DNA from: a virus
Taxonomy: Duplodnaviria; Heunggongvirae; Uroviricota; Caudoviricetes
Length of the DNA: 12,940 nt
Reading direction: 5' to 3' (one strand)
IMG/VR virus record: IMGVR_UViG_2563366820_000007
Made by a program: the position numbers and the translations under genes
Part shown: positions 1 through 12,940 of the stretch, piece by piece
Numbering within the stretch: position 1 is the stretch's first letter
Layout: each line of letters opens with the position of its first letter
Notes under the pieces: model-generated
The model's database searches: none
What the model saw: only the letters and a program-made list of their open reading frames with translations
Told to the model about the DNA's origin: nothing

Positions 1-192
1 TTAATAATCCCTCTTTTCCCATGTTTTTCCATCGGGGTCTTTACGCTTGTCACTACCTGGTAACTGCTGGTGGCGTTCCTGTTGCAGCACAACGGAAACA
101 GGCGCTGAACACCTGTTAATTTTGCTTGCTGGTTGTTTGATTCCGGCAATGCTGCGGATCATTTCCAGCATATCGGCTTCGGTGATGGTCAT
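1..192 (-). CDS. small hypothetical protein (about 63 aa), second gene of AT-rich distal cassette
   Basis: ORF on minus strand with stop at 1-3. Preferred start is the ATG at 190-192 (MTITEADMLEMIRS...), preceded by AGGAAA 5 nt upstream; alternative starts at 213 (ATG) and 219 (TTG). Lies 22 bp downstream of the membrane-protein gene on the same strand. No family recognised. Confidence 0.4.
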   Translation of the reverse strand: MTITEADMLEMIRSIAGIKQPASKINRCSAPVSVVLQQERHQQLPGSDKRKDPDGKTWEKRDY

Positions 193-241
193 AGGTTTCC
201 TATCAGCACTCATATCCAATCAATAAGTTCAATACAATGGA

Positions 242-823
242 TTATCCCGTTTTAGTGACTAACCATTGCAGAATAACGATAATTAAATATGTTAATGTGC
301 CAGTTCCAAGAAGTATTAATAATTGATAGCAACGTAGGACAATATTACTAATCGATTTTTGCATCACGATATTCACTGGCTCAGCCACACACTCTTTAGA
401 TCTTATCGATAGAATACTTGGAACTTCTGTATTTATTGATAATATTTCACATTGAATAGACTCACCAGGTGCAAGGCTTTCAAACTTGATAATATAGCGA
501 CCATCCTGTTCAATATTTTCTTCAAAATGGTGGACAGGCCAAAAATTAATATGCATTGGCTTATAGTTAAAAACCAATGATATATTAGTAGCACTTTCTC
601 GCCCTTCATTAACAAGAATAATAGATCGTGTATACACCAACTGTGAATTAGATATTACCTCACCATTGGCATTCCGTAAGGGTTCATTGAGAAGAAAAGT
701 AAATCCATGCTGATAACCATAGGATAACTTTGCCTTGCTTTTAAATCTGTTATTCAGTATCCATGTTAAAATCGCTATAAAAAAAGAAAATAGTTCTTTC
801 CCATAAAGACTAAAAAAACTCAT
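242..823 (-). CDS. hypothetical membrane protein, 193 aa, two predicted TM helices flanking a soluble domain of about 135 aa
   Basis: ORF track 242..826; the ATG at 821-823 has AAGGA about 8 nt upstream. Hydrophobic stretches LFSFFIAILTWIL near the N-terminus and LLILLGTGTLTYLIIVILQWLV near the C-terminus. GC content is visibly much lower than in neighbouring genes (roughly mid-30s percent by eye). No family recognised. Confidence 0.6.
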   Translation of the reverse strand: MSFFSLYGKELFSFFIAILTWILNNRFKSKAKLSYGYQHGFTFLLNEPLRNANGEVISNSQLVYTRSIILVNEGRESATNISLVFNYKPMHINFWPVHHFEENIEQDGRYIIKFESLAPGESIQCEILSINTEVPSILSIRSKECVAEPVNIVMQKSISNIVLRCYQLLILLGTGTLTYLIIVILQWLVTKTG

Positions 824-921
824 CACACATTTCCTTCAGTAATCTGATTCTGCTGTCAAAGTTACCAGCACTATAGTCATTCATCCACATTGCGACAAGA
901 AGGTTACAGCACGTTCAATCA

Positions 922-1219
922 CACCTTAGGAAATCTTAGGGGGCTGGTTGACACTTTCCGGCTTAAGGCCTTAATAAATCTTAATATCGCAGGTTGACAC
1001 ACTTGACACTTTTTCACGAAAAACCTTAACAAAACTTAACCATCCCTGGCATTTCTAAGCATGGCAACTTGACACTTTTCGCGATTTTTTCGGTTTTTTG
1101 ACGTGGTAAGTCTGGCGCAAAGCCAGTAACGACAGGGGTTACAGCGAGGTTGACACTTTTTCGCGTTCAGAGTGTAAAGTGTCAACCCGGCGGACGGCCT
1201 GACTTGACACTTTTTCGCG
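922..1219. repeat. array of degenerate direct repeats with core TTGACAC(T)TTTT(T)CGCG
   Basis: TTGACAC at 948, 994, 1003, 1069, 1150 and 1204, an inverted copy GTGTCAA at 1179, and a degenerate TTGACGT at 1097. The 16-mer TTGACACTTTTTCGCG is exact at 1150-1165 and 1204-1219. Interleaved second motif CCTTAnn-AAAT-CTTAnn at about 925, 968 and 1023. GGTTACAGC also recurs at 902 and 1137. Confidence 0.7.
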
Positions 1220-1232
1220 AATTTTACGGTCA

Positions 1233-1757
1233 TTAATGGGATGATTTTTCCCACTCAGCCAGGGCGTTTAGTCCTGCCTCACTCCATGTGTCCTGTTCAT
1301 CGGGACAATCGCTGGCAACATAGCATAGTTCACAACGCAGCATACGAATTGCCAGCCTGGCATTACCTCGCAAATTGTATTGTTCAAAGTAATGCTGCCC
1401 GTCGCAATCCTCAAGGCAGATAGCACCATCATCAAGAAAGTGCACTTCCCAGCCTAATTCCCCGGCTGCATCCAGCACACGCTGCTGTATGCCCTCGTCC
1501 GTTGCTGGCGCAGGGATTTTACCGTCTCTGGCCTTAACTGCTTTCCAGAACTCGCCCCACGTCATTTCCAGCGTTCTCTCTGGCCACATTTCAGAAACTG
1601 TGTCTTTTCCCTGTGCTGGTGGGCTGTTCCGCTGCTCTGTCGCTTCCACATCGATTTTTTTACCGGACATGACCACTTCGCCTTTCTCGATCCAGTCGTA
1701 AACTGTCTGGCGGCTTACGCCTTTGTGTTTGGCATATTCTGCCTTACTCATCAGCAT
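1233..1757 (-). CDS. Nu1/TerS-like winged-HTH DNA-binding protein, 174 aa (possible small terminase or packaging-related protein)
   Basis: N-terminus SKAEYAKHKGVSRQTVYDWIEKG follows the same pattern as lambda Nu1 KKQLADIFGASIRTIQNWQEQG. The C-terminal half is cysteine-rich (C..C, CDG, C..C). GGGTGAG sits upstream of the start, which lies 6 nt after the stop of the upstream gene. Functional call is inference. Confidence 0.5.
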   Translation of the reverse strand: MLMSKAEYAKHKGVSRQTVYDWIEKGEVVMSGKKIDVEATEQRNSPPAQGKDTVSEMWPERTLEMTWGEFWKAVKARDGKIPAPATDEGIQQRVLDAAGELGWEVHFLDDGAICLEDCDGQHYFEQYNLRGNARLAIRMLRCELCYVASDCPDEQDTWSEAGLNALAEWEKSSH

Positions 1758-1763
1758 TATGAC

Positions 1764-2435
1764 TCACCCTTCTTTTTCCAGTTGAGCCAGCCGCCCGGAT
1801 ATTTCTTCCAGTTTTTCCAGGGCTGGCTTGCAGGCCGCATCAATAACGTCCCGAACCATTCCGGCAAGCTGCTCATCTGCTGTCGGCGTTGTTACCTCCA
1901 CACCCGATGGTTTCCCGCCCTTATCCCAAACACCAAGCGGCACGAGTGCAACGTGATCGATAAGAAATGGCGTACCCTCAATAAAAAAATTGTCCTCGCC
2001 CATTACATCAGGAACTTCAGCCCCACCGGACGCACCACAAAACACAACCGACGGGCTGGTGGATACCTCCCCCCGTGCTTTCTGGATGTAATCGATGATT
2101 TCCTGCCCGTAAATCCGGCATACGCCCCACACCTCGTCACCGCGAATATACGGCAACATGACGGTGCCAATAATGCGCGACCGTTCGCCCACGTCTTCAA
2201 GGGTTTTGCTTTCGGGATGGTCGATAATGACGGGTACTCCGGCGCAACGTTCCAGGAACTGCGGATTGAGATAAGTTTGCGGTGAACGCCAGACAAATTC
2301 TTTTTCTTCGGCGCGGTAGGCCATTCCGGTTCCTGTGATACGCAGGTTAACCAGCCACATGTTGGAAAACTGATAAGGCGACGGTAGCTGTCCGTCCCGA
2401 ATCTGCTTCGCCGCCTCAATTTCTGTTAAAAGCAT
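1764..2435 (-). CDS. hypothetical protein, 223 aa
   Basis: Long ORF on the same strand as its neighbours, ends 6 nt before the TerS-like start. Acidic coiled-coil-like C-terminus (ALEKLEEISGRLAQLEKEG). Family not recognised; a morphogenesis or packaging role is only a positional guess. Confidence 0.55.
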   Translation of the reverse strand: MLLTEIEAAKQIRDGQLPSPYQFSNMWLVNLRITGTGMAYRAEEKEFVWRSPQTYLNPQFLERCAGVPVIIDHPESKTLEDVGERSRIIGTVMLPYIRGDEVWGVCRIYGQEIIDYIQKARGEVSTSPSVVFCGASGGAEVPDVMGEDNFFIEGTPFLIDHVALVPLGVWDKGGKPSGVEVTTPTADEQLAGMVRDVIDAACKPALEKLEEISGRLAQLEKEG

Positions 2436-2499
2436 AATGTTATCCGGTTATAAGCAATAAGCCCCGCCAAATCCGGCAGGGCTGAACTCAGCACGTTTT

Positions 2500-3078
2500 T
2501 CATGCCCCCGCGAGGCTTGCAACGTTAATTTTGACCAGGCGACGGGGAGGGATTTTGAAGGCGTTCAGCCAGACGTTCGGATCGCCCTGATATTCAGTAA
2601 TACGACGACCAGCTTCATCCATTCTTACGGTTTTACCCAAATGGCCCGGCGTGTTTTCCACGGCCCACTGAGCACTTTCCTGAGCAGCCTTGTAAATCTG
2701 ATCTTCCAGCACCGCCAGCGTTGCAGAATCTGAAACGGAACGAATATCCACATCACTGAATTTTTTAGCCAGCTTCTGTGCGCCAATTAATGCACGTTTG
2801 CGGTAATCCATCGACTTTTCACCAGCAAACGGGGCCGGAGCGCGACGGCCCATATTGCTGTATGCGGAATCCGCTTTAGCCTGGGCTTCTGCCAGTGAGG
2901 ATTCATCTTCGACTGACGCGACGATGTTTTGATTAGCGTTATCCTCTTTTATGAAATCCTGTGCGGGGATCGCATTCAGAATTTCGATAATCTCCTGCGG
3001 AGTGCTGCCCTGCGACTCTGACAGAGCGTTAACCACCTCCATCAGTTTTAATCGCAAATCTTCTTTGCTTGCTGGCAT
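2500..3078 (-). CDS. hypothetical protein, 192 aa
   Basis: ORF track 2500..3087; start preferred at MPASKEDL (ATG 3076-3078) with strong GAGAGGTGG upstream. Family not recognised. Confidence 0.55.
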   Translation of the reverse strand: MPASKEDLRLKLMEVVNALSESQGSTPQEIIEILNAIPAQDFIKEDNANQNIVASVEDESSLAEAQAKADSAYSNMGRRAPAPFAGEKSMDYRKRALIGAQKLAKKFSDVDIRSVSDSATLAVLEDQIYKAAQESAQWAVENTPGHLGKTVRMDEAGRRITEYQGDPNVWLNAFKIPPRRLVKINVASLAGA

Positions 3079-3117
3079 TTTTACCACCTCTCTTTTTTCA
3101 CCAAAAAATCACGACCA

Positions 3118-3297
3118 TCAGGCCGGACGTTCTACGGGATAAAGCGCCCGCTGCATTAAACGCCGGGCGACCTCATGAATGCTCGGAGCAATCCCCAGCG
3201 GAGAATTGCGGCGTTCCTCGTCCTGGATGCGCTGTAATGCTTCAATCTGATCACGAGCGAGTAAAACGGGTTTCACGCTGGCTTTTCTCATAGTCAT
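3118..3297 (-). CDS. small hypothetical protein (about 59 aa), basic, possible DNA-binding
   Basis: ORF track 3118..3315 begins on TTG; in-frame ATGs at 3297 and 3291 (MTMRKASVKPVLLARDQIEALQRIQDEERR...). Weak ribosome-binding site. Sits downstream of two terminators, so expression is uncertain. Confidence 0.3.
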   Translation of the reverse strand: MTMRKASVKPVLLARDQIEALQRIQDEERRNSPLGIAPSIHEVARRLMQRALYPVERPA

Positions 3298-3422
3298 ATC
3301 TTCTGAACAAAACAATGGTTATGATTGCATAAACTGAAATGACGATCTACATCATTGCAATCCATGAAACGATAACGCATGATGATCGCGTTCTTCCCAT
3401 TGACTTCAATCACCTGAAAAAC

Positions 3423-3455
3423 AAAGCCCGCAACACTTCTGGCTGCGGGCTTTTT
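3423..3455. terminator. bidirectional intrinsic terminator
   Basis: AAAGCCCGCA (3423-3432) pairs with TGCGGGCTTT (3444-3453) around an 11-nt loop. T-runs flank the stem on both strands. Confidence 0.6.
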
Positions 3456-3461
3456 ACTGGC

Positions 3462-3487
3462 ACAAAAAAGCCGGGAAAAATCCCGGC
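3462..3487 (-). terminator. intrinsic terminator downstream of the PerC-like gene
   Basis: On the minus strand GCCGGGA-UUUU-UCCCGGC followed by UUUUUUG; the hairpin is 3470-3487 and the U-tract 3462-3469. Lies 6 nt after the stop of the 3493..3780 CDS. Confidence 0.6.
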
Positions 3488-3492
3488 CTCCG

Positions 3493-3780
3493 TCACTGAC
3501 TGCAATTTTTCGATCTAGGGTATTTCCTGAATGCCTCACCATTGGGCTGATGTAATCCCATCCCGGCATGTGCCCGGCTGATGGTGTCGCGCATCTCCCC
3601 GAAATTATCCTGCCTTACTGGCGGGCGTGCTGCCTTGTGGATACATTCCGCTCGACGTTTTGCCGCCTGTTCCCGTGCCTTGTCACCGTTCGCCAGCATA
3701 ATGACCTCAGCCCACCGCGCCGCCGCTCTCCGGTACAGACCACGCGCTTCCAGTGCTTCGGCTTTACTGTCGTGAATCAT
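3493..3780 (-). CDS. PerC-family-like transcriptional activator, 95 aa
   Basis: N-terminal AEALEARGLYRRAAARWAEVI and later MGLHQPNGEAFR resemble PerC-type activators as I remember them. Its ATG overlaps the stop of the upstream ProQ/FinO-like gene (ATGA), indicating translational coupling. Confidence 0.5.
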   Translation of the reverse strand: MIHDSKAEALEARGLYRRAAARWAEVIMLANGDKAREQAAKRRAECIHKAARPPVRQDNFGEMRDTISRAHAGMGLHQPNGEAFRKYPRSKNCSQ

Positions 3781-4307
3781 GCGCCTGTTTTCTCCTTTGC
3801 TGCCCGGCGCTGACGTTTGCGCTTCTCATTCAGCGCCACCAGCCGCGTTTCTGCGTCCTGTTGTTCCTGTGGTGTCACCTCGCCGCACGGCTGGCCTTTC
3901 AGGTCGTAGCGTACCCCACCAGCCATTAAGGCGCGGTAATAGCGCGGACACTGTGCATAAGATGCCAGCGTCGCACGCAATGCCCCTGGACCGAATGCCA
4001 GCCCCCTGACGGCGAGATCCTGCAGCAGGTCGTCGAATATCCCCACCTTAAGCGGCTTCGGTGCTTCCCGGCTGAATAATTCTGGCCACAACTCAGTGAG
4101 GCGGTTAACGCGTCTGCGGTTTTTGCGCTGGCGTTTGGTCATATGCCGCCACGGTGTCGCCCCTGTGGGCTTCTGTTGCGCGTTCTGGTTACCGGGCATC
4201 ACTTTATATGCCGATGTGGTTTTATCCTGTTGCTGCGCCGCCTGCATCGTTTTCTGCGGCGTGCCGTAAATGCCTTTCGGTTTTCTGTTAATGGTCAGCT
4301 TTGTCAT
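3777..4307 (-). CDS. ProQ/FinO-family RNA-binding protein, about 176 aa
   Basis: Central segment ELFSREAPKPLKVGIFDDLLQDLA...YRALMAGGVRYDLKGQPCGEVTPQE aligns by eye with E. coli ProQ N-domain ([22 protein letters not shown]...[28 protein letters not shown]). Start at ATG 4305-4307 (GGGG upstream) or ATG 4317-4319. Confidence 0.7.
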   Translation of the reverse strand: MTKLTINRKPKGIYGTPQKTMQAAQQQDKTTSAYKVMPGNQNAQQKPTGATPWRHMTKRQRKNRRRVNRLTELWPELFSREAPKPLKVGIFDDLLQDLAVRGLAFGPGALRATLASYAQCPRYYRALMAGGVRYDLKGQPCGEVTPQEQQDAETRLVALNEKRKRQRRAAKEKTGA

Positions 4308-4321
4308 GCTTTGCCCCATCG

Positions 4322-4575
4322 TTACAACTGTCTACCGTATTAATACATCGATAATTAATGATTTTTACTAAATGGTAGACAGTGTAGATAGTTAAAATAA
4401 AAATTTTAAAAATGAACCCATAACTATCTGTTTTTATATACCCCCCCGTGGTTTAGAAATATAAAATAAACTGTCCACCTCTCTACCACATTAAAAATAC
4501 CTATATAATTCAAAACATTAATTAGTAGATGGTTGGTAGAGGGTTAAGTGTATCTGTCTACCAACCGTCTACCTT
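4322..4575. promoter_or_regulatory. AT-rich control region with GTAGAC-containing inverted repeats
   Basis: GGTAGACAGT at 4374-4383 and its reverse complement at 4326-4335, which lies in the 5' leader of the ProQ-like gene. Large inverted repeat GTAGATGGTTGGTAGAG (4524-4540) / CTGTCTACCAACCGTCTACC (4552-4571). Confidence 0.45.
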
Positions 4576-4661
4576 TACGTTTCAGCTTATAAATTTCGTA
4601 TTATGTTCTCCAACGGCGCTGATATAACATTCTGTTTTCATTTTTAACATCCATGATTTTT

Positions 4662-5055
4662 TAATTCCTCACCTGCTGCACAGTGAGAATTTATGAAGTT
4701 AATAACAATATGATTTTAAATATATTTTTAAGCACTCACTTTTTAATCCTTATATATACGCAAAAGTGAGGTAAATAGTTAAGTTTTAGTTAATATCTTG
4801 CATGGTGTGTTTTTTAACCTACCTGTTATTTTTATTACCTCATTTCTATTAACTCACCATTCCTCACTTTTGTTCCTCACTTTTTGTTATTCTTGTTCTG
4901 CTCCTCAGTCGTTTTCTTTATTGTTGTAATATGTTGTTTTGCAATGTGTTTTTAACTCCTCACTTTTTGATCTATATACAGGTGAGAAAGTGAGGAAAAC
5001 AGGGATGATTTTTAAATATTCCCTTCCCCCTCACTTTTACGCCTCACTTTTTACA
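4662..5055. repeat. iteron array, putative origin of replication
   Basis: At least 7 direct copies of CCTCACTTTT(T) at about 4735, 4862, 4875, 4968, 5029 and 5042, with degenerate copies at 4668 and 4838. Inverted copies AAAGTGAGG at 4762 and 4987 and GTGAG at 4683. AT-rich spacers. The last iteron overlaps the rep stop codon (5051-5053). Confidence 0.7.
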
Positions 5056-6463
5056 GTGGGCGCACATCATCACCGTCAATAGCGATTACGCCGTCACCTT
5101 CCAGCTTGTACAGCCAGCGCCGGAAGTTTTTCATCTCATACCCCAGCTTTTTCATGTCATCGCGCAACAACGGAATAGTGCATTTATCTCCGCGTTGCGT
5201 GCGTGAACGAATACAACCCCATAGTGCGGCGTGATTCTCCGTCTTGTTCCCGGCTTCCTCGATGCGCTCCAGTTCAACCGGCGAACGGGGCTTATCCTCC
5301 AGCACCAGCGACGTGATTAACTCCCCGCCTTCATCCTTGAAAAGCTCAACCTCGCGCAAATCGCAAGCCATTTCTTTCAGTTCCTCCGCATCCTTCATCT
5401 TGGTACATGCGATAACCAGGGCTTCACTGCCTGCACCTTCACGGCGTATCCGGTACTCTGCATCCAGTGCTGCACGAAACGCACTGGAACCGCGCGCACC
5501 CTTTGTTTCATCCTTGCCGGAATGATGAATTACCAGCACTGTAGCGCCTGTACGCCGTTTCAGTTCGTCACATCCATGGACAAATGCCCCCATATCCCGC
5601 GCATCATTTTCATCGCTGCCACCAAAGCAACGCGCCAGAGTATCCAGAATAATCATGCGTACAGGTTTACCCGTTTCCTGCTCAACCTGTCGGGCAGCAA
5701 TAACCATTTCATCAACATCACTCGGTGCGGCCGGAAAAATTGGACGATTTACCAGGTATAGATTTTTCACCTGCTCACTGTTCACCAGTTCCCATGCCTT
5801 GATACGACGAGGAACACCGATCCCGCCCTCACCAACGACATACATCACCGCACCATGTACAACCCTGCGACCTCCCCACGGGATACCGGTAGCAACATGA
5901 CACGCCCACGAACACGCAAGGAACGACTTATAAGAACCGCTCGCACCGTATGTGCTACATAGCGAATTAGCCGGAATCACGCCCTTAACTACATAGCTAA
6001 GCTGTGAATCATATCCTTCCGATCCAATGCTCATTGGTAGCGTGGTTTTTCGCTGGCTGTATTGCTCGTCAGTAAGCATTTCTTCGCGCTCTGCCTGTTC
6101 GCGGATCCGTTGCAGGTAATCGCGCCAGTTCTCCGGCTCCTGGTCGGTGATGCCTTTGTATAATTTCGCCTCCTGTACGCCAGCCAGCGCCAGTTTTTCA
6201 GCGATAGCGTTGATCTGGATTGGCTCTATCTCCCCCGCGATATAAACACGCGCAAAGCGGCGTTCATCGTCGACAATGCGGATATTCGCCAGGTCTGCCA
6301 GTTGCTTTGGCCCCAGATAAACAGGAGGCACGTTATCGCCATGTTTTCGTCCTTCGCTTTCAATCCAGTGTTGAGCATGGGAGTAAGCGTCCGCCCCGGC
6401 AAAAATGATTACCTCTGTGAATTTATCCTTCGGCTGATATTTCAAATTCGGTGCGTTTTTCAC
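5051..6463 (-). CDS. RepA-like replicative helicase (RecA-fold P-loop ATPase) with an N-terminal domain of about 150 aa
   Basis: GTG start at 6461-6463 with GGAGGT 6 nt upstream, overlapping the stop of the upstream gene (GTGA). C-terminal half carries a P-loop-like GASGSYKS, a Walker-B-like MIILDTL and a VLVIHHSGKD motif, typical of RSF1010 RepA / DnaB-like helicases. An iteron origin follows immediately. Confidence 0.8.
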   Translation of the reverse strand: MKNAPNLKYQPKDKFTEVIIFAGADAYSHAQHWIESEGRKHGDNVPPVYLGPKQLADLANIRIVDDERRFARVYIAGEIEPIQINAIAEKLALAGVQEAKLYKGITDQEPENWRDYLQRIREQAEREEMLTDEQYSQRKTTLPMSIGSEGYDSQLSYVVKGVIPANSLCSTYGASGSYKSFLACSWACHVATGIPWGGRRVVHGAVMYVVGEGGIGVPRRIKAWELVNSEQVKNLYLVNRPIFPAAPSDVDEMVIAARQVEQETGKPVRMIILDTLARCFGGSDENDARDMGAFVHGCDELKRRTGATVLVIHHSGKDETKGARGSSAFRAALDAEYRIRREGAGSEALVIACTKMKDAEELKEMACDLREVELFKDEGGELITSLVLEDKPRSPVELERIEEAGNKTENHAALWGCIRSRTQRGDKCTIPLLRDDMKKLGYEMKNFRRWLYKLEGDGVIAIDGDDVRPL

Positions 6464-6774
6464 TTCTTACCTCCCCGCTCACGAATAATTTCACGTACTG
6501 TCCTGATGCGTTCCGCGCCCGTGACGCTCATGATTTTGTCGATGTCGCTTAATTCTGCTGGTGGCGCTTTACTTACAAGGATGAATTCCCTTTCAAAGCG
6601 CATATGTGACGACACGCAGGGATGCGCATACCCTTCGCGGATATAGGTCACACGATAAGCACTCACCGTTTTTACCGTTATCTGACTGCCGTATTTATCC
6701 CGGAAAATATCGCCGGGGCGAATTTCAGGCCGAGAGAGACCGCTGGCAGTAAAGCCAGAATTTTTCTTTTTCAT
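6460..6774 (-). CDS. hypothetical protein, 104 aa, translationally coupled to rep
   Basis: ATG at 6772-6774 with AGGAAAA upstream; stop overlaps the rep GTG start. Family not recognised. Confidence 0.55.
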   Translation of the reverse strand: MKKKNSGFTASGLSRPEIRPGDIFRDKYGSQITVKTVSAYRVTYIREGYAHPCVSSHMRFEREFILVSKAPPAELSDIDKIMSVTGAERIRTVREIIRERGGKK

Positions 6775-6778
6775 GGTT

Positions 6779-6979
6779 TTATTTTCCTGTCAGCAGTTCC
6801 GGTTTTATTCCTGCACGAATACAGAGTTCAGAAAAGCCTTCTACCGTACTTACAATTTCATTATTTCGCAGTCGGCATTGTGATTTCACGTTCCCTTTAT
6901 CCAGGTAAACCAGTACGCGTCCGGTGAAATCATCTGGCACATTCAGGGTAATTGTCATTGTTGCTGGCTGATTACCCAT
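6779..6979 (-). CDS. small hypothetical protein, 66 aa, single copy of the FTG module
   Basis: ATG at 6977-6979 with GGGGGTG upstream. Contains DDFTGRVLVYLDKGNV...SELCIRAGIKPEL, paralogous to modules in the upstream 121-aa protein. Start overlaps the upstream stop (ATGGGTAA). Confidence 0.5.
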   Translation of the reverse strand: MGNQPATMTITLNVPDDFTGRVLVYLDKGNVKSQCRLRNNEIVSTVEGFSELCIRAGIKPELLTGK

Positions 6980-7337
6980 GATGCACCCCCTGAATGACCT
7001 GATAGCCGCAACAGGTCAGCAATTCGATAAATTCCGGTAATGTGCCGAAACAGCAATCATCACGCAGCTGTTCGCGGGATACCTCGACGCCGTTTTCGTA
7101 GTGACTCACCATACGTCCGGTAAAATGCAGATCATCATCGTGATGGCTCGTTGACGGCTTAATCAGTCGCGCACGTTCTGCCAGTTCCAGCAATGCTTCA
7201 ACACTTCCGGCAATTGCACCATCCGGCAGGTGGTAATTACGCACTATGCGCCCATTCTCCACATTGACCAGTAGCTGCCCGGTAAATTTCTCGTCAAACT
7301 GAATGCTGTTAAGGTCAGAAATTGACAGGTTATGCAT
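6972..7337 (-). CDS. hypothetical protein, 121 aa, two tandem FTG modules
   Basis: ATG at 7335-7337 with AGGGGGTAAG upstream. Two internal repeats: FTGQLLVNVENGRIV...SVEALLELAERARLIKP and FTGRMVSHYENGVEV...LPEFIELLTCCGYQV. Overlaps the upstream stop (ATGCATAA). Confidence 0.55.
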   Translation of the reverse strand: MHNLSISDLNSIQFDEKFTGQLLVNVENGRIVRNYHLPDGAIAGSVEALLELAERARLIKPSTSHHDDDLHFTGRMVSHYENGVEVSREQLRDDCCFGTLPEFIELLTCCGYQVIQGVHHG

Positions 7338-7695
7338 GGCTTACCCCCTGACGAATACGGGCGGCGAATACCATCACACAGCCATCAGGAGATTGCTGGC
7401 GTGCTTCCTGTTCGCTGGTGGCCTCGATGTGAATTACACGCGGTTGTGCCGTACTCAGGGCGATAAAACGCCAGATAAAATTGTTCTCGCATTTCTGAAT
7501 AAACAGCGTGTTTTCTTCGCGCCCTTTCCATGTTGCCGAGATATAGCCCATATCATTGAGCATCTCGCAGGCATCCACCAGCGTATCAGCGGCTACGTGT
7601 ACAGTGTTTTTACCGTCAGCCATGCAATCACGGTGCACCGCCAGGAAGGTGTATATAAATTTAGGGTGAGTTTGGGTATGCTGTGTTCCAGCCAT
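7330..7695 (-). CDS. hypothetical protein, 121 aa, first gene of the replication-side operon
   Basis: The track ORF 7330..8466 is trimmed to the ATG at 7693-7695 (MAGTQHTQ...), which has GAGGT 7 nt upstream. Internal duplication KFIYTFLAVHRD / NFIWRFIALSTAQ. Family not recognised. Confidence 0.55.
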   Translation of the reverse strand: MAGTQHTQTHPKFIYTFLAVHRDCMADGKNTVHVAADTLVDACEMLNDMGYISATWKGREENTLFIQKCENNFIWRFIALSTAQPRVIHIEATSEQEARQQSPDGCVMVFAARIRQGVSHA

Positions 7696-7784
7696 AATCG
7701 TTACCTCGTTTAACGGTTTGGTTAGACGCCCCGCTACTGCCGCAAACAGTTCGGGGCGTTGTCGTTTACATCCTCTTACTGAGG

Positions 7785-7882
7785 TGTGATTTAAATTAAA
7801 TTCAACTGAATCACAGGTCAAGTATTTTTTGTGATTCTTTTTTGTGTATACTGAATCACATCTTTTGTTTAGGAGAATGCAC
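7785..7882 (+). promoter_or_regulatory. divergent promoter/operator region
   Basis: Alternating half-sites TGTGATT (7785, 7830) and AATCACA (7810, 7854) at a spacing of about 22 bp. Extended -10 TGTGTATACT at 7842-7851. AGGAGAA ribosome-binding site at 7871-7877 before the ATG at 7883. Confidence 0.5.
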
Positions 7883-8188
7883 ATGGCAAAAAACACTATC
7901 AACGACAAATCAAAACAGATTTCAATTCGTATCCCACATGATGCTTTTGATGGCATGGAATCCGTAAAACTGGACGGCGAAAGCAACGCCGGATTCATAG
8001 TAACCGCCATGCGTGGTGAGATCGCCCGCCGCCAGGCAGAAGGAAGAGGAGAAAACCCCCTGGTTTCTTCGCTTGATGCACTGGCACAGGTGGAAAAAAT
8101 CGGAGTCAAAGCTGCCGAGGAGATCGGGCAGCTCGTCACCGTCGCGCGTGAAGAACTCCAGCGCCGCAAGGCCAAAGAACAGGAGTAG
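7883..8188 (+). CDS. small putative transcriptional regulator, 101 aa
   Basis: The only convincing plus-strand gene; ATG at 7883 with AGGAGA upstream (the track ORF starts earlier on GTG at 7844). Segment KQISIRIPHDAFDGM could be a ribbon-helix-helix-like beta strand followed by helices (weak). Divergent from the rep operon with operator-like repeats in between. Confidence 0.5.
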   Translation: MAKNTINDKSKQISIRIPHDAFDGMESVKLDGESNAGFIVTAMRGEIARRQAEGRGENPLVSSLDALAQVEKIGVKAAEEIGQLVTVAREELQRRKAKEQE

Positions 8189-8458
8189 TTGATCAGCACC
8201 GGGCGACCAGAAAAAATCGTATCAGTCGCGCCACCAGCAAAATTTTTTGCTTTCCGGACGACGTGGCCAACGACATTTTGCAGCAAAATATTCTGCATTT
8301 CTGGCGTGCTGTAGTAACGGTGATCAGCGCCTTCACTCTGTGCGACCACAACGCTATAATCTGCCTCGTAGACAGTAAGCAATATGGTGCTACAGGTAAT
8401 TCGTTCACAAAGGCGCTCCGGCAACGGGGCGCTTTCTCTTTTTGTAACGGTCAGAGCG

Positions 8459-9259
8459 TTACACATGGCTGTTTTCCTCCATGCGACGGGCTAACCAACG
8501 CTGCGAAAGGCGAATTAATTCAGCTTTCCGCTGGTGGTAGTCCTGGCCTAACTCAATCAGCGTGATATTGCTCTGCTCAAGGTAAGAAAGGTGCTCAAGC
8601 TGCAACGTGCTCATGTGGTCGCGTGGTTCGCCTGTAATGCCGTTCGCCAGTGCCCACTGTTTTGCAGTCATGCCGCCCAGCACGATACGCGCCAGCATAT
8701 TGGCTTCCGTGGTGTAATGGTGCTGTAGAGTGTTTTTACCCAGTTCAGCCCGGTACGCCTCCAGCGCGGCACACATTGGCTTAAAGTAGCTGGCAACTGT
8801 GATACGGGCTTTCAGTTCCCGGCGTAACGCTGCGGAACGTACAGGCGCAACCTTGTGTAGCTCTTCCTCGCATTTGATGAAGTACTGACGAACGGCGCGG
8901 CCCTGTTCGGTGCGTTCGACCATCGCCAGTTCTTTCGCCATGTTGATAGTGCTCAGGTAGTCGTGCTCTACACGTTGGCGAGATTTTGCGCTCACCGGAT
9001 TGGGGGAGGTCAAATTTTCTACGAATTCAAAATCCACGCCCTTTTTAAATCCGTACTCATCAATGCGTCCTTTAATCCAGGTTGTGAAATCACGCTTCAC
9101 ACCCAGCGCCTTATGCAACGCTCTGGCGCTAACAATATTGGTTTCACGCCCGCCAATAACGCCGGAAATAACCGGGATAATTTCGCCGAAATTTTGTTGG
9201 CTCTGGTTTTCAGGCCGAACGAATCCCTGCCCCTGTACGGGCGTTTTTCGCAGTTTCAT
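8459..9259 (-). CDS. phage antirepressor-like protein (AntA/KilA-type), 266 aa
   Basis: N-terminal region NIVSARALHKALGVKRDFTTWIKGRIDEYGFKKGVDFEF resembles antirepressor N-domains; C-terminal half is helical. Domain assignment from memory only. Confidence 0.55.
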   Translation of the reverse strand: MKLRKTPVQGQGFVRPENQSQQNFGEIIPVISGVIGGRETNIVSARALHKALGVKRDFTTWIKGRIDEYGFKKGVDFEFVENLTSPNPVSAKSRQRVEHDYLSTINMAKELAMVERTEQGRAVRQYFIKCEEELHKVAPVRSAALRRELKARITVASYFKPMCAALEAYRAELGKNTLQHHYTTEANMLARIVLGGMTAKQWALANGITGEPRDHMSTLQLEHLSYLEQSNITLIELGQDYHQRKAELIRLSQRWLARRMEENSHV

Positions 9260-9337
9260 AAAAACTCCTGCTATCGAATTAAGTTACTTTTTATTTGCTG
9301 GTGGATAGCTGGGACTTCTGGCCCCGTAGCCATTTAA

Positions 9338-9535
9338 TCAGGTAGCTGTTCCGCGTGATTCCGCAATACGCTGATTAATCCACTCGTCAATTTCACTCTC
9401 AACGAAAGCAATCGCTCGCGAGCCAATTTTAACTGATGCAGGAAATTTACCTTGCCCCATAAGGCGATAAATCCATGCCTTGCTATATCCAGTTCTACGC
9501 TGAACTTCCGTTAAACGAATAAGCGTATTTGACAT
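9338..9535 (-). CDS. alpA: AlpA-family transcriptional regulator / excisionase-like protein, 65 aa
   Basis: LTEVQRRTGYSKAWIYRLMGQGKFPASVKIGSRAIAFVESEIDEWI matches the AlpA (Phage_AlpA) pattern. GAGGT sits 4-5 nt upstream of the ATG. Confidence 0.85.
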   Translation of the reverse strand: MSNTLIRLTEVQRRTGYSKAWIYRLMGQGKFPASVKIGSRAIAFVESEIDEWINQRIAESRGTAT

Positions 9536-9602
9536 ATATTTACCTCATAACGTCTACTCAATTTGACGAGGTAATCATGGCACAGAAATAACGAATATTT
9601 TC

Positions 9603-9753
9603 ATACCCTCATGCCTAATGGTAATCGGGAATATTTTTACCCTAAGGGTAATAGTAAAATTGATGGGAAAGCATACAAAAATACCCTAAGGGTGAGGTCT
9701 GATTACCCTTAGGGTGAGACGCGAACAAAACATGAGATACCACTAGGGTAAGG
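9603..9753. promoter_or_regulatory. cluster of palindromic operator-like sites upstream of alpA
   Basis: TTACCCT-A-AGGGTAA at 9637-9651 (perfect 7-bp arms), TACCCTAAGGGTG at 9682-9694, TTACCCTTAGGGTGA at 9703-9717, and degenerate TACCACTAGGGTAA at 9738-9751 and GCCTAATGGTAA at 9612-9623. Confidence 0.65.
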
Positions 9754-9755
9754 CT

Positions 9756-10526
9756 TCATCGTTTGATAGGACAGGCGACAAGCTCAATAGATGCGGCCTG
9801 TCGGGAGGTAAAACCTCGTTTTTCAAGCTCAGTAGTAATCGCGCCCTGGTTTCCCCTGGTTGCGCGATCATTCTCTGGGTCGTAATTGGCCCACTCTCTG
9901 TTTCTAATATCGATAGCCAGATACAATGGGTCATCATCACGATACGCCCTTAGCAAAATCGGGCGCTCCTTTTCTAACTGATTTACCCGCTCCCTTAACG
10001 ATTCATTTTCTTTTTCCAGCATTGCAATTCGGGATAAAAAATCATCATCTGTACGCAACTCTTTATGTTCAATATTGCTTCCTTGCGCCTCGTTATTTTC
10101 AGAAGAGTCAGCACATTCCAGATTCATTAACCCGTCAAGGATTTCTGGGAAAATTTCGAAAATTTCATTTCTTCTGAATCCCATTGCCTCAAATTCGGCA
10201 TCTTCCCAATAACCAGATACCAGAAAACCACTCTCATCCCTCTCACAAGGTAAACAACCACGCTCCCTAACCGTATCCAGTTTTGCATAAAGAAAGTTAA
10301 AATCAGGTCTCCACTCAAACGGATCCGAAGAATAAAGTTCCACCTCATTTAATGAATTTACTGTGTACAGGGTAATACCTGGATTTACTGTATTTATTCT
10401 CTTGAGTATCCAGGTAATGACTTCTGAAATATTAGCATCAACAACTTTAAATACATCATCAAGAAAATCACGTAAATAAATAAACTCTTTTTTATATTCA
10501 TTTAATTCGGCATGAATATCAACCAT
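9756..10526 (-). CDS. hypothetical protein, 256 aa, orphan cargo between int and alpA
   Basis: The track ORF 9756..10607 is trimmed to the ATG at 10524-10526 (MVDIHAELNEYKKEF...). Central coiled-coil-like segment LSRIAMLEKENESLRERVNQLEKERP. The 5' two-thirds of the gene is AT-rich. No family recognised. Confidence 0.55.
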   Translation of the reverse strand: MVDIHAELNEYKKEFIYLRDFLDDVFKVVDANISEVITWILKRINTVNPGITLYTVNSLNEVELYSSDPFEWRPDFNFLYAKLDTVRERGCLPCERDESGFLVSGYWEDAEFEAMGFRRNEIFEIFPEILDGLMNLECADSSENNEAQGSNIEHKELRTDDDFLSRIAMLEKENESLRERVNQLEKERPILLRAYRDDDPLYLAIDIRNREWANYDPENDRATRGNQGAITTELEKRGFTSRQAASIELVACPIKR

Positions 10527-10527
10527 A

Positions 10528-10582
10528 CGCACACCTCTGCGCCCTCTACCGTAGTGGCTGTGCCAGTCCGCAGAGGTGTGCG
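10528..10582 (-). promoter_or_regulatory. perfect 14-bp inverted repeat (hairpin) covering the ribosome-binding site of the 256-aa gene
   Basis: CGCACACCTCTGCG (10528-10541) and CGCAGAGGTGTGCG (10569-10582) separated by 27 nt. In the minus-strand mRNA the 3' arm contains GAGGUG directly upstream of the AUG at 10526. No U-tract follows, so it is not a typical intrinsic terminator. Confidence 0.6.
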
Positions 10583-10653
10583 GATTTTCGGGAGCGACCC
10601 TAGACACAGCCTTTTCTTAATCGCTCAAAGTCTACTACTGTATACTCAACCAG

Positions 10654-11868
10654 TCACCCGCATTTTCCGAACTCACCATGCACCACATTTCCGCCATGCT
10701 CGAGCGAATCCATATAGTCGGCGTACCACTGGAGCATCTCGCGCCGCCCGTCCAGATATTGCGCATGATTGTACGTGCCACGAATTGAGTTCTTATCAAC
10801 GTGTGCAAGCTGCGTTTCTATCCACGCGGTGTTATAGCCCTGCTCATGCAAAATGGTGCTCATGGTGTGCCGGAATCCATGACCAGTAACGCGCCCGGCA
10901 TAGCCGATACGACGAATGAGCACATTCATCGCCATTTCACTCATTGGCTTACTGTGGTGAATACGACCGGGGAAAATAAACTGATACTGGCCTGTCATGT
11001 TTTTTAACTGCTCCAGTATTTTTATCGCCTGTTCTGGTAATGGCACACAATGCGGACGGCGCATCTTCATTCGTTCTTTAGGCACTTCCCACAAACGATT
11101 ATCAAAATCGATCTCCTGCCATTCTGCCTGCCGTAATTCCCCGGGTCTGACACCTGTCAGAATTAATAGCCGCATTGCCAGTTTGACGATCTGGCTTCCG
11201 GTGTACGTATTAAAAACGCGGAAAAATTCCGGCAGTTCGTCGGCCTTCAAATAGGCGTAATGCTCTTTTTTATGTGGAGCAAATGCGCTCACCAGGTCAG
11301 GGGCTGGATTATATTCGGCGCGTCCGGTGATGATTGCGTACCGGAACACCTCGCCGCATCGCTGGCGAACCTTACGCAATTTTTCAGTCGCACCACGGTC
11401 ATTAAGACGGGAAAGAACCGCCAGCAATTCCATCGGCTTAATTTCTGCGATCGGCCTACCGCCAATGTACGGAAAAACATCTTTTTCAAACGTCTCGATC
11501 ATTTCCTCGGCGTATGACGATGACCACCTGTCGATCCGCTTTTCGTACCATTCGCGAGCAATACCCTCAAAAGTATTGCCAAATTTGCTCGCCTGTTCTC
11601 GCTTTTGGGCTTTTCTGGCCTCACTTGGATTTATACCACCAGCAAGAAGCCTTTTAGCCTCATCCCTTGCCGCCCTGGCATCAGACAGAGACACATCAGG
11701 GTATACCCCCAACGACAACATTTTGGGCTTTCCTGCAAACCTGTAGCGCAGTCGCCACCCTTTCGAACCGTTCGGCTCAATGAGCAACGAAAGCCCGTTA
11801 CCGTCATTGAGTGTATAAGCCTTTTCTTTCGGCTTCGCGCGCCTGATGGCAAGGTCTGAAAGCAGCAT
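10654..11868 (-). CDS. int: P4-family tyrosine integrase, about 405 aa
   Basis: N-terminus MLLSDLAIRRAKPKEKAYTLNDGNGLSLLIEPNGSKGWRLRYRFAGKPK is a typical P4-type integrase arm-binding domain. C-terminus carries HGFRHT and RGTYNHAQY catalytic motifs. Adjacent to a tRNA gene. Start at ATG 11866-11868; an upstream in-frame ATG at 11907 is also possible. Confidence 0.9.
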   Translation of the reverse strand: MLLSDLAIRRAKPKEKAYTLNDGNGLSLLIEPNGSKGWRLRYRFAGKPKMLSLGVYPDVSLSDARAARDEAKRLLAGGINPSEARKAQKREQASKFGNTFEGIAREWYEKRIDRWSSSYAEEMIETFEKDVFPYIGGRPIAEIKPMELLAVLSRLNDRGATEKLRKVRQRCGEVFRYAIITGRAEYNPAPDLVSAFAPHKKEHYAYLKADELPEFFRVFNTYTGSQIVKLAMRLLILTGVRPGELRQAEWQEIDFDNRLWEVPKERMKMRRPHCVPLPEQAIKILEQLKNMTGQYQFIFPGRIHHSKPMSEMAMNVLIRRIGYAGRVTGHGFRHTMSTILHEQGYNTAWIETQLAHVDKNSIRGTYNHAQYLDGRREMLQWYADYMDSLEHGGNVVHGEFGKCG

Positions 11869-11962
11869 GTGTATAGCTCCAAAAAATAAATTTTGTCCTA
11901 TACGCATTACTATACACTTCTGTGTGTAGATTCTGGTAGTTGTGAGTAGACGTTAATAAGCT

Positions 11963-12019
11963 ATGAAAATGGCTGGAAGGCTTGATATTCGTGGGTTTGA
12001 TGGACTTTAGTAGACGTTG
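11963..12019. repeat. direct repeats TGAGTAGACGTT / AGTAGACGTT near attL (candidate arm-type or recombination-directionality-factor binding sites)
   Basis: TGAGTAGACGTT at 11963-11974 and TAGTAGACGTTG at 12008-12019, between the int start and the tRNA 3' end. An exact inverted copy of the 12-mer lies at 9549-9560 in the alpA leader. Confidence 0.5.
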
Positions 12020-12032
12020 AGAAATGTTTGTT

Positions 12033-12106
12033 TGGAGCGGGCGAAGGGAATCGAACCCTCGTATAGAGCTTGGGAAGCTCTCGTTCTACCATTGAACTAC
12101 GCCCGC
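12033..12106 (-). tRNA. glyU: tRNA-Gly (anticodon CCC)
   Basis: The reverse complement reads GCGGGCGTAGTTCAATGGTAGAACGAGAGCTTCCCAAGCTCTATACGAGGGTTCGATTCCCTTCGCCCGCTCCA (74 nt), with cloverleaf arms and anticodon loop TTCCCAA. Matches E. coli glyU as I recall it. Confidence 0.9.
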
Positions 12107-12184
12107 TTCGAGATGCGTAAGGCATTATAAACCTTACGCTCTCCTTAGCAAGTGCCGCGCTGCTGACTGCTGATTAATTCGCCA

Positions 12185-12940
12185 TCAGCATTTTGGCTTG
12201 CTGCCCTGAGGCGGCAAGTAACGCAGCGGATCAATTGCCGTAGCACGGTATCGAATCTGGAAATGCAGGCGAACAGATGCCGCATCAGTGCTCCCCATAG
12301 TGGCGATTTTTTGCCCAGCCTTCACGCTTTGCCCATTATTTACCAGCATCGTGTCATTATGGGCGTAAGCCGTAATGTAATCTTCACTGTGTTTAATCAT
12401 GATGAGATTACCGTAGCCACGCAGCTGGTTGCCCACATACACCACCTTTCCTGCACCCGCGGCGTAAATAGGTGTACCCCGTGGAGCTGAGATATCAATC
12501 CCTTTATTGCCGCCATCTGCTGTCGAATACGGCATGATAACTTTCCCTGTCGTTGGCCATAACCAACAACGTTGCCCTACTGGCGGCCAGGAAGATTTCG
12601 GTACCGCTGATGACGGTGTAACCGATGCGGTTTTGGTCGTTGATTTGGCGGTTGATTTACGTGTACTACTGCTATTTTTCGCCCCACCCAGTTTTAGTTT
12701 CTGACCAACTTCAATGGTGTAAGGGGGTGAAATGCCGTTCAGTCGCGCAAGTTCTTTTACGCTGGTTCCCGTGGTGCGCGAAATACGATATAGCGTATCC
12801 CCCCGTTTCACGGTGTAAACGGAGCCGGAATACGTTCCTGTATCGGATGATTTGCTACCCGAACAGCCCGCCAAAAGCAGACCAACCGATAACAACATCA
12901 CGATACCCAGAGATTTTTTATTCAGGCGTCCCGCACTCAA
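12185..12940 (-). CDS. actS: LysM/M23-peptidase-domain lipoprotein ActS (YgeR), amidase activator
   Basis: 251-aa ORF; lipobox LLLAGCSGS, LysM-like YTVKRGDTLYRISRTTGTSVKELARLNGI, and C-terminal M23-like GNKGIDISAPRGTPIYAAGAGKVVYVGNQLRGYGNLIMIKHSEDYITAYAHNDTMLV. Matches E. coli YgeR/ActS from memory. The start codon sits at the window edge. Confidence 0.9.
   Translation of the reverse strand: MSAGRLNKKSLGIVMLLSVGLLLAGCSGSKSSDTGTYSGSVYTVKRGDTLYRISRTTGTSVKELARLNGISPPYTIEVGQKLKLGGAKNSSSTRKSTAKSTTKTASVTPSSAVPKSSWPPVGQRCWLWPTTGKVIMPYSTADGGNKGIDISAPRGTPIYAAGAGKVVYVGNQLRGYGNLIMIKHSEDYITAYAHNDTMLVNNGQSVKAGQKIATMGSTDAASVRLHFQIRYRATAIDPLRYLPPQGSKPKC

Follow-up and report, generated by a model that had tools for sequence, protein, structure and literature searches.

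Gene map of the int-distal region

The DNA analysed here, referred to as the window, is the whole 12,940-nt stretch of IMG/VR record IMGVR_UViG_2563366820_000007. Its positions 1–10823 are 100% identical to contig KB733122.1 of Escherichia coli KTE146 (locus L018), and the window is a PICI-type satellite integrated at tRNA-Gly(CCC) of this strain; the tRNA in the window is Gly(CCC), in agreement with the glyU site named in the initial annotation. PICIs are characterised by a tyrosine integrase at a tRNA att site, AlpA, a primase or replicase, a length of about 10–15 kb and the absence of tail and lysis genes. Searches with Pfam and PHROG identified a backbone of integrase, AntA-domain protein, AAA_25 RepA helicase, ProQ/FinO and DUF2213 protein, and AlpA and PerC were called in the identical locus L018. 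The element therefore has the integrase, tRNA, AlpA and RepA of a PICI, and its ORF and annotation lists are free of tail and lysis genes. The Rfam matches in the window were the tRNA and the int-alpA RNA (RF02996), both located elsewhere than positions 1–1300, where no known RNA was found. The leftmost genes of the window, all on the minus strand, and the associated features are as follows.

1..192, minus strand: small ORF of 63 aa, a terminal backbone gene (139 genomes; GC 0.479)
1..64, minus strand: variable 3' tail of the small ORF, the slot B junction (sibling islands match from 64–66)
193..915, minus strand: AT-rich slot A insert that carries ORF194 (comparison with the empty slot of L002)
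242..823, minus strand: ORF194, 193 aa, predicted inner-membrane protein with a ~135-aa beta-sandwich between two TM helices
870..898, minus strand: promoter-like site TTGTCG-17-TATAGT (consensus scan, weak)
921..1232, no strand: array of TTGACAC(TTT) repeats, flanked by the HTH gene and slot A (repeat scan)
1233..1757, minus strand: 174-aa protein with N-terminal HTH, TerS-like, backbone (PHROG, Pfam)

The reading frame of ORF194 extends over 242–826 on the minus strand, with an ATG at 823, an in-frame GTG at 826 and the stop codon at 242–244. Its GC content is 0.328 (32.8%; GC3 0.262) versus 0.476 (47.6%) for the island, which bears out the low GC initially reported for a 193-aa ORF at 242..823. 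The small ORF ends exactly at window position 1, so that the edge of the window is its stop codon. In L018 the 63-aa ORF is followed by genes for a 328-aa Abi_2 protein and a 181-aa SieB-family protein (Abi_2 and SieB by Pfam; the former is AbiD by PADLOC, E 5e-62), and then by host genes (GH15, GhoT/OrtT and ETT2 secretion genes). Because the window ends at the stop codon of the small ORF, the recognisable defence and exclusion genes of the island fall just outside it. The initial annotation had placed a two-gene cassette at the distal end of the island, whereas in the identical source genome the AbiD and SieB genes come after the small ORF.

Comparison with related islands revealed two sites near the int-distal end that vary independently. 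Slot A is bounded by the TTGACAC array and the small ORF; slot B begins at window position ~64 and continues past the edge of the window. The anatomy as a whole, with ORF194 as an insert, the small ORF as part of the backbone and the two slots, is well supported, and we hold it with high confidence.

The repeat array contains TTGACAC(TTT) copies that start at 948, 994, 1003, 1069, 1150 and 1204 and an inverted copy at 1176–1185, and was thus found beside ORF194 as first described. In total, repeat families D1–D7 and inverted repeats I4, I5 and I14–I17 were distinguished within 921–1232, and in L002 (ETEC1732) the array is 96% conserved along with the backbone. The adjacent 174-aa protein matched phrog_57, terminase small subunit, over residues 1–42 (E 1.6e-7) and HTH_17 (E 6.5e-4). 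By analogy with the Rpp/cosB arrangement (PMC6739421), the array probably comprises binding sites for this HTH protein, as a packaging or cosB-like element. The Rpp/cosB module of E. coli cos-type PICIs (PMC6739421) shares with the window a wHTH TerS-like gene beside a repeat-bearing non-coding region, as well as a location near the int-distal end; the likeness concerns the neighbours of ORF194, not ORF194 itself. The 174-aa protein is longer than the Rpp proteins, which have 144–153 aa (PMC6739421), and its identification as Rpp was rejected, as phmmer against all PDB chains (E≤1) gave no Rpp match, RppC included; its likeness to HTH and TerS proteins is generic and confined to the N-terminus.

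The small ORF is part of the satellite backbone

Homologues of the small ORF start at the ATG at 192 and not at the upstream TTG at 219. The spacing of 22 bp originally given between the two genes therefore applies only to the TTG, and the gap from ORF194 to the ATG is 49 nt. The GC content of the small ORF, 0.479 (47.9%), is island-like, at odds with its description as half of an AT-rich two-gene cargo. The conserved segment (window 65–192) is present in 139 of the 5,426 complete E. coli genomes, and in islands that lack ORF194 the small ORF directly follows the HTH/TerS-like gene and the array. In an element resembling capsid-forming PICIs (cf-PICIs), with a primase, an SSB, a protease-capsid fusion and a DUF1441 TerS, the last gene, directly behind TerS, encodes a 94-aa relative, and an 86-aa form was found in a Citrobacter island. 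The 86- and 94-aa forms share with the short E. coli forms of 59–60 aa the N-terminus and a C-terminal Y-x-W-K-K-P-x-x-x-R-R motif, indicating that the short forms are internally shortened versions. The tail encoded in the window is yet another variant; overall, the homologues have a common 42-aa N-terminus, which is followed by at least four different C-terminal tails.

Constraint on the small ORF is weak, with dN/dS of about 0.3–0.65 over the first 42 codons and few changes. The AF2 model (mean pLDDT 64) contains one confident helix, formed by residues 5–16, and no TM segment was found. The possibility that the small-ORF segment is a lambda-type cos site was also considered and rejected, as no lambda-type cosN and no GGGCGGCGACCT-like site at ≤2 mismatches was found. 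Taken together, the distribution and sequence relationships of the small ORF show that it is not cargo: in several satellite lineages this conserved gene forms the end of the backbone. Of the two genes initially considered together, the small ORF is conserved in the manner of a core gene, and ORF194 proved to be optional, its DNA being found in 15 of the 5,426 complete E. coli genomes.

ORF194 is carried by an optional insert in slot A

Among the islands sampled, slot A was either empty, as in most of them, or occupied by ORF194 only. In L002, the equivalent of window position 192 is joined to the equivalent of position ~916 via 5 nt, which defines window 193 to ~915 as a clean indel of ~0.72 kb; the slot is likewise empty in L027, L028, L030 and L031. 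Besides ORF194, the insert contains the 94 nt that precede the gene and, on its 3' side, a flank of 49 nt from which the small ORF obtains its Shine-Dalgarno sequence AGGAAA; a Shine-Dalgarno sequence before the small ORF is retained in both the occupied and the empty (L002) versions. A promoter-like site with 9/12 consensus matches lies 44 nt upstream of the ORF194 start region, which is weak evidence, as the number of such sites in the region does not exceed the shuffled expectation. The scan detected no terminator-like site after ORF194 and before the small ORF.

In nine genomes ORF194 is 98.8–99.5% identical, whereas the backbone flanks are ~96% identical. The islands that contain near-identical ORF194 occupy different integration sites and possess AAA_25, DUF927 or D5-type replication modules. 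The near-identity of ORF194 amid ~96% flanks points to a recent spread of the insert.

Slot B is a defence hotspot

Nearly all sibling islands align to the window only from positions 64–66 onward. Together with the divergent tails of the small ORF, this places the slot B junction inside the 3' end of the small ORF. Slot B is a real defence hotspot: in the KTE146 source genome it contains AbiD and SieB, and among the sibling islands sampled it contains SieB, DUF4747 with a hypothetical protein, gapS1, bSEFIR/TIR, an SocA/Panacea pair, a 662-aa 'RNA-binding' protein or nothing. The bSEFIR gene, found downstream in the Citrobacter island, was recognised by PADLOC with E 1e-113. The tail of the small ORF present in the window co-occurs with AbiD and SieB in L018 and in L027 (TUM9812); L027 has this combination without ORF194, and in L032 (E21845/O/A) ORF194 is present and slot B is empty, so the two slots vary independently. 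Different cargo in related islands, which the initial annotation proposed to look for at this position, was seen in slot B, slot A being empty or holding ORF194. The gene pair in the window had been ranked as the strongest defence candidate, but the recognisable systems (AbiD and SieB here, bSEFIR and GapS1 in siblings) are located in the hotspot past the small ORF.

The key paper on the immune cargo of PICIs is Fillol-Salom et al. 2022 (Cell). Earlier work (Rousset et al. 2022, PMC9122126; PMC12829572) describes a clustering of defence genes beside element ends and cos/pac sites, and a lateral-transduction model has been proposed for such placement (PMC12829572). The hotspots of satellites and P2-like elements (PMC9122126) likewise consist of variable DNA between the packaging-associated region and the element end, and slot B resembles them in that its cargo is swapped among otherwise similar islands; unlike hotspot cargo, ORF194 sits in a second, binary position upstream of the anchor gene. 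We also note that the placement of ORF194 agrees with that of defence genes near packaging sites or element ends (PMC9122126; PMC12829572).

ORF194 belongs to a large uncharacterised protein family

A phmmer search of 1.84 billion cluster representatives, where representatives stand for clusters at 50% identity, identified 459 relatives of ORF194 at E≤1e-3 and 230 at E≤1e-10. The family spans Proteobacteria (~460 clusters at 50% identity); a word-indexed search returned just 14 relatives, every one in Enterobacterales. Nearly all relatives are ~190 aa long and alignable end to end. We inspected the long members for domain fusions, but in P0154 (1,336 aa) the apparent fusion was a low-complexity repeat artefact, and the others were explained by over-called N-termini or a linker insertion and are uninformative on function. 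Against seven homologues, dN/dS of ORF194 was 0.09–0.24 wherever dS was not saturated, indicating purifying selection. With 459 family representatives and such dN/dS values, ORF194 is not a chance feature.

No match to ORF194 was found in Pfam (E≤0.1), PADLOC (E≤1), PHROG or NCBIfam, and none to the small ORF in Pfam, PADLOC (E≤1), PHROG or NCBIfam, so both proteins remain as unrecognised by these four family libraries as they were in the initial annotation. With PADLOC-DB 2.0.0 in particular, each of the two matched 0 families at E≤1, and the same library did recognise the neighbour genes AbiD, bSEFIR and PDC-S21.

The contexts of ORF194 homologues are diverse. One retrieval of loci, with a narrower ORF194 alignment, yielded six of them, the 20-sequence alignment described below being too divergent for pattern scanning. 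In a second PICI lineage, found in Hafnia, the homologue is the last gene, directly before host fis/dusB, and the small ORF is absent; this element differs from that of the window in having a Terminase_2 TerS and a capsid-like 321-aa protein. Two P2-like prophages carry a homologue at their ends: in Yersinia phage vB_YenM_324 it is the int-distal end, and in the Pantoea element the gene is flanked by int and the tail genes. An island that encodes an integrase, a resolvase and an XRE regulator has a homologue 9 bp upstream of its AbiJ_NTD4/Abi_C gene, and in L014 a homologue is near an integrase and a PDC-S21 (SIR2-like) gene. In Serratia entomophila the homologue is a lone gene at the UDG-rpoD spot, which is occupied in Enterobacteriaceae RIT714 too, there beside an Hcp-Tlde1 T6SS islet. 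The Yersinia massiliensis homologue adjoins a YhgA-like transposase, and those on Zeimonas, Burkholderiales, Collimonas and sphingomonad contigs are found among ordinary or unannotatable genes. About half of the distant contexts sampled are ordinary or uninterpretable chromosomal neighbourhoods, and no conserved partner gene of ORF194 was found in any context examined. ORF194 is thus a stand-alone gene, conserved and under selection, and its large family is uncharacterised.

Predicted structure and topology of ORF194

The AF2 model of ORF194 (pLDDT 82.3) consists of a helix at residues 2–27, nine beta strands at 33–141 and a second helix at 160–192. The two hydrophobic segments have mean Kyte-Doolittle hydropathies of 1.71 and 1.70, in line with the TM helices first proposed at both ends of a ~135-aa domain. 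The helix-sandwich-helix architecture is kept in 20 diverse members, and an alignment of 20 members with identity down to 25% was used to analyse conservation. The conserved positions (N72, G74, P89, N93, W95, P96, L117, P119, P135, R141, G173 and Y179) are structural ones, and the alignment contained neither a catalytic-type constellation nor a family-wide Cys pair. We infer that the sandwich is a non-enzymatic, ligand-binding-type domain. In TM2, one Gly is invariant and one Tyr nearly so, and these residues may serve in helix packing or oligomerisation.

Over the 20 members, the mean net charge is −0.7 for the N-tail, +2.65 after TM1, +1.9 before TM2 and +0.55 for the C-tail. The positive-inside rule, as the sole guide to topology, would place ORF194 in the inner membrane with the short N- and C-tails in the periplasm and the sandwich in the cytoplasm. 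CBM- and Ig-like sandwiches are more typical outside the cytoplasm, which counts against this topology. The sandwich shares 7–13% identity with CBM2/CBM3, pilin, cohesin and Ig-like beta-sandwich modules, a likeness that is generic to the fold class. These domains are extracellular, whereas the sandwich of ORF194 is predicted to be cytoplasmic and tethered to the membrane at both ends.

Possible functions of ORF194

As an accessory cargo gene of a phage satellite, in a region where accessory and defence genes gather, ORF194 is a legitimate candidate for an exclusion or defence gene, as first proposed. SieB (P22/lambda, PF14163), SieA and T4 Imm are, like ORF194, single-gene inner-membrane accessory proteins of ~180–190 aa at the ends of temperate elements, and a SieB gene is located ~1.6 kb from ORF194 in the same island. 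SieB and ORF194 nevertheless share no sequence or profile similarity (no Pfam match; hhalign 0.1%), and the modelled architecture, a beta-sandwich clamped by N- and C-terminal TM helices, is unlike that of SieB, SieA or Imm. Membership in the SieB family (PF14163) was accordingly rejected, as hhalign of the ORF194 family profile A3 against the SieB of the island gave a probability of 0.13% and E 0.45. The Abi families (Abi_2/AbiD and Abi_C/AbiJ) were discarded too, since ORF194 matches none of them in Pfam or PADLOC and the Abi genes are separate neighbours.

We also considered a multi-gene TM + TIR system. Rst_2TM_1TM_TIR of P2/P4 hotspots is an operon of 2-TM, 1-TM and TIR proteins. A TIR/SEFIR gene occurs downstream of ORF194 only in the Citrobacter island, and near-identical ORF194 co-occurs with AbiD and SieB, with SieB, with GapS1, with the Panacea pair or with nothing; the small ORF, moreover, has no TM segment, and PADLOC matched neither protein, so this candidate was rejected. 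Holins are usually shorter than 150 aa, consist mostly of TM segments and are encoded beside an endolysin or spanin gene. ORF194, with 193 aa, a folded beta domain of 135 aa and no PHROG match, does not qualify as a holin or lysis regulator, and no lysis genes were found in any island examined.

Our preferred reading, a tentative one that stops somewhat short of probable, is that ORF194 is a stand-alone single-gene membrane exclusion or abortive-infection protein. It is favoured by the sporadic distribution and foreign composition of the gene, its mobility among satellites, temperate phages and islands, its placement at element ends, its Abi, SIR2 and hotspot neighbours, its stand-alone nature and the membrane-tethered non-enzymatic domain of the protein. 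In this reading, a component of the infecting phage would be caught at the membrane by the cytoplasmic sandwich; the two TM helices would then either prevent genome entry or early development or form a leak through which the membrane potential collapses. Several observations stand against an anti-phage role: ORF194 has no homology to known defence, Sie, Abi, holin or immunity families, it is located in slot A, within the presumed late/packaging unit, and not in slot B, about half of the distant contexts sampled are ordinary or uninterpretable, and the promoter-like site, which would serve expression in the uninduced lysogen, is not significant. An anti-phage function is possible rather than likely, and for any specific mechanism our confidence is lower still.

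A more far-reaching version, which we consider to be on the unlikely side, is that ORF194 founds a new, widespread single-gene anti-phage family in which two TM helices fasten a cytoplasmic sandwich sensor to the inner membrane. There the sensor would detect either a protein of the phage or its genome complex on entering the cell and would either block entry or oligomerise via the Gly/Tyr face of TM2, depolarising the cell, and the ~0.7-kb mini-cassette would spread among satellites, P2-like prophages and chromosomal islands.

The alternative that survives best, though it is in our opinion rather unlikely, is that ORF194 is a host-fitness or envelope 'moron' unrelated to phage, which mobile elements would carry as they do other genes of lysogenic conversion. 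The protein would alter envelope physiology or give protection from a T6SS effector or a bacteriocin that targets membranes. Non-defence morons, too, are found at the ends of prophages and satellites, homologues occur in chromosomal non-MGE neighbourhoods without defence genes (Serratia, Collimonas, Yersinia massiliensis), and the fold is a generic binding module with no defence-database match. However, in several unrelated types of element the gene adjoins Abi, SIR2 or defence-hotspot genes. One homologue does adjoin the Hcp-Tlde1 T6SS islet, but a distance of ~0.9 kb separates it from hcp, its strand is the opposite one, and it is outside the usual immunity position downstream of the effector; moreover, a sandwich predicted to be cytoplasmic is poorly suited to immunity to periplasm-acting toxins.

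It is improbable that ORF194 is a gene of the satellite or phage life cycle, acting in lysis timing, membrane events of particle release or exclusion of helpers or siblings as part of the late/packaging operon. Its arrangement would fit such a role: ORF194 is co-oriented with, and located between, the HTH/TerS-like gene and the small terminal gene, no terminator-like site separates it from the latter, and the insert retains the Shine-Dalgarno sequence of the small ORF. In addition, the Hafnia homologue comes after TerS and capsid-like genes and the P2-like homologues after tail genes. On the other hand, ORF194 is missing from most of the related E. coli islands (present in 15, out of at least 139) and is therefore dispensable for the satellite cycle, a lone chromosomal homologue exists without a mobile element (Serratia), and the protein, with its 135-aa folded domain and no endolysin neighbour, is unlike a holin, antiholin or spanin.

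Finally, the two-gene defence or exclusion cassette of the initial annotation can hardly be upheld: the genes are adjacent, co-oriented and 49 nt apart, and a bSEFIR/TIR gene comes after them in Citrobacter, superficially like multi-gene TM + TIR systems, but each gene occurs without the other (15 versus 139 genomes; the small ORF without ORF194 in most islands, ORF194 without the small ORF in Serratia, Hafnia, P2-like elements and others), their GC contents differ (0.479 versus 0.328), and the small ORF lacks TM segments, is weakly constrained and has TerS-adjacent backbone genes of another satellite type as relatives.

Implications

Satellites with defence cargo at their ends were already known, as were membrane exclusion proteins encoded by single genes; what is new here is the ORF194 protein family with its predicted architecture, and the two-slot map with the small anchor gene. 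To our knowledge, described anti-phage systems do not use the architecture predicted for ORF194, and ORF194 with its upstream DNA amounts to 0.7 kb, which is small enough for direct testing. Whatever the role of ORF194, the map of this island type is corrected, with a hotspot after the anchor gene and a second, binary slot upstream of it, and the small ORF can serve as an anchor for mining cargo in this Enterobacterales satellite family. If ORF194 is a defence or exclusion gene, a single-gene family that has gone unannotated would join the anti-phage repertoire.

Accessory and possible accessory positions in the island

The small ORF, the terminal backbone gene of this PICI-type satellite, contains in its 3' end the start of the defence hotspot of the island family. 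The hotspot spans window positions 1-64 and then runs past the left edge (11062-12792 in L018, the identical source locus from E. coli KTE146), and its cargo in that source genome is AbiD (328 aa) together with SieB (181 aa). Hotspot cargo in the sibling islands comprises bSEFIR/TIR, GapS1, DUF4747 with a hypothetical protein, a SocA/Panacea pair, and a 662-aa 'RNA-binding' protein with weak similarity to the pAgo/Aga N-terminal domain.

The intergenic interval between the ProQ and RepA genes (window 4320-5050) is AT-rich, with a GC content of 0.308. The only ORFs in it are two small ones, 43 and 47 aa long. The matching interval of strain UTAK-5 encodes an SDH-family Clp-fold serine protease and also carries IS elements and a small gene for a hypothetical product. 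The interval may be a further accessory slot, empty in the island studied here.

Two features were located in the int-alpA region:

10543-10610, minus strand: int-alpA RNA (Rfam RF02996; 48.4 bits against a gathering score of 35.8)
9756-10607, minus strand: 283-aa ORF of lowered GC (0.42), located between int and alpA

The RNA and the 5' end of the ORF overlap; the ORF lies downstream of int and is annotated as 256 aa in L018. No match to this ORF was found in PADLOC, and Pfam gave only a weak coiled-coil/bZIP-like match. An unannotated 230-aa gene occupies the equivalent position in the Hafnia PICI, a different satellite. The 283-aa ORF is possibly an additional gene of accessory or regulatory function.

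Probable and possible revisions of gene calls

The following ORFs are concerned:

7330-8466, minus strand: 378-aa ORF, probably spurious
7844-8188, plus strand: ORF opposite the 378-aa ORF
1764-2435, minus strand: 223-aa DUF2213 protein, matching the N-terminal part (115-328) of phrog_6216
2500-3087, minus strand: 195-aa protein, matching the C-terminal part (409-544) of phrog_6216

Instead of the 378-aa ORF, a 101-aa gene equivalent to window 7883-8188 on the plus strand is called in L018. It is the sole plus-strand gene of the island, divergent from all others, an orientation that would be expected of a regulator or repressor gene.

The phrog_6216 entry is a single PHROG profile of 545 positions. 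The 223-aa and 195-aa proteins may represent a split form of one protein of other elements, possibly head-related.

Relatives outside the island family

Homologues of ORF194, the AT-rich gene for a predicted inner-membrane protein, and a relative of the small ORF were found at these positions:

L003, 10001-10582: ORF194 homologue, Serratia entomophila
L009, 10001-10582: ORF194 homologue, Enterobacteriaceae RIT714
L025, 4782-5066: 94-aa small-ORF relative, terminal gene after DUF1441 TerS

Both ORF194 homologues occupy one chromosomal spot, immediately upstream of a UDG-family gene and rpoD. Their far-side neighbours differ (an HPP membrane protein in L003 versus Hcp-Tlde1 in L009), which suggests that the locus is a small chromosomal variable spot. 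The L025 element is cf-PICI-like and adjoins yejO; the presence of the 94-aa relative in it indicates that the N-terminus of the small protein is common to different satellite families.

Follow-up and report, generated by a model that had tools for sequence, protein, structure and literature searches.

The ~12 kb island in the 3' end of E. coli glyU is very likely a PICI-type phage satellite, and homology of its early half to EcCICFT073 and EcCIIHE3034, the experimentally validated canonical E. coli PICIs (Fillol-Salom et al. 2018, 2019), points to the Gram-negative PICI lineage. Its presumed hijack module for the helper phage is an undescribed variant containing a split phage head-assembly gene; the rest of the element is that of an ordinary family member. 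Taken as a whole, we consider this explanation probable, a judgement in which the satellite identity weighs most. The window, by which we mean the whole 12,940-nucleotide stretch of DNA analysed, covers almost all of the integrated satellite, with perhaps some cargo past its left edge.

The integration target is the tRNA-Gly(CCC) gene glyU (12033-12106, minus strand; ARAGORN, and 71.6 bits to the Rfam tRNA model), which is flanked by actS/ygeR (LysM and M23 domains). The attL core, TGGAGCGGGCGAAGGGAA, is the 18-nt 3' end of the tRNA (12033-12050). A search for this repeat that allowed up to three mismatches returned the single copy at the tRNA and no second copy in the window, placing attR outside it, as an earlier sequence-only reading had proposed. 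In the three closest relatives (L001, L002 and L003), the element ends in a degenerate tRNA repeat, TGGAGCGGCGAAGGGAAC, whose core carries a 1-nt deletion, 0.5-2.3 kb past the window's left edge and 234 bp from the ETT2 GH15 gene. Phage structural genes just beyond the window, which would make the island a full prophage, are absent from these three relatives up to attR, and ETT2 comes next. That reading had also linked the glyU locus with ETT2 as a different, alternative occupant, which is only partly right: ETT2 is still present in relatives, in tandem with the element rather than replaced by it (PMC2808357).

From the tRNA gene leftwards, the gene order is the one that had been read from the letters (Pfam, NCBIfam and PHROGs), with every gene on the minus strand except that for the YlcI/YnfO-family protein. 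The genes form four zones, integration, Bro, replication and late, followed by a terminal cargo hotspot. These are the four zones of Gram-negative PICIs (PMC10111431), and their order, together with six early genes homologous to those of EcCICFT073 and EcCIIHE3034, supports the PICI-type organisation already suggested.

The integration zone consists of int, an int-alpA RNA and alpA. The tyrosine integrase (10654-11907, minus strand) has an arm-binding domain (Pfam Arm-DNA-bind_3, Phage_int_M and Phage_integrase; phrog_1, E 7.5e-80) and is 99.8% identical to the ETEC1747 integrase; translation probably begins at the second Met (11868), which makes a 1215-nt gene as annotated in relatives. The int-alpA RNA motif (Rfam RF02996; 10543-10610, minus strand) scores 48.4 bits, where the gathering score is 35.8 (E 1.2e-7), and the AlpA-family regulator/excisionase (9338-9535, minus strand; Pfam Phage_AlpA, E 2.4e-19) is 36% identical to that of EcCICFT073. 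Between int and alpA lies a conserved gene (9756-10607, minus strand, as a mechanical ORF whose start is probably further downstream) with weak coiled-coil/bZIP matches, no other family and nothing in PADLOC. This gene had been read as cargo; relatives at glyU and thrW have an annotated 798-nt homologue in the corresponding place, and its conservation at other attachment sites indicates that it is probably not free cargo.

The Bro zone holds an AntA/Bro-network antirepressor-like protein (8459-9259, minus strand; Pfam AntA, E 5.5e-23; phrog_5817 anti-repressor, E 3.6e-39), the YlcI/YnfO-family protein (7844-8188, plus strand; NCBIfam NF041551, E 4.1e-18), which is 51% identical to its EcCICFT073 counterpart, and an Icd-like protein (7330-7713, minus strand; NCBIfam phage_ICD_like, E 5.3e-23), which is 75-77% identical to the EcCICFT073 and EcCIIHE3034 proteins. 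Three small early genes follow (6460-7337, minus strand; phrog_340 twice and Pfam DUF4222), encoding proteins of 121 aa and 66 aa and a DUF4222 protein (6460-6774, minus strand; E 1.1e-17) that is 47-52% identical to those of canonical PICIs.

The replication zone comprises DUF4222, a replicase with a RepA-type (AAA_25) helicase domain (5051-6463, minus strand; Pfam E 3.8e-44; phrog_2850, E 5e-221) and a predicted origin. The N-terminal 130-145 aa of the replicase are common to PICI primases and are 48-50% identical to Pri of EcCICFT073 and EcCIIHE3034. In the predicted origin (4320-5051, GC ~0.31), four pairs of CCTCACTTTT iterons (4734-5051) adjoin an AT-rich stretch (4320-4730); the motif has 8 matches in this region, compared with 0.95 expected by chance in the whole window. 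Among the loci fetched, iteron clusters lay beside the replicase only where it was of the RepA-helicase type. In PICI origins, iterons and an AT-rich stretch are described as neighbours directly 3' of rep (PMC6092414); agreement with this layout, like the presence of the int-alpA RNA, also argues for the PICI lineage. The late zone opens with a ProQ/FinO-domain protein (3777-4319, minus strand; Pfam ProQ, E 8.4e-24) and a PerC-family regulator (3493-3780, minus strand; Pfam PerC, E 1.3e-31), the latter 52% identical to EcCICFT073 PerC. Between the early and regulatory genes and the late module stand two tandem terminator-like hairpins (3423-3489, minus strand). The first, GGCCGGGATTTTTCCCGGC with a T run after it, was read directly in the sequence, the second came from a terminator scan, and Rfam gives a weak hairpin match over this stretch.

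EcCICFT073 and EcCIIHE3034 resemble the glyU element in size (about 11-13 kb) and in layout, with a unidirectional int, alpA, an opposite-strand YlcI, an Icd-like gene, small genes, DUF4222, a replicase, an iteron origin, PerC, a late module and a terminal small gene, and the six early proteins are 36-77% identical. The integrase, however, is only 26-29% identical to theirs, the attachment site is glyU rather than ycfD-phoQ or cspD-clpS, an AntA gene is present, ProQ stands in place of SSB, and the catalytic domain of the replicase is a RepA helicase rather than a primase. The late half departs altogether: it is unrelated to the canonical module (capsid-like, decoration and Rpp/TerS genes and a lambda cos site) and none of the validated PICI genes for interference or packaging resembles it in sequence.

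Instead, the late module carries the separated halves of one Rac-SA53-like prohead protease-scaffold gene, in swapped order, as judged by homology. Downstream of a small protein that heads the module (3118-3315, minus strand; an ORF with a 174-nt homologue annotated in relatives, with no Pfam or PHROGs family match, and which may, at a guess, be ribbon-helix-helix) lies a 195-aa homologue of the scaffold C-domain (2500-3087, minus strand, with the likely start an ATG at 3078), matching positions 409-544 of phrog_6216 (E 4.5e-47). Over residues 61-189 it shares 64% identity with residues 295-423 of Rac-SA53 ALP46870. The next gene (1764-2435, minus strand; DUF2213) encodes an assemblin-fold prohead protease domain with conserved His/Ser/His that is 54% identical to the other end of the 430-aa Rac-SA53 protein. 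In one and the same set of 14 phage records, both proteins match a single ORF, located between the portal/head-morphogenesis and major head protein genes, and the long Glu/Ala/Lys-rich spacer of the Rac-SA53 protein (about residues 230-295) is missing from the satellite pair. These were the two hypothetical proteins that the earlier reading had placed where capsid-size or packaging-interference genes would be expected, a suggestion that their origin strengthens. Its statement that the island has no capsid, portal or tail genes stands to the extent that the window yielded no gene for a major capsid, portal, tail or lysis protein (Pfam, NCBIfam and PHROGs), and must be qualified by these head-morphogenesis homologues.

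The late module is present in 34 E. coli genomes and the Rac-SA53-like head module in 90 of 5426. The two occur together in at least 16 of these 34 genomes, compared with 0.56 expected, a figure inflated by related porcine ETEC strains; 18 of the 34 are not among the 60 listed carriers of Rac-SA53-like prophages. These data are consistent with Rac-SA53-like phages being the helpers, with interference in capsid assembly, which we propose with moderate confidence. For Rac-SA53-like phages themselves, neither a pac nor a cos site has been defined.

The Rpp/TerS position of canonical PICIs is occupied by an orphan winged-helix (HTH) protein of 174 aa (1233-1757, minus strand). It had been labelled TerS-like, and what remains of that label is the N-terminal winged helix (phrog_57, 42 aa only, E 1.6e-7), which belongs to the fold class of the lambda TerS and Rpp DNA-binding domains. 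The C-domain gave no informative match, no significant similarity to Rpp/TerS was detected and no lambda-type cosN was found; the best Rpp-like match (36% over 25 aa, E 0.054) was to a 144-aa EcCICFT073 protein encoded just downstream of cosN, which we took as RppA by position and length. Immediately 3' of the gene is a composite repeat array (915-1221) containing AAAGTGTCAA (element strand) in five direct copies and one inverted, plus one TTGACAC copy at 987. Six exact copies of TTGACACTTT lie at 948-1213, compared with 0.88 expected, and none of 200 shuffles reached six. The repeats, AAAGTGT(C/A)AA, form the same array in six related loci (L001, L002, L003, L008, L010 and L015), and AAGTGT(C/A)AA also occurs downstream of distant homologues in Klebsiella and Enterobacter, being kept where identity of the protein falls to 36-58%; the N-terminal helix-turn-helix of the protein hardly varies. 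Protein and array are co-inherited in most of the 221 genomes found with the late-module query, often without the protease pair, and they occur together although the integrases are 100%, 66% or 26% identical, or unrelated; the array travels with the winged-helix protein, not with the integrase. We tentatively propose, from position and co-inheritance, that protein and repeats may form a packaging-specificity unit.

The competing explanation that survives best, a real though somewhat doubtful possibility, is that protein and array instead serve regulation, as a late-operon or anti-helper transcription factor and its operator array, or form a recombination-directionality or partition-like module. 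The protein has weak NCBIfam matches to 'excise' and RacR, and lacks a TerS-typical oligomerisation core as well as the Rpp/TerS similarity sought above. In addition, in Klebsiella satellites embedded in helpers the array is at most ~150 bp from the next annotated gene and may be near the element end. Against this reading, the array follows the protein over four unrelated integrase types, one with no arm-binding domain on record, whereas a cognate directionality factor should vary along with its integrase. In E. coli relatives, moreover, 0.7 to >2 kb of cargo separates array and attR, and the excisionase/activator role in the PICI lineage already belongs to AlpA (PMC6092414). The location of the unit also counts against this reading: it is at the position of cosN and rpp/terS in canonical PICIs.

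Decay into an immobile remnant that no longer serves any function, whether as a cryptic prophage or as a dead satellite, is an unlikely reading. No attR is visible in the window, that of the relatives is degenerate, and some relatives contain IS elements and pseudogenes; yet every listed gene of the window is an intact ORF, the protease keeps its catalytic residues, and the same architecture is found at 93-99% identity in many genomes and at least three attachment sites, with module exchange typical of active elements. At the left end, an AT-rich gene (242-826, minus strand; GC 0.34-0.39) fills the terminal cargo hotspot. Inspection of the translation by eye shows a hydrophobic segment at each end of its 194-aa product, which matches nothing in Pfam, PHROGs, NCBIfam or PADLOC and is found in 14 clusters only, all of those with named sources being in Enterobacterales; relatives carry SieB, Abi or AAA and DUF4435 genes at this position. 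Beyond it lies a small conserved terminal gene (1-219, minus strand; 72 aa), the N-terminus of whose product weakly resembles the last EcCICFT073 gene (E 1.5e-4), with a mosaic breakpoint at about position 64; most relatives align only from 64-66 onwards.

We think it very improbable that this is an island mobilised by a non-phage route such as conjugation, or a plain defence and virulence-regulator island. The ProQ/FinO-domain protein and the RepA-type helicase are both common on plasmids, and the relatives' hotspot holds defence-type cargo, but no relaxase, oriT-associated or coupling-protein family was found (Pfam), the late genes are homologous to phage head assembly and co-occur with the matching prophage type, and the early genes are homologous to those of phage-mobilised PICIs. 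Least probable of all is a P4-like satellite, a capsid-forming PICI or a complete prophage: int, alpA, the Icd-like gene and the replicase are common to P4-like elements, a typical one of which scores as a three-component PICI owing to this common core (De Sousa et al., PMC10085698), and head-morphogenesis homologues are present, but there is no Sid, Psu, Delta or epsilon (Pfam and PHROGs), no C4/IsrK-type immunity RNA (Rfam), and no major capsid, portal, connector, TerL, tail or holin gene in the window or up to the relatives' attR.

As a probable PICI-type satellite with a presumed variant hijack module, the glyU element has partial counterparts. Its logic is that of SaPI1 CpmB, P4 Sid and SaPIbov5 Ccm, satellite proteins related to or mimicking a part of the helper's head assembly; SaPI1 CpmB has a capsid-binding C-terminus in common with the helper scaffold. 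The glyU element differs in its true homology (64% identity) to a helper-type scaffold C-domain and in adding a separate protease domain with intact catalytic residues. EcCIMP1 (E. coli MP1, helper Kapi1; PMC11773190) likewise has AlpA, an AntA antirepressor, an Icd-like gene, DUF4222 and PerC and is also integrated in a tRNA gene, its thrW/proA site being used by close relatives of the glyU element, but it is 20 kb long, with a TOPRIM/DUF927 primase and P22-type ejection-protein genes in the late zone in place of the DUF2213 pair. In the model of Tommasini, Mageeney and Williams (2023; PMC10111431), the zone order is the same and the late zone holds genes captured from a prophage type, a likeness extended by the Klebsiella winged-helix homologues in satellites within prophage late regions. 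There, however, an intact cluster is captured, whereas the captured gene at glyU is split, reordered and without its spacer, and the glyU copy occupies a tRNA gene instead of lying within a helper; NUDIX, protease, scaffold, terminase small and tRNA-Gly are all absent from the main text of that paper. The distant Klebsiella homologues are in satellites inside another prophage type (E217/Pam3-like), which indicates that the winged-helix protein is not specific to one helper family. Compared with Rpp and its PICI cos site, the protein has another C-terminal domain, and the DNA site is a downstream repeat array rather than an upstream lambda-like cosQ-cosN.

We propose that a helper phage would trigger alpA-dependent excision, after which the satellite would replicate from its own origin and its late genes would act on helper head assembly. 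The satellite would provide two free domains, an assemblin-fold protease and a scaffold C-terminal (capsid-binding) one, which derive from the one protease/coiled-coil/scaffold protein of Rac-SA53-like phages. Through competition with the corresponding helper protein, they could disturb procapsids or change their size. The winged-helix protein would bind the downstream array and mark satellite DNA for the helper packaging machinery, so that protein and array may be the functional counterpart of cos and Rpp, or of pac and TerS.

The only tRNA gene found in the window by ARAGORN is a tRNA-Gly(CCC) at 12033-12106 (minus strand), and the gene on its right encodes a LysM/M23 lipoprotein, named actS (ygeR) by RefSeq in relatives; the two identify the locus as E. 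coli glyU. The 18-nt 3' end of the tRNA, TGGAGCGGGCGAAGGGAA, occurs once in the window with up to 3 mismatches allowed, and the same search found no second tRNA-derived repeat, placing attR outside the window as the sequence-only reading had proposed. A megablast search of the whole window against 5426 complete E. coli genomes returned relatives with 93-95% identity over up to 83% of its length. In all three relatives examined (ETEC1747, WGI31CT and TUM9812), the element lies between glyU and a glucoamylase-like GH15 gene, the terminal gene of the ETT2 type III secretion island, and each genome carries a degenerate tRNA repeat, TGGAGCGGCGAAGGGAAC, 234 bp from GH15; the attR-type repeat has the pattern TGGAGCGG(G)CGAAGGGAA. 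The distance from the tRNA to attR is ~12-15 kb in these relatives, with ETT2 beyond, and ETT2 is known to adjoin glyU (PMC2808357). Insertion of the satellite thus separated the tRNA from ETT2 without replacing the island, contrary to the earlier suggestion that ETT2 is an alternative occupant of glyU; the relatives carry the two side by side. The interval from glyU to GH15 holds no phage structural or lysis genes in the three relatives, and none that would mark a full prophage appears up to attR. The glyU site is not among the attachment sites of the 2018 PICI catalogue, and the element is a new member of a known family there.

All convincing genes to the left of the tRNA are on the minus strand, YlcI/YnfO excepted, and ORF, Pfam, NCBIfam and PHROGs calls bear out the gene order, from int to AT-rich cargo, that had first been read from the sequence. 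A tyrosine integrase gene with an arm-binding domain (10654-11907, minus) sits next to attL. Directly downstream of it is the int-alpA RNA motif RF02996 (10543-10610, minus; Rfam 48.4 bits against a gathering score of 35.8), which overlaps the mechanical GTG start of a conserved gene with no assigned function (9756-10607, minus), so that the true start of this gene is probably further downstream. There follow genes for AlpA (9338-9535, minus; Pfam Phage_AlpA, E 2.4e-19), an AntA-domain antirepressor-like protein (8459-9259, minus), YlcI/YnfO (7844-8188, plus) and an Icd-like protein (7330-7713, minus), two small phrog_340 genes with a DUF4222 gene (6460-7337, minus), and a RepA-type AAA_25 helicase, the replicase (5051-6463, minus). 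A 378-aa ORF at 7330-8466 (minus) is an artefact in which the Icd-like frame is prolonged antisense through YlcI. The AT-rich stretch at 4320-5050 (GC ~0.31) is a putative origin, and four pairs of CCTCACTTTT iterons give 8 matches at 4734-5051, where 0.95 would be expected by chance in the whole window. Among the fetched loci, clusters of these iterons adjoin the replicase gene only when it encodes a RepA-type helicase, and this covariation supports a cognate rep-ori pair. Genes for a ProQ/FinO-domain protein (3777-4319, minus) and PerC (3493-3780, minus) come next, and two tandem terminator-like hairpins (3423-3489, minus) stand immediately after the PerC stop codon, suggesting that the late module (3315 down to 1233) is transcribed independently and depends on activation or antitermination of its own. 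The module is headed by a small gene for a ~60-aa protein (MTMRKASVKPVLLARDQIEALQ...; 3118-3315, minus), followed by genes for the two proteins first read as hypothetical, of 195 aa (the scaffold-end gene; 2500-3087, minus) and 223 aa (the protease gene; 1764-2435, minus), and for a helix-turn-helix protein of 174 aa (1233-1757, minus). Canonical PICIs have a small gene at the position matching that of the first of these (8963-9169 in the reference PICI locus L004), and by eye both encoded proteins look like ribbon-helix-helix proteins.

To place the element in a lineage, we compared all of its proteins with those of the PICIs of CFT073 and IHE3034. Identity to these reference PICIs is 75-77% for the Icd-like protein, 37-51% for YlcI, 47-52% for DUF4222, 52% for PerC, 31-36% for AlpA, 26-29% for the integrase and, against their primases, 48-50% for the N-terminal 130-145 residues of the replicase. 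Gene order and orientation also match, the single opposite-strand YlcI included, and the layout fits the four zones of Gram-negative PICIs (integration, Bro, replication and late; Tommasini et al., PMC10111431). A putative origin of iterons and AT-rich DNA just 3' of rep is likewise the PICI arrangement (PMC6092414). The element thus has a terminal integrase gene, with all other genes but YlcI reading away from it, an AlpA-type regulator near int accompanied by the int-alpA RNA motif, its own replicase followed by iterons and an AT-rich putative origin, six early genes 36-77% identical to those of experimentally validated PICIs, and no tail, lysis, portal or connector genes in the window; the ~12-15 kb from tRNA to attR in relatives fits the PICI size range of about 8-15 kb. 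The core components sought by SatelliteFinder are an integrase, a regulator, a replicase, a capsid-morphogenesis gene and terS (PMC10085698); the first three are clear here, for the last two there are only non-canonical candidates, and none of the forbidden components (tail, holin, portal, connectors) occurs in the window. Homology of the early genes to validated PICIs and the four-zone order therefore uphold the PICI-type assignment made from the sequence. A capsid-forming PICI is very unlikely because no ORF in the window matches a major capsid, portal, head-tail adaptor, connector or TerL family, and a P4-like satellite because no Sid, Psu, Delta, epsilon or alpha primase family was matched; as to a CI-type immunity RNA, Rfam gave no C4 or IsrK match at E up to 0.1. 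The catalytic part of the replicase (5051-6463) is a RepA-type helicase, unlike the PICI primases (5742-7496 in L004 and 4274-6022 in the second reference locus, L005), and in relatives this position is taken by DUF927, DUF5906 or primase versions. Since the N-terminal domain is common to the PICI primases and the catalytic part varies, this domain appears, from the alignments, to serve as a fixed adaptor to which different replicases can be joined. Identifying a PICI at glyU is in itself routine; the late module is the novel part and the remainder belongs to the known PICI family. We found no description of this module in the literature searched (for PMC10111431, the main text).

Beyond PerC, the late module contains no gene resembling the capsid-like, decoration, Rpp or TerS genes of the reference PICIs. 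In those PICIs, a lambda cosN lies just upstream of terS (IHE3034) and of a 144-aa gene that is taken to be rppA from its position and length (CFT073); none was found in the window with a 12-mer search allowing up to 2 mismatches. Instead, the 223-aa and 195-aa proteins match a single phage family, PHROG 6216 (545 positions), at 115-328 and 409-544, respectively. In tblastn searches the two proteins hit an identical set of 14 phage records, and in those phage genomes that were examined both homologies fall within a single ORF, which follows the portal and head-morphogenesis genes in the Escherichia phage Rac-SA53 and in Klebsiella phage Chronis and, in Rac-SA53, precedes the major head protein gene (rac45). 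The 223-aa protein aligns with residues 3-226 of the 430-aa Rac-SA53 protein (54% identity), and residues 61-189 of the 195-aa protein align with residues 295-423 (64% identity); the Glu/Ala/Lys-rich spacer of the Rac-SA53 protein has no satellite counterpart, and the order is swapped, with the scaffold-end gene first. The protease shows the assemblin fold of prohead proteases (T4 gp21/herpesvirus type), with a catalytic set of His, Ser and His in order. These homologies show, at the level of sequence, that the two late genes derive from one phage protease-scaffold gene, and they strengthen the earlier guess that the two hypothetical proteins act in capsid-size control or packaging interference. 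Public annotations for these genes (1764-3087; 4704-5288 in locus L008; 6995-8287 in the Rac-SA53 locus) include 'TolA', 'NUDIX hydrolase' and 'glycosyl transferase'. The names go back to phage fusion proteins, the first two by transfer in RefSeq; these phage proteins have the Glu/Ala/Lys-rich spacer or, in some cases only, a NUDIX domain at the N-terminus, whereas neither the spacer nor a Pfam NUDIX match is seen in the satellite proteins. A relative in STEC719, at the smrA-abgR site (31013-35632 in locus L015), has a CFT073-type integrase and a longer late zone, with genes for a 205-aa unassigned protein and a 679-aa lytic-transglycosylase (ejection-protein-like) between the protease and winged-helix genes; the extra 618-nt gene is not a captured rac44, as the PHROG families differ.

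The last gene of the module and the repeats that follow it form a second unit. The window has six exact copies of TTGACACTTT at 948-1213, against 0.88 expected, and none of 200 shuffles reached six; boxes of the form AAAGTGTCAA lie within 915-1221. The array is built of composite units, each terminating in AAAGTGT(C/A)AA(C/G)C, and several units have paired YTAAG boxes and a T-rich GCG(A)n stretch in front of them. A late-module query matched 221 genomes by megablast, and in most of these the 174-aa gene and the array are inherited together, often without the protease pair (as in O104:H4); the same type of terminal motif also follows the homologous genes of Klebsiella (58% identity) and Enterobacter (38%). 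The 174-aa family is confined to Enterobacterales, no member bears a functional name, and residues 1-42 are nearly invariant, with identity down to 36% in the remainder. In the structural model (pLDDT 88.7), a disordered linker joins a winged helix (1-44) to an alpha/beta domain. Searches of PDB sequences gave only noise, tblastn against 50,697 phage records gave no match, and the C-terminal domain found only its own small family among 1.84 billion representatives, providing no remote link to TerS or Rpp. The protein also differs from the Rpp family, whose members are 139-154 aa long and combine a winged helix with an alpha3-alpha6 dimerisation region that binds the helper TerS, with a lambda-like cosQ-cosN upstream. 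The winged-helix/array unit nevertheless occupies the position that cos and rpp/terS hold in canonical PICIs, which favours a packaging-recognition role; we consider this role quite possible, if short of probable. Its main rival, a regulatory role for the unit, is a real possibility on the improbable side. Integrase arm sites or cognate excisionase sites are disfavoured, since the array stays with the 174-aa protein across integrases that are 100%, 66% or 26% identical or unrelated, and thus tracks the protein and not the integrase; for the Klebsiella carriers, the integrase on record is a catalytic domain only. The repeats contain TTGACA, and a promoter scan found no sigma-70 promoters at the array. 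In Klebsiella loci L011 and L012, the 174-aa homologues (58% identity) are the last genes of satellites within the late regions of E217/Pam3-like prophages, one of which satellites adjoins a truncated major capsid gene. The satellites appear to be PICIs embedded in their helpers, as in PMC10111431.

Between the array and attR, relatives differ in content: ETEC1747 has nothing extra, WGI31CT has SieB, TUM9812 has Abi and SieB, and a thrW-integrated O104:H4 relative has an AAA ATPase and a DUF4435 protein, a pair that we take to be of PARIS architecture. This stretch (1-930 in the window; 11286-11831 in WGI31CT; 4031-5761 in TUM9812; 9703-11659 in locus L010) is thus a cargo hotspot. In the window it holds an AT-rich ORF for a 194-aa protein with hydrophobic segments at both ends (242-826, minus) and a small terminal gene (1-219, minus). 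The 194-aa protein, whose family comprises 14 clusters only, gave no hits to Pfam, PHROGs, NCBIfam or PADLOC, and we regard it as a candidate exclusion protein. PADLOC found no defence family in either accessory gene or in any late gene, and gave one weak match, of PDC-S22 to the C-terminal part of AntA. For most relatives the alignment begins only at position 64-66 (TUM9812 alone aligns from position 1), indicating a recombination breakpoint inside the small terminal gene, at about position 64.

Rac-SA53-like prophages are the candidate helpers. The protease/scaffold pair is present at >=95% identity in 34 complete E. coli genomes, and a Rac-SA53-like head module in 90 of 5426. At least 16 of the 34 module carriers have both elements, counted among the 60 of the 90 prophage carriers listed, where 0.56 would be expected. 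The hypergeometric value for this co-occurrence (~1e-20) denotes strong enrichment and is not to be read as a probability, since the strains are related and many are porcine ETEC; genomes with both elements came from pigs, goats, cattle, an otter, a baboon and water. JNU, A17 and STEC719 are examples of strains with both. The element, like the at least 34 genomes with its module, appears tuned to Rac-SA53-like prophages at the rac/ttcA site, a helper type other than the lambda-like phages. The satellite and the Rac-like prophage are only ~35 kb apart in several genomes; this is not embedding in the helper, as in STEC719 the satellite is at smrA-abgR and the prophage at the separate, nearby ttcA. 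Nor are Rac-SA53 and the Klebsiella helper prophages of one type, as the Rac-SA53 late genes rac46-rac51 match no E217/Pam3 Pfam family recorded for the late genes there. Some Rac-SA53-like prophages carry enterotoxin genes beside terS: LT-IIa in Rac-SA53 (1210-2350 in its locus), and enterotoxin and subtilase-family AB5 toxin genes in the STEC719 prophage (807-4969 in L015).

By analogy with EcCICFT073 (PMC6092414), a helper would trigger AlpA-dependent excision and replication of the satellite. The late genes would be expressed as a separate unit behind the two terminators, the free protease and the spacer-less scaffold domain may interfere with or resize helper procapsids, and the winged-helix protein may give selective packaging of satellite DNA. 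The logic of procapsid interference resembles that of SaPI1 CpmB. A fuller proposal would join the two late units: the helper's single protease/coiled-coil/scaffold gene would have been cut in two and its long spacer discarded, the free protease and free capsid-binding scaffold domain would re-size or poison Rac-SA53-like procapsids, and the winged helix and array would provide a packaging-recognition system with no relation to Rpp/cos or TerS/pac, one that satellites could swap even when their integrases and helpers differ. That both parts hold jointly, procapsid resizing or poisoning by the split pair and packaging recognition by the winged-helix/array unit, is in our judgement rather unlikely.

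Validated E. coli PICIs exploit lambda-like cos phages via Rpp. If both late units work as proposed, the element would represent a second, mechanistically distinct form of helper capture for Gram-negative PICIs, and the protease/scaffold pair would offer a simple, testable pair for capsid-size control. PICI-lineage satellites spread virulence regulators (PerC) and anti-phage genes and shape phage success in E. coli, and satellite interference with Rac-SA53-like phages could affect the spread of toxin phages.

Follow-up and report, generated by a model that had tools for sequence, protein, structure and literature searches.

A repeat array beside a Nu1-type winged-HTH gene is a candidate pac-like site of a PICI-type phage satellite

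We analysed a stretch of viral DNA of 12,940 bases (12.9 kb; hereafter the window), which is a PICI-type phage satellite. An array of short repeats at its far, int-distal end is probably the packaging-initiation (pac-like) site of the satellite, a reading to which we assign a probability of roughly 0.55. The array is built of two kinds of elements, TTGACAC sites and doublets, the latter resembling a DNA element within the terS gene of Rac-SA53-type lambdoid prophages. Since putative sites of the satellite's own protein are combined here with copies of a terS sequence, the array would most likely be a satellite packaging signal, and packaging would start there. This reading is the best fit to the position of the array, the linkage of gene and sites, the similarity to the terS element, and the co-occurrence with the prophage type. 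Our confidence is higher still for the more general view of the array as a protein-binding element that is coupled to the 174-aa product of the gene beside it; this we consider very likely. An earlier note, made from the letters of this DNA, had proposed a pac/cosB-like site; its pac-like half stands as the best fit, while a cos or cosB in the lambda sense does not, as neither lambda cosN nor P2 cos was found anywhere in the window.

Results

Layout of the array

All seven copies of TTGACAC in the window lie within 948-1210. Six are direct (plus-strand starts at 948, 994, 1003, 1069, 1150 and 1204) and one is inverted (1179-1185, minus strand), as the earlier note had counted for about 300 bp. 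Dinucleotide-preserving shuffles of the window contained 1.43 copies on average, and none of 200 reached seven. The two exact 16-mers already reported were found again (TTGACACTTTTTCGCG, at 1150 and 1204), with an additional copy at 1003 carrying one mismatch, and a perfect 12-bp inverted pair, GGTTGACACTTT-N16-AAAGTGTCAACC, occupies 1148-1187. Interleaved with the TTGACAC sites are four doublets of the form xyTAAG-N4-xyTAAGG with 10-bp phasing. Three of them bear out the interleaved CCTTAnn-AAAT-CTTAnn motif described before and read, on the plus strand, CCTTAGGAAATCTTAGG (924-940), CCTTAATAAATCTTAAT (969-985) and CCTTAACAAAACTTAAC (1024-1040); the fourth, the degenerate CCCTGGCATTTCTAAGC within 1044-1062, was absent from the earlier note. 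The array (45-48% GC) lies inside the interval 922-1219 given there, its true span being approximately 924-1219. Its elements and neighbours are as follows.

1..219, minus strand: short homologue of the conserved last PICI gene, which abuts the array edge in many relatives
242..826, minus strand: AT-rich cargo ORF of 194 aa, inserted between the array and the last gene, with no family matches
924..940, minus strand: doublet, allele CC; in gene orientation CCTAAGATTTCCTAAGG, two 6-mers 10 bp apart
946..957, plus strand: site 1, GGTTGACACTTT, candidate site of the 174-aa HTH protein, invariant where present among 28 distinct related arrays
969..985, minus strand: doublet, allele AT; in gene orientation ATTAAGATTTATTAAGG, the nearest terS allele being ATTAAGAAATACTAAGG (locus L180)
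992..1012, plus strand: sites 2 and 3, abutting, GGTTGACAC-ACTTGACACTTT
1013..1040, minus strand: doublet, allele GT, plus flank; in gene orientation GTTAAGTTTTGTTAAGGTTTTTCGTGAA
1044..1062, minus strand: doublet, allele GC; in gene orientation ATGCTTAGAAATGCCAGGG
1067..1078, plus strand: site 4, ACTTGACACTTT
1076..1131: conserved block without repeats, TTTTCGCGATTTTTTCGGTTTTTTGACGTGG...CTGGCGCAAAGCCAGTAA, a candidate region of cleavage or bending
1148..1187: palindromic pair of site 5 (1148-1159, plus strand) and inverted site 6 (1176-1187, minus strand), spacing 16 bp
1202..1219, plus strand: site 7, ACTTGACACTTTTTCGCG, 14 bp from the stop codon of the 174-aa protein gene
1233..1757, minus strand: gene of the 174-aa protein, whose residues 1-42 form a Nu1-type winged HTH and whose C-terminal domain is alpha/beta and satellite-specific
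1764-2435 and 2500-3087, minus strand: two ORFs that jointly match phrog_6216/DUF2213

The TTGACAC copies were unchanged among the 28 distinct close relatives of the array, and the DNA between the sites varied by substitutions, by the deletion of units and in the copy number (1-9) of a CTGGCAAG tandem repeat. The block at 1076-1131 is common to E. coli and Yersinia arrays, its TTACTGGCTTTGC part being kept in Pantoea too, and an equivalent of the palindromic pair with a variable centre lies 3' of the gene in five related loci (L015, L099, L100, L096 and L105). No cleavage site could be defined in the array, which we counted against the packaging reading. None of the TTGACA copies qualifies as part of a sigma-70 promoter, and the palindrome is not an intrinsic terminator, as it has no T-run. 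An origin from a REP or IS-derived repeat, which the earlier note had named as speaking against its proposal, was ruled out: the array region was found in 165 of 5,426 complete E. coli genomes, always on the chromosome and at a median of one place per genome, and a search of the array for Rfam families found none. Being usually single-copy and exclusively chromosomal, it is not a dispersed repeat.

The 174-aa protein and its linked sites

The description of the neighbouring gene product as a Nu1-like winged-HTH protein holds for its first 42 or so residues, although the protein is not a full TerS homologue. It matched phrog_57, the lambda Nu1 family, solely via residues 1-42 (E 1.6e-7). Nu1 itself matches this family at 1.3e-76, and RppA of EcCICFT073, which is experimentally validated, matches it solely via residues 7-47 (3.9e-8). 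BLASTP of the 174-aa protein against RppA aligned the HTH alone (36% identity over 25 aa). An AlphaFold model (pLDDT 88) consists of the N-terminal winged HTH and a separate alpha/beta domain. Residues 1-41, including the helix VSRQTVYDW of the recognition-helix region, were invariant or nearly so across 43-44 homologues, and identity in the remainder fell to 36%. The family is widespread in Enterobacterales and essentially unannotated, one UniRef homologue being named 'Repressor'. A search of BFVD gave no match beyond the HTH, hhalign found the protein unrelated to helper-type TerS, no PDB sequence match to RppC was obtained at E <= 1, and tblastn against 50,697 phage records detected no phage homologue. 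The C-terminal domain showed no detectable relation to TerS or Rpp, and this too counted against the packaging reading. The winged-HTH fold is common to Xis, Cox, BldC and RdfS, regulators and recombination directionality factors that also bind repeat arrays, and the fold class cannot separate terminase-type from excisionase- or regulator-type proteins.

The linkage between gene and sites was followed at nine loci of six genera (E. coli, Klebsiella, Serratia, Pantoea, Enterobacter and Yersinia), the islands having three different replication modules. The 10-mer AAGTGTCAAC, with up to one mismatch allowed, was counted in the interval -20 to +700 bp relative to the homologue's stop codon: there were 32 copies, every one at 0 to +513, that is, within about 520 bp downstream of the homologue, as against six copies in the other approximately 100 kb of these loci. 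A conserved HTH with invariant linked sites is the signature of a DNA-binding protein with cognate sites, and from these sequence patterns we infer that the TTGACAC sites would be bound by the 174-aa protein. The doublets would be bound by a helper small terminase. The 16-mer, which the earlier note had suggested seeking in related elements, turned up in 91 IMG/VR loci of two kinds. The first kind carries this array, in which one inverted copy accompanies 4-6 direct ones. The second belongs to a different island family (with a D5-type primase), in which the homologue is 41% identical to the 174-aa protein and one palindrome, TTGACACTTTT-N15-AAAAGTGTCAA, lies 18 bp past its stop codon.

The doublets match an element within terS

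A 223-aa protein of the satellite shares 54% identity with a protein from the head module of Escherichia phage Rac-SA53, the terminase of which (Terminase_2 TerS / Terminase_6N TerL) is of the headful-packager kind. The terS gene of Rac-SA53 contains GATAAGAAATGATAAGGTTTTTCGTG, and relatives of this phage such as SPF_0923 and vB_EcoS-683R6 have ATGCTTAGAAATGCCAGGGTTTTTCGCG at the same place, which equals window positions 1044-1062 over 19 bases. No longer exact match existed between the array and any of 67 distinct terS loci; the best of 2000 shuffles reached 17, and other parts of the window at most 14. Across all phage records, 19/19 matches occurred only in terS of the Rac-SA53-type group. 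The comparison with phage cos and pac regions that the earlier note had proposed failed to reveal a cos site but did yield this element inside helper-type terS. A survey of 80 terS loci from IMG/VR found five alleles of it, at one codon position (R-[LM]-[LI]-R-N-x-[KR]-V).

GCTTAG-AAAT-GCCAGG: 49 loci
CCTAAG-AAAT-CCTAAG: 19 loci
GTTAAG-AAAT-GTTAAG: 8 loci
GATAAG-AAAT-GATAAG: 3 loci
ATTAAG-AAAT-ACTAAG: 1 locus

The first two bases of the half-sites covary (GA/GA, GT/GT, CC/CC, GC/GC) at the cost of paired amino-acid changes (I..D, L..V, L..P and L..A, respectively), and the Arg codon in the element is always the rare AGA. Judged by these patterns, the phage element is constrained as DNA, not merely as codons. 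The window holds the alleles CC, AT, GT and GC, four of the five terS alleles, and GA is present as well in close relatives; by simple arithmetic, the chance that four distinct dinucleotides all fall in a set of five out of sixteen is about 0.003. The half-sites of the doublet at 924-940 are those of terS allele CCTAAGAAATCCTAAGG (19/80 phage loci), and the GT doublet has its counterpart in allele GTTAAGAAATGTTAAGG (8/80 loci), the 14-mer TAAGGTTTTTCGTG (window 1015-1028) being identical in Rac-SA53 terS. The doublet at 1044-1062 agrees in 19/19 bases with the commonest allele (49/80 loci, including SPF_0923 and vB_EcoS-683R6). In headful phages, pac is often located in or beside terS (PMC11417361). 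Its place inside terS and its covariation at the DNA level make the element a candidate phage pac site, which the doublets would mimic.

Some observations count against the packaging reading. The doublet spacer is ATTT or TTTT in the satellite vs AAAT in the phages, and the Pantoea and Klebsiella phages PdC23 and Chronis have the same head-module protein with a different TerS and no doublet. Some islands, such as the class B locus L015 and the Klebsiella locus L096, have the HTH gene and TTGACAC-type sites together with other doublets or with none of these alleles. A scan of IMG/VR for a Serratia doublet allele, GGTAACAAATGGTAAC, gave chance matches only, and the allele was not traced to a phage. 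At the level of BLAST the array is no copy of a phage sequence: the 431-bp region had no phage match at E 1e-5, and for the interval 1085-1235 there were chance matches only. The doublets were also considered as integrase arm sites; this was rejected, as the window contains no copies of TTGACAC or of the doublet motif near int. The doubled attP motif of HE-PICIs (PMC10111431) differs from the doublets in sequence.

Satellite array and prophage type share hosts

The co-occurrence of the array with the prophage type was assessed in the 5,426 complete E. coli genomes, joint counts being obtained by subtraction.

Array: 165 genomes
Rac-SA53-type terS: 893 genomes (about one in six)
Array or Rac-SA53-type terS: 958 genomes
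Array and Rac-SA53-type terS: 100 genomes observed, about 27 expected
Control, lambda-type Nu1 terS: 1,228 genomes
Array or control terS: 1,336 genomes
Array and control terS: 57 genomes observed, 37 expected

The odds ratio was 8.7 for the Rac-SA53-type terS (Fisher p 7e-39) and 1.8 for the lambda-type control, both uncorrected for clonal relatedness. The terS search took in partial matches, and query coverage of at least 80% was reached in 86 genomes only. One isolate (IMG taxon 2563366820) carries both an array (L004), equal to that of the window over the approximately 230 bases compared, and a Rac-SA53-type prophage (L162). The helper phage type that suits the packaging reading shares hosts with the satellite.

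Genomic context of the satellite

That the element is a satellite, as the earlier note had supposed, is supported by PICI gene content and synteny. It encodes a tyrosine integrase beside tRNA-Gly with an int-alpA RNA next to int, an Ant-like protein, a RepA-type helicase, and PerC-like and ProQ/FinO proteins. In Rac-SA53-type phages, phrog_6216/DUF2213 has its place between the portal/head-morphogenesis genes and the likely capsid gene, and the two ORFs that match it link the satellite to this phage group. Synteny with EcCICFT073 and EcCIIHE3034 is clear. The order in EcCICFT073 is capsid, decoration, cos1, rppA, cos2 and the conserved last gene; in EcCIIHE3034 a Nu1-like TerS occupies the rppA slot, and in the window the same slot is filled by the 174-aa protein gene and the array, followed by the cargo ORF and the last gene. 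The N-terminal MTITEADMLEMIRSIAGI of the last gene resembles MTEAEILRLIRRVAGIS of EcCICFT073 by eye, and MAFFT left both N-termini unaligned. The 194-aa cargo ORF is missing beside most related arrays and falls outside the conserved module.

An AT-rich iteron region at approximately 4800-5050 (CCTCACTTTT repeats, 29-37% GC) adjoins the gene of the RepA-type helicase and is the obvious replication origin; PICI origins are normally next to the helicase gene (PMC6092414). A 65-aa ORF lies at 9338-9535, and the equivalent slot in the related genome L001 is annotated as a small HTH regulator. A weak promoter-like site was noted on the minus strand at 898-870. L001 contained no att repeats of at least 16 bp, and the ends of satellite-sized metagenome contigs, considered as packaged termini, were uninformative.

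The window was searched for a lambda-type cos site with GGGCGGCGACCT, the cosQ/cosN test sequence, which is exact at both EcCICFT073 cos sites; there were only chance-level matches with 3 mismatches, none of them near the array. The best local similarity to lambda cos scored 26, within the range of shuffles (maximum 28), and two short lambda matches (TTTCCGGYTTAAGGCSTT and TTTGACGTGGT), which lack colinearity, were put down to chance. Taken together, the absence of a lambda cosN and of a P2 cos and the chance-level similarity to lambda cos exclude a lambda-type cos site. A cos or cosB in the lambda sense was rejected also on the grounds that the likely helpers carry headful-type terminases and that the array lies 3' of the gene. 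The gene is indeed adjacent, as the earlier note had it, whereas cosB is upstream of Nu1.

Discussion

Alternative explanations

A Cox/BldC-like regulatory array is the main rival of the packaging reading. Here the 174-aa protein, as a Cox-, BldC- or Xis-like factor, would polymerise on the TTGACAC repeats and either prevent or favour transcription that reads on from the late operon into the downstream accessory (defence) and last genes, the doublets binding a second regulator. The fold class fits Cox, BldC, Xis and RdfS, which bind direct-repeat arrays; there are weak family matches to excisionase and RacR besides the homologue named 'Repressor'; and the array is part of a transcription unit, with a variable cargo hotspot directly downstream and the weak minus-strand promoter-like site nearby. 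Yet the array is unchanged whether it precedes the cargo gene, the last gene directly or two other kinds of flank, no TTGACA copy makes a sigma-70-like promoter, and control of transcription leaves the identity of doublets and terS, the set of alleles and the co-occurrence (odds ratio 8.7) unexplained, so that we consider it rather unlikely. The narrower proposal of the earlier note, an operator region for the AT-rich cargo gene, fails because most relatives lack this gene and yet retain the array, with three other kinds of left flank.

The helper-link evidence that speaks for packaging would serve equally for an interference decoy, in which the doublets titrate the small terminase of the helper off the phage pac, aided by the 174-aa protein, and the satellite's own packaging begins elsewhere or needs no specific site. 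Rpp blocks phage packaging as well as promoting PICI packaging (PMC6739421), and broad interference would be well served by an array with several alleles. If a replicating satellite bound terminase at a pac-like site, however, one would expect it to be packaged from there, which makes a decoy hard to separate from a packaging site, and the window offered no alternative packaging-site candidate; we regard a pure decoy as improbable. Far less credible is a role in recombination directionality, with the 174-aa protein as an excisionase and the repeats as its sites in the int-distal attP arm. The sites of lambda Xis do lie in the arm far from int, and the array is close to the int-distal end. But the distance between the array and the island end is not fixed: it spans about 0.1 to 1.9 kb, the intervening cargo being variable (in the window, cargo and last gene make up at least 0.9 kb; the distance is approximately 1.5-1.9 kb in L001 and approximately 100-400 bp in some relatives), so an attP-arm role fails. 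The 65-aa ORF moreover sits in the slot of a small HTH regulator, the int-alpA RNA is already beside int, and neither motif occurs near int. An iteron replication origin at the array, to which short repeated motifs in a non-coding stretch could point, is the least plausible of all and fails because a proper iteron origin of the classical AT-rich type exists elsewhere, beside the helicase gene; the array has a higher GC content and is tied to the HTH gene across three replication modules.

Comparison with known systems

Two satellite systems resemble the array, which by analogy might work in a similar way and is a member of neither family. In the first, Rpp redirects the terminase to a PICI-specific cosB (Fillol-Salom et al. 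2019, PMC6739421). As in EcCICFT073, we find in an E. coli PICI-type satellite, in the slot before the conserved last gene, a small protein whose similarity to Nu1 is limited to the N-terminal winged HTH (about 41 residues, phrog_57) and, adjoining its gene, a satellite-specific recognition sequence, here a putative one. Beyond the HTH, however, the 174-aa protein has no similarity to RppA or RppC and its C-terminal fold differs; the array lacks the lambda cosQ/cosN and lies 3' of the gene; its recognition elements would be explicit multi-copy repeats; and the likely helpers are headful phages with a Terminase_2-type TerS, not lambda or phi80. In the second system, PLE carries a 14-bp pac mimic and its own packaging specifiers, GpsA and GpsB (Boyd and Seed 2024, PMC11417361). 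Both satellites combine a short exact copy of a helper packaging-region sequence (14 bp in PLE; 19 bp, from a candidate packaging region, here) with one or more packaging specifiers of their own nearby, putative in our case. The two systems are unrelated in host, helper and proteins. A single mimic in PLE contrasts with four candidate allelic mimics in the array, and the ICP1 pac region is intergenic and experimentally supported, whereas the phage element proposed here lies inside terS.

The array shares with lambda cosB (R3, I1, R2 and R1, bound by gpNu1 and IHF) the arrangement of several short sites, putative in the array, of a Nu1-type winged HTH, one of them inverted, interleaved with a second kind of site. 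It differs from cosB in having no adjacent cosN, another sequence and more copies, and in following the gene rather than preceding it. In the pac sites of P1 and SPP1, clusters of short repeats flank the cleavage region and are spread over 150-300 bp. The array resembles this repeat-cluster architecture, though the motifs differ and no cleavage region is defined in it. SaPIs use a satellite-encoded specificity factor (TerS), a cognate SaPI-specific pac and the large terminase of the helper, the combination that we propose here; unlike SaPI TerS, which is a complete small terminase, the 174-aa protein shares with it the class of DNA-binding domain only.

A possible packaging mechanism and its implications

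If the packaging reading is correct, the pac-like site would comprise the seven copies of GGTTGACACTTT (one inverted), as sites for the winged HTH of the 174-aa protein, whose gene lies immediately upstream, and the doublets as copies of the DNA element within Rac-SA53-type terS. After induction and replication the 174-aa protein would coat the TTGACAC sites. The helper small terminase would bind the doublets and, with the 174-aa protein, nucleate the helper terminase on satellite concatemers; the helper large terminase would then cut nearby and load satellite DNA into heads. More tentatively, the array may act as a 'master key', its several helper pac alleles permitting packaging by Rac-SA53-type phages of differing specificity, an extension that we consider possible and put well below the packaging reading itself. 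The phage pac element would coincide, within terS, with the codons for a residue that is hypervariable (D, V, P, T or A), such that a change there would alter the site and possibly also the residue with which TerS reads DNA, a self-referential specificity switch. The satellite would track this switch by holding all versions, and its Nu1-type protein and TTGACAC sites would take the place of the phage-specific second half of pac, the TGCGCA hexamer cluster.

To our knowledge, the sole packaging piracy worked out for E. coli-type PICIs is that of lambda-like cos helpers and Rpp, and we know of no delineation of recognition elements within a PICI cosB. Should the packaging reading hold, the array would represent a second solution, with explicit recognition elements for a protein family found across Enterobacterales and with headful-packaging prophages as the apparent helpers. 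It would also point to a candidate pac site with allelic specificity in prophage terS, and could find practical use in the engineering of packageable cargo. The array lies beside a hotspot of anti-phage defence genes, and packaging of the island would bear on the spread of such genes. The variable cargo hotspot downstream of the array contains AbiEii/AAA_15, OLD-like, DprA-PRTase and KAP NTPase genes.

Sequence elements in phage terS genes and at cos sites

In the phage terS genes that we compared (L122-L201), the doublet, a 10-bp-phased motif that also occurs in the satellite array, is accompanied by a second set of short motifs. These are TGCGCA hexamers, four to seven per gene at a spacing of 9-15 bp (e.g., L124:300-370), which precede the doublet by about 230-290 bp within the same gene. 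Hexamers and doublet together look like a candidate two-part pac region within terS. In L158 alone the TGCGCA hexamers are replaced by three TCGCGA hexamers, and these resemble TTTTTCGCGA, the flank of the TTGACAC sites in the satellite.

Two segments of the array resemble the lambda cos region: TTTCCGGCTTAAGGCCTT at window 954-971 matches lambda 38-55 at 16 of 18 positions, and window 1096-1106 is an exact match to TTTGACGTGGT, which is found upstream of lambda cosQ. The two matches lack colinearity with lambda and are no better than expected by chance. In the satellite EcCICFT073, the cosB side of cos2 (L106:8130-8260) carries three copies of CCGGACAT(G/C), and that of cos1 carries GGTGACAC. 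Either motif might represent the R elements of PICI cos sites, which are as yet undefined.

Spacing and surroundings of the array

Among relatives of window 1188-1201, the 8-mer CTGGCAAG is present in one to nine tandem copies (L088, L048, L070, L039 and L022), located between the palindrome of inverted TTGACAC sites and the last TTGACAC copy. The spacing between these two elements is therefore free to vary.

A hotspot of variable cargo adjoins the array (L015:10281-12524, L105:6414-8162, L099:7260-8806, L102:3507-4877; window 242-826). Related elements encode there AAA_15/AAA_21 (AbiEii-like) proteins, an OLD-like TOPRIM protein, DprA with a phosphoribosyltransferase-like gene, or a KAP NTPase, and the window contains an AT-rich 194-aa ORF without a family match.

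Three Klebsiella islands with homologs of the 174-aa gene (L096-L098) are apparently inserted among late genes of myovirus-type prophages. A capsid-gene fragment lies downstream in L097, and in L096 and L098 tail-related genes (Dit-like, Apex-like) and a DUF5681 gene directly follow the sites. Another related island (L110:5025-10196) directly adjoins a P2/186-like prophage (CI repressor, CP76, Fil).

Other elements of the satellite

The phage protein phrog_6216 (430-545 aa, DUF2213) shows weak similarity to head maturation protease. Its satellite counterpart consists of a 223-aa ORF and a separate 195-aa ORF (window 1764-3087). A split gene, a pseudogene and a pair that remodels the capsid are all possible explanations.

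Window 4320-5050, which adjoins the RepA-type helicase gene, is non-coding and AT-rich (29-37% GC) and probably combines the origin of the satellite with a second cluster of binding sites. Its repeats, and an RNA directly downstream of the integrase gene, are as follows:

4320-4580, GTCTACC/GGTAGAC repeats, a set distinct from the CCTCACTTTT iterons
about 4800-5050, CCTCACTTTT iterons in many copies, within the AT-rich stretch beside the helicase gene
10543-10610, - strand, int-alpA RNA (Rfam RF02996, 48.4 bits)

Follow-up and report, generated by a model that had tools for sequence, protein, structure and literature searches.

Nucleotides 4610–5050 of the stretch of DNA analysed here (12,940 nucleotides, termed the window) very probably constitute a vegetative replication origin that fits the Rep protein whose gene lies just upstream of it. 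As a whole, the window represents a phage satellite of E. coli, namely a Gram-negative phage-inducible chromosomal island (PICI). The arrangement itself has already been described for PICIs, and as the PICI literature predicts such an origin, the finding is a further example and does not introduce a new concept. What is new is the conserved layout of the iterons, the co-variation of the iteron word with residue 446 of Rep, and the mosaic structure of the island.

Gram-negative PICIs are recognized by an integrase at a specific att site, an alpA gene, genes that run in one direction, a length of approximately 10–15 kb and the absence of tail and lysis genes. Gene annotation of the window conforms to this description. 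The gene order is tRNA-Gly, int, alpA, rep, ori, ProQ/PerC and packaging genes; all major open reading frames are on the minus strand, and no tail or lysis genes are present among the annotated reading frames. The annotated products include an AntA-like protein, DUF4222, the RepA-family helicase, ProQ/FinO, PerC, DUF2213 and a TerS-like HTH protein. An Rfam scan of the window gave the tRNA and the int-alpA RNA (RF02996) only, with no match in the origin region, and a PADLOC search with the unannotated island reading frames gave no match. Coordinates are listed in Table 1.

Table 1. Features of the island that relate to the proposed origin; for iterons, agreement with CCTCACTTTT is given.
Feature	Position	Strand	Remarks
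tRNA-Gly(ccc)	12033–12106		next to int
int (integrase)	10654–11907		adjoins tRNA-Gly
alpA	9338–9535		
rep	5051–6463	-	470-aa RepA-family helicase (AAA_25, RecA-fold, DnaB/Twinkle-like), putative initiator; TAA at 5051–5053
Rep N-terminal domain, ~residues 1–129	6077–6463	-	common to D5-type 'primase' replicases of other PICIs
Rep C-terminal domain, predicted winged helix, residues 409–470	5054–5239	-	proposed iteron reader
Asn446 codon	5126–5128	-	residue just before helix 3 (447–456); candidate specificity determinant
Rep-cognate origin module	4610–5050	.	travels with RepA-type helicase; megablast split at 4609/4610
Iteron 1 (CCTCACTTTT; rep strand AAAAGTGAGG)	5042–5051	+	exact; 1-nt overlap with TAA stop; family-conserved site
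Iteron 2	5029–5038	+	exact; 13 bp from iteron 1, tandem pair
Iteron 3, inverted (CCTCACTTTC)	4986–4995	-	one mismatch; conserved inverted site ~+55 from stop
Spacer word CACCTGTATA	4974–4983	-	between inverted iteron 3 and iteron 4
Iteron 4	4958–4967	+	exact; conserved site ~+85
AT-rich, strand-asymmetric spacer between iteron sets	4885–4957	.	73 bp, 70% AT, 56% T on + strand
Degenerate iteron CCTCAGTCGT	4903–4912		at the family's conserved +140/+155 site, inside AT-rich spacer
Iteron 5, distal tandem pair	4875–4884	+	exact; conserved site ~+170
Iteron 6, distal tandem pair	4862–4871	+	exact; conserved site ~+183
Two degenerate iterons (CCTCATTTCT, ACTCACCATT)	4838–4861	+	
Extra convergent iteron pair	4734–4743 direct, 4762–4771 inverted		direct copy one mismatch, inverted copy exact
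Least stable 41-bp duplex in whole window	4691–4731		90% AT; nearest-neighbour stability scan
Orphan iteron module	4320–4609	.	~9 copies of CTGTCTACC/GGTAGACAG, both orientations
TerS-like HTH protein gene	1233–1757		

The iteron array at the end of rep

Eight copies of CCTCACTTTT with at most one mismatch, six direct and two inverted, are all situated within 4734–5051. The window as a whole has nine, which includes one unrelated one-mismatch match at 3087. Chance expectation for the entire 12.9-kb window is 0.95 ± 1.04, and nine copies were reached in none of 200 shuffles. The 8-mer core CTCACTTT occurs eight times, every one inside 4735–5050, vs 0.38 expected. The iteron-type repeats, first proposed by a model in a first-pass annotation, are thus real. 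Its count of seven or more direct copies applies only when two mismatches are allowed, which adds a direct copy at 4838 (CCTCATTTCT); at one mismatch there are six. Weaker copies are found at 4852 and 4903. The inverted copies and the AT richness described in the same annotation are both present, one inverted copy being exact and the other having a single mismatch, and the AT content is 69% in 4610–5050 vs 52% in the window.

It should be pointed out that the array abuts the TAA stop of rep but does not begin in the last codons of the gene, as had been stated, because iteron 1 shares only a single base with the stop codon. The array does lie within the limits first given for it, 4662–5055, but the rep-linked homologous block reaches slightly further, to approximately 4610.

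The iterons form two sets, one of four copies (4958–5051) and one of two copies plus degenerate ones (4862–4884), and these flank the 73-bp AT-rich sequence. One inverted copy is in the proximal set and the other in the extension, and the distal tandem pair is unidirectional. The AT-rich stretch is likely the melting region of the core origin. The site of melting is nevertheless uncertain, as the least stable DNA lies outside the conserved 190-bp core. An alignment of eight origin sequences reveals further conserved properties. CCTGTATA, the core of the spacer word, is invariant despite differing iteron words; relatives have an A-rich rep strand in the region equivalent to the AT-rich spacer; and a GGTGAG half-site at approximately +190, in the zone of degenerate iterons, is also found in relatives. 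The extra convergent pair belongs to a 77-nt copy, 70% identical, of the unit 4935–5011. Two related loci (L002 and L003) have it, whereas the 200-bp origins found with other alleles do not. The extension at 4610–4861 has no coding remnants of the 83-aa gene, SSB or other genes of relatives.

DnaA boxes (TTWTNCACA, one mismatch) number 32 vs 28 expected, i.e. chance, and none is in the core origin; judged by its sequence, the array gives no sign of DnaA dependence. A literature search with the iteron strings returned unrelated primer matches only.

Rep and the co-variation of residue 446

Rep has 1478 homologues, which carry the source names 'helicase RepA family protein' or 'DNA primase'. It matches phrog_2850 over its full length and Pfam AAA_25 over residues 150–319 (3.8e-44). 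The first-pass reading of rep as a helicase gene agrees with the AAA_25 match, with the correction that the helicase is likely the initiator as well. A PDB sequence search with Rep gave no match, and relaxed-threshold Pfam searches with the N-terminal and C-terminal pieces gave nothing credible. The AlphaFold model of full-length Rep is poor (mean pLDDT 63), and its weak whole-protein fold match is to the Twinkle helicase. Because the whole-protein model is too poor for a meaningful fold search, the C-terminal domain was modelled alone. It is predicted to fold as H-H-H-beta-beta, with a pLDDT of 71–85 in the full model and >90 in the domain-only model. Foldseek matches are mainly to winged-helix DNA-binding domains (PcaR, histone H1, DtxR/IdeR, LexA, DnaD-N and MCM8 WH), with probabilities of 0.9–0.99 and an rmsd mostly of ~2.5–3 Å. 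The C-terminal domain is thus confidently predicted by modelling to be a winged helix. The N-terminal domain has no Pfam match and a model pLDDT of 70–90; by tblastn it is 92% identical to the N-terminus of a primase-family protein of a related island (L001) and 51% identical to that of EcCICFT073 (~126 aa). A literature search on PICI iterons and winged helices yielded a single paper, which deals with the Vibrio PLE satellite, and nothing on this type of replicase.

Approximately 150 related loci share a layout of seven iteron sites within ~200 bp of the rep stop, and in most of them the array starts at this stop, as it does in the window. In ~60 Enterobacterales and two Oceanospirillales loci of species-representative genomes, the iterons have common offsets from the stop of about 0, 13, 55 (inverted), 85, 140–155, 170 and 183; iteron 1 is next to the stop or overlaps it, and the gene that follows differs between loci (ProQ; an 83-aa gene and SSB; others). 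In the origin alignment, the iteron word shifts in concert at all sites while the spacers drift.

The changes in iteron word follow Rep residue 446: Asn is found with A, His with G, Lys with GGGGGA, and Ser or Gly with C, without exception. When 43 Reps were grouped by iteron class only, residue 446 was the sole alignment column with pairwise-disjoint residues among the four classes. Forward tests on further alleles gave the outcome expected from the rule in each case. In the KHF alleles P0081, P0065 and P0025, the same positions are occupied by AAAAGTGGGGAG. The word is AAAAGTGAG in the KNM allele P0049, AAAAGTGGG in the KHL allele P0060 and A(A/G)TGCG in the KGF allele P0112, and a degraded KNF locus, L054, carries AAAGTGAGG. 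In addition, 80 independent IMG/VR loci yielded 58 unique combinations of Rep C-terminus and origin, 26 with Asn and A and 32 with His and G, again with no exceptions, and the switch between Asn and His took place in at least three sequence backgrounds. Since rep lies next to ori and is inherited with it, shared descent could account for part of the co-variation, although the concern is lessened by column 446 being the only one of its kind and by the repeated independent switches.

Thus, the rep-ori arrangement of phage-inducible islands, also put forward initially, is supported by the PICI gene context, by the published layout (PMC6092414), and by a layout and co-variation that are conserved in ~150 loci.

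Could the array have another role? It might be mainly regulatory or serve in copy control, with initiation elsewhere; Rep or another island protein bound to it might repress read-through from rep, regulate the ProQ/PerC/packaging operon that lies downstream, or bring about handcuffing of copies. Plasmid iterons often double as control elements, and the array is indeed upstream of the next operon; however, its sites keep their positions relative to the rep stop whichever gene follows, and promoter- and terminator-like matches across 4200–5200 are at chance level. The extra convergent pair could be a control element, as it is a partial duplication that other alleles lack in their 200-bp origins. 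A mainly regulatory role for the whole array is nevertheless very unlikely, considering its co-variation with the replicase's own DNA-binding domain and the finding that deletion of such a region cut replication in one tested PICI (PMC6092414).

The array might also be thought of as a packaging site (pac or cos) for the helper or island terminase. PICIs need a packaging signal, some pac sites contain repeated short words, and the island encodes a TerS-like HTH protein, yet the array is tied physically and evolutionarily to rep and not to the TerS-like gene, and it co-varies with a Rep residue. A lambda cosN-like sequence was not found even at two mismatches, and packaging as the function of the array is extremely improbable.

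A second iteron module and the history of the island

The 731-bp intergenic region is a composite of the Rep-cognate origin and a second, unrelated iteron module at 4320–4609, which the first-pass annotation did not mention. Six copies of CTGTCTACC with at most one mismatch are within 4328–4573, and the window total is eight vs 1.35 expected. Homology links the module to the origin region that follows D5-type primase genes on their 3′ side, and ~9 nt from the end of such a gene (4601–4609) are still present in it. It is 96% identical to L001 6001–6283, which is directly 3′ of a primase-family gene, and it has lost 77 bp relative to L001, including several iterons.

Sequence comparisons reveal a mosaic history of the island. 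The 4610–5050 half is found by megablast only beside 'helicase RepA family' genes. The window has an L001-like backbone except for 4610–6084, which is 97.7% identical to the RepA-type island L002; L003 shows recombination scars. A 1.47-kb cassette (4610–6084) consisting of the helicase core, the winged helix and the cognate origin very probably replaced the body of an ancestral D5-type replicase, and the CTGTCTACC module is the origin of this other (D5/primase-type) PICI replicase, left over from the replacement.

Is the second module the functional origin and the CCTCACTTTT array secondary? Its word is that of the experimentally validated EcCICFT073 origin, and its homologue is found 3′ of primase-type replicases in ~100 E. 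coli genomes (96% identity). However, a D5/primase-type replicase is not encoded by the island, where only the shared N-terminal 129 aa gave a tblastn match. The module has the iterons of the EcCICFT073 class but no D5_N/DUF5906/Pox_D5 gene beside it, and is considered an orphan and not a complete replicon because nothing is left of its cognate replicase gene except the N-terminal domain and the last ~9 nt. With the module situated behind a recombination scar, several iterons lost, and the specificity residue of the resident Rep fitting the CCTCACTTTT array instead, this assignment of the origin is highly improbable.

There is also the question of whether the CCTCACTTTT repeats are relics, i.e. 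a decaying, non-functional origin of a defective island. The degenerate +140 site, the recombinant nature of the island with its scars, and the rarity of the arrangement (both modules are side by side in 1 of 5426 complete E. coli genomes) might be looked at in this way. But rep is intact and 99–100% conserved across several independent samples, eight iterons are exact or near-exact, and the module is 97.7% identical in another strain; decay appears to have very little probability.

Comparison with known replicons and a proposed mechanism

In PICIs, the origin directly follows the replication initiator gene on its 3′ side, and an AT-rich region is flanked by two iteron sets; the rep-ori segment of EcCICFT073 drives plasmid replication (Fillol-Salom et al., 2018; PMC6092414). 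In the window, the iteron at 5042–5051 overlaps the TAA at 5051–5053 and two iteron sets surround AT-rich DNA, although the least stable DNA (4691–4731) is outside the core. EcCICFT073 and other Gram-negative PICIs have in common with the island the unidirectional arrangement of int, alpA, DUF4222, replicase, ori and PerC/packaging genes. EcCICFT073 also has its origin immediately 3′ of the replicase gene, short iteron sets around AT-rich DNA, a homologous replicase N-terminus, and the iteron word found here in the second module. It differs in the rest of the replicase, which has D5_N, DUF5906 and Pox_D5 instead of an AAA_25/RecA-fold core and a different C-terminal domain, and in its word, CTGTCTACC, where the putative word of the resident Rep is AAAAGTGAGG.

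In staphylococcal SaPIs, a C-terminal winged helix of Rep reads iterons immediately downstream of rep, and the protein loads itself (Qiao et al., 2022; PMC9371898). In silico, Rep of the island corresponds to such a helicase-initiator. The SaPI Rep/ori of Staphylococcus aureus also resembles the present system in having short iterons directly downstream of the initiator's own reading frame, an AT-rich centre flanked by iterons, some of them in the opposite orientation, and no separate loader encoded. SaPI Reps, however, are AAA+ proteins (SF3/MCM-related), whereas the island Rep is RecA-fold and RepA/DnaB/Twinkle-like; no sequence similarity was detected between them, and SaPI iterons are 5–6 bp vs 10–12 bp in the window. 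The likeness is one of architecture and proposed mechanism and not of homology.

The alpha protein of P4 is a satellite replicase with helicase and C-terminal origin-binding functions that uses short repeated octamers. P4 has two separate iteron clusters, ori and crr, with the same repeat, and both serve alpha, a primase and SF3 helicase. The island shares with P4 a satellite replicase that combines helicase and putative origin-binding functions, and two iteron clusters in one genome, but its clusters have different words of two replicase classes, in contrast to the one repeat and one protein of P4. PICIs and P4 have been argued to be separate lineages (Fillol-Salom et al., 2018; PMC6092414).

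RepA of RSF1010/IncQ is of the same Pfam family, AAA_25, and the NCBI name is 'helicase RepA family'. In IncQ plasmids, priming is carried out by RepB′, and 20–22-bp iterons are bound by a separate protein, RepC. A RepC-like or RepB-like protein, as an IncQ system would have, was not found by Pfam among the island reading frames, and the island helicase, unlike that of IncQ, bears its own predicted winged-helix domain. Classical iteron plasmids (pPS10, R6K, RK2 and F) similarly have direct initiator-site repeats by an AT-rich unwinding region, with rep adjacent. No island reading frame matches the Rep_3 initiator, however, so the origin is not of the Rep_3 plasmid type. Rep_3-type plasmids have 17–22-bp iterons and DnaA boxes; those of the window are half the usual length at 10–12 bp, DnaA boxes are at chance, and the putative initiator is itself the helicase.

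A mechanism can be proposed for the Rep-matched origin. Rep would act as a hexameric helicase of RecA fold (RepA/DnaB/Twinkle-like) that carries a winged-helix domain at its C-terminus. Once a helper phage has induced the island, expression being AlpA-driven in this island family, the winged-helix domains would bind the AAAAGTGAGG iterons, which comprise the stop-proximal set (two tandem, one inverted and one direct) and the distal tandem pair around the 73-bp AT-rich stretch. Binding on two sides may melt the AT-rich DNA, and the helicase may load itself, as do SaPI Reps. The repeats, their conserved layout, the co-variation, the predicted fold and the mosaic history come directly from the sequences and their comparison; Rep binding, melting, self-loading, dependence on induction and the mode of priming are what we infer, and no primase is evident among the island genes. 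The sixth base of the core AAGTG-N-GG would be read by residue 446, where the recognition helix begins, and this would set replicon specificity, with Asn-A in this island, and His-G, Lys-GGGGGA, and Ser or Gly-C in relatives.

A broader proposition is that residue 446 largely sets the origin specificity of the family, that cassettes of helicase, winged helix and origin are exchanged between islands behind a shared N-terminal domain, and that the island is a dual-origin satellite. Taken jointly, this is speculative and rather doubtful. If the dual-origin part is correct, the retained and largely intact D5/primase-class origin would allow a primase-type PICI resident in the same cell to replicate the island in trans, or alternatively would titrate the initiator of this rival. 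The leftover origin invites the question whether co-resident satellites cross-replicate or interfere with one another.

The mosaic structure shows the specificity domain passing between islands together with its origin, as one cassette. If the single-residue rule is correct, the change N446H would move preference toward AAAAGTGGGG, and the rule might be usable for re-targeting satellite replicons. A rule of one residue and one base (N446-A, H-G etc.) could also explain how related satellites maintain separate replicons in one cell; residue 446 (N, H, K or S/G) would then also set replicon compatibility in a widespread family of satellite replicases.

Iteron array at the rep stop codon

The rep open reading frame (minus strand, 6463 to 5051) encodes 470 aa and ends with a TAA at 5051–5053. 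Next to it are exact and near-exact copies of CCTCACTTTT (see table). At up to one mismatch there are nine matches in the window, eight of which lie within 4734–5051, against an expected 0.95 ± 1.04, and none of 200 shuffles gave nine. The core CTCACTTT is present eight times, always within the iteron region, against 0.38 expected. The first-pass annotation had proposed seven or more direct iterons that begin at the last codons of rep, with inverted copies and AT-rich spacers. Seven is reached only if degenerate copies are counted, as exact and one-mismatch direct copies are fewer; and the array adjoins the coding sequence, the nearest iteron sharing one base with the stop codon, but does not enter it. 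Inverted copies are indeed present, and the iteron region is 69% AT versus 52% for the window. Repeats above chance, stop codon overlap and AT-richness therefore confirm the original observation, and the suggested rep-ori arrangement of phage-inducible islands fits the published picture of phage-inducible chromosomal islands (PICIs) and Staphylococcus aureus pathogenicity islands (SaPIs) (PMC6092414, PMC9371898).

In the conserved core (4862–5051), four iterons form the proximal set: a tandem pair, an inverted copy and a direct copy. They are followed by a 73 bp inter-set region (4885–4957; 70% AT, with a strong T bias on the plus strand) with one degenerate iteron inside, and then by a distal set formed by a tandem pair and then two degenerate copies. 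An extra 250 bp (4610–4861) is common to the window and two E. coli relatives of the allele, L002 (a RepA-type island) and L003. This extension carries an additional convergent iteron pair (4734–4771) within a 77 nt block (4711–4787) duplicating the 4935–5011 unit at 70% identity, as well as the least stable 41 bp duplex of the window (4691–4731, 90% AT). Melting might begin in the extension, or else between the two iteron sets, as the SaPI model would have it. No coding remnant was found in the extension and no DnaA boxes in the core origin.

Loci with Rep homologues were taken from bacterial contigs sampled at one genome per species (80 loci), from contigs with particular alleles of E. coli, Salmonella and Enterobacter, and from viral contigs in IMG/VR (80 loci). 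A repeated word recurs at fixed offsets in the 200 bp past the rep stop codon in nearly all Enterobacterales loci and in two Oceanospirillales loci; on the rep strand the offsets are approximately 0–3, 13–16, 55 (inverted), 85, 140–155, 170 and 183. The first iteron touches or overlaps the stop codon and the next gene varies. The iterons of the window fit this family layout.

Coordinates of genes, RNAs and CCTCACTTTT iterons, with iteron offsets from the rep stop codon
Feature	Position	Strand	Remarks
TerS-like HTH protein	1233–1757		
DUF2213 protein	1764–2435		
PerC	3493–3780		
ProQ/FinO protein	3777–4319		
AT-rich gap	4320–5050		731 bp
Iteron, direct	4734	plus	1 mismatch
Iteron, inverted	4762–4771		exact
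Iteron, direct (seventh)	4838	plus	2 mismatches
Iteron	4852		weaker copy
Iteron	4862	plus	exact, direct; offset +181
Iteron	4875	plus	exact, direct; offset +168
Iteron	4903		weaker, degenerate copy; offset +140
Iteron	4958	plus	exact, direct; offset +85
Iteron, inverted	4986–4995		1 mismatch; offset +55
Iteron	5029	plus	exact, direct; offset +14
Iteron	5042	plus	exact, direct; offset +1
RepA-family helicase	5051–6463	minus	AAA_25, 3.8e-44
DUF4222 protein	6460–6774		
378 aa protein, Icd-like C-terminus	7330–8466	minus	
AntA-like protein	8459–9259		
AlpA	9338–9535		
int-alpA RNA, 3′ of integrase gene	10543–10610	minus	Rfam RF02996, 48.4 bits (gathering score 35.8)
Tyrosine integrase	10654–11907		
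tRNA-Gly(ccc)	12033–12106		
M23/LysM lipoprotein gene	12185–12940		probably chromosomal

Iteron words and residue 446 of Rep

The iteron word varies by lineage around a common core, AAGTG-N-GG. It is AAGTGAGG in the window and a few others, AAGTGGGGGAA in most Enterobacterales, AAGTGCGGCA in several lineages, AAGTGGGGAG / GGGGGC in several lineages, AATG(T)GGGGG in Photorhabdus and AGTGGTGA at one Oceanospirillales locus. When eight close E. coli and Salmonella origins are aligned, the A/G difference is present at all iteron sites together and the spacers drift independently. Such concerted change would be expected of binding sites for one protein. In the same alignment the spacer word CACCTGTATA is near-fixed and its core CCTGTATA invariant, though the iteron word differs. 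The spacer word (4974–4983, rep strand) is flanked by the inverted iteron and the direct iteron that follows; it may bind some other factor or have a structural role.

Rep homologues are mosaic allelic classes with 62–91% identity. After 43 Reps were grouped by iteron class alone and alignment columns compared, residue 446 (window numbering) was the sole column with pairwise-disjoint residues: N with GAGG, H with GGGG(A/G)… or GGGGGC, K with GGGGGA, and S with GCGGC. Used as a prediction on further alleles, this rule was correct in all cases. The alleles P0081, P0065 and P0025 are near-identical to the window Rep in the C-terminal 60 aa, except for H446, and AAAAGTGGGGAG occupies their seven corresponding sites; P0049 (N446) has AAAAGTGAG, P0060 (H446) AAAAGTGGG, P0112 (G446) A(A/G)TGCG, and a degraded Pantoea-symbiont locus (N446) AAAGTGAGG. 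The 80 IMG/VR loci, which were kept out of the derivation, gave 26 unique combinations of N with A and 32 of H with G, with zero exceptions. The N/H switch is seen in at least three sequence backgrounds (…K[N/H]FRRWLYKL, …K[N/H]FSRWLRKL, and KNMRRWLAKL vs KHLKRWLAKL). In protein–DNA recognition generally, Asn favours adenine, and His and Lys favour guanine; the pairings at 446 agree. As rep and ori are adjacent, some co-variation is expected from shared descent; a direct relationship is favoured because the column is unique and the switches are repeated.

AlphaFold models Rep 409–470 as a helix-helix-helix-hairpin winged-helix fold (pLDDT 71–85 in the whole-protein model, >90 in the domain model). 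Foldseek matches to this C-terminal domain are mostly winged-helix DNA-binding domains (probability 0.9–0.99, rmsd mostly approximately 2.5–3 Å), and include PcaR, histone H1, DtxR/IdeR, LexA, DnaD-N and the MCM8 WH domain. Helix 3 of a winged helix is the usual recognition helix, and in the predicted fold residue 446 is directly before it (447–456).

The second iteron module

When the gap was compared by megablast with 5426 complete E. coli genomes, matches broke at 4609/4610. All occurrences of the rep-side half adjoin ‘helicase RepA family’ genes, and in approximately 100 genomes the far half (4325–4609) directly follows the 3′ end of ‘DNA primase family/DUF5906’ genes. The module at 4320–4609 has a separate iteron family, CTGTCTACC/GGTAGACAG, whose copies face either way and are spaced by AT-rich DNA. 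Six copies with at most one mismatch are in 4328–4573 (approximately nine with weaker ones), and the window-wide count is eight, versus 1.35 expected. EcCICFT073, an E. coli PICI with an experimentally validated rep-ori, was located in the CFT073 genome. The 288 bp that separate its primase-family gene from the following gene, directly 3′ of pri-rep, are where Fillol-Salom et al. (PMC6092414) place ori; this stretch holds over ten copies of CTGTCTACC, CTATCTACC and GGTAGATA, the same word as in the module. In D5/primase-type PICIs the DNA homologous to the module is the origin region; the island lacks a cognate replicase for the module.

The window is collinear with L001, a primase-type island (96% identity over 921–4609, 94% over 6085–6475), with the exception of 4610–6084, which is 97.7% identical to L002. 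The N-terminal approximately 129 aa are common to both replicase types (92% identity between Rep and L001); past this point they diverge, with D5_N + DUF5906 + Pox_D5 versus AAA_25 + winged helix. The L001-like backbone, L002-like segment and common N-terminus therefore indicate that a 1.47 kb cassette of helicase core, winged helix and cognate origin replaced the D5-type replicase body. The old origin stayed behind, with ~9 nt from the end of the old replicase gene. Relative to L001 it lacks 77 bp, lost between two CAACTGTCTACC repeats. L003 (ETEC1747) has larger scars between the modules, i.e. ~50 bp of primase 3′ end and a 147 bp ProQ 5′ fragment. Misassembly does not explain the tandem arrangement, as a metagenome contig reads through the junction with 99.95% identity. 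The arrangement is rare: the modules are adjacent in one of the 5426 genomes.

The CTGTCTACC module might be taken as the true origin, or the array beside rep as a regulatory or copy-control element, a packaging site or a decaying relic. Promoter and terminator scans around the origin gave no excess, and no cos site was found. Each of these readings is in conflict with the anchoring of the array on rep, the co-variation, or the missing cognate D5-type replicase.

The N-terminal domain of Rep (6077–6463, residues 1–129) is 51% identical to its EcCICFT073 counterpart. It has no Pfam family, is confidently predicted as an alpha/beta domain, and might recruit the host replisome or a primase. Among the island's genes no primase is evident.

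The island and its replication

The window is a Gram-negative PICI, 100% identical to E. coli assembly GCA_000352685.1. Many RepA-type islands (L084–L090, L094) have a ~200 bp origin followed by an 83 aa gene and an SSB gene; the window is without these two genes and has ProQ/PerC after the origin. The final ~50 aa of the 378 aa protein are an Icd-like cell-division-inhibitor domain, and relatives have Icd-like proteins of 67–121 aa. The N-terminal part (~7477–8188) has no counterpart in L001, L002 or L003 and no match in Pfam, PADLOC or NCBIfam. An AT-rich segment (193–920), missing from the otherwise collinear L001 and L003, carries a 194 aa ORF (242–826, minus strand) without a family in Pfam, PHROGs or PADLOC, which is possibly an accessory gene carried as cargo at the end of the island. 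Between int and alpA is a 283 aa ORF (9756–10607, minus strand) with no family match beyond sub-threshold bZIP-like ones; relatives have a 260–266 aa hypothetical protein there.

In Gram-negative PICIs the origin is immediately 3′ of the replication initiator gene, with an iteron set on either side of AT-rich DNA, and Pri-Rep of E. coli PICIs has four allelic variants (Fillol-Salom et al., 2018, PMC6092414). The EcCICFT073 rep-ori segment supports plasmid replication, and ori deletion leads to a significant reduction (PMC6092414). SaPI Reps are self-loading helicases that read iterons through a C-terminal winged-helix domain; these iterons surround an AT-rich centre and directly follow the rep ORF (PMC9371898). 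The array described here follows the same working logic. The helicase belongs to a different superfamily from both SaPI Reps and the D5-type EcCICFT073 replicase, and the common architecture therefore reflects modular reuse or convergence. The window has most of the sequence-testable features of a Gram-negative PICI replicon, and does not fit Rep_3 iteron plasmids or the IncQ three-protein system.

Most probably, 4610–5050 is the island's origin. Upon induction, Rep hexamers would bind iterons on either side of AT-rich DNA via their winged-helix domains, melt this DNA and then load themselves, with residue 446 deciding which iteron word is accepted. Repeats, conserved layout, co-variation, predicted fold and cassette-wise inheritance are evident from sequence comparison and modelling; Rep binding, melting, self-loading, induction dependence and priming we infer. 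As far as the literature could be searched, three features appear to be undescribed: the layout of seven sites set relative to the stop codon, the rule that ties specificity to a single residue, and the cassette swap with an orphan origin. The origin itself is of the known PICI/SaPI type, and the layout, the residue rule and the cassette swap are by-products that can be tested directly.

Follow-up and report, generated by a model that had tools for sequence, protein, structure and literature searches.

PICIs and P4-like satellites abound in E. coli, and almost all of the genes that such satellites carry from alpA to the replicase are unnamed. Three overlapping small genes of this kind, here called ORF-A, ORF-B and ORF-C, lie in the 12,940-nt stretch of viral DNA that we analysed (the window; IMG/VR record IMGVR_UViG_2563366820_000007). 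To which families do their products belong, and what could these proteins do for the element that carries them? A first-pass annotation, made from the sequence letters, had described them as repeated small domains of an unrecognised family at the head of a replication operon, perhaps helper-sensing or host-interaction factors.

The three genes head the early operon of a PICI-type satellite

By gene content, the window is a PICI-type phage satellite at the tRNA-Gly of E. coli KTE146, and ORF-A, ORF-B and ORF-C are exact matches of the KTE146 proteins ELG86647-49. The island has an integrase at a tRNA site, an AlpA regulator, a replicase with an adjacent origin and a packaging/morphogenesis remnant; its size (about 10-15 kb) and the absence of lysis and tail genes are likewise those of a PICI. 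Islands related to this region are found in 1306 to 1673 of 5426 complete E. coli genomes, i.e. in about a quarter to a third of them. Read from the tRNA inwards, the main features are as follows.

12033-12106: tRNA-Gly(CCC), adjoining actS/ygeR
10654-11907, minus strand: tyrosine integrase
between integrase and alpA, minus strand: orphan ORF of 283 aa
9338-9535, minus strand: alpA
8459-9259, minus strand: antA
7886..8188, plus strand: YlcI/YnfO family gene, divergent from the operon (NF041551, E 4.1e-18)
7696..7885: regulatory region of the operon, divergent; it contains TGTGATT(C) inverted repeats, and a leader hairpin lies at 7726-7759
7330..7695, minus strand: ORF-A, 121 aa, Icd-like (P4 Kil/Eta-type), first gene of the operon (NF033153, E 4.7e-23, 81 bits, two stretches)
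6972..7337, minus strand: ORF-B, 121 aa, two FTG modules, acidic (pI 5.2; PHROG 340, E 1.1e-29, two stretches)
6779..6979, minus strand: ORF-C, 66 aa, one FTG module (PHROG 340, E 1e-17)
6460..6774, minus strand: DUF4222 protein, 104 aa (PF13973, E 1.1e-17)
5051..6463, minus strand: RepA-type helicase (AAA_25), the replicase of the island (PF13481, E 3.8e-44; PHROG 2850, E 5e-221)
4320-5050: AT-rich, iteron-filled gap downstream of RepA, the probable origin

Beyond the iteron gap follow ProQ/FinO, a PerC-family gene and protease-like and TerS-like genes. The DUF4222 gene, whose stop overlaps the replicase start, is a constant neighbour immediately upstream of the replicase and was present in every E. 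coli island variant seen. The YlcI/YnfO gene also keeps its position in related islands, and its product is a candidate regulator of the operon.

ORF-B and ORF-C contain three old, diverged copies of one module

The first-pass annotation had counted one repeat, named after its FTG motif, three times over the two overlapping genes. Local alignments between residues 1-66 of ORF-B (B1), residues 67-121 of ORF-B (B2) and ORF-C gave scores of 54, 66 and 48 (z 9.3, 10.9 and 7.0), where shuffles averaged about 20, and the observed scores were reached in 0 of 2000 shuffles. Together with the PHROG 340 matches of both proteins, this bears the count out. The module is roughly 55 aa long (50-60 residues), and its three copies are old, diverged paralogues that are 25-30% identical. 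Local alignment and module relatedness place the two modules of ORF-B as follows.

7152..7337, minus strand: ORF-B module 1, residues 1-62, FTG at 18-20
6975..7151, minus strand: ORF-B module 2, residues 63-121, FTG at 72-74

Among the distant two-module proteins, P0103, P0105 and P0106 have a first module that groups with module 1 of ORF-B (scores 115-132), and in P0105 and P0103 the second module groups with module 2 of ORF-B (scores 104 and 81). Since each module has its own counterparts in distant homologues, the two-module form is older than its spread, and its two positions have become differentiated.

The FTG module is a catalogued family to which no function is attached

That the family was unrecognised is correct in so far as no function has been assigned to it, but the module is already catalogued as PHROG 340, and a precomputed PF27490.1 label stands on its homologues P0021 and P0023 (85% and 79% identical to ORF-B). 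The Pfam copy that we searched, in which the PF27490 model is absent, returned no significant match for ORF-B or ORF-C, only a sub-threshold one at 0.13. Annotated members of PHROG 340/PF27490, such as STM0898.2n of Fels-1 and the 'prophage protein' B7L402 of E. coli 55989, are all hypothetical, and the literature on PF27490, PHROG 340 and DUF4222 contained nothing functional. A sequence search of the PDB found no relative of the FTG proteins, and PADLOC 2.0 gave no match for ORF-A, ORF-B, ORF-C, DUF4222 or RepA.

The family is small. A profile search of 1.84 billion representatives returned only 108 proteins at E <=0.001, most of them single-module proteins of 60-90 aa and a few with two modules, some long repetitive matches being MORN-like noise. 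The named members of its approximately 100 clusters come nearly all from satellites and temperate prophages of Enterobacterales (Escherichia, Salmonella, Klebsiella, Dickeya, Pectobacterium, Pantoea, Raoultella, Citrobacter and Enterobacter); phage records with an FTG protein include Fels-1, temperate phages of Klebsiella and E. coli, two Stenotrophomonas phages and one Elizabethkingia phage. Across these genera the motif is conserved (consensus l.V.pdFTGRvlvyvENGkv.s...L.d.E.v.tl..F.ELA..AGy.V.pp), with 25-45% identity across Enterobacterales.

An AF2 model of ORF-C (pLDDT 84.6) contains a beta-hairpin (21-27/30-37) and a helix (46-55), and in this confident model the module would consist of the FTG turn, the beta-hairpin and the helix. 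These are probably preceded by an extended N-terminal segment, because model confidence is high there without assigned secondary structure. Compared with solved folds (e.g. HicB-like, beta-grasp and ribbon-helix-helix), the ORF-C model had no significant structural match. The AF2 model of the two-module ORF-B, built on a shallow alignment, was unusable (pLDDT 47). In P0134 a Bro-N domain is fused to a C-terminal FTG module.

ORF-A is best read as a tandem Icd-like protein

For ORF-A, the description as unrecognised does not hold: its 81-bit match to the Icd-like model NF033153 lies far above the curated cut-off of 25 bits, and it also matches PHROG 6196/1743. The internal repeat that had been seen in it (FIYTFLAV / FIWRFIAL) survives, with an N-terminal copy that is degenerate and visible to profiles only.

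7546..7695, minus strand: residues 1-50, degenerate N-terminal Icd-like copy (MAGTQHTQTHPKFIYTFLAV...); isolated half, NF033153 E 0.042
7336..7500, minus strand: residues 66-120, canonical Icd-like domain (FIWRFIAL...EATSEQEAR...VFAARI); isolated half, NF033153 E 1.9e-20

When the halves are aligned pairwise the repeat is not detectable (z 1.1). An Icd-like HMM built without E. coli sequences scored 24.7 bits on residues 1-36 and 46 bits on residues 71-114, and the N-terminus of ORF-A is nearly identical to that of a single-domain Pectobacterium Icd-like protein. Because profiles match both halves, the N-terminal one weakly, we read ORF-A from its sequence as two Icd-like copies in tandem, the first of them degenerate. 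The Icd-like proteins also occur naturally in shorter variants of 96 aa and 67 aa, which fit the tandem reading. P1 Icd blocks cell division via FtsZ, and such inhibition is known only for P1 Icd (PMC11897509). Icd-like domain and FTG module were also compared as possible distant relatives and rejected as such (hhalign probability 1%).

Conserved start/stop junctions border a variable cassette slot

ORF-B and ORF-C each start within the end of the preceding gene.

7330..7348, minus strand: A/B junction, GGGGGTAAGCCATGCATAA; Shine-Dalgarno, ORF-B ATG and, 5 nt later, ORF-A TAA; 8-nt overlap
6972..6990, minus strand: B/C junction, GGGGGTGCATCATGGGTAA; 8-nt overlap

The ribosome-binding contexts of the two genes (CAGGGGGTAAGCCATGCATAA at 7330-7350 and CAGGGGGTGCATCATGGGTAA at 6972-6992) had been called near-identical and overlapping with the upstream stops, and we can confirm both points: GGGGGT-N5-ATG-NN-TAA is present at both junctions, and the relaxed pattern GGRGGT-N5-ATG-NN-TRA has two matches in the window, both of them here, where 0.01 is expected. 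The same design follows the Icd-like genes of P4, of Dickeya-type satellites, of the lambdoid prophage L015 and of vB_KppS-Ant, and the junction after the Icd-like gene is conserved throughout as CAGGrGGT-N5-ATG-NN-TGA/TAA. Such a geometry would permit ribosomes to restart after the upstream gene, i.e. the genes are predicted to be translationally coupled. Since the junction DNA encodes the residues concerned, cassette proteins that are unrelated begin alike, with M-x-N/D, and end alike, with (Q/E)(G/E)V-x-H-x. For annotators this means that conserved-looking termini (M-x-N/D..., ...Q-G-V-x-H-x) are by-products of overlapping junction DNA and not features of the proteins.

Between the Icd-like gene and the DUF4222/replicase pair, ORF-B and ORF-C occupy a variable cassette slot of the early operon. 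An identical ORF-A protein may have B+C, B+77aa+C or one unrelated 75-aa protein behind it; after slightly different Icd-like genes stand 74-aa+B+77-aa+C, or proteins of 74 aa, 106 aa or 64+72 aa. None of the other cassette proteins of the slot matched the FTG profile. The surroundings are exchanged as well: the Icd-B-C-DUF4222 block stands behind different antA, pRha or alpA genes and precedes three unrelated replicases (AAA_25, D5_N/DUF5906 and DUF927). Paralogous small-domain proteins are thus found at the head of the operon, as the first-pass annotation had it, but with three unrelated replicases behind the block the arrangement is not specific to replication.

The slot corresponds in position to that of P4 epsilon

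The stretch from alpA to the replicase is organised like the P4 left operon: an Icd/Kil-like gene is followed by a swappable cassette slot with predicted coupling. In P4, the order is the 'cI ORF', epsilon, ORF151, ORF106 and the alpha primase, with 8-nt overlaps on either side of epsilon. The ORF annotated as 'cI gene product' (kil/eta) ends in an Icd-like domain (E 1e-21), and its overlap with epsilon, the 'helper derepression protein', lies at GGAGGTGTCCCGTGCGTAA. Both elements thus combine an AlpA/Vis-type regulator, an Icd-like protein, two overlapping small genes, another small gene and a primase/helicase, and the P4 small genes start, as in the island, at SD-N5-NTG-NN-TAA/TGA with 8-nt overlaps. 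ORF-B and ORF-C stand where epsilon stands: downstream of an Icd-like/Kil ORF, with an 8-nt overlap, and upstream of the replicase. The two elements differ in the replicase (alpha in P4, an AAA_25 RepA in the island) and in further gene content: the island resembles a PICI, carries PerC-family, protease-like and TerS-like genes and lacks sid/psu/delta.

The proteins themselves are unlike. Epsilon is a basic protein of 95 aa without similarity to the FTG module, and the same holds for ORF151. In phmmer comparisons epsilon and ORF-B gave an E above 1, and epsilon was absent among ORF-B matches up to E 10; ORF-C against epsilon gave E 1.7, and the FTG HMM had no match on epsilon or ORF151. We rejected FTG as a homologue of epsilon, ORF151 or the other slot cassettes. 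The FTG proteins are a non-homologous occupant of the P4 epsilon slot, that is, an uncharacterised but catalogued family in a known operon type and not a new kind of system.

The icd and ant genes of P1 reportedly overlap and are translationally coupled. In the P1 immI region, a gene for an Icd-type small protein lies directly upstream of that for a protein-binding effector, the antirepressor Ant, within one operon, c4-icd-ant (ant1/2) (PMC8198154). Differences from P1 are that Ant is large and unrelated to FTG and that no C4-like RNA was found in the island: an Rfam scan upstream of the Icd-like gene had no match to a P1-type C4 antisense RNA, only the tRNA and the int-alpA RNA reaching thresholds. 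In both studied cases, P4 and P1, the gene for a repressor-binding protein thus comes after an Icd-type gene; FTG is homologous to neither protein, and the likeness is one of position only.

Synteny with P4 epsilon and P1 ant best supports a role in helper or host interaction, and we tentatively propose, as a possible account that may well need revision, that ORF-B and ORF-C are early effectors whose translation is coupled and which bind a protein of the helper phage or the host in an antirepressor-like manner. On induction of the island, the FTG proteins would be made together with the Icd-like protein; their target in helper phage or host would most plausibly be a repressor or other regulator, bound in a mode likened to that of P4 epsilon on the P2 C repressor and of P1 Ant on C1. 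In ORF-B the two covalently linked modules might act as a pseudo-dimer, and the single module of ORF-C might dimerise. The antirepressor idea derives from gene position: with epsilon, ORF151, known antirepressors and solved structures the FTG proteins share no sequence or fold similarity.

A wider version of this proposal is doubtful, though of greater reach. FTG would be a new fold family of small antirepressor/sensor-type proteins, and the slot after Icd-like/Kil genes would serve P4-like and PICI satellites in general as a coupled plug-in site, open to effectors aimed at helper or host. If so, P4 epsilon, the FTG proteins and several acidic helical cassettes would be alternative occupants of one slot, the paralogues B1, B2 and C would recognise different helper-phage repressors or phage triggers, and the need for the small genes of ECOR61 in phage-triggered cell death (see below) would be explained. 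As it stands, the FTG family (PHROG 340) gains a first contextual hypothesis, and the slot is a place to seek factors for PICI-helper communication or for the triggering of cell death. The analysis is chiefly of value in that it draws attention to an exchangeable effector slot in satellites that are very common in E. coli.

Most FTG genes of viral contigs lie in prophage early-left operons

We surveyed the best 80 of 291 IMG/VR loci that encode an FTG relative. In 67 of these 80 the FTG gene directly follows a PHROG 1737 gene, without an Icd-like gene and often with PHROG 1886 next, in prophages of 38-46 kb. This is the arrangement of Fels-1/LMessi, in the early-left operon between a CI-type repressor and xis/int, and is found in Klebsiella prophages too. 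An Icd-like gene stands upstream of FTG in 12 of the best 80, mostly on satellite-sized contigs of 14-19 kb; the order Icd-like then FTG occurs in satellites of E. coli, Dickeya (L003) and Pectobacterium (L035) and in the one lambdoid prophage L015, where the junction has the same 8-nt overlap. The L015 FTG DNA had no E. coli match. Members of PHROG 340/PF27490 elsewhere are thus mostly single-module proteins that follow a PHROG 1737 gene in a prophage early-left operon, whereas this island has three modules in two genes after an Icd-like gene. As functional clues, the genes neighbouring FTG all belong to PHROGs of unknown function.

Because 67 of the best 80 loci are prophage early-left operons, satellite-specific derepression of a helper cannot be the general role of FTG proteins. 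The same distribution agrees with the view that temperate phages use them in general for host takeover or against host defences, as small inhibitors of the kind of lambda Kil, CIII, Gam and Ral, and that satellites have borrowed them without any tie to the control of a helper. Both copy number and cassette content are variable, and ORF-B shares its acidity with the other cassettes of the slot; ORF-C, however, is near neutral, and the FTG proteins have no similarity to any known anti-defence protein or fold. The tight prophage synteny of FTG with PHROG 1737 and 1886 moreover points to a fixed partnership and not to a free-standing inhibitor. On balance we consider this reading rather unlikely, less so than those that follow.

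A related operon is linked to phage-triggered cell death

In E. coli ECOR61, the phage accessory protein orf24 triggers cell death, and the suppressors were transposon insertions in a 366-nt Icd-like gene and in two small genes directly downstream, the first of which overlaps the Icd-like gene by 8 nt (Silas et al., bioRxiv 10.1101/2023.04.06.535777). The Icd-like protein has a 'long N-terminal extension', and rebuilding the effect took six linked genes, including a primase (10.1101/2023.04.06.535777). With a 366-nt Icd-like gene followed by overlapping small genes and a primase/helicase, as in the island, this is clearly the same kind of operon as ORF-A/B/C.

The Icd-dependent cell death of ECOR61 is the main rival to a helper- or host-interaction role. 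Here FTG would be part of an Icd-like-dependent cell-death or superinfection-exclusion module, in which it senses a phage trigger or gates or assists toxicity. The shared architecture (10.1101/2023.04.06.535777) is in line with such a role, as are the known target of P1 Icd, FtsZ (PMC11897509), the recurrence of Icd-like then FTG in four lineages, and the fusion of the two in P0066, although this last could be a simple frameshift at the overlap. The ECOR61 small genes, at QOYT01000045.1:8940-9317, however, encode 61 and 63 aa with a second overlap of 1 nt (10.1101/2023.04.06.535777), an arrangement not seen in the approximately 20 E. coli neighbourhoods that we inspected; they may be helical cassettes other than FTG. 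Furthermore, one Icd-like protein is found in identical form where FTG genes are missing, the majority of FTG genes in viral contigs stand without an Icd-like neighbour, and PADLOC has no match. A cell-death role for the FTG proteins thus appears unlikely.

Replication and decay fit poorly

The FTG genes share an operon with DUF4222 and the replicase, upstream of both, and in Dickeya, Pectobacterium and E. coli elements they always precede a primase or helicase, as would accessory factors of the RepA-type helicase behind them, for example a loader of the helicase or a protein that binds the origin. Against this stand the three unrelated replicase types behind the same block and the unrelated cassettes that replace the FTG genes before the same replicase. 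In viral contigs, moreover, most FTG genes lie in prophage early-left operons, away from the replication genes, the two being on opposite sides of the immunity region. Finally, ORF-B is acidic, and neither protein matched a known DNA-binding family or fold, and we regard a replication role as very improbable.

In rare deletion derivatives, module 1 is joined to module 2 or ORF-C through a short motif that both partners share; of the deletion or chimeric forms (P0032, P0036, P0041, P0046, P0051 and P0070), some are in register and others not, and P0001 and P0066 are read-through fusions with neighbouring cassettes. Many derivatives between modules, some out of register, are what decaying duplicates or non-functional frames kept by hitch-hiking might leave behind, but such an origin of ORF-B and ORF-C is scarcely credible, given the motif conserved across Enterobacterales, the confident model of ORF-C, the conserved junction signals and the dominance of intact forms, with an ORF-B homologue in a related 90% cluster (P0259) on 848 contigs and a 66-aa member of the 90% cluster of ORF-C (P0258) on at least 1000.

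Families sharing the slot after Icd-like genes

The position that the FTG genes take up in the window, directly after the Icd-like gene, is shared across the compared loci by at least five other, unrelated families of small proteins, which are helical and mostly acidic. These functionally uncharacterised families comprise PHROGs 5146, 24341/2512 and 2196, together with one 106-aa and one 64-aa family, and the cassettes are located as follows:

L001, 6513-6746 and 7097-7321, slot cassettes
L007, 4359-4586, slot cassette
L128, 2859-3179, slot cassette
L132, 4146-4555, slot cassette

The early-left operon of lambdoid prophages contains a conserved block of four uncharacterised genes, one of them the FTG gene, made up of PHROG 8959, PHROG 1737, FTG and PHROG 1886. 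The block lies at 4419-5589 of the Fels-1 prophage (L017), and is also found in loci L018 and L004.

Repressor label and upstream region of the Icd-like gene

PHROGs 6196 and 1743, which are matched by the Icd-like protein ORF-A, carry the label 'transcriptional repressor', and this label is likely misleading. The final 65 residues of an ORF of phage P4 constitute an Icd-like domain (E 1e-21), which probably explains the labelling.

L127 (phage P4, NC_001609), 8168-8584, minus strand, ORF with the annotation 'cI gene product / transcriptional repressor'
Window, 7696-7885, divergent region that separates ORF-A from the YlcI/YnfO gene

The divergent region contains four half-sites, TGTGATT(C)/GAATCACA, that form two inverted repeats (7780-7820 and 7830-7860), as well as a stable leader hairpin without a U-tract at 7726-7759 (-32 kcal/mol, z -2.8). 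The region probably serves the early operon as its operator and leader.

The int-alpA slot

Window, 9756-10607, minus strand, 283-aa protein in the int-alpA slot
Window, 10543-10610, minus strand, int-alpA RNA motif (RF02996)

The 283-aa protein has no match in Pfam, PHROG or PADLOC. In the same neighbourhood of related islands, a TIR-domain protein directly follows the regulator gene (L128, 1240-2115) and a DUF6387 protein lies between int and the regulator (L131, 545-1399); the slot looks like a variable hotspot, possibly one for defence. The RNA motif, a 48.4-bit Rfam match (gathering score 35.8), sits between the integrase gene and the 283-aa ORF. This match runs across the GTG start that mechanical calling assigned to the ORF, so the true start is probably further downstream, as in the L001 annotation.

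Island end and candidate replication origin

Window, 242-826, minus strand, 194-aa ORF lying at the island's far end
Window, 4320-5050, AT-rich non-coding stretch directly downstream of the helicase gene

The 194-aa ORF, without a match in PHROG or PADLOC, has hydrophobic N- and C-terminal segments. In the AT-rich stretch CCTCACTTTT and CTGTCTACC recur many times, in forward and reverse orientation, and these repeats look like iterons of the island's putative replication origin.

Follow-up and report, generated by a model that had tools for sequence, protein, structure and literature searches.

Which protein reads the palindromes that lie in front of alpA in this island, and does it hold the gene off or help to turn it on? 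AlpA is the activator of Gram-negative PICIs and activates its own gene (PMC6092414). Without a helper the gene stays off; the helper induces it through a factor yet to be identified (PMC6092414, PMC11773190), and no master repressor has been found in Gram-negative PICIs (PMC6092414, PMC11773190, PMC10111431). We analyzed a 12,940-bp stretch of DNA, here called the window, in which an array of palindromes separates alpA from an upstream gene that we call X.

The island and its palindrome array

The predicted genes follow the layout of a Gram-negative PICI-type satellite (an int-alpA-primase island), with an integrase gene beside tRNA-Gly, then a co-directional AlpA-family gene, and a primase/helicase of the island's own. 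The tRNA-Gly(ccc) gene (12033-12106) is on the attachment-site side of the island and adjoins int. The first island gene encodes a tyrosine integrase (10654..11907, minus strand; PF00589, PF22022, and PF13356) and is followed by an Rfam match to the int-alpA RNA motif RF02996 (10543..10610, minus strand) and by X (9756..10526, minus strand; 256 aa, ATG at 10526), an unannotated ORF between int and alpA. A 220-bp spacer runs from the X stop (9756) to the start (9535) of alpA (9338..9535, minus strand; 65 aa; PF05930, E = 2.4e-19), the proposed regulated gene. In the int-to-alpA part of the window, genes are encoded mainly on the minus strand; X lies upstream of alpA and is co-directional with it, and there is no divergent arrangement.

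Beyond alpA, the window contains AntA-like, Icd-like, and DUF4222 genes, a YlcI/YnfO-family gene on the plus strand (7883-8188; phrog_6522, E = 2e-57), a gene for a primase/helicase (AAA_25 / phrog_2850; 6463-5051, minus strand), and ProQ/FinO, PerC, and DUF2213 genes downstream of the latter. A 378-aa minus-strand ORF (7330-8466) is probably not a gene as listed; it encloses the YlcI/YnfO-family gene, and its similarity to Icd-like and PHROG families is confined to the C-terminal part. Genes for phage tail or lysis functions were not found within the 12.9-kb window, and the far end of the island lies beyond it. Helper-phage induction and packaging have been shown for other islands (PMC6092414, PMC11773190).

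An earlier note on this DNA described four to five 15-bp palindromes upstream of alpA, spaced about 22 and 44 bp apart. We searched the whole 12,940-bp window with the pattern TACCCTNAGGGTA, allowing up to 2 mismatches, and found four matches, all within 113 bp and with no copies elsewhere in the window. The matches start at 9638 (0 mismatches), 9682 (1), 9704 (1), and 9738 (2). The number expected by chance is 0.27, and four or more matches occurred in none of 200 dinucleotide-preserving shuffles; the palindromes are a real feature, enriched far above chance. A repeat search of the window recovered the same four copies, with start-to-start distances of 44, 22, and 34 bp. Both spacings given earlier are present, and the 34-bp interval had been left out.

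The four ACCCT-N-AGGGT palindromes span 9637-9751, all between X and alpA. The distal site 1 (9737..9751; ATACCACTAGGGTAA on the plus strand) begins 5 nt past the X stop codon and is degenerate, with 2 mismatches among the 12 specified bases of the 13-bp core. Site 2 (9703..9717; TTACCCTTAGGGTGA) and site 3 (9681..9695; ATACCCTAAGGGTGA) are 22 bp apart and have perfect ACCCT-N-AGGGT cores. Site 4 (9637..9651; TTACCCTAAGGGTAA) is a perfect 15-bp palindrome, and its centre falls ~109 nt before the alpA ATG, as it does in diverged relatives. The count of four palindromes therefore stands, but the fifth is of another form: the promoter-proximal element at 9603..9625 reads TACCCT-N8-ATGGTA (ACCAT-N8-AGGGT on the transcribed strand), with half-sites that are 8 bp apart and not 1. 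This variant element appears in relatives as ACCCTCATGCCTGAGGGT. Its centre is ~78 nt upstream of the ATG, and no other part of the spacer is as well conserved in relatives.

We carried out a footprint test on eight diverged loci aligned on the alpA start. Pairwise identity among these loci is 66% in site columns versus 37% in non-site spacer columns (p = 2e-9). The site centres keep a constant distance from the alpA ATG (~-109, -152, -174, and -206, with the 8-bp-spaced element at ~-78) and not from the X stop. Site spacings cluster at ~22, 33, 43, 55, and 66 bp, which are multiples of ~11 bp and would put the sites on the same side of the helix. The sites are phased and look like those of a dimeric DNA-binding protein, in agreement with the dimeric binder suggested earlier. 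Where E. coli islands encode an X of ~85% identity, the ACCCT-N-AGGGT copies persist in a spacer that has otherwise diverged. The palindromes are retained in homologous elements; their absence there had been named as a reason to give up the operator reading.

The protein that tracks the sites

According to the earlier note, no cognate regulator is encoded beside the sites, which might be read by a helper-phage or host factor or by the small plus-strand gene at 7883-8188. A survey of related loci points instead to the adjacent gene X (10526-9756). We drew 80 alpA loci from IMG/VR and, over 73 distinct related loci, scored the presence of the X C-terminal domain (C-domain) against the presence of at least two sites. 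Both are present in 37 loci and both are absent from 36, with no mixed cases, a perfect association to which co-inheritance by linkage contributes because the C-domain coding sequence is adjacent to the sites. No association with the sites was found in the 73 distinct loci for the AlpA, Int, AntA-like, Icd-like, or YlcI/YnfO proteins.

The X C-domain is the island-encoded protein part that tracks the operator sequence, and the pairing reaches Aeromonas, where an island contains an X-like C-terminus (hhalign probability 90%, 26% identity), the sites, and a 39%-identical alpA. A Raoultella locus also pairs an X-type domain with sites. Members with ~40%-identical C-domains keep the half-site CACCCT, in an everted arrangement. 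A two-site scan of a genome collection was informative, among the matches listed, for Raoultella, one further enterobacterial locus, and Aeromonas. We also scanned IMG/VR from the side of the sites, requiring two perfect copies, and 35 of the 48 matches are X-alpA islands; the other 13 comprise L279, which has a divergent X-like gene, and records without X or an adjacent alpA. Together, the footprint, the fixed positions, the distant pairing, and the site-first search argue for selection on the sites beyond linkage. Based on these comparisons, we consider it quite probable that the palindromes are docking sites of X, encoded directly upstream. Most likely, dimers of X bind there and control the predicted alpA promoter, which has no -35.

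X is labelled 'hypothetical protein' by PGAP in relatives, and we found no match to it in Pfam, NCBIfam, PHROG, or PDB. The protein is predicted to consist of a variable N-terminal domain (~1-140), a linker (141-159), a coiled coil (~160-187), and the C-domain (~186-256). The C-domain (9971-9759, minus strand) has ~70 aa and is helical and conserved, with invariant residues; its consensus is ERPILLxKYRDDDPLYLAIxIRNxEWANYDPENDRATRGNQxAIxxELxxRGFxxRQAxSIELVACPIKR. An AlphaFold model of full-length X (mean pLDDT 77) has a folded N-domain, a disordered linker, and a long helix at 160-187, which gives weak bZIP and coiled-coil matches. The C-domain has four to five helices in the model and reaches a pLDDT of 84 when modelled alone. 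An N-proximal motif, YGF (F117 is invariant), is common to otherwise unrelated X N-domains. We rejected the N-terminal domain as the reader: it is unrelated in L046 and nearly absent from 132-153-aa forms of X, and the sites are unchanged.

A reading in which a helper-phage or host protein binds the sites and X is a bystander would fit the induction of alpA by an unidentified helper factor (PMC6092414), but we judge it very improbable. The repeat type varies among the islands of one host species, E. coli, and follows the X class. Homologues of the X domain were found in none of 50,697 phage records and none of 72,556 plasmid records, and the whole spacer, compared by blastn with the 50,697 phages, gave only chance 26-bp matches (E = 0.7) in Vibrio phage rIIA genes. 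The same palindrome, which the earlier note had proposed to seek in resident prophages and other islands, turned up in related islands. The non-island two-site arrays in IMG/VR, on metagenome and isolate-derived contigs, have no alpA nearby, and one of them, L279, has its divergent X-like gene. It is even less probable that the sites are autoregulatory targets of AlpA, integrase arm-type sites, or targets of the YlcI/YnfO-like protein (7883-8188), although AlpA activates its own promoter (PMC6092414) and all three genes are in the same island. Near-identical AlpA proteins are encoded by islands without sites (those of L044, L069, and L072 differ only by S2A and T4S and have an identical HTH), Int is 100% identical in the site-free L044 and L103, and ~2.3 kb separates the palindromes from the attachment site at the tRNA. 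Some site-bearing islands lack the YlcI-like protein, and site-free islands have versions that are 95-99% identical, which speaks against the plus-strand gene as the reader. Islands with an unchanged AlpA HTH region, or an identical C-terminal half, and another X have entirely different repeats. This amounts to a natural swap experiment and makes X the candidate reader.

Exact 15-mer matches in IMG/VR belong to relatives of the island or to unrelated systems. One example of the latter is an XRE gene of a Firmicute phage, flanked by GTTACCCTAAGGGTAAC; in AT-rich phage DNA from an isolate genome (L013 3300-3699 and L018 8100-8560), a small XRE-type HTH gene lies between GTTACCCTAAGGGTAAC and GTTGCCCTGAGGGTAAC. 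L013 and L018 appear to represent an unrelated system with a palindrome of nearly the same sequence. Among the genome-collection matches L127-L246, ACCCT-N-AGGGT pairs 10-34 bp apart are abundant and unrelated to alpA or X; such pairs, dispersed or in tandem, occur in Chloroflexota/Anaerolineales, Roizmanbacteria, and some Bacteroidota MAGs.

The alpA promoter and the predicted action of X

A consensus promoter scan of the spacer found no full sigma-70 -35/-10 promoter. By eye, we predict an extended -10, TGcCATGAT (9574..9582, minus strand), with no recognisable -35. A TG-N-xAxxAT element occurs just ahead of the leader hairpin in most classes of related loci. Counted from the predicted -10, the centre of the variant element would be at ~-46 and the palindromes at ~-77, -121, -143, and -177. 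With the start predicted from TGcCATGAT, a proximal element at ~-46, and no -35, the arrangement might correspond to a class II activator promoter, in which the regulator site is centred at about -41 to -46. A second -10-like hexamer (TATGAA/T) beside the variant element would instead place that element in the promoter spacer.

The alpA leader is predicted to form a hairpin (9540..9574, minus strand) in which the Shine-Dalgarno GAGG (9546-9543) pairs with an upstream CCTC. The Shine-Dalgarno is paired in the minimum-energy fold of 43 of the 44 distinct leaders, which were folded sequence by sequence, a column count on the MAFFT alignment being distorted by misaligned stem classes. These leaders have at least 7 different stem sequences, and the retained pairing indicates compensatory change. 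Most leader classes also conserve the loop motif TAGACGTTA. Because the predicted extended -10 ends at the start of the 5' arm of the hairpin, transcripts started at the promoter would lack the anti-Shine-Dalgarno arm, and read-through transcripts would be untranslatable. IS10 reportedly shields its transposase gene by the same leader logic.

The match to RF02996 scores 48 bits against a gathering score of 35.8 and ends just before the X start codon. The motif is found at the same place in 11 of the 15 relatives scanned, Aeromonas included, and from this position it precedes an X-type gene in such islands, and not alpA itself. RF02996 shares the int-to-alpA interval with the palindromes and is present in the window and in most relatives. 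We rejected the palindromes as part of this motif, which is 800 bp away and upstream of X; an Rfam scan of 9603-9753 gave no match at E values up to 1.

Our working model, held tentatively, is that X on the array holds alpA off and is released by the helper. X would pair up via its coiled coil, and the half-site ACCCT would be read by its helical C-terminal domain. Dimers of X would fill the four phased sites, which lie along the same side of the DNA, and the promoter-proximal variant element, which would abut the -35 position of a weak alpA promoter that has an extended -10 only. The array would keep alpA off during satellite quiescence until a helper-phage signal, probably sensed by the variable X N-domain, lifts it, and AlpA positive feedback would then lock the switch on.

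We prefer repression over activation because the island must be silent, because X is in the int transcription unit, because AlpA already provides positive feedback (PMC6092414), because long phased arrays are typical of repressor complexes, and because the variable N-domain is reminiscent of the part of SaPI Stl that acts as a sensor. This is a preference, and the geometry fits an activator about equally well. Counting against the full model, class-specific sites upstream of the -35 and a promoter without a -35 are the classic activator-dependent layout, and X is co-directional with alpA, unlike the divergent SaPI Stl. PICIs that lack X (EcCIMP1, and EcCICFT073 by inference) are still silent before helper induction, and the X-like gene and sites of L279 are not followed by alpA.

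In an activator role, which is possible but which we think unlikely, X would recruit RNA polymerase to the -35-less alpA promoter from the element at ~-46, with the upstream sites helping, and the helper would switch on the activity or synthesis of X, for example via the N-domain or the int-alpA RNA before the X start. This agrees with the predicted extended -10 without a -35, and with the repeats of every X class, in which the proximal copy abuts the -35 position and none overlaps the -10 or the predicted start. The conserved YGF/F117 motif could contact a conserved partner such as RNA polymerase, and RF02996 is directly ahead of the X start. However, as a member of the int transcription unit, X is expected to be made in quiescence, AlpA autoactivates already (PMC6092414), and arrays of 4-6 phased sites that extend to -177 and touch the X stop are more repressor-like; the position of the promoter is itself a prediction.

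Two further readings concern read-through transcription. The X-bound array may be mainly a roadblock or insulator against int-X read-through into alpA (in L279, into the convergent gene), and not a regulator of initiation at the alpA promoter. The transcribed strand has no predicted intrinsic terminator between X and alpA, the first site is 5-20 nt after the X stop in most loci, and the L279 sites lie between convergent genes without an alpA. We nevertheless regard a roadblock as improbable, since the site positions follow the alpA start and not the X stop, the best-conserved element is the promoter-proximal one, and the hairpin that sequesters the Shine-Dalgarno could already neutralise read-through. 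That the palindromes act as RNA structure in read-through transcripts, and not as DNA sites, seems most improbable. The 171-nt region folds better than shuffles (z = -2.9), but this fold stems from the mutual complementarity of the repeated palindromes, and a single site forms a stem of only 4-5 bp. The central base is free to vary while the half-sites are fixed, the spacing tracks the DNA helical repeat, and no Rfam family covers the region.

Exchangeable cassettes and known switches

In almost all of the 80 IMG/VR alpA loci, int and alpA are separated by an ORF of 130-350 aa. This ORF is mosaic, and its C-terminal class predicts the repeat motif in the spacer (L046-L125). X proteins that end in ...ANKSIKS occur with two copies of ACCGCAATTGCGGT, or in a sub-class with TTGCATGCAA, those that end in ...RIGRRxKK with TGGTGG/CCACC-type inverted repeats, and those that end in ...TKLEP with direct repeats of ACTTCCAAA; the class of the window, ...VACPIKR, has the ACCCT-N-AGGGT palindromes. 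The AlpA proteins of L045, L098, L103, and L107 have 14 differences from that of the window in the first 34 residues and are identical to it in the last 31. The junction inside alpA, where the differences give way to identity, points to recombination of the HTH half with the cassette. By this comparison, the N-terminal HTH half of AlpA has been exchanged along with the upstream X/repeat cassette in the L045-type class.

The domain-plus-sites cassette can exist outside the int-alpA setting. L279 (5476-6350) encodes an X-like protein that ends in ...VACPINRGR, with three to four ACCCT-N-AGGGT sites within 5 nt after it. A Cro-like gene precedes the cassette and a convergent XRE-type gene faces it, in what resembles the immunity region of a prophage, with no alpA.

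X-type regulators appear to be a feature of a subset of PICIs, though a large one. EcCICFT073 has no X, as inferred from gene numbering (PMC6092414). We rejected EcCIMP1 as a model for this island (no gene separates int from alpA there, and the leader differs) and CP4-57 yfjH as a counterpart of X (its strand is opposite to that of alpA, from which it diverges). A literature search on the motif and on a regulator between int and alpA returned nothing that describes X or the palindrome module.

Repression by X would resemble the Stl/Rpr system of SaPIs in several ways. In both cases, a satellite-encoded, putatively DNA-binding protein is encoded beside the switch promoter, several sites occupy the regulatory spacer, and the protein is modular, with X combining a conserved, putative DNA-binding part and a variable part that possibly senses helper proteins; the quiescence imposed by Stl is relieved by the helper. 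However, X has no detectable homology in sequence or fold to Stl, which has an N-terminal HTH of XRE/CI type, whereas the putative DNA-binding domain of X is C-terminal. X is also upstream of alpA and co-directional with it, whereas Stl is divergent from the operon that it controls.

Lambdoid CI/Cro operators likewise have several partly symmetric dimer sites of 15-17 bp with a spacing that allows cooperativity, and, as with OR2 at PRM, one of the sites directly adjoins the -35 of a weak promoter. Such a position means that the same protein could repress or activate. Unlike the lambdoid switch, the X system lacks divergent promoters, an HTH_3 or peptidase S24 repressor, and a link to SOS; its sites reach 170 bp upstream, and its half-site sequence is unrelated. 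Judged by homology and gene arrangement, X belongs to neither the Stl nor the CI family, although the logic appears similar.

The third comparison is with P4. Here alpA is the homologue of vis, the first gene of the main operon, with a promoter that depends on trans-activation. At the P4 promoter P_LL, the activators are Ogr/Delta zinc-finger proteins, which act on a TGT-N12-ACA site, whereas the sites described here are ACCCT-N-AGGGT and track another, satellite-encoded protein. Many relatives of the island have P4-type C4/isrK immunity RNAs, unlike the window, in which we found no match.

With its conserved operator array before alpA in many enterobacterial islands, X is a candidate for the helper-control step, and the int-alpA interval usually holds a mosaic regulator gene that is annotated 'hypothetical'. 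A broader proposal, which we consider doubtful, is that X and its counterparts in other classes act as master regulators through which a large group of Gram-negative satellites senses its helpers, in a role analogous to that of SaPI Stl, and are exchanged as cassettes. If this is true, a cassette would consist of a variable N-terminal sensor for particular helper-phage proteins, a coiled-coil dimeriser, and a C-domain that travels with its own operators, and X alone would set the helper specificity and induction of X-bearing islands. The pairing of C-domain and operator cassette could serve for orthogonal switches in PICI-based tools.

The class is present in 182 of 5,426 complete E. coli genomes (~3%). 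When 10654-12106 of the window is compared with L001, L042, and L045, one and the same X-operator-alpA module is seen with differing integrases and attachment sites. Here and in L043, the attachment site is the tRNA-Gly next to actS, and in BCE049 the module is at the tRNA-Thr next to proA, with an Int of ~66% identity. In L042 and L044, the island adjoins a second integrase and phage structural genes.

Follow-up and report, generated by a model that had tools for sequence, protein, structure and literature searches.

The hexamer GTAGAC (GTCTAC on the opposite strand), which recurs around the integrase and alpA genes of a PICI/P4-like phage satellite, is probably the half-site of AlpA, a small winged-helix protein that would use it both to drive excision at attL and to exert regulation near its own gene. 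The copies at attL are most likely sites for AlpA, acting as the recombination directionality factor (RDF), rather than integrase arm sites. As judged from sequence comparison, AlpA is the best candidate because the motif stays constant whichever type of integrase (Int) an island carries, has no copies at attR, and is distinct from the repeat that does track Int. The initial annotation had proposed that a single DNA-binding protein, either the Int arm domain or AlpA, acts at the att arm and at alpA and so couples excision to autoregulation; the comparison supports one shared binder, rejects the Int arm domain for this role and leaves the autoregulatory part on weaker ground.

The stretch of DNA analysed (the window, 12,940 nucleotides) holds the int-proximal end (attL) of a ~13-kb PICI/P4-like satellite in the E. 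coli glyU tRNA-Gly(CCC) gene, which is located at 12033..12106 (- strand) by ARAGORN and the Rfam tRNA model. The tRNA 3' end (12033-12050, TGGAGCGGGCGAAGGGAA) forms the att core identity block, a degenerate second copy of which (TGGAGCGGCGAAGGGAA) lies at 9566-9583 in the distal end of L001, an almost identical island of ~13.2 kb; actS/ygeR neighbours the glyU insertion site. PICIs were recognised as elements of ~10-15 kb with mostly co-oriented int and alpA, a replicase with ori iterons, packaging-related genes and no full virion set, and the gene content here comprises int, alpA, AntA, Icd-like and DUF4222 genes and a RepA-type helicase with CCTCACTTT iterons, alongside ProQ, PerC, DUF2213/protease-like and terS-like genes. 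Within the E. coli collection, the sequences that match the window best are mosaics with 93-95% identity to it.

The exact 12-mer TGAGTAGACGTT is found at 11943-11954 (+ strand), 20 bases from the 11963-11974 (+) originally assigned to it, and at 9549-9560 (- strand), where its inverted copy had been placed correctly and where identity with the 11943 copy extends to the 13-mer TGAGTAGACGTTA. The 11/12 copy TTAGTAGACGTT does exist on the + strand, although at 12007-12018 and not, as first given, one base further on at 12008-12019. An additional weaker copy, AGTAGACTTT at 10627-10636 (- strand), had been overlooked. Taken as a count, this set is not the improbable event in 13 kb that it was held to be: 57% of 200 dinucleotide-preserving shuffles of the window have at least one 12-mer that recurs exactly and is found a third time with no more than one mismatch, and the window itself has ~18 unrelated repeated 12-mers. 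A pre-specified test, positive in 1/200 shuffles, is post hoc. Significance from copy counting was dropped because such triples are so common in shuffled sequence, and the reality of the motif rests on placement and conservation rather than on copy number. All motif copies of the int-alpA module fall in non-coding DNA, as do the window's exact GTAGAC/GTCTAC hexamers (9/9). These nine were considered as one regulon and rejected as such: the four at 4330-4567 belong to another repeat family (ctGTCTACC/GGTAGAC), which is similar to the ori iterons found where an island has a DUF5906 primase (L003), was not found in islands with other replicases and is excluded from the AlpA-site count. A literature search with the motif string returned matches to primers only.

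At attL the half-sites form two blocks, both predicted to be AlpA (RDF) sites. Block A (12000..12019, + strand) lies 14-33 bp from the tRNA 3' end, consists of ATGGAC (12000-12005) and GTAGAC (12010-12015) 10 bp apart, and includes the 11/12 copy. Block B (11926..11954, + strand) has three half-sites in 10-bp phase, GTAGAT (11926-11931), GTAGTT (11936-11941) and GTAGAC (11946-11951), and ends with the exact 12-mer. With starts at 11926, 11936 and 11946 in B and at 12000 and 12010 in A, the half-sites are direct repeats in helical phase and in one orientation. Both blocks have the tRNA core (12033) on one side and the CTATACAC repeats (11898-11917) on the other, an order that is the same in 70 aligned arms, and the succession of core, blocks and Int arm sites is also seen in KplE1 and P4. 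Block B adjoins the inferred -35 element of the int promoter: by eye it abuts a -35-like CCAGAA with a -10 TATAGT here, and TTGAAA-18-TACATT in relatives, and part of it may have a role for the promoter (-35 TTGAAA) or for another factor. A consensus promoter scan of positions 9300-12120 of the window returned no sigma-70 promoter, and promoter-relative positions were placed by eye. Sites for an RDF are expected to be absent from attR, which was assessed on the near-identical or related islands L001, L002 and L003 (the window itself stops short of attR); their attR arms hold 0 exact copies and at most one one-mismatch hexamer.

The search of related islands that the initial annotation had called for shows the attL positions to be conserved in ~100 distinct islands, in which the core GTCTAC forms two blocks between tRNA and int, ~64 bp apart and in one orientation; the second half of the expectation, an equivalent copy in the alpA leader, is conserved more weakly. 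Among unique arms from islands with this AlpA subfamily, the hexamer is present in block A in ~90/104 and in block B in ~77/104. In 84 loci read in gene direction, the 200 bp preceding int contain 106 GTCTAC vs 1 GTAGAC, where chance would give ~3-4 hexamers per orientation. Alignment of 70 unique arms shows two sharp blocks, with the consensus AcGTCTAcT.acgTctatTgaAATCtAca for block B. The motif is unchanged across tRNA-Gly, Thr, Arg(tct), Arg(cct), Leu and Phe targets, across Int identities of 37-100% and across four types of Int N-terminal (arm-binding) domain. The exact motif is missing from two close Int relatives, L105, in which AlpA is undetected, and L138, which has a TorI-like protein 27% identical to AlpA; these are the only negative cases. 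Both retain the distal part of block B, TCTATTGAAATCTAC (TTGAAATC). The related loci were chosen by AlpA similarity, so that co-inherited genes are confounded with AlpA, and contrasts with islands carrying other RDFs differ in integrase too, so the decoupling rests on Int swaps within the AlpA subfamily. CP4-57 AlpA relatives were considered as a test of RDF/Int decoupling and were unusable, all having IntA-like integrases.

The integrase gene itself (int, 10654..11868, - strand) encodes a P4-like tyrosine integrase with Arm-DNA-bind_3, Phage_int_M and Phage_integrase domains (Pfam/PHROGs and the L001 annotation), 45% identical to IntS of KplE1; its start was set at MLLSDL, following the annotation of relatives, with the ATG at 11868 (- strand). 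Upstream of it lies a doubled arm-type repeat (11898..11917, + strand) with a 12-bp period, made up of CTATACGC (11898-11905) and CTATACAC (11910-11917), and a third, inverted repeat, GTGTATAG (11869..11876, + strand), stands immediately upstream of the start codon. The doubled repeat is distinct from the motif that was first noticed. It is carried twice by the attR arm of L001 (9641-9664) and corresponds to the arm repeats annotated in the attP of P4 and to the IntS P' sites of KplE1, and the layout of two direct repeats and one inverted is found in all arm types and in P4. The near-int doubled repeat switches with the Int N-terminal sequence between GTGTATAG, GGGGGTA, GGGGCAT and GACGGTAT, and some of these swaps are independent of tRNA specificity. 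An integrase arm site should occur on both arms and vary with the Int N-terminal domain; the CTATACAC/GGGGGTA/GGGGCAT doubled repeats do both and GTAGAC does neither. By this comparison, the predicted integrase arm sites are the doubled repeats with 12-bp period, not the GTAGAC motif.

The alpA gene (9338..9535, - strand) encodes a 65-residue Phage_AlpA/HTH_17 winged-helix protein (Pfam PF05930, E = 2.4e-19; 69.4 bits vs a gathering cut-off of 21) that PHROGs describes as 'excisionase and transcriptional regulator'. Its sequence matches PDB 8c3t ('AlpA family'/GIsul2 excisionase; E = 1.4e-4), its predicted fold (mean pLDDT 72.6) has 8c3t, TorI (1z4h), RdfS and BldC as top matches, and it is distantly similar to TorI. 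Half-site specificity follows the RDF: the motif is constant together with an AlpA HTH that is invariant in 68 unique homologues sharing it, and the half-sites of TorI, Vis, CP4-57 and EcCICFT073 differ. AlpA-family proteins are needed for int-dependent excision in EcCICFT073 (PMC6092414) and PICMI (PMC10803314), and in CP4So such a protein is needed for excision and its overproduction also induces excision (PMC5148205). The Pseudomonas aeruginosa AlpA antiterminator, whose ABE (GGGACG) lies between -35 and -10, was considered and set aside as an unrelated Q-like protein with the name alone in common; it has eight helices, contacts DNA at residues 128-142 and loads onto paused RNA polymerase, whereas the protein here has 65 residues and belongs to PF05930, and the present motif is not placed between those elements.

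In the proposed mechanism, AlpA would recognise a half-site with core GTAGAC, extended to T(G/T)AGTAGACGTT. Once a helper phage turns on alpA, AlpA would fill blocks A and B head to tail and bend the arm, so that integrase bound to the CTATACAC repeats could reach the core and the excisive complex could form. As a side effect, int transcription may be dampened, and AlpA at the oppositely oriented half-sites after int and in the alpA leader would feed back, with either sign, on the transcription unit comprising the int-alpA RNA, the orf and alpA.

The first of these oppositely oriented positions, site C (AGTAGACTTT, 10627..10636, - strand), lies 19 nt past the int stop codon and 16 nt upstream of an int-alpA RNA (Rfam RF02996; 10543..10610, - strand; 48.4 bits in cmscan vs a gathering score of 35.8). 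Site C runs opposite to blocks A and B, and in most relatives it is a tandem GTAGAC-N4-GTAGAC; across loci, the int-to-alpA interval holds 74 GTAGAC vs 8 GTCTAC, mostly at +32/+42 from the int stop, and RF02996 is also matched directly after the tandem in 11 relatives. Site C is better conserved than the leader copy, site D, the exact inverted TGAGTAGACGTT at 9549..9560 (- strand), which belongs to the 5' leader of alpA, abuts the Shine-Dalgarno (SD) sequence on its 5' side with 13 nt separating it from the downstream ATG (9535), and is probably downstream of the alpA promoter. Site D is a single strong half-site that in many relatives reads ATAGAC, and its neighbour TTTGAC matches 3 of 6 positions; site D is unchanged in L002 and L003 despite their different integrase. 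Hexamer density is 3.5 per kb over 75 unique leaders vs 0.15 per kb in the background (~23-fold), at positions and in orientations that vary between subgroups. AlpA autoregulation through the leader copy is plausible, and the claim is weaker than that for attL because conservation of the leader copy is weaker; the AlpA of EcCICFT073 activates its own promoter (PMC6092414).

The leader is also predicted to form a hairpin, ACCUCGU(N17)AUGAGGU (9542..9572, - strand), which pairs the alpA Shine-Dalgarno sequence, holds site D in its loop and constrains part of the flank of site D. RNAfold gives stems of 7-12 bp in 70 unique leaders, with sequences that differ between subgroups, and SD-pairing is modestly raised (71% vs 58% in shuffles); RNAalifold returned no consensus structure for 20 leaders, in which two stem classes align out of register. 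The tandem boxes lie 13-19 nt upstream of RF02996, an RNA that has in its apical loop an anti-Shine-Dalgarno sequence for the following ORF. A quite unlikely but specific extension is that the tandem boxes near RF02996 and the box in the leader loop make up an AlpA-operated RNA switch that times excision, alpA translation and satellite induction, in which AlpA would either control transcription of the structured leaders or bind them directly. Such a switch, if true, would provide the first function for RF02996 and a post-transcriptional explanation for AlpA 'autoactivation'.

The same structures are central to an alternative that is unlikely yet deserves weight, according to which the attL copies are RDF sites while the leader copy matters as RNA, in the loop of an SD-hiding hairpin that a trans-acting RNA, or AlpA itself through RNA binding, could open, or else is a chance or inherited match. 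The copy does occupy the loop of ACCUCGU/AUGAGGU, and relatives keep 7-12 bp stems of different sequence; an extended -10-like TGnCATGAT just upstream (by eye) implies that the site would be transcribed; chance repeats of 12-mers are common; and Panis et al. cite a proposal that P4 Vis binds int mRNA (PMC2951348). Yet the ~23-fold enrichment in leaders comes in both orientations and at varied places, which an RNA loop motif would not tolerate, and the overall SD-pairing signal is weak. For the attL copies, it is barely credible that they are arm-type sites for the Int N-terminal domain, with a leader copy that lets Int regulate alpA. They lie in the int-to-core arm region, the usual place of arm-type sites, and Int has an Arm-DNA-bind_3 domain, but the motif is constant over the four Int N-terminal types while the doubled repeat varies, attR arms have the doubled repeat without the motif, the Int sites of P4 and KplE1 are doubled repeats, and the leader copy is identical in islands with a Thr-type Int.

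That the blocks serve a host protein, whether architectural or regulatory (such as IHF or Fis), that assists recombination is highly improbable, even though IHF sites occur in the int regulatory regions of P4 and PAI-I536 (PMC7286903). The TTGAAATC part of block B does persist in L138 (TorI-like protein only) and L105 (AlpA undetected). Against this, GTCTAC is unlike the IHF or Fis consensus (WATCAANNNNTTR), other islands in the same host species, E. coli, have different half-sites at equal positions, and further motif copies stand near alpA and behind int, away from the recombination site. Binding by another island-encoded protein, for example the product of the 256/283-aa int-alpA ORF or an AntA/Bro-type protein, is very unlikely: selection of the loci on AlpA similarity does leave co-inherited genes confounded, and the int-alpA ORF has a weak leucine-zipper-like match, but Xenorhabdus and Photorhabdus loci keep the blocks with alpA 136-320 bp after int and no ORF between, and islands with the motif in common are mosaic in the modules that follow alpA.

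AlpA, the preferred binder, would act within an architecture closely resembling that of the E. coli prophage KplE1/CPS-53 (argW; IntS/TorI). Both elements have a P4-like integrase beside a tRNA gene, an int-proximal arm with two blocks of short direct half-sites spaced by 63-64 bp (64 bp here vs 63 bp in KplE1), and Int arm-type sites (two direct, one inverted) between the second block and the int start. I1;2 of KplE1 corresponds to block A (two half-sites, by the core) and I3;4;5 to block B (three, by the int -35), and its RDF, TorI, is likewise a small winged-helix protein, a distant relative of AlpA that has a sub-threshold HTH_17 match only and is not a member of Pfam Phage_AlpA. Unlike the element described here, KplE1 has GTTCG/GTCCG/GATCG half-sites in place of GTAGAC and carries torI at its far end, with no motif copy reported before torI. 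The KplE1 sites were mutated and functionally defined, and TorI represses PintS through I3-5 (Panis et al. 2010, PMC2951348), whereas blocks A and B are predicted.

P4 likewise has an attP with doubled repeats on both arms, annotated as 'attP arm sequence repeats', and an inverted one at the int start. Between arm repeats and core, (G/A)TCCG half-sites, which differ from GTAGAC, can be read from its sequence, and the vis leader holds the arm half-site inverted (CGGACGGAC..ATCCGG). P4 Vis, an AlpA-family excisionase that also regulates late promoters, is reportedly the subject of papers by Polo (1996) and Cali (2004). According to citing papers, excision requires Vis, which also targets the int region and controls PLL, its own promoter (PMC7286903, PMC6092414); it is only remotely related to PICI AlpA (PMC6092414). 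P4 is unlike the present element in its CI/C4-type immunity RNA and helper-dependent late promoters. The E. coli PICI EcCICFT073 shares int, alpA, a replication module with ori iterons and packaging genes (Fillol-Salom et al. 2018, PMC6092414), as well as arm arrays (GTTTCA/GTTCCA) and an inverted array after int, in the form of five inverted TGAAAC/GGAAC repeats directly following the gene. It differs in that its AlpA and Int are only 36% and 26% identical to those here, its half-site is GTTTCA/GTTCCA and it is not in a tRNA gene; its AlpA has no effect on a Pint fusion (PMC6092414), and no published AlpA binding sites for it were found in the searchable literature. In CFT073 this PICI adjoins a lambdoid prophage. 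CP4-57 has GTCC(T/G)AAGAG half-sites in blocks 64 bp apart, and the arm motif was not found in its leader.

The doubled attP motif described for helper-embedded PICIs (HE-PICIs; tgTGTATTGCa x2; Mageeney et al. 2023, PMC10111431) has its counterpart in the CTATACAC/GGGGGTA doubled repeats, being a tandem repeat with a 12-bp period that flanks the core at set distances, 81 and 132 bp there and ~60-80 and 115-135 bp here. It therefore corresponds to the integrase arm-type repeat and not to GTAGAC. Its binder was left open between Int and AlpA (PMC10111431), and the covariation found in the present alignments points to Int. In the P2-like phages, with 186 Apl and P2 Cox as dual-purpose RDFs and regulators, a small protein likewise binds helically phased direct repeats at att and at a promoter region and couples excision to the regulatory switch (PMC7498355); the protein family and the integrase clade are unrelated to those here, and the sites lie between the divergent early promoters pR and pL, not in a leader.

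The paradigm is unchanged by these results, since the dual excision and regulation arrangement is already known from P4 Vis and KplE1 TorI. Gram-negative phage satellites (PICIs, PICMIs and P4-like elements) have AlpA as their master switch, and a search of the available literature found no mapped DNA targets for AlpA. The conserved, oriented AlpA box AACGTCTACT, present in ~100 distinct islands independently of the integrase, provides a concrete candidate operator, and links the orphan int-alpA RNA to the same putative regulon. It also separates RDF sites from integrase arm sites, the question left open for the HE-PICI doubled attP motif, and could aid the annotation of att arms and satellite boundaries.

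The island lies in Escherichia coli DNA, with the minus-strand tRNA-Gly(CCC) gene glyU (12033-12106) adjoining actS/ygeR. On the same strand follow a P4-like integrase gene (int, 10654-11868), the int-alpA RNA (Rfam RF02996, 10543-10610), a 256-aa ORF (ATG at 10526), alpA (9338-9535, Pfam Phage_AlpA), an AntA-type and an Icd-like gene, a RepA-type helicase gene with CCTCACTTT ori iterons, and ProQ, PerC, DUF2213 and terS-like genes, an order that is that of Gram-negative phage-inducible chromosomal islands, or PICIs (PMC6092414, PMC10111431). A related island of ~13.2 kb in strain SA31-1 (L001) carries a nearly identical int-alpA module and terminates at a degenerate repeat of the 3' part of the tRNA gene. 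Islands of this family are mosaic: at thrW (loci L002 and L003) the same alpA module is found alongside a different integrase. In L001, the tRNA 3' end as repeated at attR (9566-9583) lacks 1 nt (TGGAGCGG-CGAAGGGAA), comparable to the 'tRNA fragment damage' of PMC10111431, and four CGTAGT repeats with 11-12-bp spacing lie ~190 bp inside attR (9766-9800).

The repeated 12-mer, TGAGTAGACGTT, occurs exactly at 11943-11954 (+) and, inverted, at 9549-9560 (-), with a 13-mer common to both copies, and with one mismatch as TTAGTAGACGTT at 12007-12018 (+); a fourth, weaker copy, AGTAGACTTT, is found at 10627-10636 (-). The initial annotation had placed the inverted copy correctly, the first (11963-11974) 20 bases off and the second one base off. 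It had also considered the repetition unlikely by chance, for which counting gives no support: ~18 unrelated 12-mers are also repeated within the window, and 57% of 200 dinucleotide-preserving shuffles contained some 12-mer with an exact second copy and a third at no more than one mismatch. The evidence for a function thus comes from where the copies lie and from how they compare with relatives. All nine exact GTCTAC/GTAGAC hexamers of the window are in non-coding DNA. Those at 4330-4567 are not counted as AlpA sites, as they have other flanks (ctGTCTACC) and look like the ori iterons that accompany a DUF5906 primase in other islands (such as L003), and such repeats were not found in islands with other replicases.

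Conservation was assessed in 80 Enterobacterales loci encoding AlpA relatives (68-87% identical) and in 80 viral contigs encoding related integrases. The tRNA-to-int spacer is ~165 bp in almost all loci of both samples, and the core, GTCTAC in the gene direction, recurs in almost all of them at two fixed positions: block A (consensus taacGTCTact.AAGTc), starting 17-27 bp past the tRNA end, and block B (consensus AcGTCTAcT.acgTctatTgaAATCtAca), ~64 bp further in. Orientation is strongly biased, with 106 GTCTAC against a single GTAGAC over the 200 bp preceding int, and among unique arms accompanying this AlpA subfamily the hexamer is present in ~90/104 for block A and ~77/104 for block B. In the window, block B (11926-11954) has three half-sites phased at exactly 10 bp (GTAGAT at 11926, GTAGTT at 11936 and GTAGAC at 11946) and block A (12000-12019) has two (ATGGAC at 12000 and GTAGAC at 12010). 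With its coordinates corrected, the repeat is real, and comparison with relatives shows conservation, phasing and a fixed orientation of its attL copies.

A binder suggested at the outset was the integrase arm domain. A second repeat adjoins the int start in every island, as two direct copies with a 12-bp period and an inverted copy abutting the int ATG; in the window it reads CTATACAC/GTGTATAG (11898-11917 and 11869-11876), whereas the Thr and Arg types have GGGGGTA, the Leu and Phe types GGGGCAT, the island locus L021 GACGGTAT and CP4-57 TAGGCCCA. Its sequence follows the integrase N-terminal, arm-binding sequence and not tRNA specificity: L024 and L059, at tRNA-Arg, share the window's N-terminus and GTGTATAG repeat, and L007 and L010, at tRNA-Gly-ccc, combine an MKLNARQVDT N-terminus with GGGGGTA. 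The arm-binding domain and its repeat are thus exchanged independently of catalytic domain and tRNA specificity, which from these loci is interpreted as domain shuffling within P4-like integrases. The attR arms of L001, L002 and L003 have the doubled repeat too, but no GTCTAC was seen on them, and the P4 equivalents, which lie at the int start as well as on the two arms, are annotated as attP arm repeats. Because it tracks the Int N-terminus, occurs on attR and is annotated in P4, the doubled repeat is identified by comparison as an integrase arm-type site, whereas the GTAGAC motif is constant across arm domains and is therefore not one; the integrase is rejected as its binder. The same doubled layout, 81 and 132 bp from the core, is described in HE-PICIs with the binder left open (PMC10111431), and covariation in the present loci points to Int.

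The attL copies are best explained as predicted binding blocks for AlpA acting as recombination directionality factor (RDF), as also favoured by half-sites that differ with other RDFs and by positions matching those of TorI sites. Among the loci bearing GTCTAC, the helix-turn-helix of AlpA shows essentially no variation; the exact motif was not found in two close integrase relatives, L105, with no detectable AlpA, and L138, whose only AlpA-like protein is TorI-like (27% identity to AlpA). Binding by the ORF between int and alpA is argued against by loci in which alpA directly follows int and the blocks are kept. A host factor is unlikely, since islands of the same host species carry different half-sites. 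A structure model of AlpA (mean pLDDT 72.6) most resembles the GIsul2 excisionase (8c3t), TorI, RdfS and BldC, all of the MerR-like winged-helix fold, and direct-repeat binding is reported for BldC (PMC5859096) and for RDFs in general (PMC7498355). Genetically, int-dependent excision requires AlpA-family proteins in EcCICFT073 and PICMI (PMC6092414, PMC10803314), as does excision of CP4So, which overproduction induces (PMC5148205). The Pseudomonas 'AlpA' antiterminator, an unrelated Q-like protein, was set aside.

Other E. coli elements with small winged-helix RDFs keep the two-block layout with changed half-sites. The KplE1/CPS-53 spacer, whose IntS is 45% identical to the window integrase and whose TorI is distantly similar to AlpA, has GTTCG..GTCCG and, 63 bp on, GTTCG-N5-GTTCG-N5-GATCG, followed by the IntS P' sites; these blocks are the TorI sites I1;2 and I3;4;5, and mutation of I3-5 abolishes repression of PintS by TorI (PMC2951348). 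P4 has (G/A)TCCG half-sites in the same places, and CP4-57 has GTCC(T/G)AAGAG twice, 64 bp apart. On this comparison, the putative AlpA blocks of the window are positional homologues of the mapped TorI sites and match the arrangement in P4. EcCICFT073 (L184), with an AlpA 36% identical, shows the same design, with GTTTCA/GTTCCA arrays in the int-proximal arm and, right after int, five inverted TGAAAC/GGAAC repeats in 10-bp phase; these arrays (9770-9860 and 11185-11245) are candidate AlpA sites of that experimentally studied PICI.

The motif also recurs between int and alpA, where GTAGAC (n=74) predominates over GTCTAC (n=8), opposite in orientation to attL. Most of these hexamers are arranged as tandem pairs, at +32/+42 relative to the int stop and 13-19 nt ahead of the int-alpA RNA, the window's member being the 10627-10636 copy. 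In that RNA, the second-hairpin loop CACCUCU (arm 10569-10581) is complementary to AGAGGUG in the Shine-Dalgarno region (10529-10541) of the 256-aa ORF, and looks like an anti-SD/SD switch.

In the leader, the copy at 9549-9560 precedes the alpA ATG by 13 nt and occupies the loop of a predicted hairpin (9542-9572) pairing the Shine-Dalgarno sequence. Stems of 7-12 bp with differing sequences (for example CUCGUAA/UUACGAG, CUCCUGUAG/CUACAGGAG, GCACCUCA/UGAGGUGC) occur in ~30/70 unique leaders; a global test of SD pairing gave a modest difference (71% vs 58%), and RNAalifold failed on the leaders, the alignment being out of register. Hexamer density in leaders exceeds that downstream of alpA ~23-fold, and the occurrence of the hexamer in both orientations and at positions differing between subgroups favours a candidate DNA site. 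Islands with a Thr-type integrase retain the leader copy without change, and the P4 vis leader likewise contains the arm half-site inverted. The proposed coupling of excision to alpA regulation gains from the conserved post-int site and the leader enrichment, but the leader copy is a single strong half-site and a consensus scan called no promoter there, an extended -10-like TGCCATGAT probably lying upstream by eye. Coupling through the site upstream of the int-alpA RNA and the leader copy is plausible, if unproven. Four palindromic boxes of 15 nt (TACCCTAAGGGTnAn, 9638-9752), which precede the alpA promoter region and are conserved in L002 (14100-14220), are a probable operator for a regulator and perhaps the target of a helper-phage inducer.

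Several further features of the island were recorded. Downstream of the RepA helicase gene are two distinct iteron-like families (4325-4573 and 4660-5052), CCTCACTTT, common to the RepA-type island L002, and ctGTCTACC/GGTAGAC, like that of the DUF5906-type L003 (7580-7850), which suggests that a second origin, mosaic or relic, is present; AlpA might also bind this region, as candidate sites only. Six or seven TTGACACTTTTTCGCG-like repeats in both orientations, interleaved with CCTTAAnAAAnCTTA repeats (943-1221), precede the terS-like ORF (1233-1757) and may serve in packaging (pac/cos-like) or in regulation. The mechanically listed 378-aa ORF at 7330-8466 (-) is probably spurious, relatives annotating there only an Icd-like gene in its 3' part (7330-7695) and an opposite-strand YlcI/YnfO-family gene (7844-8188). 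Many relatives (for example L011, L022, L026 and L031) carry isrK and C4 antisense RNAs, the P4-type immunity RNAs, about 1.1-2.2 kb downstream of alpA; none matched in the window at E <= 0.1, and its island may be without P4-type RNA immunity.

The arrangement is already known from TorI of KplE1 and from P4, and the proposed AlpA box is a further case; its value is that it gives a widespread family of satellites a concrete AlpA target that can be tested.
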